Assembly: GCA_965178125.1 (NCBI GenBank)
Contig: OZ237760.1
Coordinates: 186,001-250,000 of the forward strand
Direction of reading: 5' to 3'
DNA from: Bilabrum cf. latius
Lineage: Eukaryota
DNA: 64,000 bases
Shown: positions 1-64,000 of the stretch, piece after piece
Layout: every line of letters begins with the position of its first letter
Position numbering within the stretch: position 1 is the stretch's first letter
Made by a program: the position numbers and the translations under genes
Notes under the pieces: model-generated
Databases searched by the model: none
What the model was told of the DNA's origin: nothing
The model's input: only the letters and a program-made list of their open reading frames with translations

Positions 1-2335
1 GCGCCGTCTGCCTCGTGCTGAGCCCCGCCTCTGCGTCCCCCTTCCTGACACCAGTCAGCGCCACGGACGATGGCGCGGGTGCCGCATCGGTGTCCTGCGG
101 CGCGTCGGACGTCCCATGGTCCAGCGCCCCCGCACCGGCCTGCAGCACCGCAGCTAGTTGCATCCCAGCCGATTTGGCCAGGACAAGGCCGCGCGATTGT
201 GCCGCTGCTGCGCCCGCCACATCGCCCCCCTCGCGCAGCAGCTTGGAGCTGGCGGCCATTGCCAGCACAGCATCGGCGCCGGCACGCGCGGGCGGTTCCG
301 GTACCGCCGATGCTCTTAGCACCCGCGCCAGGCAGCGCGCTGCCGTCTGCCTGAGGTCCGGCTCGGTTCCCGTGGCTGCCTCTGCCACCGCCCCGAGGAG
401 CCTGGGGAACTTGCGGAGGGCCACTTGGAGGCACCCCGGGTCCTGAGCCATCAGGGAGCAGGCGGCGCCCACCAGCTGTGAGGTGTCCTCTGATGACATC
501 GAGGCGGATGAGGCGGCGAGGGAGGCCGTGGCTCGAAGCAGAACGGGGACGGCCACTGCTCGCCTGGATAGGGTCACCATATGGGCGGCCTGCGCTATAT
601 GCGAGTCGCCGCCTGCTGGCGACACTGACTCGCTGCCGGAGGCCCTGACGAGTGCTTCCTCCCCTGCTAGGTGCAGCAGCGACTGCACAACCGTGCAGTG
701 CACCTTAGAAAGCACCGCAGCGCACTGCACCCCGAGGAACCCGTCGGGATCGCCGAGCCCACCCGCCAGGCCGGGCGTGTCACCGTCTAACTGCCTCATC
801 TGCTCAACAGATACATGCAGCGCGCCCCGCACGGCGGTTCTCTGCCCTGCACCCAGCTGCCGCAGCATGGACCACTCGGGCAGTGGACCCTCTCCCTCCC
901 GATTAGCGGGCACAGTGCCGGTCACCGGCCCGAGCGCCATCCCGGCGGCACCCGCCACAGCCCTCAGGCACTTGAGTCCACCCTACCCCTACCCCCCCTC
1001 TTCTCCTTCTCCTTCTACCTTTCCAGTGCTCACTTCGCTCCCCTCCTCCGAGAACAGCACCCGCGCCCCCTCCACAGAGGAAGCGAGAGCGGGCAGGCAG
1101 CCCAGCGCGTTCATTGCCAGGAGCGGGTCACCAAGGGAGCTGTGGCAGAGGGTGAGGAGGGCCCCCGTGGCACCGCTGGCCCGCGCCAGGGAACAAGCCA
1201 GGGGGCACCCTGCCAGGAGGGTTGCGACCAAGTGCGCCCCTCGGACCTGCAGCGAGGACGGGTCATCACCGTCCCCGTCCTCCATCGGAGTGCTGCTGCC
1301 TTGCGCATCATTGCCGGCTGCGCCAGAGCCTGTGCCCGATGGGCCCGAGCCCGGTCCAAATGAGCCGCGAGTCGATATCCCGCAGGCTTGCATGATGGCA
1401 GCGAGAAGGCCACATGCTGCCTTGCTCGCCTTGCTGCCCGCTCGAGCACTTGCTCCGTGCACCAGGAGAGCGAGCGAGAGCGATTCGGCCAAGGCAGCCT
1501 CTACCAGATCCTACCCCGCGAGCGACCGACATAAAGAAGACTGCAGAACGGCAAAGACTGCCTGGAATTCCGATGCATGGGGCTTTGCAGGACCTGCTGC
1601 CAAATTTCCGGCGGGCGCGCTCGTGCTGTCGCTTCCACCCCACAGCGCAGCTGCAGCCGCAGCCGACGCGACGAGCCCAAACCCGGACTCTTTGGAACGC
1701 TGCGCCACGCAGACCTGACGGGCACGCCGAATGATCACGGCGGCTTGGGGCTTGCCGGAATTCGAATCGGCTGCACCGGCACACGAAGCAGCGTAGGCCT
1801 CTCGGTCGTCGCGCCTGCTGGGAGCAAGACACGGCAGGGGACATGTCGGCGGCGCAAGCAAGCGGATCAGTGCCCTCATTGAGGCCATTCTGACCTCGCG
1901 TTCTATGCTCGCGACACCCGATCTGACTGTGCTCGTTGCGAGCTCGGCTGCGTGGCTTGCGCTTGGATCGACTGCTCCTGCCGCTGAGGCAGCGCTATCG
2001 TGACTAACCGCACCGAGAACGCCCCCCACGCACACATCAATGGCACGCTACACAATCCTAGCGTGGGCGTCTGCAGTTTGAGACTTTGCGTGATCCTTGG
2101 CTGCGCGCCATCGCTTTCTGTCACGCACGGCTGATTCAAACGCCTCCAATAACGCCGCACCGCGCACTTTTTGCAACACAGCCGCCGTATCAGATAGAAT
2201 AGAAGTGGTCTTTTCTGGTATCACAGTACCGCGACCCTCACTGCCCCTTGAACTACTCCTCGATCGGAGGTAGGCTCGGCCAGCAAGGAAGTGGCAGACA
2301 TCCAGCACACCGGATTCGGACGCAGCGACGTCCAT
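1..2335 (-). CDS. Large Ala/Leu-rich helical-repeat (HEAT/ARM-like) protein, runs off the window edge; 4 in-frame TAGs
   Basis: ATG at 2335 (MDVAASESG). Track ORFs 2048-2500, 1511-2035 and 989-1492 share one frame, joined by TAGs at 2048, 1511, 989 and 983, and the frame appears open to position 1. The HEAT-like call rests on composition only. Confidence 0.6.
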
Positions 2336-2553
2336 TGTTGCGCTATCAAGCAAATCAAGATGTATCACAGGGCTGAGACCACTACGAGCGGTTCTGTGTG
2401 AGCGCCAGAAGTGCGAGGTAGCCTCGTCGCGATGTGACGACTGCCACGTCGCCAGCCGCATTCCTTGGGGAGGGCAGCGCCGCTGTGCGTGCGCACACAA
2501 GTTCAGGTTTTATGACACGCAACGCAATAATAGGAAGGGCGCAATCCACCGTG

Positions 2554-5500
2554 TCATGTCGCGTCTTCCTCCTCGATCGGTCTACCCTCGATCGAAGCCA
2601 CGAACTGGATGTGCCACGGCCGCCCGCTCTTGTCCAGCCTTGTGAGCCCGTCGCATTTGAGAGGCGCGTGGTACGTCTGCGAAGCCGTCCCCGCGTCATC
2701 CAGCGCAGTGATGAGCGGTCGCAGAGGCACCACGCAGTGTCCCTTGATGCCCCGCGTGATGGCGCACTTGACGAGCAAGTGCGCGTGGGCGAGCGCCGAT
2801 GCTCGCTTGCACGTGAACCGCAGCGTGCAGGCGGTCTGCCTGACCTTCTCGTCGAACGTGGCCCTCGCCGCAGTGGGCACCTGATCCCCCAGCTCGAAGG
2901 GTGCGGGGCACAGCACCTTCACGACGGAGGGGCTGCTCACCGCGCTGTCCCCGTGTGCCTCGATCCCCGTCAGCCGAAGCACCACGGTCATCCCCACGCT
3001 GGGGAGGGCACTGGCAGCGGACAGGCCCGCGCGCAGGTAGGACGGGATCGCGACCACCACTCCGCTCCTTGACTTTGACTTTGACTTGCCCCCGCCGGGT
3101 CTGCTGGGTGGCCCAGGCCTGCCACTCGTCCCCTCCGAGCCCGAACCAGACCCGGCCGGCTTGCGCGCCGACTGCCCCGCCAGCGGGTTGGACGTGGCCA
3201 TGACCCCCTCGTCCGCGAAGGCGGAAGGCGCAGTCGACGCAGACCCGGCTCCACCCGCCGCCGCACCCGCCGCTCCGCCAGCGTCGCTGCTAGGGACATC
3301 CAGCGGCAGCCTGACCAGCACGGGGCCCAGGGCCTCATCTCCCGCCGCTGTGCCATGCACCTACCCCGCCCCCGCACCGTCCTCGTCCTCATCCTCCTGG
3401 TCGGGCTCGAGTTCCTCGGTGGCCAGCACCCCAACGGGGGAGGGGGGGCACATGACCCGGAACACGCACCTCACTGGCGAGTGGTCCGACACGGTCAGCA
3501 CGTCGTTCACGGCGTCGTAGCTGGAGGCCCTGGCCAGCTCGCCTGCAGGAGCCTCCGCGGGCACCCCGCTGGAAGAGGCCTTGGCCAGAGAGGCGGTCGT
3601 GGCAGTGATGCCCCCCGCCACATCCCCGATGCTGCCTCTATGCGACGAGGAGGAAGAGGAAGAGGAGGAGCCCGCCCTACCATGCGAAGAAGATGATCCG
3701 CTGCCCCTGTGTCCCGCGCCTCCTCCCCCTCCCCCGCCTCGGTTCGCCATCGCGTCCGCCTCGAGCCCCTCCCTCGAGGCCCGTTCCGCCTCCCCCCTGC
3801 TCAACGGATACATGTTGCCCTTGAGGTGCGGCAGGGAGTGGTACACGAGTCGGTCGCACCACCCGGGCATCCTGTCGACGGTGAAGCCCCCCTTGTAAAA
3901 GACCTCCTTGAACAGGATGCGGTACACTCCCTCGGGCCAGGAAGAGTCCCTGTAGTCGGCTCGAGGGCGGCCCTCCAACTTCTTGTACGTGGGGAACAGC
4001 GCGGGGCCCATGGGGGGCTCCACGTACCCGGAGAACACGTCGGTCTGCGCGCGGTGCTTGCGGAGATCGTCGTGGTCCTGGAGCAGCTTCCCGTGGAGGG
4101 TCTTTGGGTTGGCGATCAGCGCCAGAGCCTCCTTGCCGGAGATCCCGCTGCACCTGTAGTTGAAGTCACCCATGAAGACCACGTGGTGGAAGCTCTCGTT
4201 CAGGTGGAAGAACTCGTTGCCGAGCCCCCCGCCGAGCTGCTTGCATACCTGCATGTACTGCTGCAGCCTGGCCGAGATCTTCTTGCTGGCCATGTGCACG
4301 CTGATGAACGCCATCGTGGCGCCATGCACGCGCAGGCTCACCCCGGCCCCGCCCTTGCTGCCCTCCGTCGCCCCAAAGCTGCAGCTGCACACGCGGTTGA
4401 TGCGGACGAAGGGAAGCATCCTGGCGGGCACAAACACCGCGATCCCAGTGTACTTGAGGGTCGTGAGGGAGCCGTCCCCGCGCCCAAGTACCCTGTCATT
4501 CCCCTCTGCGGTCTTATCCGTTACCTCCTTGTGGCTCTTGCGGCCACCCTTGCCCCCGCCCATGGACCCCCGGGGCGTGCCCCCGAGAGGACCCTCCTTG
4601 CCCTCCTCGCAGGGAACAAGCGGCATGCGGATCGTGCCCGTGGACTGCGCGAAAAAGTCCAGGACTGCATCGGACATGCCCTCCTGGATTCCCAGCACGT
4701 ACAGGTCATACCCCGGAGGGGCTAGCATCCGCAGCATCTTTGGGTGGATCGCGCCCTTGGCTGGCTTGCCCTTGCACGCGGCTTCTGCTGCCGGCGTGGG
4801 GGGCCCTCCGAAGGCCTCGGCCGAGCTGGGGATACCGGACCGATCGCTCGCGGCGCCGCCATGTTCCGCATCCTCGTGCGCGGCGCCCGTGTGAACGGGT
4901 TCCTCCGCCCCGACGTTCCACGTGCCGGCCCACACGGTGGCAGGGACCAGCGGCCCCTGCTGCAGAATGGCCCGCGCGTCCGCCGGGGAGGTCGCGCTGG
5001 CCACACGCTGGAAAGCAAGCTGGCAGAGTGCGGGCGAGACCACGATTCCCGTGCGGCTCACCATGGCCGCCGTCGTGGCACTTGCATTCAGGATCGATTC
5101 GCTTCCGGCCGCGCTCCCCTCCGCCAGCCCTCCCATGCCTCCAAAATCCCCCCCGCTCACGGAGCTCTCGGCGTCGCCTCCTGCGATCGGTGCCAGCATG
5201 GAGCGTCCCGCCGGACTGGCCGTGATTCCGCCACCGATCTGCACTATGGAGCGCCTGTGGCGCATGATACCGCTCGATCCCCTTAGTAGGCCGCCGGGGG
5301 ACCGGTCGCCGTGGTCGCCGCTGCCGCTGCTCAGCATTGCGCGGAGGCCAGAGAAGGACGCGGCCAAGGAGGTGAGCTGGTCATCCACCTGCATTCGTAG
5401 TTGCTAAACCATGCGGCGAGTCTCTATCTGATCTTTGCGCGCGGCAATTGCATTTCTTGCCAGGATTGCGAGGACGGTTGAGCTGTCCCCGCTCGACTCT

Positions 5501-5778
5501 GCAGCAGTCAGCGCAGCCGTGTCTGCCTCCAGCCTTGAAAGCAAGGCAGAATCGTCCAAACTAAAGTTGTCTGCACTGCCTACTGACTCCCTGCGCAGCA
5601 CGCTGTCCTGCTCGTCGATCGATTCGCCGTCTCCATGGGCTCCGGCAGATTCGCTCCGAATCGAGCGGTTGCTGTTTTGCGCTGATACTCGCAGCTCAGG
5701 GTCGCTCCCGGATCCACTTGGCAAACCAGGTGGAGGACGAGGCGTAAGTTTCACTTCCGACGCTTCTTCTTCCGCCAT
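2554..5778 (-). CDS. Inositol polyphosphate 5-phosphatase (EEP family) with N- and C-terminal extensions; 2 in-frame TAGs
   Basis: Motifs GTWNV, GIQE, FISVHMAS, VFMGDFNYR, PTYK, PGWCDRLVY and SDHSPV. ORFs 5404-5799, 3361-5394 and 2554-3360 are one frame separated only by TAG (5404, 3361); ends TGA at 2554. Confidence 0.9.
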
Positions 5779-5943
5779 GTCTTCTTGGTGTTGCCGCACA
5801 CACAGGGTGCAACTCCAAAATTGGGATTTGTTATCCTAAACTGCACGCTACCATATTCTTCCGCCAACTCGATAGACCGTAGGATTCGAAAGCATGAGAA
5901 ACAGCGCAGTTATCAAATCATCACTCATTGCATCCTTGGCGCG

Positions 5944-7497
5944 TCACAGCCGGCGCAGCAAGCTTCGCCCCACGGCTGCAGCCACGTGCGGAGGCGCCTT
6001 GAACACGCCAGAAGCAGCAAGCTGGTGCCTAGACCCAGCCGACCCAGACGGCGCGTCAGGGGGGGCAGCTTCAGCGGCCTCCCCAGCCCGCGCCGACGAT
6101 CTCCATCTCCCCCCACCCCTCCCGTCAGCGCTACCCCTAGCCCCAGCCCCAGACCCAGCTCCCTCCACCGGCGGGGCCCTGGCCAGGATTTGCGTGAAAG
6201 GGTGCTGAAACACCTTCTTAGCGAACGTTCGCTTCTCCTCGATGGCGGCAAGTTCCTCGGGCGTAGGCTCCGGATCCCCTGCCCTTCTCGCAAGCGGGAT
6301 TCGAGGCGGGATGGCGGGCTTGCCCCGGCCCCGCCTACCACCGCCCCCCTCCCTCCCCCTCCCCCTCTCCCAATCGCCTCCGTCCTCGCTATCACTGCCC
6401 CCTTCGCCCTCGTGCTCCGCCTCCGAATCGATCCCGACCGCCAGTTCGTCCATGCTGCTCCTCCTGCCCGCCCTGCCCCTGCCCCTGCCCCTCCCATCTC
6501 CGTGTGACGAGGCAACGCTGGCTGTTTCAGCGTCCGAATCAACATATGACGCATAGTCTGAGTCTTCCTCGCTTGATCGGGCGCGCGGTCGACGCCCACC
6601 TGCAAGGGAGGCGCCCAGCAGCCCGCGGCCCATCTCCGCAGGGGTCTTGCTGAGGCGAGCGTGCTCGGCCTTGCCTTCGACGCCGCCTGGCGGGGGGCGC
6701 GGAGGGGTGATAATGATGGGATCCTCGTCCAACGATGGCTCGCGGTCATCGGGCGGGCCCCCTCCAGCAAATGACATTACCTAAAGCGTCGTGTGCCCCA
6801 TGAGCAACGCATCTCCCAAGCGCATGTAGCTGCCACTGTTCAGCAGCGTTGCACACGGTTTCTGTTCGCCATGCCTAACCAACCTGCGACCGATTGGCTC
6901 GAAAAAATACATATGTACTATCTAGTAATTGCAGTATGGCCATTGAAACGCAAGGGATCGAAGCAATGCAAGAATATGAAATGGCAGTAAGCGGGCTGGC
7001 AAGACTCTAGCCGCTCCGACAATCGTATCCTCCGTAAAGCTCTACATCCGATCGAAGGTGTGACCAATACAATACAGGCTCAAACTGCAGCTAAAGCTTC
7101 GGGAGTTCGATGCGAGAGCAACCGGATCCAACCGACACTGCAGCTCATTCTGCAGGCGTCAATTCAACACCAGAGAGATCCCTACTGCTTACCATGTTCC
7201 GTTTCTAGACGAGTCCATAAAGGCAATCTATCTCTCTATTTCACCCTCCCGTATCGAAAAAGTACCATGCACGCGGGAGATAGCTGCATCACCCAGCCTT
7301 CCGCGACCACACTGCCGACCACGCCCTATTGACAAAGGAAACCCTTCCGTCAGCAAGAAATTGCAACCCGCTGACGGGCCTGTCGTTGTTGTGACGATAC
7401 ATGAAAGCTGTTGCGACATGTACGCACACAACACTGCTTGTGTGAGGCTGCCGTGGAGCTGGTTCACTGCAGATGCGGCAGGTTCCGGTGCCGCCAT
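5944..7497 (-). CDS. FHA-domain protein with low-complexity C-terminus; intron 6884-7192; 2 in-frame TAGs
   Basis: Spliced product reads SIGRGRQC..DAAISRVHGTF..ER*IAFMDSSRNGTW|LVRHG..YMRLGDALLMGHTTL*VMSF, matching the FHA GR, SRxH, NGT and GD motifs. Donor GTAAGC at 7192 and acceptor CGCAG at 6884 keep frame. TAGs at 7228 and 6781; stop TGA. Confidence 0.8.
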
Positions 7498-7721
7498 CGC
7501 GAAGCAGCGCGGCGCCACCCGGGCAGCCGAAGGTCGTGGTCGCAAGATTACAACAGGTGGTCGTTTCAGGCTGAGTTAGGATATCGGGTTCTAAGTTTAG
7601 ACGGCGCTCTTCTTGACTGTTTTGGAGCAGCCTGCATCTGCCATCAATTTGGTTTGAATCACTGCTGCGGGCACCCAGAGCCAGAAAGCGGCATAAAGTA
7701 CAACCGCGTTACTATTCCGAC

Positions 7722-8819
7722 ATGATTCCGACCCCTTCTGATCTTGGGTTTGGCATTTTTTTCGTTTCTGTCTTGTCGTGGGCAGCTAGCTCAGGCGTGT
7801 GCCAGATTGCGTGGCGCTCGACGGTTGTTGCAGTTGGAGTTGGAGCAGCGGACATGATCTTCTCTGTCGCCTTGCCGATAGGACTGTACTTTTTGGCGTC
7901 GGCTTTCTTTGCCGTGCTGGATAAGATGCCTGGCAACGCAATGGCGCGGTTTCGATTACAGAGCGGGGCGGCCCCGGAGAACCCTGCAATGGCTAGGCTC
8001 GGACCGGGATACTTCGCAGGGCTTTCTAGACTTCTTGCTAACTAGCTTCTGTTGTCGGCTCCTTTAGGAATTATACTGACTTGGGCTAGACCTTATTTCG
8101 CCGGTAGTGGCCTGCCTGGATCCTTTGGGGAGCTTGACGCGTTCGTGGCTGCCGAGCACACGGCGCGATGGGGCAGCCCGACAGCAACTCCTGGAGCACT
8201 GGAGATCCTGAGAGATGTCGCGATCAGCGCCCTAGTGTTTGAGGTGCTGTTTTATTACGCCCACAGACTTTTGCACGAGATAGACTGGCTGTATCGGGCT
8301 GTCCACAGCACGCACCACTACCATACGCACCCGGTAGCATGGACGGGAGTGCACTGCTCCCCTACGGAAATGCTGGTCGCAAATGTGTTCCCTGCCGCAG
8401 CGGGCCCCGTGCTGCTGGGCTCCCACCCGGTGACCAAGGCGTTCTGGTGGTACATTGCCATCGTGACAGTGGTCACCACTCACAGCGGCCTGTGCCTGCC
8501 CTGCATGCCCAACGCACGCATGCACGACGCGCACCATGAGCTTTCAGGGGAGTGCTTCGGCTCTCTGGGCATCTTGGATGCGCTGCATGGGACAAATCGA
8601 AGGTTCATGAAGCGTCAGGAGGCAGACGGGCGGAGGCACGGGTGGGGCGGAACGGACCCGATGGCTGTGCTGCTGTCTGCGGGCCTGCAGTCGGTGGGTC
8701 TGAGAGGGTTGTGTGCCGGAGGGCAGGTGCTGACGGTCCGAGGGCCCGTGGACCGTAGGTTGGTAGGAGGGGCGAGGCAGGTCGAGTCCACCGGCAGTAG
8801 CACCGGCAAGAGCGACTGA
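7722..8819 (+). CDS. Fatty acid hydroxylase / sterol desaturase superfamily protein (FAXDC2/ERG25-like); 1 in-frame TAG
   Basis: His boxes HRLLH, HSTHH and HDAHH. The TAG at 8043-8045 falls in LLAN*LLLSAP, where this family typically has VLxNQ. Stop TGA at 8817. Confidence 0.88.
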
Positions 8820-8900
8820 GATGTGTTGGGATGATGTGCTGTGTTGTTGCGCGCACGGCGAAGCAGTCCGCTGAATCAATACATGTCGGCTGCAGATACC
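8793..8900 (+). repeat. ~108-bp dispersed direct repeat, copy 1 (overlaps the 3' end of the hydroxylase gene)
   Basis: ggcagtagcaccggcaagagcgactga..gggatgatgtgctgtgttgttgcgc..ggcgaagcagtccgctgaatcaa..agatac closely matches 13267-13376. Confidence 0.85.
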
Positions 8901-9078
8901 TCGCTCTGTGTCGGACAGAGTATCCGCAGCGGACTGTCCCGGACGGAGTCTGTCCGCTTCTAAAACTACACGCTACCTGTGAGTAAAGTATGAATTAGCT
9001 GGCCAGGCCGCCAGGTCTTCACCCAAAATCCAAAGCCTGCAGAGTGCTCATATCGTTCATTGCCTGGTTCATAGAACC

Positions 9079-12000
9079 ATGCAGTGGACAAACATGCGGA
9101 TTATGTGCGTATATTTGATCATAGCCGGCAGCGTGGCCGGATCAAGACAGCTTCGGGTCGAAGAGGATGTCCTGAATGGCTGGCACCCGTATTTCGACAG
9201 GGGCCACTAGCACTTCGGTTGGGAGCAACACATTGTGGATGACATTAACGGAGATGGTATTCCGGAGCACGTGTACGGGAACGGCTTCACCGCCAACATT
9301 GTGATCGCGTCGCTCAATTCGCGCCTGAAGATTCGGGCCATCTCAATCATCAGCCACCCCACGTACAAGAGAAACTGGGCACACCCTAGCAGCGCCGGAG
9401 ATATTGATAAGGATGGCACACCAGATATGTTTGCATCTACAGGTACCTATGGCAAGCTGTTTGTCATGTTCATGAACCCTGACCTGACTGTGAGAGCATG
9501 GAAGACGAGCTCCGTCACCGGAGGCTCCTACTGCGGGCACGCTGTCTCGAGTGCGGGTGATGTTGACGGCAACGGCGTGAACGACGCCGTTGTGTATTGC
9601 ACAAACTAGAGGCCTTGCATAGCCCGTATGAGGTCGGACGGTAGCATGATCGGCTATCAGTGCTTCCGGCCCGCTAACCTCGGGCTCACCGGCACGTCAT
9701 CGTAGTTTGGTGCACGCACGGAAGCTCTGGGATAGCTTTCGGGAGATGGGCGGGCGTGGATCGCTGTGGGGGATGCGGACAAGGTTCATGTTATGAAAGT
9801 GTTGGCCACTGGAGCCGTGGATAAGCCCAGCATCGTGAGCCTGAGCATGCCCAGCGGCTACACTGGAGACGGGAATTTCCGGTTTGCTGTCACCATTGGG
9901 GACATCAACGGGGACTATAGAAACGATCTCATGGCGGGAGAATACGTGTTTCTGCTTAATGCAGATGGCAGTGCAAATCGGACGCTCTCGGTGCAGGCAA
10001 GCGGACCACTGCAGGGCCGGCAGAACACCCTCCCGACGGACCCTGAGGACACTATGTGGACGGATGTGGACGGAAACGGGATTGGAGACGTGTTCCACAC
10101 CAGGGGTGTGTACCTATTAGGCTACGGGATGGGTGGCTACAACGATTTGCACGGCATCCGGTACCAGAGCGTGGATCTCATCAGTGACGAGTACCAGTGG
10201 GTCACGGAGACCCAGGCGCATGAGGTGGACGGCAACGTATACAGCACTGCCAAGGCATCGATCACAAACCGGACGATCACACTGAATCACACCAAGTGCG
10301 CAGAAGCAAGGGCGCACATATCTCTGGGCAAGCTGGACGGTAACGTATCTTTCAGCTTCGACTACAGTGTGGAAAGAACAGGAAGCACCTCGGAGCCAGT
10401 GGTGGTAGCCATCGTGGCTGGAGACTCGCTGCAGTCTGCGGACGTGCTGGCAAACTACACAATTCCCCGAGACGCAAAGGCAGATGAAGAAGTGACGGCC
10501 ACATTGCGGGCCTACAGCATGAAAGCAACGAAGGAGGCCTGGCTAATTGCGAGGACGTGGGCGGACAACAGCGATTACAGCTGCCACCCGTCCTATCGGA
10601 TCTACAACACCAAGCCGACTTAGTCTTGCGGCGGACCATCGGCCTGTACGTAGAGCGCCCGCAGGACCAACATCGTGACGATTGATTTCGCGAGATGGAG
10701 CCTGAAGAGGCGATACTTGGTGCCATCTGCCAGCCCAACGCCCTCAGCGTCTCCATCAGTGAGTCCCAGCGTGACGAGCTCATCATCAATCACCCCGAGT
10801 CCCAGCACCTCGCCCACGCCGAGCATCAGCAGCAGTCCCAGCACCTCGCCCACGCCGAGCATTACGAGCAGTTCCAGCACCTCGCCCACGCCGAGCATCA
10901 GCAGCAGTCCCAGCACCTCGCCCACGCCGAGCATTACGAGCAGTTCCAGCACCTCGCCCACGCCGAGCATCAGCAGCAGCCCCAGCACCTCGCCCACGCC
11001 GAGCATCAGCAGCAGCCCCAGCACCTCGCCTACGCCGAGCATTACGAGCAGTTCCAGCACCTCGCCCACGCCGAGCACTACCAACAGTCCCAGCAGCTCC
11101 ATCACAGCCTCGCCGAGCAGCAGTCCGAGTCCCAGCAGCTCCATCACAGCCTCGCCGAGCAGCAGTCCGTCTATCACAGCCTCGCCGAGCAGCAGTCCGT
11201 CTATCACAGCCTCGCCGAGCAGCAGTCCGTCTATCACAGCCTCGCCGAGCAGCAGTCCGAGTCCCAGCAGCTCGCCGTCACCGAGCAGCACTCCAGCATT
11301 GCCACCTTCCCCAATGCATAGCTCATGCCGGACGACCACTTGTGGTGAGGGTCTATGCTACGATATGCCTGGATTTTACCCCCCTTTCGTCTGCCTATGC
11401 AATGCCGGATGGTCCAAGAGCCCCGCTGGCATGTGCACACAGAGACGCCAGGACAGGCCATGCGATGCCATCGATTGCGCTTACGGTCGTTGCATCGAGA
11501 ACCCACGAGCTGGGTCCGGGTACTATTGCGAGTGCGAGGATGGCTGGGCAAAGAGCAGCCTGTCGAGCAGCTGCATTGTCCGCAGGAACCCGTGCGATCC
11601 GTCCCCTTGCATGAATGGCGGGCGGTGCATCTAGCCTGTGCAGGACAGCAGCATGCCTAGCTGCACGTGCCTGGACGGCTTCTCTGGCGACCTATGTCAG
11701 GTGGTTGAGCTGGGGCCGTGCGAGGGCGAGCCGTGCGGACCGGGCGTGTGCTTTGGAGATCGAGCCAACCCGAATGGCTACAAGTGCAGCTGTGAGCCGG
11801 GGTACGGGCCCAGCGATTCTGGGACTTGCGTCCCCTAGCCGCCTGATGACGGCACCACCACCCTGGAACCCACGTGCAGGGACGGCGAGATGAATGGCCT
11901 GGAGTCGGACGTGGACTGCGGCTCAGTTGATCTGGTGCAGCAGGGGAGGTGCCCTTTGTGCTCTGAGGGTCAGAAATGCGACTCCGAATCTAACTGTGCC

Positions 12001-13125
12001 GAGGGCCTGGTGTGCCGGGAGAGATTTGGCACGTGCGGTCCGGGCATGCAGCGGCCAGGGCTGTGGGTTGAGGTGGAGAAGGTGGGTTTGCAGGGAGTCT
12101 CTGTGGGTCAGTTCATGGAGGTGCTTGTGGATCTCTTCTTGGCGAGTCTGAAAGCCAGGCTCCGCTGTGAAAATGTGGCTATCAATCAGGTGCTTGCCGT
12201 AGGTGCTCTTGGGGCGCGGCGCACGGAGCAGTAGCGGGCGGCCAGCAGTGGAGTATCGCTGCGCCGTGCATCCGCATAGGGAGGTTCTGCTGCTGCTGCT
12301 CGCTTCACCCAGGCCCTAGAGGAGGGCCAAGGCACCGAATAGGGTATTTTGGTGGACTTTTCCCTGCAGTTCCCCCCGTCCGCGGACATCCTGGAGACCG
12401 AGATGGCTCTGGATGGGTACCTACGAAGCGAGCCAGTGGAAGGAGGTAACGGGCTGCTGGAAGATCTCGTAGTCAGCGTTCCATCCCTCGGCTCACGGCT
12501 ACGGGTGGTGACCGCACGTGTTAATGCATCGTCGGATTTGCTGCTGTAGAACAGGGAAGAAGCAGTCAGGGAAGTGCCTCCCGACTCCTCCAATGCTGCG
12601 GGGGGTGGAACTGACACAGAAAGCGGCAATGACGACTCGACTAGGGGAGCCGACGACGCACAAGAAGAAGGACTAGATAAGGATGAGGACGCCGGATCCA
12701 TCAGCATTGTGATTGCTGCTGCTGCATCATCGGCAGCTGTCGTGGCAATTTGTGCTGGCGCTGCTGCTTTCTTGTACATATACACCGAGAACAAGAAGAA
12801 GGCAAACGGGTCTGCAGGTGCCACGTCTCCACCGGTTCAGGATGGTCGTGCGATCAGACCTTCCATCTCAGGAGTAAACCCGATGCGGCCGCAGCTTGTG
12901 CAGCAGCTACCCGACAGAAGGCGACTGCAGGAGCTGGAGCCACACAGAGACCTACCCGGTCCACTGATTCAGATTAACAGCAGGAACAATAACCTTGACT
13001 CTGGCTTGACGATCCACATGCAAGGGATGGGTTCGTACAGCGGGAGGGGTGCCATCCGATTAGATCGCGGGGTGATGGAGGATCGCAGGGCAGTATCGGG
13101 AGCGGTGAAGGTTAGGCGAGGCTAA
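9079..13125 (+). CDS. Type I membrane protein: signal peptide, FG-GAP repeats, Ser/Pro/Thr mucin stalk, ~5 EGF-like modules, Cys-rich CxDGxxNGxESDVDCG module, TM helix, short tail; 12 in-frame TAGs
   Basis: One frame from ATG 9079 (or 9094) to TAA 13123, with TAGs at 9208, 9607, 9703, 9733, 10621, 10651, 11632, 11836, 12232, 12277, 12340 and 12547. Motifs DINGDG, GDIDKDG and GDVDGNG, EGF Cys spacing, hydrophobic segment IVIAAAASSAAVVAICAGAAAFLYIY. Confidence 0.85.
10795..11290 (+). repeat. Coding minisatellite: ~8 x 36-bp units (PSTSPTPSISSS) followed by 30-bp units (SITASPSSSP)
   Basis: Unit cccagcacctcgcccacgccgagcatcagcagcagt repeats from 10801; tctatcacagcctcgccgagcagcagtccg repeats to about 11260. 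Confidence 0.95.
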
Positions 13126-13266
13126 GATGAAACCCTGGGGGAATTCGTGCATTCCTGGGAGTAACTGACACCCGCCAGTCTTGGTTGGTCTCTTTCTTCC
13201 AGGATTCAGACGAACACACGGAATGCCATGACTTCGTGCGACATGAGACCTGTGGCTGCTGCAAGA

Positions 13267-13376
13267 GGCAGAAGCACCGGCAAGGGCGACTGATTGGTGC
13301 TGGGATGATGTGCTGTGTTGTTGCGCACATGGCGAAGCAGTCCGCTGAATCAACACATGTTGGATGTAGATACTCT
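13267..13376 (+). repeat. ~108-bp dispersed direct repeat, copy 2
   Basis: Matches 8793-8900 with scattered substitutions. Confidence 0.85.
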
Positions 13377-13407
13377 TATCGTGTAGTTTTGTGCAGCTTG
13401 TCTGACA

Positions 13408-14006
13408 TCAGGTATTGGCAAAGTAGGCTGCAATCGAAACAGCAGTCGAGGCGGCCAGCCCGGCGGCCGCCGATCGCACGGCACCTGTCCCCCTGCATGT
13501 GCTCATGGGACACTTCAGCTCGTAAAAACAATAGTCCAGCGTCTCCGCTGGGGCCACGTCCCACGGACACCCGCGTCTCCGAAAGCACAGCGAGTACTCG
13601 AAATGGCACCTGCAGCTCTCCTCCAAGCTAGGGACGTCGCGGATCAGGCAAGCCTCGAGTTCTGTGCTGCAACTCTCCACTGCCTCCTGGTAGGAGCAAC
13701 GATCTGGGATTCTCTCTGGCACGCTTCGCACCGCAGGGCGCGTCAGTTGTGGAGGGACCGAGTCGTACTGCTCGATTCTTGTTCGATTTGCAGGCGCCGA
13801 AGATGCGCGGTAGTACTGGCCTCCGGTGCGAACAAATGGCTCTCGAAGGGCTTGCTGTCCTGTGAATATTAAGTACAGCTCATTGGTAATTCATACTAGG
13901 ATCAAGAGCTTGAGGAGTGCAGATGCGAGCGCTTTCTGTTGCAACCGGAGGTGTGCTCACCTGCGACCAGCACAGAGCATACAACAGCCAAGGCCGCAAT
14001 CTTCAT
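13408..14006 (-). CDS. Small secreted Cys-rich protein, probably GPI-anchored; intron 13860-13960
   Basis: MKIAALAVVCSVLVAG signal peptide; GTGAGC donor at 13960 and TTCACAG acceptor at 13860 restore frame into ORF 13408-13731 (10 Cys, hydrophobic C-terminus). Stop TGA; no TAG. Confidence 0.7.
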
Positions 14007-14199
14007 GCTCATAGATAAATTTAGGCCATAATTTAGAAAGCAAGCGCAATTTCACCCCAGAACACGCGCGTCGACGGCAGTAAGGTTTGGAAACACTCCG
14101 AGAGTCTGTAGCGTGCAGTTAGGTCGATACGCCGGCCCTGCTGCCCCGTAGGCCCTCTGGGCAAGGCTCTCACAGATGCGCTGCAATAGAACGCCAACC

Positions 14200-17100
14200 T
14201 CATTGCAACCTATCCCGCAGAATCAAATCTTCGAGTGCCACCACGCCCTGTTCCTGCACCCGGCTCCCATGACCACCGCTGCCTCCTGAGCTGCTCCCAT
14301 GATTGCCAGCACCCTCCTCCGCATCCACCCCCGCCCTAGCCGCCACTGATGCCACCACGATGGCCCTGGCAGAGTCGCTGCCCAGCCTCCAGACGAAGAA
14401 CAGAAGAACCTTGCCCAGCTGCACCAGCGGCTCCTGCAGCACGATGTCCACCACGAATGCCACCAGGCTCGCGACCACCCAGGCCCTCGCCTGCTCGGGT
14501 GTGAACAGGATCCCGTACAGGCAGCACAGGTAGAACATGAAGCCCACCAGCACCAGCATCACCCCGTACACCAGCCCGATCATTAGGCTCCTGTCCCACT
14601 GCGCCTCCTCCCAGTCCTGCACCTGCTGCTGCCTCCTCCTCCGGATCACCGCCCGCCTCCTCTTCAGCAGACGAGCGATGCGTAGCGCAGACGTGCGGAA
14701 GGTTGCGTCGTTACCCTGCATTGCGTGCGTCAGCTCAGCGCGTATGCGCACCTGCTCCGACCCGCTGCGTGCTAGAGTCCCCCTGTACCACTCGAAGATG
14801 AAGTATCCCGCCAGCACCACCAGAGCTGGCAGTACCTGCAGGCCGAGCACCGCACCAGCTGCTTCCACGGCAAACGGCAGCCCAGCTACACCAAATAGGA
14901 CACCTCCCGCCAGCTGAAGAGCGATGGCCGGAAGCAGGGCGGAAAGCGAGTGCCAGAGCCACCCCCGCCTGGATTGGATGAATCCCACTGTGCCGAGCAC
15001 CATCATGCACAAGCCAATGCCAGCCAAAAGAGCGATCGACCACCCAGATCCCTCCTGCTCCGCCCACACCTCTGCACTGAGTAGGTAAAGACCCAACAAC
15101 ATGCCAACGAACCCAGCCCACACGTACGCCAGAGACACGATGCCTATCGCGTTCAGCCAAGGCCGTACCCAAGGCTCCGGAAGGGGAGCCCTCGCCATGC
15201 CCTGCTGCGTCATGCTCGCAGCCTCTCGCCCGTCCAAACCGCTGGCGATGCGCGCGGCACCCGCTAGTTTGAGACTCCGCTACACCCGCCGGCAGGTAGC
15301 CTCAAACTCACCCTCGAGCACAGCCCAGTTCTCCCGCGCATCTTCCACCCGCGATCCATCGCCCGATGGACCGGTCTCTGCGGTCAGCGATGCCCCTGCA
15401 TCTTTGACACTACTGCCGGCCATGCCTCCGGCTTCGTCGCGTCCACCGCCATTGGAAGCCATCGACTTCAAGCTGAGCCGCTGAAGCGAAGCTCTCCTTG
15501 GCTCAATCACTCTATCTCTTGGTGAGTGTTTGCCTCCAGTAGACAGTCCATGCATCCGGTGGGCCAATGCCGCCGCCAGCATCGAAGCATCTCTCGCCTC
15601 TTTCGGTGCTCCCGCCGCTGGCGCACCGAGCAGCTCTCCCTCTCCGTCTCGCGGGAGGGCGGCCAGAACCAGCCCCCCCAGCCTCTCAAACTACCCCTAC
15701 ATGTCTTGGTCTGGCTCGTCTAGTGGCTTACCACTCGACACAAGCCCCGGATTTGCTACTACTAGAAGCAGTGCCTGCCGCACGCCGTCCATCGGCAGCG
15801 GGTTGTATGAAGACCCAAAACTTGCACGCCCGCTGCGGCGGTACACGAACCAATCCACGGCTGCATCCAGGTCTGCTAGGGAAGTCATGACTGCCAGAGA
15901 TACTGCAGGGGCAGCTGACTTTGCCTGCTCCGCCAGCGATGCCTCTGCGTCGTGCCTGGACTTGGGGTCATCGTCACCACCGCTCGTGCCCGGGGAAGCT
16001 CCCGGAGCACGGTCACCAGCGACCGCCCCTTTCCTCTCGAGGTGAGCCACTGCGGCCAATACTCCCTCGAGTGGAAGCACCGATTCCAACACCTCGTTAG
16101 ACTCCTACGAAGCAGCGGATCCGGCAGCAACGACAGGTGCATCTCCTCGATGCGATTGACCGGGCAGCTTCACTTCGGGTCCGCCTCGCGCTTGCTCCGT
16201 CTTTTCGCCTGGATCGGGTCCCCAGGCGATGTGTCTTGCAGCTGCAGGTGGATCATCATCTCCAAATACTGCAGCAGCTACGGCTGCTGGACCAGTGCGG
16301 CCGCTACTCTTCCCCATTCTTGATTCAGTCGCCCCTACTAGTATGGCCAGATCATACCCCCCGGGACTGCTTGATGCGATTCGTGTGCCACTGGCCAGTT
16401 CCTGTTTCATCGGTGACACGGAGGATCGACGGCGATACGCGCTCCATGCCCCGTCAGTACCCTTTGCACCTCCCCAGTCCCCACCGTGACGAGCGCTAGC
16501 CGAAGGGGAGCGCGCCAGCAGATTGCCCGCGGCCGAGACCTGCAGAGCTTCGAGCGCTTCTGCCTTGCGCCTTGCTATGTCTCTGGCCCGTTGCTGTCGA
16601 ACGGCATACGACACATCCAAGCTTTCTGCTCGAAAGGTGTTGATGAAGGCGAATAGACGAGGAGACAGTCGCTCCACCGGAATCATTGCAGCTGCCGAAA
16701 TGGCCGCAGACACGAATCGAGCAGAAACTCGCTCAGCATCGCTCCCAAAGAAAATGGCATTGATGGCCATCGAGGTCAGGCAGGTGGCCGTCAGGATCAG
16801 AAGCCGCTGGGGCCGGGTCACCACCAGCAGGTCCTCTTGGGGCGTGAAAAAGATGCTGCCCCACATGTGATCTCTCCTCAATGCGTCAGTCCACTGCTGC
16901 GTTAAGTAGGCCACCACCAGCCAGAGCGTGCCTCTCTGCCGAAGGTCCATCCACTCCTGCCTCGCATCCTCCTTGTCTGACCGAATCTTCTCCAGTTGCG
17001 CCCTGAGCCCATCTTCCTCCCCTTTCACCGCTGCCTCTATCTTGTCCAGGTCTACGTATGCTGGATACACGGCGTACAGCTCTTCTTCCAGTGCGCCGGT

Positions 17101-20100
17101 CGTCTCGGGCGCGCGAGCCTCGACCTCGCTGTCCTGCGAACGACGGCTTCCCAGTGCTCCATCTGAGTTCAAATTGGAACTCTCCTTATAGGTACCGCCA
17201 CCCGCAGTACTATATCCGGCCGCATTGAAAGCACCAGCAGCACCAGCATCCAACTCGCCTACCGCGTGCAGCATCTCCTGCTGATCAGTAGACGGCTGTA
17301 TCACAGCAGACCCACCCGCGTTCGCCCACGTGTCGGGAGCTTGTCCACTCCCGCCCTCGAGAGGACCGATTGACACACCTCCGGCACTCAACTGCAGTTC
17401 TGCTCCTGTTGAAAGGAACCCTGCGTTGTCTCCACCGGAGGCGCCGCTGGCGTCCACTGCATACGCGACTCTGCGCCTTGCCTGCTCACTGCCGCCAGCA
17501 GCGGCATGCAATGCGGACACGTCCACCCTCGCCGCCGCTGGCCGCCTTCTCCGCTTCTGCTCCTGCACGATCCTCCACCGATACCTCTGCAGCACCTTAA
17601 GATACACCTCCAGCTGGTCCTCGATATGCAGCTGCTCCATGCCGATGGATTGCTGAATCCGTCCGAATCGAAGCATGTGGGCCTGTCTGAGCTTCCTGAG
17701 CTCGGGCTGCCTGTATCCCTCCATCACTGCCGAAGTCACCCAAGCGATCCCAAAGGCCACCAGGAGCACCCCAAGCACGACCACTGGGAAAAGGTTCTCG
17801 GGTCGCAGGTAGTTCCGCAGCAGCCCAGCATCACCCACGGGATCCACGCGATTCACTGCGGGCAGGTCCCTCCGCACGACAGCCGTGAAGTCGCTAAGGT
17901 GCGTGGACGCACAGATGGCACTCGCGGTACCCGTGTTGCTCTCTCTCTCTATTCGCAGTAGCACTAGCCCCTCGGGAGACTCGTCGGAGTAGCTGGCTCC
18001 ATCCAAACCAGAGCACACAAAGTCCTCCGGAATCGTATCGGGCCTCACCGGGATGCGGACCACGATGGGACATTGCAGCCCGCTTACCTCCCTCTCACCC
18101 AATGTGCCTGCATCTGCCAACGTCACGGACACAAAACCAGCTGGACGGGTCTCGCGCTCTGCCGCTGGTGCGATCATGTCTTGGGGGGTCTAAGGGGACA
18201 CCTGCCAATGGACCACGCGCAGATCCGTGTTGCTCGATGTGGCGTCGCTTGCGTTGCTCCCCAGCAGATCAGCGGCCCCGTGCGCGTTCACGCCAGCCTG
18301 GCCTCGTTCAGATTCCACCTACAGCCCGATGCCGTTACCCCCTCCGGCGACCCTGCGCACCGTCACCTCGGCTGTGCCTGGGAGCGAAAGCACCAGCGGG
18401 GCCTCGCCTGGGACCACATTGAAAGCCGCCGATGCTGCGATCTGTTGGATTGTCGCATCCGTGCTAGCGCGATATCCGGCCAGTTCGTCGCCCATCCCAT
18501 CCAGTTCCTGTGTCCTCCTCGCGCGACGACCGTTCGAGGCCTCCCCTAGTGCAATGCCCTGCTGTATGAGCCCAAGGATCTCTCGACCCACTGACCGCAT
18601 CGAGGTCAATGCAGAGTTTGCTCCCAGAGATGCACTGTCTTGGGCCCCGAATCCATCCAGGACCCCTTGCAGTCCATCATTTCCAACCGGAGAACTATCA
18701 CCGGCCTGTGTCACACCAGCAGCGCTTTCGAAGACTTTGCTCATTAGCGACTATAAAATACCCTAAAGTTCCCCCCTCATCACCGGAGGCAGTTCGCCAG
18801 GGTCGCTGAATAGCCCCGAAATCACGCTCAACGCCTGCTCCGCCTCGTCGGGCGTGACCAGCTCTAGCTGCTCAAGCGACGACTGCAACACCGCGATTGC
18901 CGATCCGCGCACCTCCCACACCGCCTGCAGCAGGTCGTCCCCAACATCACACGCGCGACCGTGCCACCCCTCTGCACAGCTGCACACGGCCGCGCACCCG
19001 CCACTACTGCTGCCGACTCCAACTGCACAGACAGCCTCGTTCGGGATGCGAGCGCAGGTTCCGTGCCCGCTGCATTCTAGTACTGGGGCTCTTCCATCGA
19101 GCGATAGCACGCTCACGGACGATCCCGGGCACGCCTGCAGCATACTACTATCATCCCCTGCTGCTGGTACGGAAAGTCCGGTCACGCATCGACCCTTGAA
19201 GCACTGGGCCACGAGATTGCTTCCGGAGGGCGGCACGCAGGTTGAAGCATTGCATGCTGGTGTACCATCCGCTGTCGACGCTCCAGCAGTGCGAGCCAGA
19301 GCGCCTGCGAGATCCGCAATGGTTTGCAGCTGCGACAGCACTTCATCCACGGCCCTGAACTCCGTCTCGTTGCCGAGTGAGCCCACGATCTCTGCGAGGT
19401 CCTCAAGCCGCCCTTCGGCGACAGCAGTTGCGTTCTCCCCGGACGTCTCGCTGGGATCCTCGCCCAGCACCCTCACCACAACCGGACTCCCGCTTGCCCC
19501 GTACACAGACTCCACCGTGGCTCCCAGTTGGTCCCTCACCTGCACGCTCAGCACCACGGCCTGCGCCACGACCGGCGCGCTGGCCAGTGCATCCCGCGCC
19601 ACCTCGCTCGGGCTCACGATCACGCCCTCTAGCACCGGCGACTGGGAATATCCCCTGGACAGCGGAACGAACTCTGCCCCTGACTCCTGGTTGAGGCCTG
19701 CGACCAGCTCCGCGTCTGTGATGATCCCTGCCCCTGCTGCTTCTGAGGCGCCGACAGGCAGACGGTAATAACCGAAGCGGTACGACAGGGGCAGGTGGTC
19801 CACTTCATCTGTCCATCCCACTGCCCTCAGCTCCATCCCGGCTCCGTCCTGCTGCGACAGCAGCCTCACGTTCAATGGAATAGCACCCACTTCGTCGTCT
19901 GAAGCGGCCTCAATGTGTCCAGAGGAAGGGGGTGCGTTCGTCCCCACTGATACCGTGGATGTCACGCTCCACCCTGCGCTCTCGCTCTAGACAAGCACCT
20001 GCACCCGGTACTAGGCCCCAGCATCTAATTGATCCGACCGTATGACGGCCAAGGCCAGCGACGGCCTGCCGCTGAAGATTGAATCCCCCAGCGACTAGTC

Positions 20101-23100
20101 CCCGCTGGCCCCCTGCAGCACAGTGTATGTCGCGGTGATGTCCCGAGGCAGCGAGCTGTCCCCCACTGGCCCTGACGCCACGATTGGCTGAATGAACCCC
20201 GTGCCTGCTTCGCGTACCACTGGTCTCACAACAAGTCGCCTGCTTGTGCTGATTAGGACTGCGCCGCCGTTGTTGCTCGACCCAGCGATGAGAGACGACG
20301 CATCCACTTCGAGCTGCACGACAGGCGGCAACTGGTCGGGCTCGGCTGTCGCGGGGTACACGCCAACAACGGCAAAGGCGGTCTGTGATACCTGTGCTCG
20401 GGGGAACAGCTGCGGTGATCCACCGGTGGATGACGGGTTCCTAGTCAGCGAGACAGAAAACACCGCGACAGAGCCAGAGGGCAGGGTGCCTCCCTGCAGC
20501 TGCAGCACAGGGCCCCGCCTGTCAGCTAGGCCCTGGTTATCACCCCGCAGGGCTAGGGACACAGGAACGGATGGCAGGTACTGATCGGATCCAGGGCCCG
20601 TGAGATTCAAACTGGGACAGGGGGCGGTCGATGCGAGGAACGCAGCGCTGGGTGATGACACGACCTCCACTGCACGACCCACCGCCTGCACCTCATCGAT
20701 CCCTCGTGCAACCAGCCTGCAGCTCCACTCAATCCCAAGATCCCGTCCAGTGACGTCCATGTCGGCCGATCCTCTGGCATCCAGCAGCAGGTTTTGCTCC
20801 GCTGCTATGAGCCGCCGCGTCCCTCCGCTGATGACTGCCCGGAGACCCTCTGGCCGTACCACCAGCTGTGCGTTGGCCGACGCAGACACGGTCGTGGACT
20901 GCGACCCAGCAGTGGTTAGTCGCTGCCTTACAGTAGCCCGGAGCGTATAGGTTCTCCCCGCTCGCAGTACGCCAGCGGGCACATGCAGCGCACGGCCCCG
21001 CTGCCGCTGGTACTGCCCTAGCTGCTCATCTGACAGAAGCTGCGCAGGCAAGGACAGGTCTGATACACCCTCGGTTGGCTCGGCTGCAACCATGGTCCAT
21101 TGCACCGGCCCCTGTTCCACCATTGCATCCACGCACGGTGATGCTACGACTCGCGTCTGCAGGACGAAGGGCCGGAGCGCCGACCCCTGCAGCAGCTCTC
21201 CACCCACCATCGAGATGCGCGGGACGTTCTCTGCCAGTCTGCTGATGGTAACGGTCGACGCACCCGCATCTGCCGCCAGAAAATTGACAACACTTACTCT
21301 CAGCGTCACGTTACTTGCCTGGGCCGTTGCAGCCTGCGGCAGCGAAACGGAAGCTCGTCGCCCGGCAGACCCCGCCAGGAACGTGTTGATTAGGGCAGCA
21401 TCGGAAGGAAGCACTCCGGCTCCCTGTATCGAGACCAGAGTCCACTGGAATGACAGAGCCCGTCCTAGATTGCCCTGTGATGCCTCTGCAGACGCACTCA
21501 CTCCATCGCACGGCCCGATAAATGATGGCGCCTGCACCACGGCAATTGGTGCCTGCACCGGCACCCTCGGAGGCTCCACCTGTACGCACGCTGCACCCAT
21601 AGTCCGCAGCGAGAATGGTGCTGACCTCAATACGCCGCTCCTGAACCGGACCTAGGACAGCAGGCCGCCCGCACTGGTCGCGCTCGCTTCGGGTGTCGGA
21701 CAGGCCACCACGCCATCCCAGGGCCGCAGCGGAACAACCGCAGCCCCCGCGCTGAGGTAGACCTCCAGCTGTCTGGGCGACCGGAAAGCGCACCACGCCG
21801 TCTGCCCTTGCACGCCCTAAGCCCTTGCAGCCAGGACGCCTTGAACATTGGAGATCAATTCGTCACAAGCTGCTGATTGACGCCCTTGCGCTCCAATGCT
21901 CGCATCTACGTCGGCCGCGAAGGTGACTGACAGCCGGGCACCTGACGCGTCAAAGACGACAGACTGCACCACTGGTGCGAGTTGTCGGTCCTGCAGCACG
22001 GCCTGCCCTGCAGCAGCGAAATACTGCGCCCTCTGGGACTGAGGGTCCTGCAACTGCACCTCGGCTGCTCGAATTGCTCCCGCGCCTATTGACACAACGC
22101 CTCCTGCGACGAGTCCGCTAACCGGGGCAGTGAACGAGGGTACAGCTATGAGCCTCCTGGGGGAGTGCCACGCGCACATGGCGGCACCATCAGCTGCCGT
22201 GCTGGCGGTCTCATCACTGCCGAGTATTTGGGACAGTGTTGCGGCAGATAGCACGGCAGGGCTCGAGGAGCAAGGGAATCCACCCTCTCGCACCACCGAA
22301 GGCAAATGTCTCGACGCAGCCTCACTAGTCAGCACTGGCGGGAGCCCCGCAACCACCTGTCGCCCGCCCATGTCTGTGTCTCGGTCAAACTGCAGGAGGA
22401 TTGCCTCTGCCACTTCGAGGATGGCCGCAGATTGCAGCTGAGGGGGCTCTACGAAAACTGTCTCGATCTGCCGCACCGCCGGTTCTATGACCTCCTGCAC
22501 TGCGACGCGGGTAATTCCTCCAATCACAGCAAGGGGGTTATCCGTGTCCCCCGTGCCGATGCTCCGCTGCGTGGCGCTATCGTACGAGTGGTCGGAGCTC
22601 TGGAACTCAAGGTCAATGGAGCCGTCCAAGAAACGCGTTTCAACGAGACTCGCAGGTAGCGGACCCGACGGCTGGCTCCTGACTAGGCCAAAAGTCACGT
22701 CTTCTCTCCACCGCGAGGGCTCAATCACCTGCCGTGTGGCCCCGGTCAGTGTGAGGTACCCGGCGCTGTTCCCGCTGACGACGCAGTCAACCTGCACTGA
22801 AGCGGTGGGCCGACTTCCGAGCCGAAGGGTAATCTCAGCATCCCTGAAAGTGTACGAGGACCCGCCTTCTGCATCTTGTGTGGCGGCCACCACCACATCC
22901 TGCGGCTGCACCTACACCCCCACGCGATCCACCTCCCTGATTGGCAGCACCAACGTGACGTTTCCGCCCGTTGTCGCATCTGCAAGACCGGCGTAGGTGC
23001 TATCGATCGTGCCAACGGATTCTACCTGCACATACACAAGCACCGGCTGTCTCGGCGGACTTGCCACGCCATCCGCTGAGGTCTGCACTCGCACCGCCTT

Positions 23101-25779
23101 GGGCATGCTCCAGTCGCTCGGGGAAAACTCGAGCGTTGCATTTTGGGTGAGGCTGGATCTGGCATCAAAGGGTACTGCACCGAGGTCCTGTGTGCTCAGA
23201 CGGATCCTCACTGTGCCCGAGGGTTGCGATGCCAGCGCCACCGCAACAAACGCAGACCCTCCTTCTGCCGTCGCCGCCGACTCGCCCGTACCTCCAGCGT
23301 CTTCGGCCAGCAGATACGCGACATCAGAGGTGATATTCGTCCTTCTCGAGTCCGCGCGCGGCTGCAGCCCCAGCGGTATGCCACTGTCGCCCAACATCGG
23401 CGAGTCACCGGATGCACCGAATACAAGGAAACCAGCCTCGTCGTTGTCCAGCTGCTGCACCGTGATCGTTGCAGATGTCAGCTCAGTACCACCGTCAAGA
23501 GTCTCCAGGCGCAGCTCAAACCCGATTTCCGGGCAATTGCCAGTACCGGCCGAGCGATCGTCTGGCAGCTGCACCTGCAGCAGCACCGGGGCATCGAAGG
23601 CCTCTCTGCTCACTGCCGTCAGCATGTCCCCATTTCGCACCATTGCGCGCAGATCCTTGCCGCGGTGGCTCAGTGGGAACTGTACAGTGGCAGCACAGGC
23701 AGAGTCGTTGCCGGGGATACCAGTAGCGTTGGAGAAACCCAACACGATTACACCGCGTGCAGCACCCATTGGTTGGCTCAAGGCCACGTACAGACCTAGC
23801 GTGGCACCTTCTTCCATTGAGATTGCGGCAGCAGAGGACTTCGCGTACCTGCCGCCATCGGCCCCACCCACAATAGCGAGATCGACAGCATAGTCAAACG
23901 TGTCCATTCCGAAAGGCAGAGAGCCCCCAGGAAGGATGGCACCAGCAGGCTCAATGGCAATGGCAACGACGGGAGGAGGGCTAGCGGACGGACTTGGCGT
24001 GGGGCTAGTTGAAGCGCCGGCCGAGGATGACGGAGATGCAGCAGGGCTGTTGCTGGTGCTTGGGCTGTTGCTGGTGCTTGGGCTGTTGCTGGTGCTTGGG
24101 CTGTTGCTGGTGCTTGGGCTGTTGCTGGTGCTTGGGCTGACCATAGCAGTAGAGCCGCTGGTGCTGGTGGTTGATGGGGTGATAGACGGACTGCTGCTGA
24201 TGCTCGGCGTGGGCGAGCTGCTGGGGCTGCTTGTTATGCTCGGCGTGGGCGAGCTGCTGGGGCTGCTTGTAATGCTCGGCGTGGGCGAGCTGCTGGAACT
24301 GCTGGTAGGGCTCGGCGTGGGCGAGGTGCTAGGCGTGGGGCTGTTGCTGGGGCTGGCCGTGATGCTGGCGGTGACACTGGGGGTTGGACTAGGGCTGGGG
24401 GTCGGTGATGGGCTAGCCGAAGGGATGACCGGCCCACCCAGGTTTAGAAGAAACATCTTGCCTTGCCCACGACCGACCCAGTTCATGGGTGCTCCTACAA
24501 GCAGATTCATCCTCCCGTCCCCCGTCACATCACCGAGTGCGCACACGGTGTTGCCAAAATTGTCGCTAGCACTCAGCTGTCCCTCGAGCTCCCCATCCGA
24601 AGCGTCCTCCAGGATAGAGAAAGTGCTCACGCTGCCATTGGAGCGGAGCCGCATCATAAAAACTGCCCCTCGATCGTCTGAATTGAACCCAGGTGCACCT
24701 ACTGCGATCCAGGGCTCATTGGTTGCATCCAGCACGCCCATGAAGGTGATTCCAACACCGAAGTAGTCTCGTGGTGAGAGGTCCAAACCCGCGGCATCTG
24801 GCAAACCCTCGGCGATCACCACCGCCTCTCTCACAGTCGCATTCCGTCGCATGAACGAAATAATCACGGCGCCCTGCCAGGTGCCTCCAAAGTCAGAGTA
24901 CGATCCATCGATGGCAACATCCGGCAGCCCGTCATCGTCGAGATCGCCCAGCCCGGCCACGGCATACCCCAGACGGTGCACATCATCTGGTAGTCCTCCC
25001 TGCCCAAAGTCGGCGTGCTGGGACTCTACCACGTCCCTGACCGTGTCAGTGTCGCCATCCATCAGCAGGACGTAGAACGTTCCTTCAAAGGCGTACGCCC
25101 CCACCGAACCGACGCCAAGGTCCTCATGCCCGCCGCCGTCGATGTCTCCGATGGAGCCCACCGAATTCAGCGAGGTCTAGAAGGTTCCCCCAGGGACCCC
25201 CCCTAACCCGTTCCCGATCTTGGTGACGCCCACTTCTTCACCGCGGCTGTTGATCCGAATCACTGCCAGGCGGGAAGCCCATGTTTCCGTGGTGACAATT
25301 CGAAGCGGGAGGCTGTGGTTCTCGGCGTACCCAGGCTCCAGCCTACACAGGCCTACACCGACACCATTGCTAAAGCTCACGGGATGCCCGGCAGGCAGGA
25401 TCTCCGTGGCCCCTTTCACCGTCCCGTCCCTGTTCATGAACACCGTGTACACCTAGCCCCGCTGGTCTGTCGCACCAACTAGTGCCGTCCCGGCGCCCAC
25501 CACAGCATCCGGGACTCCATCGCCGTCTAGGTCCCCAATGGCATCGCACGCAGTCCCGAAGGCGTCCTAGAATCCCACCTGAAAGGGAAAGCCGCCTGTG
25601 GCATTCCCGATCTCCCGAACATCGGCGACCTGCCCTAGGACTAAAGGGGAAGGAGTAGCCTGAGGTGTGGGGCTTGCAGACTGCCCCCAGGCCCCGCGGT
25701 GCTGCAGCAGCACCATGCCAGCTACGGCCAGAGACGTGGCCAAGGGCAGTCGCGAGCGGCAATGAGTCGAACGGTGCAT
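14200..25779 (-). CDS. Giant (~3860 aa) polycystin-1/PKDREJ-like receptor: signal peptide, FG-GAP repeats, Ser/Pro/Thr stalk, beta-rich/REJ region, EGF-like, GPS motif, multi-TM region; 17 in-frame TAGs
   Basis: Twelve track ORFs share one frame, joined only by TAGs (25567, 25453, 25177, 22912, 21817, 21652, 20095, 20011, 19987, 18763, 18751, 18319, 18190, 16105, 15697, 15691, 15280). GPS motif AICASTHLSDF; PKD-like TM motifs HMWGSIF..TRPQRL..SMAINAIFFG and YGILF..AWVVASL..VDIVLQEP. Stop TGA at 14200. Start is the best-guess ATG. Confidence 0.85.
24044..24420 (-). repeat. Coding Ser/Pro/Thr minisatellites (18-bp SPSTSN x5; 36-bp PSSSPTPSITSS units)
   Basis: gggctgttgctggtgctt repeats at about 24043-24135; atgctcggcgtgggcgagctgctggg units at about 24200-24330. 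Confidence 0.9.
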
Positions 25780-27378
25780 CTGATGATCCGGCGCTGCGCG
25801 CACAAGGTTCCGCTTGCTGGGATTCGAGGGGGTGCGAATCCGGACGGGCGGCCTAGGCCCAGACATGACAGATGGAGGCGCGACCAATGCCTTGTGGAAA
25901 GCAGACCCTAAAACATGCGCACAAGAGGGATTGGAAGCATTCCACCCGTCTTCTTGGCTGCCAGCGCGAGCAGCGGATGGCATGCTGCGAGTGAGAGAGA
26001 CGACACAAGGTGAAGGGGTGGACGTGGAGGGACGAGGCGAGAATGTCGGTTCTCTTCTTGATGCACGGCGATTCAGCGCTCTTCTTTCTTAAATGACACT
26101 GTATCAACTACCACTATCGCCCCGAACAAGTCGCTGATGAGGCGGTCCATGCACACTGAGCGGCCACGGGCAGTCAAGGTAATTCAAGATGATTCGAGGA
26201 ACGGAGACACGCAGCGGTAACCTGAAGCCACCTGAATCGCCACTCATCAAGGAATCAAACGATGACAAAAACCCCGTGATTTTGCAACATCACGAAATTA
26301 AGACAGCATGCAACCGTCGGCCCGACAGCAACTGCTACAAGCTCGGTCAGAGTTCGATACCACAAAGGCCACATCTCACTAAAACTTACTAATGACTGCA
26401 AATAGAAGTAGCAAAGACACCAAATATTCCCAAGTTAGTCTCAACACAGCGAATACACTGCTACAGTGGGGTACCCTCGACACCGTTGACCGGGTTGCGG
26501 CTTGATACAGCCAGACTCAGGACGGCAAGGTACCCGCAGAGCGACTTGGATGCTTTTAACTACTATATCTCTTACATTCTCTGCACGATTCTGTAGATAA
26601 CTACCGGTTTTGGGGCTTCGGAGTTGGGAGAGGATCTGGGCCTCTGGCTTGCGGAAAAACAGAGCAGACGAGACCAATCACGGCTAATCACCACCAGAAA
26701 ATGTATATGCTGAGAGTTAGTAGACCACTTATGTATACAGCCGAACGCCCGATCCGTGACGATCCCAGGAAGTGACAAAAGGTCGCTGGCCATGGCAAGC
26801 AGCCAGTGCCAGTGCCAGTGGTCGCAAACGGCACCGGTTGTACCCGTTCGGCACTGCGGCGACGTCCCCGTGAACCACACTCATGCTCAGCCCTTGTTAA
26901 AGTGTTTTACCTAGTCGTGGCCTGATCCGGATGCTGTCTCCCATGGGAATGATGCTGCTGAAGGAGCTCCACCTCTTCTTCCACCGTCACAGCTCACCGA
27001 ATTTCGAGAGTTTCTCCGAGTCTGTTGTGTTCTCCGAGATGCAGCGTAGCACCCACGCTGCATCACGTGCAGTACCGGTGGCCAAGTGCAGCCTGCTGTA
27101 GGGGGGCTACGTTGCGAGCTGTCGGCGCGCATGATGCACCAAAGGAGAAATACAGAAATACAGAAATACATTGTTGGGTAAAGATTCCACAAGCACCCAG
27201 ATGCACCGTTGCCCCCGAAGGAGTTCGAGTGATCACCTGAATCCAGAGGAGTCCTCAAACAAGGACTACAAGACCCCCGACCCTTTCAGGCCAAAGGCCC
27301 CCCAATCTCAGCCTACACCGCCGAGTCCCCTTTATTCGCCATCAATGTGGTCCCCCACAAGCCCTCAGCCTGATGCCT

Positions 27379-28017
27379 TCACAGGGAGAAAGAATACAGG
27401 TGCGGAGCATGTGCCCGGCACAAAGCGCAGTCCAGTCCCACATCAGGGTCCCCTGCCGGGACCCACCATTTCCTCCTCCATGACCGTCTCTGCGTCTCAC
27501 GATCCTTCAGAGAGGCTAGCATGCACGCGCTCATGCCTTTGGCCCATTGCCTCTCTATGTCCCTTAGCAAGCCGTGGGGCTTAAACATCCGTCGCTGTAG
27601 CCGAGCGTTCGCATTGGTTGCCGCTATCAGCTCTTGCGTGGCCGTGGCGGCAAGAGCAGCCGCCGCATCGCCTCGCATCCACTGCCTGCACGTCAGCTAC
27701 TCCTGCTAGCGCAGCTGGTTCCTGATCACCTGCACCACTCGGTTGGCCAGCTCCTTGACAGCTGTCCGTTCCGATGACCGCGCAATCGTACGCTCTATCC
27801 GAGTGAGTGCGTCTTCGATGATTGGCTTGGCCCTGCTGGTGCGCTCCAGCTTCTCGTCCCAAGGGTCCTGAGCGAGAGCTGTCTTCGCCCATGCTTTCCG
27901 GAGGGAGGCAGGGGACCTCCCTCTATTCTGATCCGCATCATCGGGTTGCCACGGTCTCGTTCCGGCATGATGGTCATGCTCGGCCCGCTCCATCTGCTCT
28001 ACCGCGGTGCCCATCAC
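27379..28017 (-). pseudogene. Orphan ~210-codon frame with 2 TAGs; possibly the degenerate C-terminal part of a non-LTR retrotransposon ORF
   Basis: ORFs 27706-28017 and 27379-27678 join across TAGs at 27706 and 27697. The end CALCRAHAPHLYSFS, followed by CE in a shifted frame, loosely resembles the CxxC..HxxxxC knuckle of LINE ORF2. No RT motif seen. Confidence 0.25.
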
Positions 28018-28214
28018 TTGAAGGTTGGGCGTGCCCTGTTGCGGGTATTGTCCAGCTCGGAAGGAGCATCGTTAAATAAGTTGCGTGCAGATTCACATAG
28101 GAAATCTTGTTATTGATGCCCAAATCCACCATATTTGTAGTCTGTAGGCCGTTTCGTTTCGCTGGTGAGGATTTATAAGTTTAATTCTATTGCAGTTTGG
28201 AGTCCGATCGAGGC

Positions 28215-29510
28215 ATGCCAGCGGCTGCTGATCGGTAGCCTATCCAGACGCGTGATCCAGCCCAGCCTCAATCAGCACCGAGCGTTCCGTGCTTGAGCTC
28301 CGGGTGCAAGTGGAGCATCGGTGCTTTGCTGGTTGCATCTATCATAGGTGGCAGTGTAGCAGCACTTACACAGGGAAGGAGTCGTAGCTCGGAGGAACAG
28401 AGCGTGGCTCTCGAGGAAGCATTCAGCTAGGACGCCTTGGACAGCGACGAGCTCCCTGCTATATAGAACAGTACGGCCCCAGTTGTTGGCCGGAACGAGT
28501 CTGATTTATACCCACCGTCGGATTGGTTCATGAACAGGACCTGGGATCGCGCTAGGTTGCAGTGGCGCACGCTGACCGGGCGATGGCGGCTTCTGCGACG
28601 GTTCGACCATGACAGAACATCATTTACGCAGGGCCTCATTTGGCAAGGCGGACGCCTATTTGAAAGTGCGGGGCTGTATGGGCGCAGCAACCTCCGCGAA
28701 GTAGACCCGCAAACCGGCGCGGTGATGAGGTCTGTGCCATTGGACCGCAAGTTTTTCGCGGAGGGAATCACCCTGGTTGGCAACAAGATAATCATGCTGA
28801 CCTGGAAAGAAAAGAAAGGCTTCGTGTACGACCGGGACACGTTCCAGCTCGTGCGCGAGTTCGACTACAGTACCTCGAACGGCGAAGGTTGGGGAATCGC
28901 CTTTGACGGCGAGCAGCTGCTCGTGACGGACGGGAGCGAGCACATCCATTTCTGGAGCACCGCAGACCTCAAAGAAACTAGGCGAATACGCGTCCTGCAG
29001 CCAAACGGGCGCCCCTTGAAGCGTTTGAACGAGCTCGAGTTCGTGTGCGGCGAGCTTCTGTCCAACATTTGGTACGACGACCGGGTCGCCAGGATCGACC
29101 CGGGCACGGGGGCCGTGACAGGCTACTTCGATTTCAGCAGCCTGCACCCCCAGTCCCAACGCCGCGGAGGTGAAGACGTGCTCAACGGCATCGCTGTGGA
29201 TGCTGACACCATGCTCATGCCTGCTGGGGCGGCAGATGCACCAGCGGCAGGGAGCGGCAGTTGTAGCAGCAGCAGCCAGGGGGGCGCTAGCAGACGAGCA
29301 TCTGCCAGAGGCGTGGGCGGTGCAGGCGGTTTAGGTGCAGAAGCAGGAGCTGGGGGCGAGGTGGGGAGGGGCAGACGTAGGAGGGGGGACCGGCGAGCGC
29401 AGGCCATGCCATCGTACGGTGGCGCCGTCCGTGCTTTGCTCACTGGCAAGCTGTGGAGGCACATGTATGAGGTGGAGCTGGAGACGTAGGATTCGCCATT
29501 TTGCGAGTGA
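28215..29510 (+). CDS. Type I (plant/bacterial beta-propeller) glutaminyl cyclase / glutamine cyclotransferase with N-terminal anchor; 4 in-frame TAGs
   Basis: Motifs HDRTSFTQGL, FESAGLYGRS, FFAEGIT, EGWGI, LNELE, VLNGIA and TGKLW. ATG 28215; TAGs at 28236, 28428, 28464 and 29487; TGA at 29508. Confidence 0.9.
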
Positions 29511-29626
29511 ACGGTGATACATGCATAGTTGTCTCTCGTTCGAACAGGTCTAATTGTTTGCCTGGTGGTGGCAGTCACGCGATGCATCCGGATGGCATGC
29601 GCAGAAAGTCAGCCTCAAACCGCGCG

Positions 29627-32600
29627 TCATGCAAACACCTCGTGCGACACCTCAACCACATTTCCTTCACCCGCATCCTGGGCCGCTTGCTGCAGCTGCT
29701 CCACGATCGCAAGCGAAGCGCCGCAGTACACGCACTCCCCCGTCCGAACGATGGGCCCCGTTGCCACGCTGCTGCGATCACGCGCACGTGCAGCGATCAT
29801 TGTCCGGGTCATGGCAGCCACCCGCTCCTTGGTGGGAGGATCCATCCCCCTATCCCGCCGGTCGTACAAGATCACCTTCACTCCCAGCATGGCCGCAAAC
29901 CGGAACAGTAGGTCCGTCTCCTTCCTCATGCTCGCCAGCTTGCCCACGTGCCGCTCCCTCCCGAACGGACTGGCGGACAGGTATATGTAAGCGTCGAAGC
30001 CGCGAAGCTTGCCGTGGCCCAGCCGCGGGAGCCACGTGTGCAGGCCACTGAGCATCGCTGCCTCTACATTCGGGTTGCTCCCTGGGGACCCTCCCTGCGG
30101 CTCGCTATCGTCCTGCGCTGCCACATCTGGCCCTGACTAGCGGCGCGATAGCTTGGCATGCTGGGCATCCGTTGGCTCTACGCTAGATGGTCGCCTGCTG
30201 GGCACACTGACAGACCCGCTGCTGCCGTGGGACTGATGCCGGGGCGGGCGACCATCACTGCCAATCATCTGGGGCACCACCTCAGGCAACTGCTGCTCGT
30301 CTAACTTGGTCAACGATGGCAGCGCGTGCGAGGAACCTGCGAGTTGTTGGATTCCATTACCATTGACATCGGTGGTGCCGCTGGCGTGTGGAGTACCTCT
30401 CGATTGCTCGGTAGCGGTGCCGTGGTGTTTCTTTGGTGACTCTGCTGCAGCAGTCCCGTTCACATGCGAGCCAGGGGGCTATTGCAATGCTGATGGCTCA
30501 GCCCCGGAATGCTCTGCCGGGCCGAGCCCGATGCGCCTGCTTGGCGCCCGAGCAAAGGCAGCCTGCCATCTACCCTTTGCTGCCTTGGACACTTTCTTCT
30601 GCGCTTCCGCCAGCGCCTCTGCCCTCGTTCTCAGCCTGTTGGGCACCTCCCAGTCGCTCATCTCCAGCTCGAGTAGGATCCTCTGCCTCTGCTTCTCCAA
30701 GCAGCCGTCCGCAAGCCTGAGGGCGGCAGCGCGCCTCGTCTCCTGCTGCTCTTCAGCAACGGCTGCAGCTGCACTCGGCTTGCACTCTTTCTATCTTCCC
30801 ATTCGCAGCATGAGCTGCATCTGCGCAGCAAGCGGACGCGCTCGAGGCGGCTGTCCTGATGCCTCCATTGACTCGAAGGGCGTACTTCCTGGTTTACCAG
30901 GCGACTCTGAACCAGGATTCGCGCAAGTGACCTGCATTCCTTTCAACTTCAAGCGCTATAGGCTTGCAGCAGAGTGAAAGAGGACGCCACCTCTTCTTGA
31001 CGAATGACCTAGCAACTTGGTCCAGACCCGATTGATCAAAAGCTGCGCCACCCGCTGCGGCACGCGCGATGTCGAAACGATCATTTCAGCGCCAATCTAA
31101 GCAAGAACGCGCTTAGCGTGGCCGATATCGTTCGTGACCCAACCTAGCGCCATGCTGTGCCCGTGTGGCGTCAGCAAGTCGAATGGCTCAGTGCTCGTGG
31201 CCCCGCTTTGCCTGAGCTGATCAAGAGCCTGCTCCAGCACCGACTGCGGACCAGCCGCACTCTTGCCCGCCTCTGATGACAAGACATCTCCGGAACGTTC
31301 TCCATTCTCTGTCACATGGCGCGCGAACTTCCACAGGCAGTGACAAAACAAGGCTAGCGAGCTAGTGATGCCGAATCCGGACGCAAACGCTAGCACGTGC
31401 TTGATCGTGCCCATGGCAGGTCGCACGGCAGGGGCGGGGCACGGCCCGTGCAGCATCAAAGTAGGAAGCTACGATGCACCTACCTGGCTCGATCCGGCAG
31501 CACTGCAAGGGGTTTTCCCTGCGGCCCATCGGACTTTGTCGATGCGTTGGCGAAGCATGGATTGCAGCGTCATCTCGTATAGACTTCTCGTCATACTCTC
31601 GCCCAGCTCCACCTCTCCGTTGCCAGTGCAGTCGATGTGCATCTCGATTCCACTTGGAGTGCCGTCGGTATCCATACGCTGGGCTGCTACTGTAAAAGGT
31701 CGCATAGCAAAAGGCAGTGCAGACTTGGCCGCCATCTGCCCCAGCCAAGATACTCGGTCTTGCTGCTGGGCCCCTCCAGAGAGGCTCTCACCGCCAGAGG
31801 ACCACCATTTGGCGTCGTACAGACCTAGATACATGTACTCACCTGCGTGCACGTGTGCTGCCCGAGACCGTATCTGCAAGCCCAACTCCACAGCTTGAGA
31901 GGTGAAGAACCACGTACGCTGGGACGCAGGGCAAGCACCACATGGCATGTCGGCTAGTTGAGCGCGAGCGTAAAATAGCTCTGTGAAGACTGCCCGAGCC
32001 AACTCTGCGCATTGCTTCCATTCGTAACCTGTGGCTGCGTCCTTTGTCCCCATGGGGTTTACCACCTGCTGTAATTGGGTGGCTACGCGCTCGAATTCTT
32101 GGCAAGCATCTTGGCCAACCGCACGCTTGAGCTGTTCTACGCCCGCGCAAATTTCTCGGCTTATTTCTCTGGGCTGCATCGTCCTCAACACGTCAAGTTG
32201 CTGCAACTCCCACTGTGGCCCCGCGGTATCAATCGATATGGTCATCCAGCGCTTTGGAAGTGCTCTGCCTCGCTTGATTGCATCGATTGACTGCGCAATT
32301 TCTGCAAGCACAGTGGATCTGGAGCGCTGAACGATGGCCTGGAGCCGGTTGCGACACCGTTCCAGTGAGTTGCTCGTGTCCGAGACATGGGACCCTGAGG
32401 ACGCGGTGCTACTAGCGTCTGATTCGTTCGTGCTGCCGAGCGCTGCCTCTGCGTCGGACAGTTCAAGCAAGAGCCGCGCCTCGTGGAAGGCAACGCTCGC
32501 TGCCTCGTCTGCAAGCACGAAATCGGCTTCTTCCTGGATCCTACCGCTGACGGAATAGGCCAGAGGGGCGACCACCTGAACTCGGGGAGCTGATAGGCAG

Positions 32601-35374
32601 CCTCCTTGCCCCAGCCAGAAATCGAGTAGCTCGGCAGCAAGGTACGTCAGCACCATCACCCCACCGGCAGTCAGGCTGCCCACCAGAGGATTCCCTAGCA
32701 CGCCGCTGGCGCCGTGCATCAGCCACGCAGCAAGGGCCACAATGCTGCACACTCGCTTGATCATCCTGAAGCACCCGTAGCTGGTCGTGCTCTTGAGCCG
32801 GGATGATTCCAGGTATCCGTCCACCAGCTCGGTCGCTTGTTTGACCTGGGCTGGCGCCAGCGTAGATCGAGAAAATAAAGCGTTTTCACGATTGCACTGA
32901 GCTGGTTTGACGGCTACTGCGGCAGCCCCAGCCGCGTCCGATTCTGAACCTGTCTCTCCAGCTGCTTTGCGCACATATTTGCTCTATCCAGCAGCAGTTG
33001 CCGCAGCATGTACTGATTCAAGCTTTGACTGACCCAAGCGGTCCCGCAGCGCCCCGATCACCTCATCTACCTCTTCAACGAGCTCCCTACGGCTCGCGAA
33101 CGCCGGTCCTCGCACGCAGCAGCAGAGCACAACGGTCTGCTTGCTTGCCGGGGGCACCACCGCACACTTCATACAGGGCCACCAGGAGCAATAGGCGACG
33201 TGACCCGCGCGATCACCCTCGCCCACCCGCACGCAGCATGCCCTGGTCCTAGAGCACGAGCACCAGGCCGGGCACCTCTGCTTGGTTATCTTCTCCTCTG
33301 AGAGAATGAGCATCGTCATGAACGCAATAGTGAGCACGATTCCGGTTGCAACTGCGAAATTGTTTCCCAGGATGACCTGTAATGACTTGCCCGCTAGTAG
33401 GTCAAAGAACCGGGGAAAGTGATCCTCTACTGTCGCGAACACGTCGGGCATCGACTCCGGCCCATCAGCCCACACCGCCAGGTTCCCCACATGCCCGACA
33501 ATGTGGATCGTGAACAGCACGAAACCGATCCACGCCACCATGCGATGCAGTTCGGCGGCATCGTCAAGTGGCAGTAAGTGAGACGCGCCCAGGTGGAACC
33601 GGAGCGCCCTTCTCGACGCGTGCAGCCGAACCAGTGCCAGCAGGACGGGCAGCCACACCTGCAGGGGAAGTGCCGGGGCACGGGCAACCACAGCCCAACC
33701 GGACAGGTTGTTCATCGGTCCGATGCAGCCGTCACTTACGCTTGCAATAAGCAGGCTCGCAAAGATCAGAACAATGTATCCTCGGACACAGGCGTGCATG
33801 GAAAGCTCAGTTGGTGCGATCCAGCCCGGTTCGACAGCGCATGTGACTCGGCGGTGCAGCCACTGTGCGAGCCGCACAACGTTCGACAGGCCGAAGGGCC
33901 GCGTGAAGCAAACGAGGCAGGCGCAGCATGAAGAAATGCCTGGAGCTTCGTGGCTTTTCTCGATGGGCCTCCCGGTGGAAGCAGCCTGAGACGGCTGCGG
34001 CGCAGACTGGGTTTGGGCCTCTGTTCCTGTGGCGGGTGATGTCGCTGTTGCGTTGCTGCTAGCGGGCACTTCATTACTCACAGCTTTTGCACTTCGCATG
34101 GTCTGCTCGCTGCCAGCGCTGTCCTTGGACCCGGCGCTTTCAGCTCTGCTTCGGTCGACTGGGCACCTGCGCTCAACGGAGGCAAGCGCCCCAACGGGCA
34201 GGAAGGAGCACGCCACGACCGGTACCCAACGCACCAAGACCATCTGAATGAGCAGCCCGGAAGGCTACAATTCTTGTCCTTGCCATGCATTGGCCGTGTC
34301 GTTGCCTAGCACCGCTATCATGGCGATCAGCAAGACGGCCGCAAGCACCCCTAGGTCCCTCGCGACGTCCTTGCCTTCCTCCGACACCGCAACTGCTTGG
34401 CCAATGCCTGGATGATGTCCCGCTGGTGCCTTCGCTAAAGTGCTACAGCAGCCTGTGCGCCACTCGCGGGACGACACTCCGAGGCGGTAGCACCCAAGGG
34501 TTCCCAACTCGAGCCCCAGGACAGACACTGCGAGGAGGACGGCTGCCCCTAGCTGCAGTGCGCTCACGATCCAAGCGCCTTCGTCAGCTGTGGCTTCAAA
34601 GACAATTGAGGCAGCTACGGCAAGAACTGATACGCATTGAATAGCCCTAGATACGACGAGATTCGATGATAAACCTTGTACTGGTGCTATTGTCGACTAT
34701 GCTAAACCTGAGCAGGCAATCCAGAACGGCAACCATCCAACGAGCAGCTGCACGGCACGGGCAAGCCTAGCGAGGTACGAATTGCCGGCCAGTACGAAGG
34801 CTGATTCAAGCACCTATGCTGCTCCAATTCCAATCACGCCAAGCATCGCTGCGAGAAACCAGGCCACGTGGCTATTCTGTTCCTGCTAGATGCGATCTCC
34901 CTGTTGGACAGCGAGCTAGGCAACCTACGCAAGCGCGCCGAACAACAATGATGTAAGAAGTACGCATAGTGATGCTGCATGGAACAGATTAGACCATACC
35001 TCTTGAGTGAGGCGTCTGCCAAACGCCGAGCAGGTTGTCGTGCCGAACTGTTCAACCGAGTGATTGCTCGCAAGCTGGCGTTTGTTGGCTACTAGCAAGT
35101 GGAATGTTTGTGGATACATGTCACCATCAGGTTGTATGCGACTGCTCGTCTCATCGGATAGCTAACGTAGCTAGCCAAAAGTTGCAGCGTCACTGCCATC
35201 ATGAGAACCGCGCAGCCGGACCCCTGCGTGGCCGAGTTCACTAGACTGGCCACGTACCTCATTCAGTGACTTAAGTAAGCTCACAACGCAGATAGCACAC
35301 AATCCGGCGACAAGAGTCGCTATGAGCCCAGCAAGATGCCTCGATTTCAGTGTAGCATGTTGGTCTGCCCTCAT
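29627..35374 (-). CDS. Divergent NADPH oxidase / ferric reductase-like protein (~1915 aa) with an extra N-terminal multi-TM region; 15 in-frame TAGs
   Basis: One frame from ATG 35374 to TGA 29627, with TAGs at 35171, 35162, 34925, 34916, 34886, 34814, 34697, 34265, 32984, 31469, 31097, 30956, 30791, 30479 and 30137. NOX motifs in the correct order: LHRMVAWI..IHIVGH, MHG, GEYMYL, RPFT, HGPCP, ASGFGIT, LGWV, YCGA, terminal HEVF. Confidence 0.8.
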
Positions 35375-35653
35375 GTTGGTCTGCCCTTAACCTCAGGCAC
35401 TAGAACGCTTCAAAATTACACAGTAACTATACCACAGTCAGATAATGTACTAGGTGACTGGTGCGATACCTGATGGGTGCGCTACAGGCAGCTGTCAGCT
35501 TTGGTAACCCGTGACGTGCGGCGCCGCGCATTTAGTTCCGCAACAATCATTCCATCCTGACAGGAAGAATATACTATTCTAAACTCCTTTCGCCAGCTTC
35601 CTGCCAATTACTTAGACGTTTGTACGCCACTGCCCTCGTAATTAGCACCCCCC

Positions 35654-37171
35654 TTACAACCGCCTGCCACTGCCATTGCCACTGGCAATCCTGGATGCAT
35701 CGCAGGCGCCCACAGCACACAAATCAGAAGGCCCTCCACTGGTCACACCTGCCACCGATTCATCGCCCAGAAGCCACGACTCGGTCACGAGATGCACCTT
35801 CACGGACACCCCCTCGGTCCGGTCGCGCTGGCCCCTCGTGTCTGCATCGGCGATGGCCAGCTGCACATCCCCCTCGCTGGCTAGATCTACTGCGCTTTCG
35901 CTAGCTGCACCACCGTGCGGTGCACCTGCCCCCAGCCCCAGGGCCGCCCTCGCCACGCACAGTCTCGGCTCGCTTGCATCGCAGGCGAAGGGCGCCACTG
36001 CAATCGCCAGAAAGTGCGCCGGCGGCACCTCTACTACAGTGGACGGTGACGGGGCTGATGCGGAAGCCCCAATAGGTCGCGAGAAGCTGCTCGGTCTGGG
36101 CTCCCCTTCTCCAGCGGCGGACTCGCTTGGGTCACTGTCGGTGTGACGATCATCAGTGTGACGAGCACCAGTGTGACGGGTGGGTGGATGCAGCAGCATG
36201 CACCTGAAAACCCATGACGGCTGTGGAATCCCACGGACGAGTAATTGCACAGAATTCTTGGTCTTGCGTGTTGCCGGCCTTATGCACTTGCTGTCGCTTT
36301 TGTAGCTTTCATCTGCAGTCGCGGAGTGGTCCCCCGGGCAGGTGCTCGCCCCTGCCGTTTCTCGCTCGGCCCCAGCTGCTGCTCCTTCTGCGGCTCCTTC
36401 TGCGGCTCCTCCCCGGTCTCCTGGGATGTCAGCGGGGCCAGCTCCAGCACAAGCGTCCGTGCTAACGTGTTGTTGGGGTCCACATGCACCTCGGCTGCCT
36501 GCCGGCTCGGCACCGCCCGCTTTGCTAGTGGCGGCCATTGGCATGGCTTCATGTTCTGCTCGCTCGGCAGGCCGCAGCCTCAACTCTATACGGCGGAGAT
36601 CCATGCCCACGCCCTCTCCAGTGGCTTTGACCACTGCTTCTTTTAAGCACCAGTGCCACCAGAAGCTTGTCATCTGCGGGCTCAATCCTCTGGTCCATGA
36701 GCCGTCGCCCGGATTCTCGACGAGCGGCGTGCACCCAGCACGGATGTTCGCCCACTCGCGGTCGGTAAAGCACGCCTCCATGAGCTTGAAGAACTCGGCA
36801 TCAGAACTAGCACCAGTAGGAAATGATGCAGGCATCACGTCGATGCCAACTAGTCCAGAGCTGCAGGATGCAGCTGCAACAGCATGCTCCGTTCTGCTGG
36901 AGTTGAAGTTCCATCCAGAGGTGGCGCGAACAAATGGTTTTCCAGCAACCGTGAACATCCCTTTCTGTTCTATATATGGTGTATCGATCTCCAAGCAACT
37001 CTATATAAGGCGGTTCTGGACGCAGCCACTGAGAAGACACATTTGCCGTGCATCGTTGCTTAAGAATCCAGCCACCCTTCGTTTCCTGCCTGCACTTACA
37101 AGCGGCTCCAAGGCCTCTCGGCAAGTACCCTCAAGCAAGTGTTTCCATAGCACAAACAAGTCGATCTCCAT
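35654..37171 (-). CDS. Sfp-type 4'-phosphopantetheinyl transferase (AASDHPPT/LYS5-like); 1 in-frame TAG
   Basis: Motifs GKPF, FNSS, VGIDVM, FTDREW and FWWHWCLKEAVVKATGEG. ATG 37171, TAG 37001, stop TAA 35654. Confidence 0.88.
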
Positions 37172-37274
37172 TCATTGCAGCGTGAAAAGGACAGTAAACT
37201 CTGCTTTTTCAATTTTGCAAAGTGTGATGAGTGGAGATTGAAGAAGTTCACGAATACCTAATTTGATCCATACC
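37172..37274. promoter_or_regulatory. 103-bp divergent spacer; putative bidirectional promoter between the PPTase and RPB5 genes
   Basis: AT-rich spacer between head-to-head start codons at 37171 (-) and 37275 (+). Confidence 0.55.
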
Positions 37275-38064
37275 ATGTCTGGGGCTGCCGCTGGAGGTGC
37301 CGCAGCGATGGATGATGGTGGTGTAGGACCAGTTGCAGCAGTTGGTGGCGCTCCTCTGAGAGTTGATGCTGCTATGGCGAAGTTGCATAGGGTTCGAGCA
37401 ACGGTATGCGCTATGCTTGCCAAGAGAGGCTATGCGATTTCCACCGAAGATAGAAGCATGGATTTGGAAACATTCGTTAGAAAGGTGAGATCTTAGAGTC
37501 TGGAGCACTGCGTGAGCTCGATGAAGCCACCCGCGACATCCTGGTGCAAGCACGTAGCGTGATTACTTCTCGCAGTTTGCTCCCGATGGTATCTCAAAGG
37601 AAAGGATGCAACTTCTTGCAAGCAAAGTTGACGAACCATCAGATAGGATCATTGTGCATTTCCCCCCTGGTACTGTCAGCGTGAAGGACTGCAAAGTGTT
37701 CGCAAAGCTGCTCGAAGACAACCGCATCAAGAGGGGCATCGTAATTGTGGGCGGCAAGATGAGCTCATTCGCGAAGCAGGCCCTGGACGAGATGCGACCT
37801 GCGTACACAGTGGAATGGTTCACAGAGGAAGAGATGATGGTCGACATCACCGAGCACGAGCTGGTCCCCGAGCACCAGGTCCTCTCTCCCGCCGACAAGG
37901 CCGTGCTCCTCAACAGGTACAAGCTCAAGGAGACGCAGCTGCCCAGGATCCAGCTGCAGGACCCCATCGCTAGGTTCTACGGCATGTCTAGGGGGCAGGT
38001 GGTCAAGATTATCCGGCCTTCGGAAACCGCTGGCCGGTACGTGACCTACAGGATAGTCATCTGA
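37275..38064 (+). CDS. RPB5: RNA polymerases I/II/III shared subunit RPB5; intron 37485-37575
   Basis: TVCAMLAKRGY and VDITEHELVPEHQVL..QLPRIQLQDPIARFYG..GQVVKIIRPSETAGRYVTYR. GTGAGA..CGCAG intron keeps frame; stop TGA; no in-frame TAG. Confidence 0.97.
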
Positions 38065-38356
38065 AGGACAAAGGTGCTGCGGTGCGGGGCTGGGGGCGAG
38101 GGGGCCGGCTTCAACGCTCTTTGGCTTACCGAAGAATTCCTGGTAAATACACATAGTAATTTTTGTTTCGATCGATTGATTTCATGCAACGGCATTGCTC
38201 CCACAATCGTTGAGGCAGCGCCGTGCATCTGCTTTTCGTCAGCTTTCGGATCTGATCCAGAGTCGAAATCCAGCCACTGTCCGTAGCCAAGTCAGGGGTG
38301 TTCGTTCTGATTGCCCCTGCCGCCCGGGATTGCGTGGACAAATGTCCTTGCCGCTC

Positions 38357-41300
38357 TCAGTGCACCGCAGCGCGCACCTCGAGAGCCCCCTGAGGCCACA
38401 CTCGTGCATCCACCTCCACTCGACACTTCTTCTCAAACCCTTCCGCTGGCCCTTGCTCTTGCCCTTGCCCCTGCCCTTGCCCTTGCCCTTCGCCGCCACC
38501 TGCAGCACCAGCCTTCTGCTCCACGCGAAATGCGCATCCAACGAATCGGTGCACGCTGCCCCTGGTGCCCTTGTGCAAGGCATCAGTCCCACCCGGGCTC
38601 GTCCCATTAAACTTGCCATCGCCAAAATAATCATCATTGCCATCGCCATCATCATCGCCATAGTCCATGTCTGTCTGAAACCAGCACAGCACGCTCATTG
38701 GTCCCTCGACCAGCGGAGCGCCAGTGTCCATCGGCAAGGAGACACTCCCTCCCCAGTAGCGTTCCTCCCAGGGATCGTGACCCTTGACCTCCTCGCTCTC
38801 AGCCCGGGCCGAGGATGCCTCACCAGCCGAGGATCCGATCGGAGGGGGCACTCCGAAGGGGATCCTGAGCAGCGCGCAGGCTGGCCCCACGGCGGTGAAG
38901 GTGGGCCACGTCCCCTCGGGCCACGCTCGAACAGGCGGCGAGCCTGCGGGTGCGCAGGCTGTGGAGGCGCTTGTGCTGCTACTACTGCTGTTCGCATGCA
39001 CTGTACTCGTCATGCTGGTACTCATGGTGCCGACAACACCCCCTCCTGATTGTGTCTCCCCCCTCTGGCAGTACCCATGCACGTCGTGCACGCAGTCCGT
39101 AGACAACCCATTCATGCCACCCGAGCACGCATGTATCGCAGCAGCTGGTCCCATGCCACCTGCTGCAAGATCAGTATCGACCGCAAACGTACCCGCAATC
39201 CCTGGGCTGTGCACCAGGCAGCCCCACAATGTGAGTCCATGCGGCGAAATGCGCCCACCTCTGCCTATTCCAGAACCCTTCGCAGAGGTTTGGGCCTCGC
39301 TTTGATTCCCTCGCGTCGCTGTGGATGCACTGGGCCGAAGCATGAACCGACGCACGAGCGCTGCTGTTGGCAGCACGTGCGGCCGGATCATCCCATGGCT
39401 ATCCAGCGGATCCAGGCGTACCTCGTCAAGTAGAGAAACGATCGAGTTGTCCACTGCTCCTGACACTCCTGACTTTGCCCCTGAGCCCATCGACATGCGT
39501 GTGCCAATGGACTGTACGCATCCCTGCACGCTGTCCACCGCAGGCAGCTGCGACCCGCCGACAGAGCCGATCGAACTTATCCCTATTTGACTGCCCTCTG
39601 CCTTGACCCCGCCATCGCTTTGGCCGACCAGCTCGATCCTTGAGGCCCACAGTGCCCCTGCCGGTGACGCGAGCCAGCTCGCGATCGACGCTGCAAGTGT
39701 CGACGCCCTTGAAAGCTGCAACCCGTGTGGATTTGGATCGGTGCCTAGAGGCAGAGGGGAGAGCGCGTCATCAACTGCGCCATTGGAGTCCTCACTCTCG
39801 CCCTGGCCGTCCCCGCCGAGTCCTCCCAGCAGCAGGGTACCGCCACCCTCCTGCATGCTGGATGCCAGGGCGAGTGCCCCCAGTGGCAGCCCGGAGCAGA
39901 GGTCCAGGATAGCTGGCTGCTCACCATCGGTTGCACCGCCATGGTCGACTCTTTCTAATATGGTCTTCTATTCCGAAGCAGCATTGGGCGCTTTGTCGCT
40001 GCGGTTAGATCTTCCATGCACCTGTGTAGCCAGCCAGTCGTTGGCACGACCCATCTGGTGCTGATCCAGAATAACCAGGCGCGTCGACCGAGACTCGGCC
40101 TTACTCACAGGTGGTGTTGTCACAGGTGGTGTCGAATCGTCAAGAGCTATTCTGCCCGTAGGGCCCGTCCCGGCAGTCACCATGGCAGCAACGGTTGTAT
40201 CACGCTGGTCAGGCCTCCACCGCATGCACAGACAATCGCCCAACAGCTAGTAGCTAGCTAGCACACGATCGCCCGGCCTCACAACAAGCTCATCACCCGC
40301 ACCTACGGATCCTACAGCGCTCGAATTGATCCAAGATCCAGGAGATACCACCGGCACGCGGGCATGTCCCTTTGGCACGACCTTCAAGTCGCACGGTAGG
40401 GCCGGGAACCCAGACGATGGCCCCGTCTCTTTGTCCACCGCTGCCACTTCTGCTAGCTTGGCCACCCCGGTAGCCACATCTACGTCCCAGTCCTTCACAG
40501 GCAGGAACAGCGCATGGTCCCAGTTGCCGCAGGTGGATGACTGGGACGATCCATCGCTTGCGGCTGCAGGAGCAGAGCGTTGCGCTACCTTGTCGGTGCC
40601 TTGGCAGGTTCGGTGGGCGTAGGCGTCTGCAGGTGTGTCTGGTGTTCCCTCTCGTACGGCATGTGTCCCATCGATGCTTGGTGCCGACATGATCACGATC
40701 GGGCCACTGACACCAAGCTCGGCTGGCTCGCAAGAGGTGCCTGCAGCACAAGAAGAGCCACTAGGCGAGCTCGATGACTCGTACTCTTTCTCGTCGTAGC
40801 GCAGCACCAGCTCGAAACGGGTTGCCACGCAGTCCACGATGCCGGACTTCGTTTGGGTCACTGATGTCCTCGACGAGGCCAGAGTTGTAGAGCTTGCACT
40901 GTCACCAGTACCAGAGCCAGGACAGTTAGGCTCAGCAGCACCGCCCCATCCGATGGGAAAAATGATATTTCCTCGCAGCTCGGCATCATCGTCCAGCACA
41001 TGGTACACCGGCACGTGGCCGAGGCTCCTGGCACCCAGGCATCGTCTCGCCCGCCCCAGCGATTCTTCCCTGCAAGCGCCCATTGCCAGGGCGAACACAG
41101 GCATCTCCGGGCCGAGTGTCCTGTGCGGAACCGCATCAATTCTGTCGCAGCAGTACGGCTCGCACAAGCTGGGCGTGCAGGAGCCCAGGTAGCTCGCACT
41201 GGCTGGGGTGAGGTCGCAGGGCGTGCGTCCTCGGGGCAGCGCGAGCCTCGTCCTGCGCCGCAGTGCGCTGCACTCTACCGGCGTGGCCAGGACAATGGCC

Positions 41301-42178
41301 AGCTCTGGCACTGCCTGGCACGCCCCCGCTCCTTGTTCGCACAGGCGGGTGGCAGCCTGCCTCAGGGTGGAGAACACACCTTCGCCCAGCAGCCCAGAGT
41401 CGAGCACCTCGCTGAGGAGGAGGCGAGCACGGCCTCGAGCAGCTGCTCCGGATTTCGGTTTGTGCTCGCCCATGTTTGAATCGCTGGGGGGTAATCCGTC
41501 TAGTTCCCTGGAATCGACGTTCATGACGGCAATCGAGGGCGGCTGGGTCCCGCCGCTGCCCGAGTCGGCTGGTGCGCGGTACAGCGCCCGCTGGCAAGTA
41601 TGAGCGAGAGCAGAGCTGCTTTCGATTGCAAGAACTCGTTCCACTCTCTTGTCTTTGTGATGCTGCGCAGCATCCATGCAGTAGGCTCCCAGCAAGCCTG
41701 CCCCAGCGCCAATGTCCAAGACGGTGTGCCGACCGGGCGGCATCGCTTGGATGGCGCGTTGAATCGCCAATCGGTACGCAGCATTCCTCGATCGGTCATT
41801 CATCATTCGAAAATGCCATCTCGGGGCAATCTGAGACATGCTCGACCTATGCGCCTCGAGTGCTAGCCCGTGAAGCGGCGTGGGTGCGGCGAGGGTGGCC
41901 TCTTTGAATTCTTTGGCTGCCTCTACTTCGAGGCCGTTTTCTCGCAGAAAATTTGCGTAGCATAACCGGACTCCAACCATGTTTCTGTGTATCAGCAGTG
42001 GGGTTACGCACAAGCTGGCCGCTTTATGAAGAGGGAATCCCAGCTCCTCCATTGCGAACTCTGCCGCATGCACGGCGAGCCTTCCAATCGCAAAGTCATT
42101 CTCAACTGCAAGCTCGGAATCATGTCGGATCTTTTCGCAGATCAACCGGAGCTGGGTGATGGGGTCCTACTCCTCCAT
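38357..42178 (-). CDS. Protein arginine N-methyltransferase, PRMT7/PRMT9 family; 3 in-frame TAGs
   Basis: RWHFRMMNDRSRNAAY, VLDIGAGAGLL and SEVLDSGLLGEG, a TPR-like helix upstream and a degenerate second domain (WFQ). TAGs at 42167, 40247 and 39968; stop TGA. The start could instead be 42250. Confidence 0.85.
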
Positions 42179-42351
42179 GCTTTTCGAATGAGACAAGCTG
42201 AAAGGCCAGTTGCAGTTGACCGGCAGCACGCCGGCGGCAATTGGCTGCATCGCTTTCTGCCGGGGGAAAAACACGCACGTAGCACGCACGACGCTCTGTG
42301 CGCGGACTGCACGCCAAGCTAAACTAGAAACAAGTATTCAATGGCACATCA

Positions 42352-44771
42352 TCATTGGCCGAGCCCGGTCGCAGACATGCCCTCGAACCCAGCTGGAGGC
42401 CCTCCGCTCTGGGCCTAGATCTACCCCACCGGAGCAACCCCCTCCGGCACGTCGCCCCCTTGCCGCAGCACAGCCAAAGCCCGCGCAGACGCAGACGCCC
42501 CCAAATCGCCCTACGACGCCTCACCCTCGCTTCCGATGGTTCCCATCGCCACGGCAGCGGCGGACCCCGAGGACCCAGCCGCAGCCGAGGACCCAGCCCC
42601 AGCCTCTTCCTCCCCGTCCTCTTTCTCCGCAAACGGGGCCTTGGCCGCCTCGAGCACCCCCTGCACGCGGGCCGTCTGCCTGCGCACCGCTTCCTCCGCC
42701 CTGGCCAGAGACTCAGACCGCGCTGCCTCGAGCACGCCCTGCAGCCTCTCTTTGTGCGCAGCGATGGCCATCATCGATGCGTAGATCACGTCCTCCTTGT
42801 CCCTCCTCTCCGCCTCCATCTCCTGCCCCTCCCGCCTAGTCTCCTTCTCGAAACGGCCCAGGGCGTCACCGCCCACCCCCTTCGCCTCCGAGTCCCTCGC
42901 GTCCAGGTCCTCCCTCGCCCCCATGATGTCGCCCTCCAGCTGCTCCATCTCGTCAGCGCCGCTCGTCAGGTGGGCCTCCAGCGCCTCCTTCTCACGCCTG
43001 TACGAGTCTTCCAGGGAACGAACCCGCTTCTCCAGATCCTGCGTGCGTCTCCTGACGTCCTGTGTGCCCTCGCTCACCTGCTCGGTCTCATCCAGGAGCT
43101 CCAGCGCCTCGGTCTTGGCCTCGTGCGCCCGCTGCAAAAAGCTCTGCTTGAGCTCCCTCAGCGCGGGAAGAACCTCGCTGCCGATGTCCCTGCCCAGCAG
43201 ACCAGCCGTGCCTGCCCTCGACATGGAAGTAGCGAGGCTTTCCCGTCCCCTGCCCCTGGCACCTTTCCGAGCAGACGCCATCGGCCCGCCCACCCCCGAG
43301 GCACCCAGGCTCTCAGACACCCCCGCCCCGATGGCCGAGGGGTTCACCTCCAGCTCGAATTCGGTGCCGTTGGCGTGCTTGTCGTCGGGCGGGAGGAGCC
43401 GGAGCTCCGCGGCGGCCGCGTGGTACTCCTCCACGGCCCCTTGCAGCCCCTCGAGCGCCTGCTGCACCTGCATGCCGGCCTCGAAGGAAGCCCTCTGGGC
43501 CTGCTCCCTCTTGCCCTGCGCCGCCTTGGTCTGCTGCACGAGGTAGTCCCGCCTCTCCTCCGTCTGCCTCACGTCCTCAACGGACATTTCCTGGTGCTCC
43601 AGCGTGTCCTGCAGTCGCCCCACCTCTGCCTCGGCCTCCTCGGCCGCTTCCTCCGCGCGCTCCGCCTCGCTGACGGCGGCGTCCAGCTTGGCCTGAAGGG
43701 CGTCCCTGTGCGCCTCCAGGTCAGAGATCAGCTTAATGAACTTCTCCCTGTCCGACAGGAAATCGTCCCTCCTTGACCTAGCGGCGGGGAGCTCCTCGCC
43801 CTTGGCCTGCAGCCGCGCCAGCTCCGCCTTGAGCTCCGCCGTCTCGTCTCGCATGGCGTCTGTCTCCGCCCTGATCTCGTCGTGCTTGGCGCCGAATGTG
43901 TCCGCGATCTCAGAGTCCAGTGCCTCGAACGCGTCGTCGTCGCCCGACAAAAAGGCCGCGTAGGACGACTGGAGGTAGTTGAAGAAGAAACGCTCGTCCC
44001 CTCCCGCGCCCTCCCCGTCCTCCTCCGACTCGCGGACTCGCTGGTCGTACTCGAGCAGCTCCAGAAGCCAGGCAATGGAGGCAAGCAAGGCGGGCCATGT
44101 GTGCGGGGATCCCACGGCGGTAAGGCCTGTCTTTGATATGCCAAACGGGTACCTGAGGGCTTTGAACACGAGCGGCACCTCCTCTTCCACCCTTGACTGC
44201 ATCGTGTAGGAGCCGTCCAGCAGCCGAAAGAGAAATAGCACAATGTTCTAGAAATCCTTGCCAGTAGGATGCTTCAGAATCTTTTGTGAAATCCTCTGCT
44301 GGAAGTCGTTTTCGAGCAGGAACGTAACCAACTGGTTGATAGAATCGAGCTGGAATGCACCGGACGTGATGGGCCGGGGGTCAGCCCGCTTCGAGGCTAG
44401 CCCACCCTTTCCAAATATGCTCGATCTCCTGCAGTGGTTAAACGTAAAGGGTGCAGTCTCTGGTATCTTCGCGGGGAGCAAAAAATCATGCACGACGTCA
44501 GTCACCACGGAAGTACTTTGCATAGCAAAATAAACCCAGTACGTGCAATAGCTGAATAATTAGGTCCTAAAACACACCTGCTTGAACTGGCTGGTCTTGC
44601 GGTGGAACCAGGGGCAATCGAATGTCGAGCGCGAGCTCGCTTGCCGCCGCCTGCGCCTGCGCCACCACCAGCTGCCCCTCCCATAGATCGGCGTGATTTG
44701 CCGCCCATCGATGCTCTTGGAAGCATATTGCTACCAATTGGGCCCAAGGTAGTGCGTCTTGCTGACGACAT
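42352..44771 (-). CDS. NDC80: Kinetochore protein NDC80/HEC1; intron 44429-44577; 4 in-frame TAGs
   Basis: DPRPI..FLLEN..PTGKDF*NIVLFLF..EEEVP..LRYPF.ISK..AVGSPHTWPALLASIAWLLEL, followed by a long coiled coil. TAGs at 44248, 42511, 42421 and 42415; first TGA at 42352. Confidence 0.93.
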
Positions 44772-45150
44772 GGTTCAGGATTGGAGTCTGACCCTTTGAA
44801 CGATAAACGGCTTGGAGGATAATACGGATTGTTTTGGTTGCGAGTGGTTTTACAGTTCACCAAACTGGGTCCAAATTTGAGTGTAAGCCGAGTGATCTAC
44901 GCTTCTGCAGGGGCTATATTTGTTTATTGGTGAACTTCAATACTTCTCTTTGCTTCTCGACCGTTTGTGGGCGTATAGTCCGATTGAGTCGGTCCTACCG
45001 CTAGTTCTGCGACCCATTGCCTAGATGGCGCTTAACCCTGCCGTGATGGAAAGAGAAAACAGTTTCCCGCTTGAGGATATCGAACAGCCGTAGACAAATC
45101 CGAGCGGGCAGACAGGTGGAGCCTCTGCACCCGCAGCCGCGGGGTTCTCC

Positions 45151-47024
45151 ATGGATGTTGAAGCTGGCGGTGCGTCTGCGGGTGGTGGTGCTGCCGCTGC
45201 CTCGGCCCCACAAGACCCGATGCAAGCGTCGTATGACCCCAGCCCAACGTACGGTACCACAGCTACTGGCAATACGCAGCAAGTGTCTCCGTTGCATGCG
45301 CAACCCGCGCCTGGATTCGGGCCAAGCCTGCGCCGGCAGGACTCGCGAAGCGCTGTGGACAGGGTGCGGGGGCTGTTCCGAGATCCAAGCCAGAATGGAG
45401 TCCAGGAGGAAACGTTTTTGTGGTGAGTTGCTTCAATCGGGACCTGCCTTCTGCCCGATACTGCCTGCGCCGCCCTTGATGCAGCACCAGACAAATCCGA
45501 GTTGCCACTGCCACAGGCGCATACCCACGCCCTGCCCCTCTCCACCAGGACGCTACCCAACCGCTGCCTCTTCCCATCACAGCCCGATCTGCTTCGAGAA
45601 CCTCAACGTGAAGGACGGGTTTAGGTTGCAGGGGTGCAGCGAGCACAACCTCTGCCGAAATTGCGCGATGGCATACGTCCAGACGTACATCAACAACGGC
45701 GGGGCTGTTAGGGAGATGACGTGCCCCATCGGGGACGAGTGCCAGGTGCAGTTCTCGCCCCTTGACGTGCGCAGACTGGACCCCGAGCAGGGGGAGGGTC
45801 CGCTGTTCCAGCGATACATCAAGTTCTTCAAGCAGCAGTCTGGCAAGCACGCCCCCTGTCCCAAGTGTGGCTTCCTGAATGAGGGCAACCCGGAGCAGAC
45901 GGTCAAGATGCAGTGCAAGGAGTGCAGCACGAAGTACTGCTTCCACCACGGCAATCAGCACGACCCCGACAAGGAGACTTGCGACCAGTACCTGCGGCGG
46001 ACGGCCCAGGCACAGCAGGAGACCGACCGGATCATCCAGACGACCACGAGCGAGTGCCCCGGTTGCGGGGCACTTATCAACAAGACGCGAGGATGCAACC
46101 ACGTGAGAGAAATACCGCGCTGTGCAATACAAGGCACCTAGTTGCCGTGGATTCGGATATAGGTGCCTTGCATTGTAATGGATTCCCTCGCCCCTCGCTA
46201 TGATGAGCTCCATCCATTCTCGCCCCCCTTCACAATCACTGCCCTCGCAGATGGTGAGTGTGCACCACATCCATCTGCTTTTGGCTGCTATCCATAGCCC
46301 CGCCGAAGTCGAGCCCTCGTTCAGCCGCTGCTATCGCGCACGGCGGTACCCCGCGCGGACGAGACTCATACGCTCGATGGATCTGGTCTCAATGCCTACA
46401 CCATGTCCTAAATGTGTGCGCCCAGCAGCAGTAACTTCCTCGCTATTTGTAAGAACCTCCTGCTCTCACTCGTCACATGATTCGCAGACATGCCGGCAGT
46501 GCAGGGTGGAGCATTGCTACCTGTGCGGCGAGCGCATCGGGCGAGGGGCGCCCGAGTCCGTGGGGCAGCACTACGCCACTGGCAACAGCGCAGGGTGCCC
46601 CGGGATGCACTTCACGAACGCGGCCCCCCGCAGCCGGGTCCGTTCACCGGAGGAGAGGCAAAGGGCTAGGGAGAGAGCGGAGGCCGCCGAGCGATGCCAG
46701 CAGGCTTGGAGGCCTGTCCTGCTGGTCCTGGCGATCATGCTCTTCCCAGTTGCAATGGTCACCACGCTCGCCATGATGGCGATCACCGTTCCGCTGCTGT
46801 CCGTCTGCATGCCGTTCCTTGCGATCCTGGAAGACGACGACTGCGACTGCTGCCCAGGGAACTGCACGCCCTTCCAGGTGGTGTGCTGCTGCTTCGCGCC
46901 GTGCTTCGACAACCCGGACGACTGCCTGCAGAGCATGTTCACGCCGTGCATCTATCAGTGGAGGTACTGGGTGTGGTGCTGCAACACGGTGCTGGGCGAT
47001 GACACGTGCGACGACGACTGCTGA
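45151..47024 (+). CDS. RBR (RING1-IBR-RING2) E3 ubiquitin ligase with C-terminal TM and Cys-rich tail; exons 45151-45422, 45583-46102, 46251-46253, 46488-47024
   Basis: Splicing gives FLCPICFE..CSEHNLCRNC..CP (RING1), CPKC..CKEC..YCFHH (IBR) and CPGC..GCNH|M|TCRQC..HCYLC (RING2). All junctions are GT-AG; stop TGA. Confidence 0.9.
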
Positions 47025-47264
47025 TGGATACCATGCCGATGGGGCTGCAAGATGGAAGTCTGCTATCCTGGGTCAATCTGCTACATGCGATGCGGCTCGT
47101 CGATAGTTAGGTCCGGATGCAGCTTGTGAACGGATTGCATGGCGCCGACAGCTACGCATGCAGCAGACAGCAACGGCGACAGCGACCTTTGGATCGTCAA
47201 CTTCAAGTTGAAGAAGAAGATATCGCCAGGTGGCGGTCCCTCGCTACAATCAGGCTGCAGGTGT

Positions 47265-49940
47265 ATGCTTTGGGCATGCATAGCATGTTTACTCCTCAGT
47301 TTGGGGGTTAACGCAAAGCATGGGTATTCTTCGGGTCTCCTGCAATCTATCCCAATTGCATGGGCCCAGTTGCAGACTGGTGCCGTCACATCGATGCAGC
47401 TGCCAAGTCGTAGGCAGCCAGTCCATGCGCACACAGCCGGGCGATTGGGAAATGTGCTATTCTAGCTTACGGTATAGCGGAGCATTTGGGGGTTGTTGCA
47501 TGATGCGTGTCATTCTGCGGCTAGTAGGAATTCCAATTCTTCAATTTCACCTGAGCGATTGCTGCGCATTGCTTGCCCTAGGGGGGCCAACTTTCGAAGA
47601 CCAGAACCCATATAGCCATATGATATAATTGGAGCAACGGTAGCTGACACTGGCACGATATTCCCAGCATAGGACACCTGGCGAACCCGAGGCTTTTCAC
47701 GAGCACTTGAATTGAGTTTGACAGCACCACGAGACGTGCAGTACCACGTACAGTCGCGATCTCAATAGTTTACAAATATGCTTGAGGACAGGAATTCCTC
47801 GGCTGACCTTCAATTGACCGGCCAGCACAGAGATCGTGGGGTTTTGCTCATAGTCCAAACGATTGCTTCGCTGCACACTGCTATCAAGTCGGAATCTTGG
47901 CTTGGGATCGCACCGTGGCGCGTGGCAGAACTTCTCAACGCAACCTAGAAACATATGTACCAGGGTCTTGCCATTCCGAGTCTAGATGTCGCCATCGCGG
48001 CTGATATTGACGACACCAACGCCATGGCTGTATTGCCCGGCTCCCCTGCCCGCGGCGTGCCCCACCTGATCCAGACCAGCTTGTTCCCTGGCATCGACAC
48101 CAATCTTGGCGCTCTCATACAGGCCGCCGGCGAGGGCCGTACCGGCGAGGGCCGTACCGGCGGCACTGATTCGCCCAGCGCACGCACGCACCTGGCAGCG
48201 ACCGCAGCGGGTGGTGGTGCGGGTGGATCTCCCGGTGCTGTGGAGTGGTCGGTGATGTCTTACGGACACGCCGAGGCCCTGCCGGTCGTGTTTGCCCACC
48301 CTGCGGGCCACCGGGACACGTGTCGTGCAGTGGCGCCGCCCGTTGGAGTAGCGGCGGCGCTGCGGCTGCTGCTGTCGTGGCCGGGTCGGGGCGACACGGC
48401 GGGGTGGGCACGGCTGCAGGATCGGATCAGGGAGGCTGAAGTGGGTGCATCGCACGGCGGTGACATCAGGAGGTGCCATCGTCCGTCGTTCTGCCAGCTG
48501 GTGGCGATGATGTGCCCGGCCCTGGTCACCGGTGGCTCGCTTAATCCGGATGGCGGGTCGTCGTGCCCTGGGGGCGTGCTTCGGCTGACTCCCATGATGC
48601 AGCTGTACTGCAGGGAGTGGAAGCCCGTCACTCGGGACGGCTATACGGCCGCAGATGTGGCAAGCTTCGAGCGAGCTGCAGGCAAGGGGCGGTGGCGTCA
48701 GATCGAGTTGGCTTTGGGGGGGCAAACACGATCGCAGGACGGCAGGACGGGCGCTGCGCTGGGGCTGTAGATGGCGAGACAGATGCAGGGGCGGTGGGAG
48801 TCGGACCACAGCGGGGCTGGTCAGCAGGCGGCATGTGGGTCTGGGCATGAGCTAGCTCGGGAGCTGAGCGCGGGCGGGAGCGTGGCGGATGTGGGGGAGG
48901 GCAAGACTGCGGCAGTCTCGCTGTCCTCGCTGCACCGTGCCAGACGGGCTGCTGCCCAGGCCCTGCCCCCATTGTTGCGGGCGGGCATCCCCGAGGCGGG
49001 CGGGCCGAAGCTGGTGTGCGTGCACCACCGTAAGTTCGAGTCGTATGCGGTGGCATTCCGGTGGGAGCACCCTGTGCGGTTCACGGTGGAGGCCACGGCC
49101 GTCGCGGCTGCAGACGCGGATCCTGGTGCATTCCGTCGGGCGGTGTTGGCGGTGACTGGCATGGATGTGGGGTTGCGAAGGGTGATGCCTCGGTGGGCAG
49201 GGTCTGTGGAAGCGAGTGAAGCAATAGGCACTGCCGAGGCCTCGGCGGAGCTGGATCTGCGTCAGGTGGTGCTTGCTCTGTCGTCTCGGCCGGGCGTTGC
49301 TGTGGACGTGCTGGAGCACATGCAGCAAGCAGGGGCGGTGCGGCTTGTGCTTGCGTCGATAGATCCTGGCTTTGCGCGTGCTTCCGAGCCTAAGTTCGCA
49401 TCTTTGCTATCGTGGTCGGTGCATGCCCTGGACACGATCGGGATGGACGCTCTGCTGGACCTTTAGGGGCTGGCGCTTTGCGACTCGCTGGTGGAAGGGG
49501 CGTCGACGTTCAGCCTGTGGGCGGGGCTGGTGGGGGAGCAGGCGGTGCAGGGGGCTGGGGCGCGGGTGCTGGCAGGGACGTCATTGGGTGGTGGTGGTGT
49601 CCGTGTGAACGGTGCAGGCGTGCGATTGGGCGATCTGTCGGTGCCTGCCCGTCGGTGCAGCCTGCGCCCGCCGCTGAGCTCGCTGTCTCAGCTTGAGGGC
49701 GATCCTTTGCTGGGGCCTCCGACGGGGGGCTGCGGTCGGTTGGCGGTGGAGTGGTGGCACGCGCAACGGGCGGCGTGGATGGGCCCTTACGGTGTGACGA
49801 GTGCGCTGTGGGGCGCTGGATCTGCGAGGGATGCAGCTGACGTGTTCTATGCGGCGGCTGCTCGGTACGAGTTGGCGTGGGGTGGGCGACTTGGGTCTGC
49901 CGAGCTGGGGCCAGCGCCTGTGGGACCGTACCTGGCATGA
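47265..49940 (+). CDS. GT11-like (alpha-1,2-fucosyltransferase-type) glycosyltransferase, copy A; 8 in-frame TAGs
   Basis: N-terminal signal/anchor; GRLGNVLF*, VCVHHRKFE and DL*GLALCDSLVEGASTFSLWAGL parallel the GT11 motifs GxLGNxxFQ, HxRRGD and STFSWW. TAGs at 47463, 47475, 47613, 47670, 47766, 47946, 48768 and 49464; stop TGA. Confidence 0.75.
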
Positions 49941-52020
49941 GTTGGATCTAATTTGCTGTTTTCCTTTGCAGCGCTCTATTGTCATTGTGTTCTTCTTCTA
50001 TACTTGAATGAAGATGAAGATGATATACATCTATAATTTATTCTTGAATTAACATCTTGAGTAGTTCTAGAGTGAACTGAATCCAGCCTCCCTAGTATGA
50101 CTGGGAACCTATTATGCTAAATAAGGTCCCACAGGCGCTGGCCCCAGCTCGGCAGACCCAAGTCGCCCACCCCACGCCAACTCGTACCGAGCAGCCGCCG
50201 CATAGAACACGTCAGCTGCATCCCTCGCAGATCCAGCGCCCCACAGCGCACTCATCACACCGTATGGGCCCATCCACGCCGCCCGTTGCGCGTGCCACCA
50301 CTCCACCGCCAACCGACCGCAGCCCCCCGTCGGAGGCCCCAGCAAAGGGTCTCCCTCCAGCTGAGACAGTGAGCTCAGCGGCGGGCGCAGGCTGCACCGA
50401 CGGGCAGGCACCGACAGATCGCCCAATCGCACGCCTGCACCGTTCACACGGACACCACCACCACCCAATGACGTCCCTGCCAGCACCCGCGCCCCAGCCC
50501 CCTGCACCGCCTGCTCCCCCACCAGCCCCGCCCACAGGCTGAACGTCGACGCCCCTTCCACCAGCGAGTCGCACAGCGCCAGCCCCTAAAGGTCCAGCAG
50601 AGCGTCCATCCCGATCGTGTCCAGGGCATGCACCGACCACGATAGCAAAGATGCGAACTTTGGCTCGGAAGCACGTGCAAAGCCAGGATCTATCGACGCA
50701 AGCACAAGCCGCACCGCCCCTGCTTGCTGCATGTGCTCCAGCACGTCCACAGCAACGCCCGGCCGAGACGACAGAGCAAGCACCACCAGACGCAGATCCA
50801 GCTCCGGCGAGGCCTCGGCAGTGCCTAGTGCTTCACTCGCTTCCACAGACCCTGTCCATCGAGGCATCACCCTGGGCCCACTCGATCGCAACCCCACATC
50901 CATGCCAGTCACCGCCAACACCGCCCGACGGAATGCACCAGGATCCGCGTCTGCAGCCGCGATGGCCGTGGCCTCCACCGTGAACCGCACAGGGTGCTCC
51001 CACCGGAATGCCACCGCATACGACTCGAACTTACGGTGGTGCACGCACACCAGCTTTGGCCCACCCGCCTCGGGGATGCCCGCCCGCAATAATGGGGGCA
51101 GGGCCTGGGCAGCAGCCCGTCTGGCACGGTGCAGCGAGGACAGCGAGCCTGCCGCAGTCTCGCCCTCCCCCACATCCGCCACGCTCCCGCCCGCGCTCAG
51201 CTCCCGAGCTAGCTCATGCCCAGACCCGCATGTCGTCTACTGCCCAGCCGCGCTGTGGTCCGACTCCCACCGCCCCTGCATGTGTCTCGCCATCTACAGC
51301 CCCAGCGCAGCGCCCGTCCTGCCGTCTTGCGATCGTGTTTGCCCCCCCAGAGCCAACTCGATCTGACGCCACCGCCCCTCGCCTGCAGCTCGCTCGAAGC
51401 TTGCCACGTCCGCGGCCGTGTCGCCATTCCGAGTGATGGGCTTCCACTCCCTGCAGTACAGCTGCATCATGGGAGTCAGCCGAAGCACGCCCCCAGGGCA
51501 CGACGACCCGCCATCCGGATCCAGCGAGCCACCGGTGACCAGGGCCGGGCACATCATCGCCACCAGCTGGCAGAACGACGGACGATGGCACCTCATGATG
51601 TCACCGCCATGCGATGCACCCACTTCAGCCTCCCTGACCCGATCCTGCAGCCGCGCCCACCCCGCCGTGTCGCCCCGCCCTGGCCACGACAGCAGCAGCC
51701 GCAGCGCCGCCGCTACTCCAACGGGCGGCGCCACGGCTCGACACGTGTCCCGGTGGCCCGCAGGGTGGGCAAACACGACCGGCAGGGCCTCGGCGTGCCC
51801 GTACGACATCACCGACCACTCCACAGCACCGGGAGATCCATCCGCACCACCACCCGCTGCGGTCGCTGCCTGGTGCGTGCGTGCGCTGGGCGAATCAGTG
51901 CCGCCGGTACGGCCCTCGCCGGCGGCCTGTATGAGAGCGCCGAGATTGGTGTCGGTGCCAGGGAACAAGCTGGTCTGGACCAGGTGGGGCACGCCGCGGG
52001 CAGGGGAGCCGGGCATGACC
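48030..52020. repeat. Long inverted repeat: arms about 48030-49937 and 50115-52020 with a ~175-bp AT-rich spacer
   Basis: The arms are near-identical reverse complements; for example, the 149-aa translations of 49491-49940 and 50112-50561 differ at one residue. Small indels are present. Confidence 0.95.
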
Positions 52021-52775
52021 AGGACATCCGTTGGCGATTGGGCGCCGCTGGCAGATCGCAGCAGGTTTACGCTCGCCTCGGGCCCTGGGGCCGCCAGACC
52101 CTGATACATGTCCTTTTTGGTGGTTCCTGCTAGCTGTGACAAGCGCCATGGGGTAAAACCTAGCCGGTGTCCTGGAGTTGTAGCTGTCAGTGGCGAGCCA
52201 ATCATTGGGCAGAAAATAATCAGCCCGCGATTGGGCCACTTATCGTCAATTGTTGCAGCCCTTAGCGGCATGTATTGCGATTGATTCTTGATTACTTCAG
52301 GAACGCTCAGTGGCGCTACCAGTGCCTATGATACTGCACTCATAAACCCCTGAGATCTCCAAGCGTCTGCGATTGGCCAAACTGTATTCGGCGGGGTTAG
52401 CGAAGCTGTCATCACATCTTCTGTCAACAGCGGATCTGGAGGTCGAATTGCTCCAGAGTATGGGCATGAAAGCCGAATTAGCAGCTCAGGTGGAGACTTG
52501 GACGTGTTTACTGAGCGTTGGTTGCAAGCACTGTGTAGCAGCCCCCATAGGCTCCTTTGCGCAGAAAGTTGAAACAGCATGTTGCCCAGTCGCCCTGATA
52601 AATGAACATGGACAGGTCTGCCGCTATGTAAAACTCTACTTCGCACTGGGGCTCCATCCATCAATGCAGTCCATCCGATCGAGTACGGATGAATGAGTTC
52701 TAGTGCGTTGCCGCGACCAGCATTTGCTGCTTGCCTGGTTAGCAACACAAGCAAGAATACGTCAATCCATCTCAT
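50112..52775 (-). CDS. GT11-like glycosyltransferase, copy B; 4 in-frame TAGs
   Basis: MRWIDVFLLVLL..GRLGNMLFQLSAQRSLW, with the same downstream motifs as copy A. TAGs at 52326, 51294, 51237 and 50586; stop TAA. Confidence 0.75.
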
Positions 52776-53221
52776 CTATAATTGTACGCCTAGTGTGCTC
52801 ATCAGGCGATGAAGCGACGAGCACATCCGAGACCGGAAGTATCGGCAGAACCATATTCAGTGGGCGCAGATGGGCGCCCTGCATCCATCTATTTGGGCTG
52901 CTGCGACGAGGCATGCTGCCTACGAACCCTAAATATGAGGCGGCGAGCTCTCCTCGCCGTTGCCGCAGTCCTCGCGCAGTTCCTCCAGAGCCGGTCCATT
53001 GAAAAACCACAACCCCCGTGCCCATTGCAAGTTGCGGCCCAATGGCAGCTCATCGCACCAACAGGATGGGAGATCAACCAGTTATCTTAGCAGCGATCTG
53101 CACAATCTAGCGCGCACGCACACCATTGATAAGTGACCACAGACTCCCTGATTGCATGGCGCCAGCTCCAGCTGCCGTTGGAGCCAGGCCATGTGATATG
53201 AATGCGTGAGCGTGAGCGATT

Positions 53222-53752
53222 TCACTGCCTCCCTTTATCATCAGCATACGTTTCATCTTCGAATGAGCTCCCCCCTGCACCCTCGAGCCATTGCTTGGTT
53301 TCCTTCAGGTCCGAACGAGCACCTGCCACCTCCCTTCCGATCTGGTTCAGAACCTCACTGCCGGCACCAGATGCTTCAGCAGCTCCACCTGTTTCAGAGG
53401 TATACTTCAATGATGCTTCGTTGTCTGCTGCGGCGGCGTGCACCCCTTGTTGCGTCCACTACGAGTGCAGCCTCAATGCAGCCTCGAGTGATTTAGTCGC
53501 CATCTTGGCGTACCTCAGGCGATATTCGCTCTTCGCAACCCTCATTGATGGATCATGCTCCAAGTAAGCAGCTTCTGCCGAGTCCCCGACGCACCGTAAC
53601 TCTTCTCTTGCAAATACCAGGGCTTCAAGTACATCCTGTGGATTCGGGAGTGGCGTGCTTGATTTCAAACGAAGAGGACGCTTCTGAAAAGCTCTGTTTA
53701 TATCATGAAGCTTAAGACTAGTACGGACTACTCGATTGCCGAAACATCTCAT
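53222..53752 (-). CDS. Hypothetical 176-aa protein with a basic, possibly mitochondrial-targeting N-terminus; 1 in-frame TAG
   Basis: ORFs 53459-53752 and 53222-53443 join across TAG 53459; stop TGA. No family recognised. Confidence 0.5.
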
Positions 53753-53798
53753 TCTGCAGCTGTGTCTATGGTCGAAATGATATAATTATTGGTCGCAT

Positions 53799-53816
53799 GA
53801 GAGAGAGAGAGAGAGA
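53799..53816. repeat. (GA)n microsatellite in the divergent intergenic spacer
   Basis: gagagagagagagagaga. Confidence 0.9.
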
Positions 53817-53896
53817 AAATAGAGTTTTCGCACGCATGTGCCGCCGGCGTATTTCCGGATTCCGTTTTTTCTCACCTAGCCCGCACCTTTGCCGTC

Positions 53897-56800
53897 ATGG
53901 AGGATGAAGACTTCGAGCTGTAGTTACTTCATTACCAACGCGGCTATCCGCGCGCCTCGTTGCTGCTTTCGGCGTACGTTCTGTCGGTTTTGACCCACGC
54001 CGCGTACTCGGGGCCAGCTGCATACTTGCCGCTAGACACAGAAGACCACATGTCTTTCTTGGAAGTTGGGATTGTAATCGGAACACTGCCCGTTGTAATC
54101 ATGATATCTGAGATGTTTCGACTGTAGCCGCTGAGGGGCTACCCTCGTGCAGCCGTTGTATTCGGCGGATTCTTGGCAGCAGCATCCACGACCTCGTTTG
54201 CCGTCATTTCAGACCCAAACCTATACATGGGTGGATATTCAGTTCTCGTTGCGATAGGGCTCAGGGTTCTGCAGGGCATGGGGGCATCCATGTGTCTCAG
54301 CGGTATCACCGAAGCCCTCAGTATCTTCCTGCCAGCCGATCTGCGAGCCGCAGTGCCAATCATGGGAGGCTGCTCGGCGCTTGGGTTATTGCTAGGTCCT
54401 GTATGCTCCGGGTACTTATACCACGATTAGTTCAAGGCGTGGGCTGCCTGCGGCGTCCTGGGGGGCCTTTTCCTGCTCCCTGCCCTCGCCATCCTGCTGA
54501 TTCTGCCGGCCGAATCGTGCGGCTGCGCGGCCTGCTTCCGTCTGCTGGGCAGGGTCTGCTGCCTGGGTTGCAGCTGCGTCGGAAGGTGTAGAAAGGCTTG
54601 CGTGCGAGCCTGGGGGTACGAATACGATCGTCCCGAGGGCAGCAAAAGCACCACCGGGCATGCGGCGAGCGGTGCTCCGGAGATGAGGAGCGCCAGGGGA
54701 GCCGCCGGTAAAGCGGTCGGGCGGCCAGAGCGCGTGTACCGGCGATTGCGAGTCGACGGCGAGAAGCGACTCCCGTCTCGTGGTGATGCCATTTCATAGG
54801 GGAACAATGATTCAGGGAGCAGCGATCCAGGGCACCCCGACCGGATCAGCGCGCCTGCGCTGGCAAGACTAGACACTCCCACGAGACCGCGCAGTGCGAT
54901 GCACCCTGCGGAGGCAAAGCGGGATGACGAGCGAATGAGCCGCAGCGGGTCCTTCGCGTCTGTGGCTTCCATCACCAGCGACTTGTTCCTTGGAGGCATG
55001 GGAGGCGGGTCCAGCGACGTGGAGGACTTAGAGCGAGGGCATGCCGATCCGGATCTGGTGACGACGCCGGTTCTTTCGGGCGGAAACAACACACCGGGGG
55101 AGATGGGCTCCATCTAGACGATGGATAAAGTAAGCCACGGTAACCTCCTTGCACACGGTTTATCTAGTGTTTCTTCGGTCCAGTCCTCGGTGGCACCGCC
55201 ACGCTTGCCACTGCCACACAGCGGGAGAGCGATGGGAGACGGGCACGAGCGCTAGTCCTCTGCCAGCGACTCACAAGGGCAGGAACAGGACGGTGACAAC
55301 GAGGACCATGACGATGATGAGGATGATGACATTGAGGATGAAGATGAAGATGAGCTGGGGCGTGGGGGGCGGCGGGCAATGCGCGGGTGGGGCAGGGCCG
55401 TAGTGGGGGTGGGCACGTGGGCCAGGCCGCAGGACTCTTCGGGAGAAGAAGAGCACGACAGGAGGAGAAGGGCGAGATCCAGAGCTGGGTTCGGGACAGT
55501 GGCCACTGGGAGGGGTGCCAGAGGGACAGCAGGAAGAGGAAGAAGGGGAGGTGATGGTGGAGGACGGCAGGGCAGGGCGGGGTACTTGATGGGGTCGGGC
55601 CCCCAGCGCCAGTACGGCCTGTTGGGGGATGGTGGGGGCACGAGCGGAGGGAGTGAAGGGCTAGACGGCGGTGCTGCTGCGCATCGAACCTTCGAAGAAG
55701 GCATCTGCCCTGGGAGAGGTTTGGGATACAGCAGGATCGACAGCGGGAGGTCGACCGACAGCGACTTTGCGGGCTCGGGAGCAGCACACGGCATGCACGC
55801 GGGTCCGGAACGGGCAACGCTGACCCTCCCAGAGGAGCTTGAGGGAACAGTGGCTACTGCCTCTCTAGCATTTGTTCCCTCAGCGGGAGGGGGTGCTTCC
55901 CGGACCTTCGTGTCTGTCTTCGCGGTGGTGCGTCAGCCCGTGGCGGGAGCATTCTTGGCATCTTTGGTGGCTGCCTTCAGCAGCATTGGTTTCCTGCTGC
56001 CTAGCTTCGGGTACCACCTCGTGTCGTATGGGATCGACACGCCGCAGGCGGCAGGTCTGTGCATTGGGATGACCACGGTCATATTCGCGCTAGTGGCGCT
56101 GCTTGCAGCGGTCTACTTTGTCAAGCCGGAATTTGCGCTCCCTGCGACTGGCTGCGGGCTGGCAATCCTATCTGCGGGCCTGATACTGCTTGGCCCCGCC
56201 CTGCCTGCCATTGGGATCAATCTCGCCTCTCAGCTGTCTGCTCTCCTGTGCCTGGGAACTGGGGCGGCGCTCGCTGCTGTCCCAGCAGCCCCTGCCATGC
56301 TCGAATCGGCTGCACTGCGTCGTCTGGGCTCCGGGCGGTCGCAGGCGGTCGCGACCCTTTGTTCCCTGGGTGCGCTGCTGGGCGAGGCGGCTGGGCCCAT
56401 GGCTGCGGGCGTGCTGACCCAGGTGTTCGGCTTCAGGTTCGCCTGCCTCTGCGCCTCGATCGTGGTGTTCTGCCTGCTGACAGTGCTTCTGATCGCGGCG
56501 GCAGCGGCCTCGCAGGGCACCCAAGGAAGGGATACTGCCGGTAACAGGGGAGGTGCTGACCGGCTGTTGGATCTTGGACCTGAGGGAGCGGCCGCTGTGG
56601 GAGTGGGCATGGATGCGGTGTCTGGTGGGAGCGAAGCTGCGTTTGGGGTGCCCGGCGGTCTCGTTGCCGGCTCTGGACTAGATGAGGACATTCCTGCTGG
56701 TGGGATTCCTTTCGTAGCAGCGAGCGGGCAGGGGCAGGGACATGTGCGCCGAGGCGGCAGCCGGAGCGATATCCTGCCGGTAGGCAGGGCGCAATCGGAG

Positions 56801-56905
56801 TTTCTCCGGGGTGCTCGTGCAAATTCGCGGGGAGGAGTAGGTACTTCGGGGCGACTTGTGAGTGGATAGCAATCCAGCGGGGCAGGTGACGTGGCGGTGC
56901 TTTGA
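53897..56905 (+). CDS. Major facilitator superfamily transporter with a very long central loop; 7 in-frame TAGs
   Basis: Two hydrophobic bundles; motifs GLRVLQGMGAS, GLLLGPVCSGYL and LGEAAGPMAAGVL. TAGs at 53921, 54125, 54428, 54797, 55115, 55253 and 56867; TGA at 56903. Confidence 0.85.
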
Positions 56906-57217
56906 TCCACTGACTAATGCTGACCGGTCAGCGTCAGCTACTGGATTTGGTTGCGACGGGCGCTTGTAGACTTAGGCTTATTCTGGGTAGACTCATTAAC
57001 TTGCAGCACCCCCTTTACATCTGCACCAAGAAAAGAGGCGACTCGTTTTCATGCTCTGTGCAAACGCGCAGGGTCGTGCCGCAAACAAAAAAGAAGCATT
57101 CACCTGGTATCCAACTCTCTAGCCGGGCCGCGCGCCGCATCCCACCGAAGCCACGCTGTCGCAATGCTAGATACCCCATTTGAGGTGTGTCATTCCCTCA
57201 TTCAAATCTCCACTCAC

Positions 57218-60136
57218 TTAGGGTCCGTCTGCGTCGCTCCGGGGCGGGTACGCGGACTACTCAAAGGCCTTTGCGGACTCTGTCGTGTACACAATCCTCT
57301 CGCTCTCCTTCTTGAGCCCTTCGCTCACCCACTGCTCCTCCTTCTGGTTCATGTAGTCCCTAAGCTCCTTGTACTTGCCCCTGCCCGCGGGCGGAGGGAG
57401 TGCGGCGAGCAGGCCGGTCGCGCTGATGGCATCCCCGAGGCCCACCGTGCTCTTCGGGTGCTTGCACACGAGCACTGGTACGTAGGCGAAGGTCAGCACG
57501 GGCTCCTTCAGCTCGTTCAGTGGCACTGTGGGGAGGGATGCGTCGCGTCCCAGGGCGTCCACCTGCAGCTCGGGCTCTTCTTCCTGTACTCCCTGGGGAA
57601 TTCCCTCCCCCTCTTGCTGCTCCCGCGTGGCCTCCTCTTCCGCCACGATCACCTCGTGCTCCTCCACGGCCCTCCTGAGGCGGATCTTCTGCCTCGGTGA
57701 GAGCTTGACGGTTCCGCGGGCCATCCTGTAGGCGAGGCGTTGCGGGCGCATGGGCCACTCCCACTGCACACCGGGCACCTCTGGGGAAATGCTGAGGCTG
57801 TTCCAGTGCCTGCGGTTCGGGATGGCCATCCCGTCAGGTCCCGTGCGGTGGATCCCCTGGCTGCCAAGTCCCGCTCTTCCGTCGACCTTGGGCCCTTCGT
57901 CCTCGTCGTCCTGCAGCTCTGGCGCATCGTCCGAGCCCACCGTGCCTCGCTTGCCCGCCAGTCCGGACTGTAGCTCGAATTCTGCGTCTTCTGCTGCAAG
58001 CGCCAGTACCTCTGGTTCCGGGACGCCCACGAAGCTCATGTCGATGCCCCGGGGGACCCTGCGGAGAGCATGCCTCGCTAGGATGAAGAGGTCACCGTCG
58101 GGCAGGTCACTGATGGGCGTGCTGTCGTTCAGGGCACCGTCAGACACGAGCTGGCTCCGCAGAGAATCAAGCGCGTCCAGGCCCACCTTACCCAGCGAGC
58201 CCCTACGGGCCATCAGCAGCTCCTTCTGAACCTGCTTGCGGCCGTCCGTTGCGAACTGAAACCTCGCCGCGGGGTCGCCGGCATCCACCCGCATGGGTGC
58301 AAGCAGCTTAAGGTCGTCCTCGCCCAGCTCCTCCGCTTTGACTCCACCGCATGCCTTGGTCGTGGCGCGCAGCGAGCCTGAAAACAGGGCGTTCGTGGCG
58401 TCCCTCCATTCCACACGACCTTCGCGGCGTACCTCCATGTGGAACGCGAGCGTGTGCAGGTGGATCCGGTTGATCCGGAAGTTCCGCTGCGCGGAGATGA
58501 CGTGGCGCAGTGCCGCAGCGCAAGCCTCGGGACTTCCCGGCTGCGGCCGCACCAGCATGTCGCGCGAGGGGACTCCGATGAGCGGGTCGTATGCCCCCCC
58601 GGTGGCCTCGAATAGATCGGCGAGCTCCTGCTCGTTCATGCCCACCGAGTCCGCGGCGGGGAGCGCCTCATGCGCGAGAACCTTCATGAACTCATTGGTC
58701 CCCACGGAAGCCAGCTCGATGTGCTTGGCGGCCTCCTCAAAGACCTAGTAGAAGGGGTCCCTCACCTGGATGACGGCCTTGCGCTGCTCCTCAGGGGTAG
58801 ACAGCGCCTCGTACATGTGTAGTCCAGCCAGGATGGCAGCGTCAGCGTCGTACCCGACACCACCGGCATCGATGGCTCGGTCGGCGTACGTTGGGTCGGC
58901 CATGCGATCGTCCGAGTTGAGGATGAAACGGTTGGCCCTAGGCGGCGCCAACCCGGCGAACGTCTCCCCGGCGGAGTACTCTAGGATCAGGTGCACCGTG
59001 TCGGGTCCCATGGCATCCAAGGGGAAATCGTTGGCTTCTTGCAGGCCGGCCGGGATTTCCTTCCCATCCGCCTCGATCATTTCCCTCTGCTTCGCACGAA
59101 TGCCGTTTTCACCCTTCGCGAATGCCTCCACCATGTCTTCAAGCCCGCTCTCGGTTCCATTGGCAAGGAGGCCTTGGTAGGGGTCGCTGGACAGCAGCAG
59201 CCGACGGGTCTCTCTTCCCATGTAGCCCCCGGCGAGCACCCGCGCACCGAACTTGACCGCTTGAACCGCCATGAGCGCGGCGTTTCCTCCCAGCCGATCC
59301 TCAAGCACAGGCCGGTACCGCACCTGCTCGGATTCCTGTTGCCTACCAGCGGCGGAGGGAGGGGAGCCAGTGGAGTCGTGCGCGACCTCCGTGGTGTTCT
59401 TCGCGCCCACGAGTGGTTGGCGATGGGATGCGAGCACTGCAGGGACGTACAGGTCGTTGTACTCGGTTGAGTTGGTCACGGACCTCTCGCCCGCCGCGCC
59501 GCTTTGGAAGAAGAACAAAAAGGACTCGATCGCCTGCTTGACCGAGCCGATCTCAGGGTGGTCAAAACCTTGAGGTCGGGCACCAAACGCCTCGATTAGA
59601 TCTCTATCAGATGCCTAGGCAAGGCCCTTAGCGTCTCTTGCAAGCTCGACTCCGCCCGGTGTGAGAGTGTCTTCCTACAGCTCGCCTTGAGCAGCTGCTC
59701 GAACCGCCTGCTTCAGGAAACCTCGCATATATGGTACACCGCGTACTACCCTATCGATGCAAAAATTGTGTGAAACATACAAACGCTGCGAAGTCTCGGG
59801 GAGCCTGAAATGCTGGGCCTTCTGCTCTCGAAGCATGCCTGACAGAGGGCCCGGTGCTCCGTGTGGATACACATCTGGCGCATTCTACGCAGCTTCCCGG
59901 GCCAGCTTTTCGTTAAATGCCTGGGTAGGGAGTCCGTCTTCTCCAACTACTGGCAACGTATCTCCTGGTGTAGGCCCCGGCACGTCCAGCTCGCTAGGAC
60001 TTGTGTCGACCTTTCCAGCACCACCGATACCAGCCTCACTGCTCGCCTAGCCTTCGCCCGTCTCCTTGGCTGCATAGCATGTAATAGCAAGGATTGTCGC
60101 AACTAGTGCGACAAGTCGTGGTTGAGTGTCCCTCAT
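57218..60136 (-). CDS. ADPGK: ADP-dependent glucokinase (ADP-PFK/GK family) with N-terminal signal sequence; 6 in-frame TAGs
   Basis: Motifs GGNAALMA, HLILEY, PRANRFI, HIELAS, DSVGMNEQEL, RIHLHTLAFH and PVLVCKHPKSTVGLGDAISATGL. TAGs at 60047, 59885, 59675, 59615, 58745 and 57257; TAA at 57218. Confidence 0.9.
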
Positions 60137-60355
60137 CGAATAATGTGGTCACGTGGCAACACAAGTTCGCAACAAACTGATGGTATGGAGTCAGACGACG
60201 AACACAAGGCAGCCACGATGCACAAGTACAAGTATACGTATCTGCTCGTACAAGCAACACCAAATGCGGCGCCTCTAAAAGCTGTTGCCCTTGCCGACCC
60301 AATCCAGCAAATCTGATCTGGCAACCGCACGCTACCTCGATGCCACAGTGTGGCT

Positions 60356-61528
60356 CAATCCTATGCAATTTGGGGACACCAAATGTGTCCCCAAATCCCC
60401 AAACAAGCCTTTCCGAAAACAATTATTTGGGGTTTATTTGGGGACGGCCTGATTTGGCAGGAAACTATTATTTGGGGGTTATTTGGGGACGATCCAGGGA
60501 CGTCTCACTGGCCCTTCCGATCGGCAGGCCGAGGGGTAGCAGCGTGGTGGAGCTCCTTGCGATCCAATGCAGGACACTCGTGTGTGTGCCAGAACATCCG
60601 GGTACTGCTTCCTAAGCGCCTCATGGTACCGGCCATTGCCTACAGACAGCGTGGGTACACTTCCTAAAGACGACGAGTCCAGGGGGGACCCCCCAGCGCC
60701 CACCTTGGGGCGCCCTGGCACCGGCAGCCTATACTTGTGCCAACGCTCGCGTTCTTGCACGGGCAATGGTAGGCTCCCTAGGCCCTTGCTTGCCTTTCGA
60801 AGATGGCATGATACAATGGTAGATTAAAAATAGATCAGAGGGCCCCACCACTCTGTCTTGTCGCTGACGGCTGTACCGCTGCGTCCGACATCTGTGACTG
60901 CCGAATCTTCCGATGACGGCCTCTGGACTGGGAGAATGTATCCTCTCCTATTCTCCCAATCCAAGCCCTAGGCCTGAACCTCTCCGGGTCGCACCACCCC
61001 TTCCCACATTCCTGCCCTGTCTTTGCCCACCTGCCACCTTGCCCACCTCTCCCTCCATTTCCCACCCCCCTTTCTGACTCACCCCCATCATGCCACACGA
61101 CTTGTCGACTTGCCCAAGCACTGCGCCCAGCGCGCAACCTCAGCCTCAAAGGCGCGAACCCCTGACGCACAGACTCAGTGCGCGACAGCTGACCTACCAA
61201 CCTCGCCGGGTACCCAAGAAAAGAGCAGCTGGCCCAGGCTTTCCGATGTAGGATCGTCAGTGATTTCACGCATCTGAATCGCCTTCGCCCTAGGAAAAGG
61301 AAAGCAAGTATACGTGGCATAAGTTGCATAGTCTAGGACGACGCAAGCATACCCGGGTCCCGGAATCCAGCTCCGGAGTCCGGATTCCGGATCCAGTATA
61401 TAAGTACACATTACTACCAAATAAATACAGATTTAATACGTATATGAATGTAACGTGTATATATGTCACTGTCCCCAAAAGCTTATTTGGGGATTATTTG
61501 GGGACGGTCCCCAAATTGCATAGGCTTG
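60356..61528. mobile_element. Non-autonomous cut-and-paste DNA transposon (MITE-like; hAT or P superfamily by 8-bp TSD and CA..TG ends)
   Basis: 22-bp TIRs CAATCCTATGCAATTTGGGGAC (60356-60377) and GTCCCCAAATTGCATAGGCTTG (61507-61528) with one mismatch. GTGTGGCT is duplicated at 60348-60355 and 61529-61536. Subterminal TTATTTGGGG(AC) repeats at both ends; no transposase seen. Confidence 0.88.
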
Positions 61529-61675
61529 GTGTGGCTCTCGTGCCCAGGCCGCCAGTCTGGCGATCACAGCGACACCTCATTCCTGGGTGCTTGTCCAACG
61601 ATCGGACAGTCCCACAGACGGCCCAACACAATCAATATTCGACCAGAGTCTCATACAATTGCCACCGAACCTGGC

Positions 61676-64000
61676 TCACATGCGAACGGAAGCTGCTCGT
61701 TCGGCTGTGGCAGTCCCAGAATCATCACTCTTCGCATTGGATGAAGCTGCGCCCACTGCTCCCTGCCTAGACGAGCTAAACTCCCCGTGTGCAGCCCATC
61801 CGATCGGCGCTCCATACTCTAACGCAACATTCGGCGGGCCTCGGCTGCGACGCTTGGAGGCTACGCTGCTGCTGCCCGTTGCTGTCACCACGGACTACGA
61901 CGACGACGCTACCCCGCGCCCAGACCGCGAAGACGAAGACCGTCTGCGGCTAGATTTCACCATGTGACGAGTGGGCACTGCGATCCCCTCGGGCCCGCTG
62001 CTCCCACGCCCACGCCCAGCGCCCATCCCCGTCATACCCACCATCCCCATCCCCACCCCCACCCCCCTTCCTATGCCCATGCCCCCTAGCCCCATCCCCA
62101 TCCCCATCCCCATCCCCATCCCCATCCCCATCCCCATCCCCATCCCCCTTCCCCTTCCCATGCCCATCCCCATCCCCGGGTGTGCACCCAAGCCCGATCC
62201 CGTGCCTACGCCATACATCCCAGAGCCACCTATTCCCTGCCACTGGCGAGCCCCCGCGCCGGCATAGCCCGCTGTCCTTGCCTGCGATGGCGCGCTGCTG
62301 GCGTGGCTCGCCTTGCTACTCTTGCTGCTGGCCCCGCCGACACTGGCATTTGCCGCCCCAGGTGGGGCCGTGTGGGCCTGTGATGGCATACCGCTGCAGT
62401 TCCCCACGCTCTGGTTCTCGTCGCGGCTCCTTGCGCCAGCATCCTGCAAGTCTTTGCTTTGGCTGCTGCCGTCACCGCTGTGCGACTGGCTGCTACCGCT
62501 ATGACCGGCCTCCGCAGCACCAGCCTGCATGCCTTGCTACAGCAGCTCCTGCTGCTTCCTCATGTTGTGCTGCAGTGCAGTGATTGGGATGCCGACTCCC
62601 AGGCTGGACCTCTCCTGCGCCAGCCGAATCATAGCCTGCTGCTGGGCGACCCGAGCCAGCTGCCACTGAGCCCACCCTGGCGTGCCGGGCTGGGGAACAC
62701 GACCACCATGCCCCTCCATGGGGGGCTAAATTAAGCCAGCCCGCCCCACCCCTGCCCCTGCTCCCACTCCTGCAGCGGGGTACCCTGCTTCCCCGGCTCG
62801 CTGCATCCAGTTGCTCTACATCTGCCTGGCCATGCGTACCCGGTGCTGCAGCTCAGGACTCATCTGATGCAGGTGCATGCTTTCCTGCGGGGCCAGGGCC
62901 CGACTGTCCTGCAAGTGCTTCTGTGTCCCGGGGTACCCGTCCTCCATTAGAGCCTGACTGTTCCGCCCCTGCCCGTTCGCCTGCGCGCCGTACAACCCAT
63001 CGAAGCTGTAGGACCTGGCCCGGTCGCCGTCTGGCACCTGGCTCGCCATGCTGCCCGTGATCGAAGGCTCGCGCTCCCGCGAGCGCACGCTGCTTCCGCC
63101 ACCTCGCGGGGCGCTCAAGTCGTCTGTGTTCCCTGGCTGGCCCGCGTCCCCCAGGGCCTGGAGCTGCGCCTCGTGCTGCGGGCCCTGTCGTTGCAGGTTG
63201 CCCACGGATCCAGCCCCCGCAGACAGTCCGGAGGCGGATGCAGTGCCGAGAGGGGACGCCGTCATTTCCCGTCTAGGAACAGCAAACGCGCCCGGACCCG
63301 GTCCAGCACCTCCGTCCAGCGCTCCGCCCGAAAGGTACTTGCTGACCGAGTTGGCACCATCCTCATCGTTGTCCTGGTTGCTGGGTGCCCCTGACTCTTG
63401 CGGCGTGTCGTCCAGTCCTGCCCTCTTGCCCGTCCTGCCGGCTGGAAGAGGTGCGGTATCAAAGAGTCGGCTGGTGGAAGTGGAAGTGGTCGCATTCGGC
63501 TGGGAAGATGCAGCCGAAGTGGAGACGCCAGCGCCTGATGCTAGAGCGGAAGCATGGCCCTGGCCCTGACCCTAGCTCTGTACGGCAGTGCCATGCACTG
63601 GGCCTTGACCCGCCGCTCTATACTTGGCATCAGCTAGCCCGACAGGCACCTCATCCTCGTCTGACGAATCGCTGCCTGAGTTGGAAGCACCGCCCGATGC
63701 ATCGCCACCGCTAGCACCACCTTGACTCGATTCGCGGAGCCCCCTCTCCCTCTCCCTCTCTATTCGCTCGAGCTTGCGCTTCTTTCGCCTAGCAGCTCTC
63801 GCCTTGATGGCAGCGCGGTACCTATCTTCTTCACCTGCCGTGCTGCGGGACTGCCTGGATGGGGCTAGGGGTATGGCACTGCCTTGCTTCGATTCATCCA
63901 TATGGGTGGAGCTTGGTGGCACGCCACTTGATGCACCGCTGGTCTGCTCGATGGTGCCAGCTGCGATGCCGTGGCGATCAGCACCGGGTCGGGTGCTTCT
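61676..64000 (-). CDS. C-terminal part of a large low-complexity (Gly/Ser/Gln/Met-rich) protein with an NLS-like RRKKRK; 5 in-frame TAGs
   Basis: ORFs 63572-63922, 62816-63265, 62537-62719, 61895-62530 and 61676-61891 are one frame joined by TAGs at 63572, 62816, 62726, 62537 and 61895; stop TGA at 61676. Confidence 0.65.
62090..62177 (-). repeat. (GGGATG)n hexamer repeat encoding poly-(Gly-Met)
   Basis: Tandem ccccat units on the + strand. Confidence 0.9.

Follow-up and report, generated by a model that had tools for sequence, protein, structure and literature searches.

In-frame UAG codons in nuclear genes of the stramenopile Bilabrum cf. latius are most likely read as glutamine, with UAA and UGA as terminators

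The stretch of DNA analysed in this work (hereafter, the window) comprises 64,000 nt of Bilabrum cf. latius and is gene-dense, intron-poor nuclear DNA of about 61% GC. It was compared with contigs, rather than raw reads, from the runs X4 (study P1, from which the window itself may derive), X5 (study P2) and X6 and X7 (both from study P3); X6 is classed as "RNA? (probably DNA)", and only spliced contigs are certainly RNA-derived. With TAG read as sense, the following features were recognized:

8983-13125, plus strand: FG-GAP/EGF/mucin-like protein, 12 TAGs, stop TAA
14200-26088, minus strand: giant REJ/FG-GAP/mucin-like membrane protein in a single frame of 3962 codons, 17 TAGs, stop TGA
28185-29510, plus strand: glutaminyl cyclase gene, 4 TAGs, stop TGA
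29627-35386, minus strand: ferric-reductase-like membrane protein, 15 in-frame TAGs
35654-37171, minus strand: 4'-phosphopantetheinyl transferase gene, 1 TAG (possibly in the leader), stop TAA
37273-38064, plus strand: RPB5 gene, GT..AG intron of 91 nt (37483-37573), no TAG, stop TGA
42352-44427, minus strand: NDC80 exon 2, one TAG in the HEC domain and three in the C-terminal tail, stop TGA
44428-44576, minus strand: NDC80 intron, 149 nt, GT..AG, removed in X6 and X7 contigs and retained in X4
44577-44778, minus strand: NDC80 exon 1 region (MSSARRTTLGP...), supplying the N-terminus found in homologs
44950-47024, plus strand: RBR-type (RING/IBR) E3 ligase gene, three exons
47130-49940, plus strand: paralog A of an orphan family, 8 TAGs, stop TGA
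50112-52856, minus strand: paralog B of the same family, 5 TAGs, stop TAA
53801-56905, plus strand: MFS transporter gene, 7 TAGs, stop TGA
57218-60148, minus strand: ADP-dependent glucokinase (ADPGK) gene, 6 TAGs, stop TAA

Pfam matches in the frames read through TAG included NDC80 (5e-38), ADP-dependent glucokinase (3.8e-61), Rpb5_C (9e-34), fatty-acid hydroxylase (1e-18) and glutamine cyclotransferase (4.6e-73), together with an inositol-phosphatase-type Exo_endo_phos2 domain, ACPS, MFS and REJ/FG-GAP/EGF. Among the domains named in the first-pass annotation, NDC80, ADPGK and the hydroxylase were thus recovered and the NOX-type assignment corresponds to a weak match to the ferric-reductase transmembrane domain (E 0.0097), but no Pfam match to FHA was found in any scanned frame. 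A small number of spliceosomal introns, overlooked in that annotation, is also present; in the RBR gene they comprise 45422-45581 and, in X6 only, a skip of 382 nt (46105-46486). GT..AG-spliced joints occurred in contigs of X6 and X7 and in none of X4 or X5. In the runs with spliced contigs, the RPB5 exon bins (37555-38191) were the deepest, the repeat bin 38192-38828 excepted. The presence of spliceosomal introns, a kinetochore gene and an RNA polymerase II subunit gene indicates that the window is nuclear eukaryotic DNA.

Stop-to-stop ORFs were extracted from all six frames of the window under four codes. Under the standard code the longest ORF was 754 aa and none reached 1000 aa, whereas with TAG as sense seven ORFs of at least 1000 aa were obtained (3962, 1919, 1380, 1326, 1129, 1046 and 1034 aa). 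Taking TAA or TGA as sense instead gave longest ORFs of 754 and 780 aa, respectively, and again none of 1000 aa or more; since the long frames appear with TAG alone, the effect is specific to this codon. The frame of 11.6 kb with 17 TAGs and no other stop that had been described earlier was confirmed as 14200-26088 on the minus strand, although its length is 11,889 nt. In 18 frames bounded by TAA or TGA (18,405 codons), where in-frame TAA and TGA are zero by construction, 102 in-frame TAGs were counted; in its off-frames this DNA has 310 TAG, 105 TAA and 645 TGA, and the in-frame TAG density is two-thirds of the off-frame density. Five of the 102 fall in 5' segments whose codon score is close to 0 (two upstream of the likely start of an INPP5-like gene and three upstream of that of the gene at 5944-7158), and about 97 are left once these leaders are dropped, in agreement with the approximately 96 counted by hand in the first-pass annotation. 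Its figure of 17 out of about 20 genes with an in-frame TAG became 16-17 of 18 gene models on recounting. The TAGs are found mainly in poorly conserved regions, with few at Pfam-covered positions, and UAG would account for about 13% of the Gln codons in the window frames. The ORF test, the codon counts and the Pfam domains in these frames all bear out the earlier proposal that UAG is a sense codon in the window.

The amino acid was assessed at eight TAG positions in conserved context, a sample drawn from one 64-kb window and one 3.5-kb relative. Paralogs and close relatives have Gln, seen as codon or residue, at seven of them and Glu at one. In the orphan family, TAGs 47463-47465 and 47475-47477 of paralog A stand opposite CAA in paralog B and Q in P0163, the sole distant homolog of the family, while TAG 51237-51239 of paralog B faces CAG in paralog A. 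In the ferric-reductase-like gene, TAG 34265-34267 (EL-TAG-PSG) corresponds to ELQPSG in an 81%-identical relative, P0161, whose standard-code fragment terminates exactly at a window CAG; P0162 also terminates at a window CAG, provided that no gap is placed in the alignment of its final three residues. The metagenome relative L001 (87% identical) carries in-frame TAGs of its own, one in NDC80 and three in RBR, and forms three reciprocal TAG/CAG pairs with the window (flanking identity 15/16, 16/16 and 11/16): the HEC-domain TAG 44248-44250 (KDF-TAG-NIV) is CAG in L001, and the window CAGs 44296-44298 in NDC80 and 45403-45405 in RBR are TAG there. As read from its genes, then, a second species, about 13% divergent in the NDC80 protein, has the same trait.

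A sense codon read as Glu, or ambiguously as Gln or Glu, is known from other systems, since some ciliates have Glu at UAG and Blastocrithidia reads UAR as Glu. In the window, the cyclase TAG 29487-29489 (LET-TAG-D) lies in conserved context opposite LETED in P0001, another TAG faces Glu where the context is divergent, and GAG, one base away from TAG, is the commonest codon of its type (704 GAG). Nevertheless, Q/E exchange is a common substitution, so that one or two Glu pairings are expected if UAG is Gln, and the two TAGs opposite CAA, two changes away, are expected only if both codons are synonymous with CAG. With Gln at seven of the eight conserved positions, we regard the Glu reading as improbable. 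Elsewhere the pairings are scattered: in poorly aligned parts TAG stands opposite Leu TTG (twice), Ala, Lys, Ser and Thr, and in the gappy NDC80 tail opposite V, D and T. Distant homologs differ in the column of the HEC-domain TAG (6 of 15 have K and 2 of 15 Q), and the ADPGK TAG in the Pfam-covered part falls in a non-conserved column. The earlier assignment of UAG to Gln is therefore upheld as the most likely one for the window by the seven conserved pairings out of eight.

Assembly or sequencing error, pseudogene decay, RNA editing or splicing could make these TAGs artefacts or eliminate them ahead of translation, but no evidence in favour of this explanation came to light, and its probability is negligible. 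All 27 in-frame TAGs of 28000-47100 are covered by zero-difference pieces in X4, 18 of the 27 are covered in X5, from a second study, with zero differences in the listed pieces, and 20 of the 27 lie in zero-difference pieces in X6; in X7, one low-depth contig shows eight differences within 29939-29990, and no TAG is affected. The match of X4 and X5 to the window speaks against assembly error, which had been raised as a possible refutation together with editing or splicing out of the codon. Concerning the latter, a spliced X6 contig (44013-44427 joined to 44577-44778) carries the NDC80 TAG 44248-44250 unchanged and has no other letter; that of X7 over the same TAG has one other letter, unlocated, and there the TAG lies 3-5 nt from the contig end. 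UAG is retained in the spliced mRNA of NDC80. Moreover, 97-102 TAGs against no TAA or TGA in frames with coding signal are incompatible with decay, and the related species has its in-frame TAGs at other positions. UAG stands inside real, expressed and conserved genes.

Seventeen gene ends are visible, 13 at TGA, four at TAA and none at TAG, where the first TAA or TGA counts as the end, so that an occasional terminating UAG could escape the count. The first-pass annotation had listed 19 (15 TGA and four TAA); the number did not hold, the restriction to TGA and TAA did. TAA and TGA are used interchangeably: paralogs A and B finish at the same residue (...PYLA), A with TGA and B with TAA. Beyond TAA the codon score falls to values between -0.34 and 0.04 (non-coding), compared with 0.12-0.32 inside those genes. 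That UAA and UGA still terminate, as had been claimed, is thus borne out by the gene ends, the paralog pair and the codon scores.

Context-dependent codons, stop in one position and sense in another, occur in Condylostoma and Blastocrithidia, and UAG might likewise be sense within genes and stop near mRNA 3' ends. The way in which gene ends were set would leave room for this, and in the cyclase, ADPGK, MFS and NDC80 genes a TAG lies within about 15 codons of the presumed TAA or TGA stop. However, all frames meet TAA or TGA soon after their last TAG, UAG is needed at none of the 17 ends, and the two paralogs stop at TGA and TAA, respectively. The tails beyond the last TAG are also conserved in relatives: in the cyclase, whose last TAG lies seven codons before TGA, the downstream D-S-PFCE (D-x-PFCE) recurs in P0001, and in NDC80 GPPAGFEG is kept. 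A dual meaning of UAG is accordingly unlikely, to about the same degree as the Glu reading.

Because UAA and UAG are nearly always reassigned jointly, as stated in the report on Iotanema (PMC5304391), a table 6 type of code in which both are Gln would be far commoner, and UAA might then seem a stop only through its rarity in a GC-rich genome; TAA is indeed the rarest stop triplet over both strands of the window (380, against 967 TAG). This is contradicted by the four genes that end at TAA with low-scoring sequence beyond, by the TAA of paralog B exactly where paralog A has TGA, and by ORFs that are no longer under TAA-sense. Further, the CAA:CAG count in the 18 frames (164:524, ratio 0.31) predicts about 30 in-frame TAAs beside the 102 TAGs if TAA were also Gln, and no gene needs one to stay open. 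We consider a joint reassignment very improbable; only an artefact is rated lower.

In a maximum-likelihood tree of NDC80, a single gene with 34 rows, the window grouped with L001 and P0121 at support 100/100, and this clade was sister to Cafeteria roenbergensis plus five further sequences (99/98), the whole being nested among oomycete and labyrinthulomycete sequences. A stramenopile placement near Bicosoecida is thus supported by this one gene. It supports the earlier suggestion of a non-ciliate organism and an independent origin, since the position is remote from those of Iotanema, the rhizarian exLh, Scotinosphaera and the ciliates that PMC11687900 lists. Taken together, with a probability of about 0.9, the window derives from the nucleus of a heterotrophic stramenopile having the Cafeteria (bicosoecid) clade as its sister group, in whose nuclear code UAG has passed from stop to Gln, probably leaving UAA and UGA as sole terminators (the layout of NCBI table 15).

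By analogy with other stop-to-Gln reassignments, UAG would be decoded by at least one tRNA-Gln gene with the anticodon CUA, one base from CUG, and eRF1 would have lost efficient recognition of G at the third stop-codon position while still reading UAA and UGA. In the 64-kb window no tRNA gene was found, the Rfam search gave no match, and the eRF1 gene is not among its content. New UAGs may come mostly from CAG codons that undergo a C-to-T transition at tolerant sites, which would fit their share of the Gln codons, their concentration in poorly conserved regions and their absence from RPB5, which has the greatest depth of the window's genes in the runs with spliced contigs.

This type of code is already known from Iotanema and some ciliates. 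Iotanema spirale (Fornicata, Metamonada) is described with an identical table, in-frame UAG only (as Gln) and UAA and UGA as sole terminators, and it is likewise not a ciliate (Pánek et al., 2017, PMC5304391); it is a member of an unrelated supergroup, is documented from a transcriptome and has UAA as predominant stop, whereas the window represents a stramenopile, genomic DNA, about 61% GC and a predominance of TGA (13 of 17). Reassignment of UAG, and not UAA, to Gln is also listed for the ciliates Protocruzia tuzeti and two phyllopharyngean lineages (McGowan et al., 2024, PMC11687900). Code changes are common among ciliates; by the NDC80 tree, the window organism is not one. UAG and UAA also have separate meanings in the non-ciliate nuclear genomes of the rhizarian exLh (UAG as Leu) and the green alga Scotinosphaera (UAG as Ser), according to the accounts in PMC5304391 and PMC11687900; in the window, by contrast, TAG faces Leu at only two positions and Ser at one, each in a stretch that aligns poorly. 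TAG is Gln in TAG-recoded (code 15) bacteriophages too (PMC9523058), but these are viral, with a suppressor tRNA in a bacterial host, while the window is nuclear and has spliceosomal introns. The nearest named relative, Cafeteria roenbergensis (Bicosoecida), is 51% identical in NDC80 over the best local alignment, and its NDC80 is predicted at full length under the standard code. Its genome resembles the window in being GC-rich (about 70% against 61%), compact and poor in introns, and in the available text of the genome report a non-standard code is mentioned for the mitochondrion only (10.1101/751586).

A full-text literature search found no stramenopile case of such a UAG reassignment. We lean towards regarding this as the first nuclear stop-codon reassignment in stramenopiles, with an independent origin of the rare UAG-only change after the split from the Cafeteria clade, present in two or more species whose NDC80 proteins differ by about 13% and set in a GC-rich genome with TGA as main stop. 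The few lineages in which UAG is uncoupled from UAA are natural experiments on how a single release factor reads UAA and UGA yet ignores UAG, and they bear on whether reassignment requires prior codon rarity; a stramenopile case would add one more eukaryotic supergroup, and since a sequenced standard-code relative, Cafeteria, adjoins it, the change can be bracketed on the tree. As several separate studies have runs containing DNA of the organism, and one of these studies has two runs with spliced contigs, the organism may be accessible to further work and, if culturable, could serve to learn how eRF1 distinguishes UAG from UAA. Marine grazers of the bicosoecid kind are common, and standard-code gene callers fragment the proteins of the window organism, which distorts metagenomic gene catalogues for such grazers; the database relatives identified in this work begin or end at codons of this kind.

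When TAG was read as a sense codon, the window (GC content of about 61%) yielded seven frames of at least 1000 aa (3962, 1919, 1380, 1326, 1129, 1046 and 1034 aa), whereas under the standard code the longest stop-to-stop frame reached 754 aa and the genes appeared broken. Reading TAA as sense changed almost nothing (754 aa again), and with TGA as sense the maximum was 780 aa; frames lengthen only when TAG is the sense codon, and by far more than chance allows. The frame at 14200-26088 on the minus strand spans 11,889 nt with 17 TAGs and neither TAA nor TGA, and since these two triplets together occupy about 2% of off-frame codon positions, it must be coding. The gene set, composed of 18 frames bounded by TAA or TGA and totalling 18,405 codons, contains 102 in-frame TAGs. 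In two of these frames the 5' part carried no coding signal by a sliding codon-usage score (7158-6800, with three TAGs, and 5943-5780, with two), so that the coding count is about 97, which bears out the 96 counted in the first-pass annotation and its claim that UAG is a sense codon. The genes on which the following comparisons draw are:

28185-29510, plus strand, glutaminyl cyclase
29627-35386, minus strand, ferric-reductase-like gene
37273-38064, plus strand, RPB5
42352-44427, minus strand, NDC80 exon 2
44950-47024, plus strand, RING/IBR (RBR) E3 ligase
47130-49940, plus strand, paralog A
50112-52856, minus strand, paralog B

The stretch 53801-60148 was found wholly or partly in 12 public runs from seven studies. 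For the interval 28000-47100, the contigs of four runs were compared with the window, the check being made on contigs and not on raw reads. X4 (study P1, possibly the source of the window) and X5 (a second study) showed zero differences in all listed pieces, whereas depth was very uneven in X6 and X7, both from a third study. Zero-difference pieces covered 27 of the 27 in-frame TAGs of this interval in X4, 18 in X5, 20 in X6 and three in X7, and assembly error at the TAGs thus finds no support in either X4 or the second study. Eight clustered differences at 29939-29990, none on a TAG codon, lie near the end of one low-depth X7 contig and probably stem from misassembly at that end or from an allele. 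Four joints were observed in X6 or X7:

37482>37574, 91 nt, GT..AG, in X6 and X7 and not in X4 or X5
44427>44577, minus strand, 149 nt, GT..AG, in X6 and X7 and not in X4 or X5
45421>45582, 160 nt, GT..AG, in X6 and X7 and not in X4 or X5
46104>46487, 382 nt, ends not GT..AG as aligned, in X6 only

Joining the exons at these positions mends three gene models: RPB5 becomes complete at 37482>37574, NDC80 gains an exon 1 whose N-terminus (MSSARRTTLGP...) agrees with its homologs, and the RBR ligase is restored to a single frame. None of the runs is recorded as RNA, and for X6 and X7 an origin from RNA is read from the spliced contigs alone; because the gene models are restored, at least these spliced contigs are RNA-derived. 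At the contig level, UAG is retained in mRNA, neither edited nor spliced out, since a spliced X6 contig (44013-44427 joined to 44577-44778) carries the NDC80 TAG at 44248-44250 unchanged from the DNA. The X7 spliced contig across the same TAG has one unlocated difference, and there the TAG lies only 3-5 nt from the contig end. In the RBR transcript, the skip of 46105-46486 (plus strand), seen in one X6 contig, has GA..CA ends and brings the RING2 motif back in frame; it may be a non-canonical intron.

Deeply conserved columns rarely include TAGs, and therefore it is close comparisons that settle the residue. The column of the ADPGK TAG is variable in the PDB alignment and uninformative, and that of the NDC80 TAG shows K, L, C, Q, R, N, A, E and H among 15 distant homologs. 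A closer comparison is provided by paralogs A and B, an inverted pair. In the conserved motif GN-x-LF-TAG-L-x-x-TAG-RS-x-WG of paralog A, both TAGs face CAA in paralog B, and the database homolog P0163 has Q at both positions. The last ~580 codons of the pair are 94-99% identical at the DNA level, which suggests that the 3' part was recently duplicated or homogenised by gene conversion; here one TAG faces CAG and two TAGs are common to both copies. In the first ~330 codons, where identity is 41-52%, TAGs face TTG (twice), GCA and AAA. The metagenome scan gave one locus from 425 pattern matches, L001, a 3.5-kb contig of a close relative whose NDC80 is 87% identical to that of the window in protein and 78% in DNA. 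Three positions of this contig pair TAG with CAG, in both directions:

NDC80 ENDFQ-x-RISQ, window CAG, L001 TAG, flanks 15/16 identical
NDC80 GKDF-x-NIV, window TAG, L001 CAG, flanks 16/16 identical
RBR SQNG-x-x-ETFL, window CAG, L001 TAG, flanks 11/16 identical

Two further TAGs of L001, in the poorly aligned RBR N-terminus, stand opposite TCG and ACT, and a direct repeat of ~75 nt at the contig start (L001:1-150) gives a duplicated peptide downstream of RBR exon 2. Only two proteins, P0161 and P0162, were returned when fragments of the ferric-reductase-like gene produced by standard-code prediction were sought, and their breaks fall where expected: P0161 stops exactly at a window CAG, and P0162 does so on a gap-free alignment of its last three residues. 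P0161, which is 81% identical, also has ELQPSG opposite EL-TAG-PSG of the window. Altogether, seven of the eight TAG positions in conserved context, a small sample, face a Gln codon or residue and one faces Glu. Decoding as Glu, or mixed decoding, keeps a small residual possibility, as E stands opposite the TAG at 29487-29489, seven codons ahead of the stop, in the cyclase homolog P0001 (88% identical) and, where P0161 diverges, opposite another TAG of the ferric-reductase-like gene; against it are the 7:1 ratio and, in particular, the two pairings with CAA, a codon that differs from TAG at two positions. On these comparative grounds we conclude that UAG specifies Gln, as first proposed, and behaves as a synonym of CAG and CAA.

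Termination at UAA and UGA, the other half of the proposed code, is shown here by 17 visible gene ends, 13 in TGA and four in TAA, none of which requires TAG. Paralogs A and B stop at the same residue (...GPYLA), one by TGA and the other by TAA, and downstream of the four terminal TAAs the codon score falls to non-coding values (-0.34 to 0.04 per codon; 0.12-0.32 within those genes). If UAA were also Gln, as in a table-6-type code, the CAA:CAG ratio of 164:524 would predict about 30 in-frame TAAs beside the 102 TAGs, and no gene needs one. TAGs near gene ends, on the other hand, appear to be read through, the residues that follow the last TAG being conserved in relatives (D-x-PFCE in the cyclase, GPPAGFEG in NDC80). 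On the minus strand, the frames 5944-7158 (404 codons) and 2554-5943 (1129 codons) adjoin each other in the same phase, with a single TGA (5944-5946) between them. Read-through of this TGA is disfavoured by a coding score at or below zero for ~60 codons around it, and the frames probably represent separate genes, two in number, that lie ~180 nt apart.

The lineage was placed by NDC80, since the cyclase homolog search gave mostly bacterial matches at ~50% identity, of no use for placement. The top named match was Cafeteria roenbergensis (51% across the best local alignment), followed by oomycetes (35-38%) and the labyrinthulomycete Hondaea (38%). In a maximum likelihood tree of 34 sequences (IQ-TREE, LG+G4), from which three long-branch sequences (P0157-P0159) and five short or partial ones (P0150-P0152, P0155, P0160) were left out, the window formed a clade with L001 and P0121, nearly identical to each other (support 100/100). 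The sister group of this clade comprised Cafeteria and five unnamed sequences (99/98), within a wider stramenopile assemblage, so that this single gene agrees with the independent, non-ciliate origin suggested earlier. L001 carries in-frame TAGs of its own, one in NDC80 and three in RBR, and therefore the code is common to at least two species of the clade.

The code table itself is already known. Two papers attribute the table seen in the window, with UAG as Gln and both UAA and UGA as stops, to Iotanema spirale, Protocruzia tuzeti and two phyllopharyngean ciliate lineages, and they give UAG as Leu in the rhizarian exLh and as Ser in Scotinosphaera (PMC11687900, PMC5304391). For stramenopiles, bicosoecids, Bigyra or Opalozoa, no report of nuclear stop-codon reassignment was found in the full-text literature; subscription journals and supplements lay outside this scope, so a report may exist there, and since most of the runs are from 2025 and belong to several studies, a description may be forthcoming or already published elsewhere. 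In the accessible portions of the Cafeteria genome paper (10.1101/751586) a non-standard code is mentioned for the mitochondrion only, in those of a 2024 stramenopile review genetic codes appear only within a mitochondrial reference, and the relevant passages of PMC12480563, PMC13768787 and PMC11412368 concern organelles or other taxa. A phylogenetically independent case of the rare UAG-only reassignment, in a lineage for which we found no report, is well supported.

By analogy with known stop-to-Gln changes, whose biology is reportedly covered by Hanyu et al. in 1986, a tRNA-Gln with anticodon CUA would decode UAG, and eRF1 would no longer recognise a third-position G after UA while keeping UAA and UGA. 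The N-domain motifs of eRF1 listed in PMC5304391 are GTS, TASNIKS and YxCxxxF, along with positions 55, 69 and 70 (human numbering). Neither tRNA genes nor Rfam families were found within the 64-kb window. Of the 790 Gln-type codons, 102 (~13%) are UAG, which is scarce at conserved domain positions and absent from RPB5; this fits a recent accumulation, where UAG would have arisen via CAG-to-TAG transitions at tolerant sites. RPB5 is the deepest-covered gene of 28000-47100 in the spliced-contig runs (~141 in X6, against 1-72 for other listed gene pieces), and its lack of TAGs may point to avoidance of the reassigned codon in genes that are conserved or strongly expressed.

Frames of the window matched the following Pfam families, and FG-GAP, EGF and IBR too:

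Glu_cyclase_2, E 4.6e-73
ADP_PFK_GK, E 3.8e-61
Ndc80_HEC, E 5e-38
Rpb5_C, E 9e-34
Exo_endo_phos2, E 5.1e-21
REJ, E 2.2e-19
FA_hydroxylase, E 1e-18
ACPS, E 2.8e-13
MFS_1, E 3.3e-10
Ferric_reduct, E 0.0097, weak

An FHA domain, listed in the first-pass annotation, was absent from every frame scanned with Pfam. The family of paralogs A and B is an orphan: it had no Pfam match, and the N-terminal part of paralog B gave one match, P0163 (E 1.7e-07), in a full-library HMMER search of 1.8 billion representatives. Its N-terminal GRLGN-x-LFQ may resemble the GNxxFQ of GT11/GT23-type fucosyltransferases. Self-BLAST of 16 window proteins revealed no paralogous segments besides this pair, and none alignable, with the low-complexity filter on, between the two FG-GAP proteins (8983-13125 and 14200-26088). 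Both contain long Ser/Pro/Thr-rich mucin-like repeats (SPTPSxxSSPS...), at 10600-11400 (plus strand) and ~24000-24500 (minus strand), separating the propeller from EGF or REJ parts, and from their sequence they look like giant surface adhesins. The gene 38357-42337 has at its 3' end, at 38438-38497, a short GC-rich low-complexity stretch that encodes a Gly/Gln-rich segment; in each of the four runs (X4-X7) depth there was very high (bin up to 3777), with numerous loose ends, and the stretch is a simple repeat present genome-wide, at which assemblies break.

Follow-up and report, generated by a model that had tools for sequence, protein, structure and literature searches.

TAG as a probable third glutamine codon in nuclear DNA of a stramenopile related to Cafeteria

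Results

Genes and paralogs in the window

The window, the whole stretch of 64,000 nucleotides that was analysed, contains spliceosomal-type introns, NDC80, RPB5 and a series of long protein-coding genes that are interrupted by in-frame TAG codons (Table 1), and its GC content ranges from ~0.54 to 0.68 (2-kb bins). No tRNA gene was found in the window by ARAGORN, there was no Rfam match in it, and eRF1 is absent among the genes identified there. Two of the genes, paralogs A and B, lie tail-to-tail. Their alignment suggests that A starts at ATG 47265, and B probably starts at ATG 52775. The 3' two-thirds of the pair are 96-98% identical in DNA, the 5' third is diverged, and both frames finish with PYLA followed by TGA in A and TAA in B, the common end described in an earlier note on this DNA. 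The two genes form an inverted duplicate, recently homogenised in its 3' parts, and as such they are one witness of the code and not its cause.

Table 1. Positions of genes and of selected in-frame TAG codons in the window
Feature	Position	Strand	Details
Fatty-acid-hydroxylase-family gene	7722..8819	+	single TAG, 8043-8045
FG-GAP/REJ protein gene	14200..25983	-	3927 codons, 17 TAG
NDC80 gene	42352..44771	-	one intron near 44428-44576; phylogenetic marker
RBR-type E3 ligase gene	45025..47024	+	four exons, TGA end
Paralog A	47139..49940	+	933-codon frame under TAG = Gln, 8 in-frame TAG, TGA end
TAG in A	47463..47465	+	faces CAA 52569-52571 of B; spliced contig X5 record 5 retains it
TAG in A	47475..47477	+	faces CAA 52557-52559 of B; spliced contig X5 record 5 retains it
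TAG in A	47946..47948	+	faces AAA (Lys) of B; well-aligned site, non-Gln partner
TAG common to both copies	48768..48770	+	counterpart in B, 51294-51296
TAG common to both copies	49464..49466	+	counterpart in B, 50586-50588; inside weak GT11-like C-terminal motif
Paralog B	50112..52826	-	904-codon frame, 5 in-frame TAG, TAA end
TAG in B	51237..51239	-	faces CAG 48825-48827 of A, within the near-identical part
ADP-dependent glucokinase gene	57218..60136	-	6 TAG

The earlier note had also placed a glutamine of the pair in the conserved FQ of the GT11 motif, which our searches left unconfirmed, as neither paralog matches Pfam GT11 at E 0.01. The best score to that family (PF01531), 12.4 bits at E 0.09 against a curated cut-off of 23.9 bits, came from a 77-residue C-terminal piece alone; the whole proteins gave no match, and neither a match to the N-terminal motif nor a PDB sequence relative was found at E 10. 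Short motifs of the paralogs are like those near the N and C termini of GT11, whereas the profile has 298 positions and the paralogs ~890 residues. These weak GT11-like motifs make GT11 a candidate family link only.

The NDC80 of the window falls beside the Cafeteria clade, and on this basis we assign the window to the nucleus of a single-celled flagellate, a bicosoecid-type stramenopile with Cafeteria among its relatives. In a tree of this single gene, the window sequence groups with L001, a contig of a sister species, and with the sister protein P0001 (100/100), and this group is sister to a six-row clade including Cafeteria roenbergensis (98/97). The best named match of the window NDC80 is at 44%, and L001 has the same gene order as the window at 76% DNA identity. 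No match labelled Bilabrum appeared in the searches made. The introns, NDC80 and RPB5 led us to reject a phage or bacterial origin, and a scan of viral contigs found no relative of the window.

Long frames open only when TAG is read through

Allowing read-through of TAG yields 12 frames of at least 700 codons (the longest of 3962), compared with one for TAA, five for TGA and one when no stop is read through; in these last three settings the longest frame has 754-780 codons. We prefer this single-stop control because counts of in-frame TAA and TGA are circular in frames that were defined under TAG = Gln. A code in which both UAR codons (TAA and TAG) mean glutamine was rejected, as TAA read-through gives no more such frames than none and TAA aligns with a TGA stop in the A/B pair. 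Across 15 frames we counted 89 in-frame TAG codons in 16,592 codons, or 13% of the 699 glutamine-type codons, and in NDC80, ADP-glucokinase, MFS, EGF and REJ the Pfam domains extend across TAGs. The 17 gene ends obtained under TAG = Gln, a tally that excludes TAG by construction, comprise 13 TGA and four TAA.

TAG pairs with glutamine between paralogs, orthologs and homologs

Paralogs A and B were aligned codon by codon, each TAG being masked as X. The codon pairs described in the earlier note (TAG 47463, TAG 47475 and TAG 51237 with 48825) all lie where it placed them, as does its lysine exception at 47946. Two further TAGs, which the note does not mention, are common to both copies (48768/51294 and 49464/50586). 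The nine that are not shared face three Gln, one Lys, two Leu, one Ala, one Gly and one gap. Four of the nine are well aligned (11 or more of 20 neighbours identical, 0.55, a threshold chosen after the A/B alignment had been seen), and these face three Gln and one Lys. Three in four is far above chance, since residues other than glutamine face Gln at only 46 of 4956 well-aligned positions. However, one transition is enough to turn CAG into TAG, and nonsense mutations of this kind are ordinary; gene decay is therefore compatible with the pair taken alone, and evidence from beyond it is needed. The pairings behind the earlier description of A and B as a Rosetta stone thus stand, while the pair by itself, with three Gln at four sites, is a thin text to read the code from.

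Such evidence comes from the sister species, where the exchange runs in both directions: L001 has CAG opposite the window TAG at 44248-44250 of NDC80, and TAG opposite two window CAGs, one in NDC80 and one in the RBR-type E3 ligase. The motif past the last two TAGs of NDC80 is conserved in P0001, which implies that read-through of a TAG occurs 21 codons before this gene ends. Among 80 NDC80 loci, L001 alone has an in-frame TAG where the alignment is good; a TAG in L066 and a TAA in L072 lie in weak alignments, and the remaining stops looked intronic. One locus of the Cafeteria clade (L002) has 0 TAG and 21 Gln in 583 codons with a TGA end, too little to reveal its code. In other genes, 78 of 121 homologs have Gln where the hydroxylase carries its TAG, and glucokinase residue 464, a TAG, faces Gln in a close ortholog (P0036). 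A site against glutamine is residue 1024 of the FG-GAP/REJ protein, where the TAG has Ser as its partner in an ortholog fragment of 68% identity; the REJ homolog search returned this one fragment, with this one TAG site. Protein calls of relatives made under table 11 end exactly at a window TAG (P0036, P0053) or a window CAA (P0203), and one (P0205) ends opposite a window Lys.

When all well-aligned sites are tabulated, TAG faces Gln at 8 of 11, close to the 170 of 216 for true Gln codons, with the 46 in 4956 given above for other residues. On the log10 scale, the likelihood of Gln is -6.4, and the residue that comes second reaches -17.4. The earlier note had named glutamine, rather than Leu, Trp, Glu or Pyl, and had staked this on a wider tabulation; run on the window, that tabulation bears it out, with Gln dominant opposite TAG also among all unshared sites (8/18). 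The seven poorly aligned sites that were dropped face Leu, Ala, Leu, Val, Asp, Thr and Thr, and no Gln. A classifier based on neighbouring context ranks Gln 7th of 20 for TAG, but it was uninformative, as true Gln codons used as controls were recognised in no more than 80 of 200 draws. Judged from these alignments, TAG exchanges with CAA and CAG at the rate of true glutamine codons.

TAG persists in spliced contigs

Contigs from runs X5, X6 and X8, which belong to two studies, skip canonical introns; that these runs are RNA rests on the intron joints in the contigs and not on the run records. Of 27 TAGs checked, 21 are unchanged in contigs from these spliced runs and six have no covering piece among those listed; the X5 and X6 pieces listed show 0 other letters at the covered codons. 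One spliced contig bears six TAGs of copy A, and X5 record 6 and X6 record 12 both carry the TAG of B at 51237-51239 unaltered. TAG is tolerated within long conserved genes and is still present in their spliced transcripts.

Discussion

Based on our results, we propose that the nuclear genome sampled here, like that of one sister species or more, uses TAG as a third, synonymous glutamine codon and keeps TAA and TGA as stops (code 15), and we put the probability of this reading at roughly 0.9. It draws support from independent evidence: the sister species' orthologs, the columns of homologs, the contigs of spliced RNA and the single-stop control.

The alternatives would each have to account for the same codons. 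That TAG has a dual meaning, Gln within genes but a termination signal close to the 3' end in some mRNAs, as with the ambiguous stops of Blastocrithidia and some ciliates, is very unlikely. The MFS and glucokinase genes do have TAGs 12 and 13 codons ahead of their final stops, the glucokinase TAG also occurring in a relative whose table-11 call ends there, and our tally of gene ends could not have contained TAG. However, the last 30 codons of 14 genes hold four TAGs against 2.3 expected, no clear excess or depletion; the near-terminal TAG of NDC80 is read through, and both dedicated stops are in use. Assigning TAG to another residue (Ser, Lys, Glu, Leu or pyrrolysine) or to a mixture is hardly credible, even though two Ser and one Lys are found among the 11 well-aligned partners and the NDC80 TAG column of distant homologs covering the site is rich in Lys (6/15, with Gln in 2/15). 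True Gln codons themselves face non-Gln at 46 of 216 positions, so three in 11 is the expected share, and every residue other than Gln is at least 11 log10 units worse.

The standard code could be retained if mRNAs were edited, by U-to-C to give CAG or by A-to-I to give Trp, or if TAGs were removed with small introns. U-to-C editing would likewise make TAG face Gln, and contigs drop rare variants; yet contigs that skip real introns retain the TAGs with neither another letter nor a gap, and Trp ranks 14th in the likelihood tally, so that we regard this explanation as extremely improbable. We give practically no weight to the view that TAG arose from CAG by nonsense mutation or error, whether in decaying genes or in the assembly. 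The change is one transition, and the authors of a Bilabrum study took their own TAG case as a premature stop in the available text of PMC9733931. Against decay or error, read-through of TAA or TGA opens no comparable frames, two TAGs face CAA and are thus two changes apart, the TAGs recur unchanged across independent runs and occur in a single-copy kinetochore gene, and TAG and CAG are swapped both ways with a species at 76% DNA identity.

Termination proceeds via eRF1 in eukaryotes and via RF1/RF2 in bacteria, and a CUA anticodon is one base from the ordinary CUG and cannot pair with UAA. If the code is as we read it, a likely route is a tRNA-Gln with a CUA anticodon that would decode UAG, together with a change in eRF1 by which most of its grip on UAG would have been lost and UAA and UGA kept. 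The rationale for these two steps is found in the available portions of PMC5304391 and PMC11687900.

The code itself is known from Iotanema and three ciliates, and it is the lineage that appears new. UAA and UAG nearly always have the same meaning in nuclear genomes. In the literature searched we came across no description of altered nuclear codes among bicosoecids or other stramenopiles, and because few subscription journals were covered, prior notice is possible; no stramenopile is among the UAG-only exceptions in the part of a 2024 paper available to us (PMC11687900). We lean, with some reserve, towards a broader reading as a whole: an unreported stramenopile nuclear code change common to the clade sister to Cafeteria, probably including Bilabrum. 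It would have arisen in a GC-rich genome with TGA as the main stop, unlike the cases that prefer UAA, with TAG and CAG segregating as interchangeable alleles and TAG pushed to the 5' and low-GC3 parts of genes. The neighbouring Cafeteria, as we infer from its database proteins, uses the standard code. If so, the changes in tRNA and eRF1 by which UAG becomes uncoupled from UAA could be tested in a free-living flagellate with a standard-code neighbour. An independent case on a different supergroup branch, with high GC and TGA as main stop, also tests the need for low GC or a preference for UAA. More speculatively, TAG-ending genes of giant viruses and virophages like those infecting Cafeteria would be garbled in such hosts, and the existence of these hosts could account for giant viruses in which TAG means Gln. 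In practical terms, proteins of relatives in public collections are cut at TAG codons.

A published case of apparently the same cause comes from Bilabrum sp. (Anoecida), a bicosoecid relative of Cafeteria. Its channelrhodopsin B1ChR2 has TAG and CAG alleles at Gln99 (PMC9733931, supplement, read by eye), an exchange at a Gln codon like those in the window; the feature has 628 codons and a TGA end, and the TAG allele was labelled a premature stop and set aside as a pseudogene, with no code change named by the authors in the available text. The closest match in codon table is the nuclear code of Iotanema spirale, a fornicate in which UAG is Gln and UAA and UGA are stops (PMC5304391, in part). 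There too UAG is a minor Gln codon (~8% compared with 13% here), whereas its primary stop is UAA and TGA ends 13 of 17 genes here; its eRF1 carries a T32G change, and the two lineages are unrelated, so an independent origin is indicated. The ciliates Hartmannula sinica, Trochilia petrani and Protocruzia tuzeti, according to the available part of PMC11687900, likewise read UAG as Gln while UAA is still a stop, UAG alone being reassigned and decoupled from UAA as in the window. They differ in being ciliates, not stramenopiles, and in that TGA, not UAA, is the commoner stop here; Phyllopharyngea have a GC content of 27-54%, lower than that of the window. The same code is also known outside eukaryotes, in crAss-like phages that use genetic code 15 with TAG as Gln and TAA and TGA as stops (PMC9523058, in part), whereas the window is eukaryotic nuclear DNA with introns, NDC80 and RPB5.

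Gene content and phylogenetic position

With TAG read as Gln, long genes emerge across the window. Pfam matches point to enzymes (one inositol-phosphatase-like, a fatty acid hydroxylase, a phosphopantetheinyl transferase and an ADP-dependent glucokinase), surface proteins of the FG-GAP/EGF and FG-GAP/REJ types, an MFS transporter and NDC80; RPB5, a glutamine cyclotransferase and an RBR ligase are further genes. Canonical introns confirm a eukaryotic nuclear origin of this DNA. Among named proteins, NDC80 is best matched by Cafeteria roenbergensis (44%). In a 34-row tree (the window, the metagenome contig L001 and 35 matches, less P0032, P0034 and P0035), the window, L001 and P0001, a relative's public protein, form a clade (100/100) sister to the Cafeteria clade (98/97), in a single gene with compositional bias flagged. 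On this one-gene tree, the organism would be a bicosoecid outside Cafeteria proper.

Features of the window, with TAG codons of paralogs A and B paired by codon alignment
Feature	Position (strand)	Observation
107-nt repeat	8793-8899; 13267-13373	two copies
FG-GAP surface proteins	9079-13125 (+); 14200-25983 (-)	common Ser/Pro/Thr repeat, 36-nt period, about 75-84% DNA identity
Glutamine cyclotransferase gene	28197-29510 (+)	Pfam E 4e-73; convergent with next gene; 4 TAG, every one outside the domain
Membrane protein gene	29627-35374 (-)	1915 residues; weak ferric-reductase-like match (E 0.0097); 15 TAG, eight within first 370 codons
Spliced X5 contig	45025-48063 (+)	RBR gene, ~240 nt spacer, then into A
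RBR micro-exon	46251-46253 (+)	3 nt (ATG, Met), flanked by two RBR ligase introns
Paralog A	47139-49940 (+)	ends TGA
Paralog B	50112-52826 (-)	ends TAA
TAG in A	47463	opposite B CAA 52569-52571
TAG in A	47475	opposite B CAA 52557-52559
TAG in A	47946	opposite AAA (Lys)
TAG in B	51237-51239	opposite A CAG 48825-48827
A/B near-identity	48034-52015	ends at stop codon and ~codon 298 of A
39-nt motif, T- and G-runs	60409-60492; 61469-61507	three copies, intergenic

The RBR micro-exon completes a Cys-Asn-His-Met-Thr-Cys stretch of the last RING. Its AG-ATG-GT arrangement is also found in L001 (near 18-34, opposite strand), and a joint of X5, a sequencing-run contig set, crosses the region.

TAG is a sense codon

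When one stop codon at a time was allowed as sense, TAG read-through gave 12 frames of at least 700 codons in the window (longest 3962), compared with one for TAA, five for TGA and one for none (longest 754-780). Fifteen frames (16,592 codons) hold 89 TAG, 141 CAA and 469 CAG. Seventeen gene ends under TAG = Gln use TGA (13) or TAA (4), a tally from which TAG is barred by construction.

Four sequencing runs were compared with window positions 34000-53999. Contigs from X5, X6 and X8 lack the canonical introns, and on that ground these runs behave as RNA, the kind of run being otherwise only a guess. Across six genes, with the methyltransferase-like and MFS genes left out, 21 of 27 checked TAGs are covered by listed X5/X6 pieces with no other letter, the remaining six having no covering piece among those listed; six of the TAGs in copy A occur together on a single spliced X5 contig. 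Since TAGs are unchanged in intron-skipping contigs, mRNA editing or small introns at these codons are unlikely. The X5 contig running from RBR into A may stem from transcripts that overlap or read through, or from a merge during assembly.

The main rival is a dual meaning, with TAG still terminating some genes at their 3' ends. Two TAGs lie 12-13 codons before a stop and are possible terminators, whereas in NDC80 a TAG is read through close to the gene end.

The residue encoded by TAG

The earlier note paired TAG with Gln codons in A and B, and codon alignment with TAG masked reproduces every pair it named, as well as the common end with different stops. Two more TAGs are common to both copies, and unshared TAGs face Gln in three of nine cases overall, or three of four within well-aligned stretches. 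The pair gives a hint from few sites, and a CAG-to-TAG change is also a common nonsense mutation; evidence was therefore sought outside it.

L001 comes from a different species, at 76% DNA identity and with its genes in the same order, and TAG/CAG exchange between it and the window runs in both directions: L001 has CAG opposite the NDC80 TAG at 44248-44250, and TAG opposite window CAGs sixteen codons upstream and in the RBR gene. A close ortholog has Gln opposite the glucokinase TAG at residue 464, and a 58% ortholog has it opposite the hydroxylase TAG, whose column holds Gln in 78 of 121 homologs (those of at least 230 residues among 150 matches). Non-Gln partners are Lys (A/B), Ser (REJ ortholog) and Ser next to a gap (RBR).

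Nine pairwise alignments gave 20 TAG columns, two of them TAG/TAG. At a local-identity threshold of 0.55, set after the A/B result was known, 11 columns pass (8 Gln, 2 Ser, 1 Lys) and the seven dropped contain no Gln. The expectation that Gln would dominate opposite TAG thus holds at these well-aligned sites, for the window only. In well-aligned stretches true Gln faces Gln at 170/216 positions, whereas other residues do so at 46/4956; Gln has a log10 likelihood of -6.4 and the runner-up residue one of -17.4. A neighbour-context classifier was uninformative about the TAG residue. These data show that TAG is sense, transcribed unchanged and exchanged with Gln codons, and that TAA and TGA are stops.

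Judged by protein ends only, the table-11 calls P0036 and P0053 from relatives stop at a window TAG, P0203 at a window CAA and P0205 opposite a window Lys. The metagenome scan returned 80 NDC80 loci. One, L072 (match 2-520), has an in-frame TAA in a weakly aligned stretch, facing Gln, Glu or Ala in the alignments to three queries; this may be a further organism whose code has changed, or an error.

Over 14 genes, TAG accounts for 33/131 Gln-type codons in the first fifth, against 52/538 in the rest, though the 5' share may be too high where start sites are uncertain. Its share drops with rising local GC3 (33/175 to 15/176), and RPB5 has no TAG among seven Gln. Such usage is in keeping with a minor synonymous codon that is less preferred.

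The paralogs

A and B are arranged tail-to-tail, and inverted arms (1037 nt at 96%, 760 nt at 98% and 114 nt at 97%) span their 3' two-thirds; the 5' thirds have diverged. The 638 aligned codons from 290 on show 32 synonymous and 32 other differences. The pattern resembles the product of gene conversion, or of a partial inverted duplication with 175 nt between the copies.

The GT11 label previously attached to them is unconfirmed: neither whole protein matches a Pfam family at E 0.01, the N-terminal motif had no Pfam match, a C-terminal piece matches GT11 below threshold (E 0.09), and no PDB relative was found. Going by short motifs, they could be remote GT11-like glycosyltransferases, membrane-bound or secreted, that carry large insertions. 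The identity of TAG is independent of this.

Comparison with known systems

Supplementary files of PMC9733931, a paper that classes Bilabrum and Cafeteria together as anoecids, include two records of Bilabrum sp. B1ChR2, compared here by eye. One, the B1ChR2x allele, is labelled as a pseudogene and its stop as premature; codon 99 (bases 309-311) is TAG, in a 628-codon feature ending in TGA. The stop-free allele has CAG there, reading Gln. The record mentions several alleles and two variable stop positions, one visible by eye. These alleles suggest the same code in Bilabrum, and with TAG read as Gln the 'pseudogene' would probably be an intact gene of 627 residues, more than in the partial protein that was published. 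The term 'genetic code' is absent from a look-up of that text and four supplements.

No nuclear code change in stramenopiles was found in the literature searched, nor by term look-ups in two reviews (2024, PMC11412368; 2026, on culturing, PMC13768787), a 2025 trypanosomatid code paper (PMC12153298) and the WiChR preprint. The feature is real and the code already known elsewhere; in this lineage it seems unreported. From the sources consulted, it is known as code 15 in phages and in the nuclei of Iotanema spirale, Hartmannula sinica, Trochilia petrani and Protocruzia tuzeti. In the mechanism inferred here, UAG but not UAA would be read by a tRNA-Gln whose anticodon is CUA, and eRF1 would recognise UAG less well; neither gene was found in the 64-kb window. 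A CUA tRNA-Gln with an eRF1 change is the route proposed for Iotanema (PMC5304391; PMC11687900).
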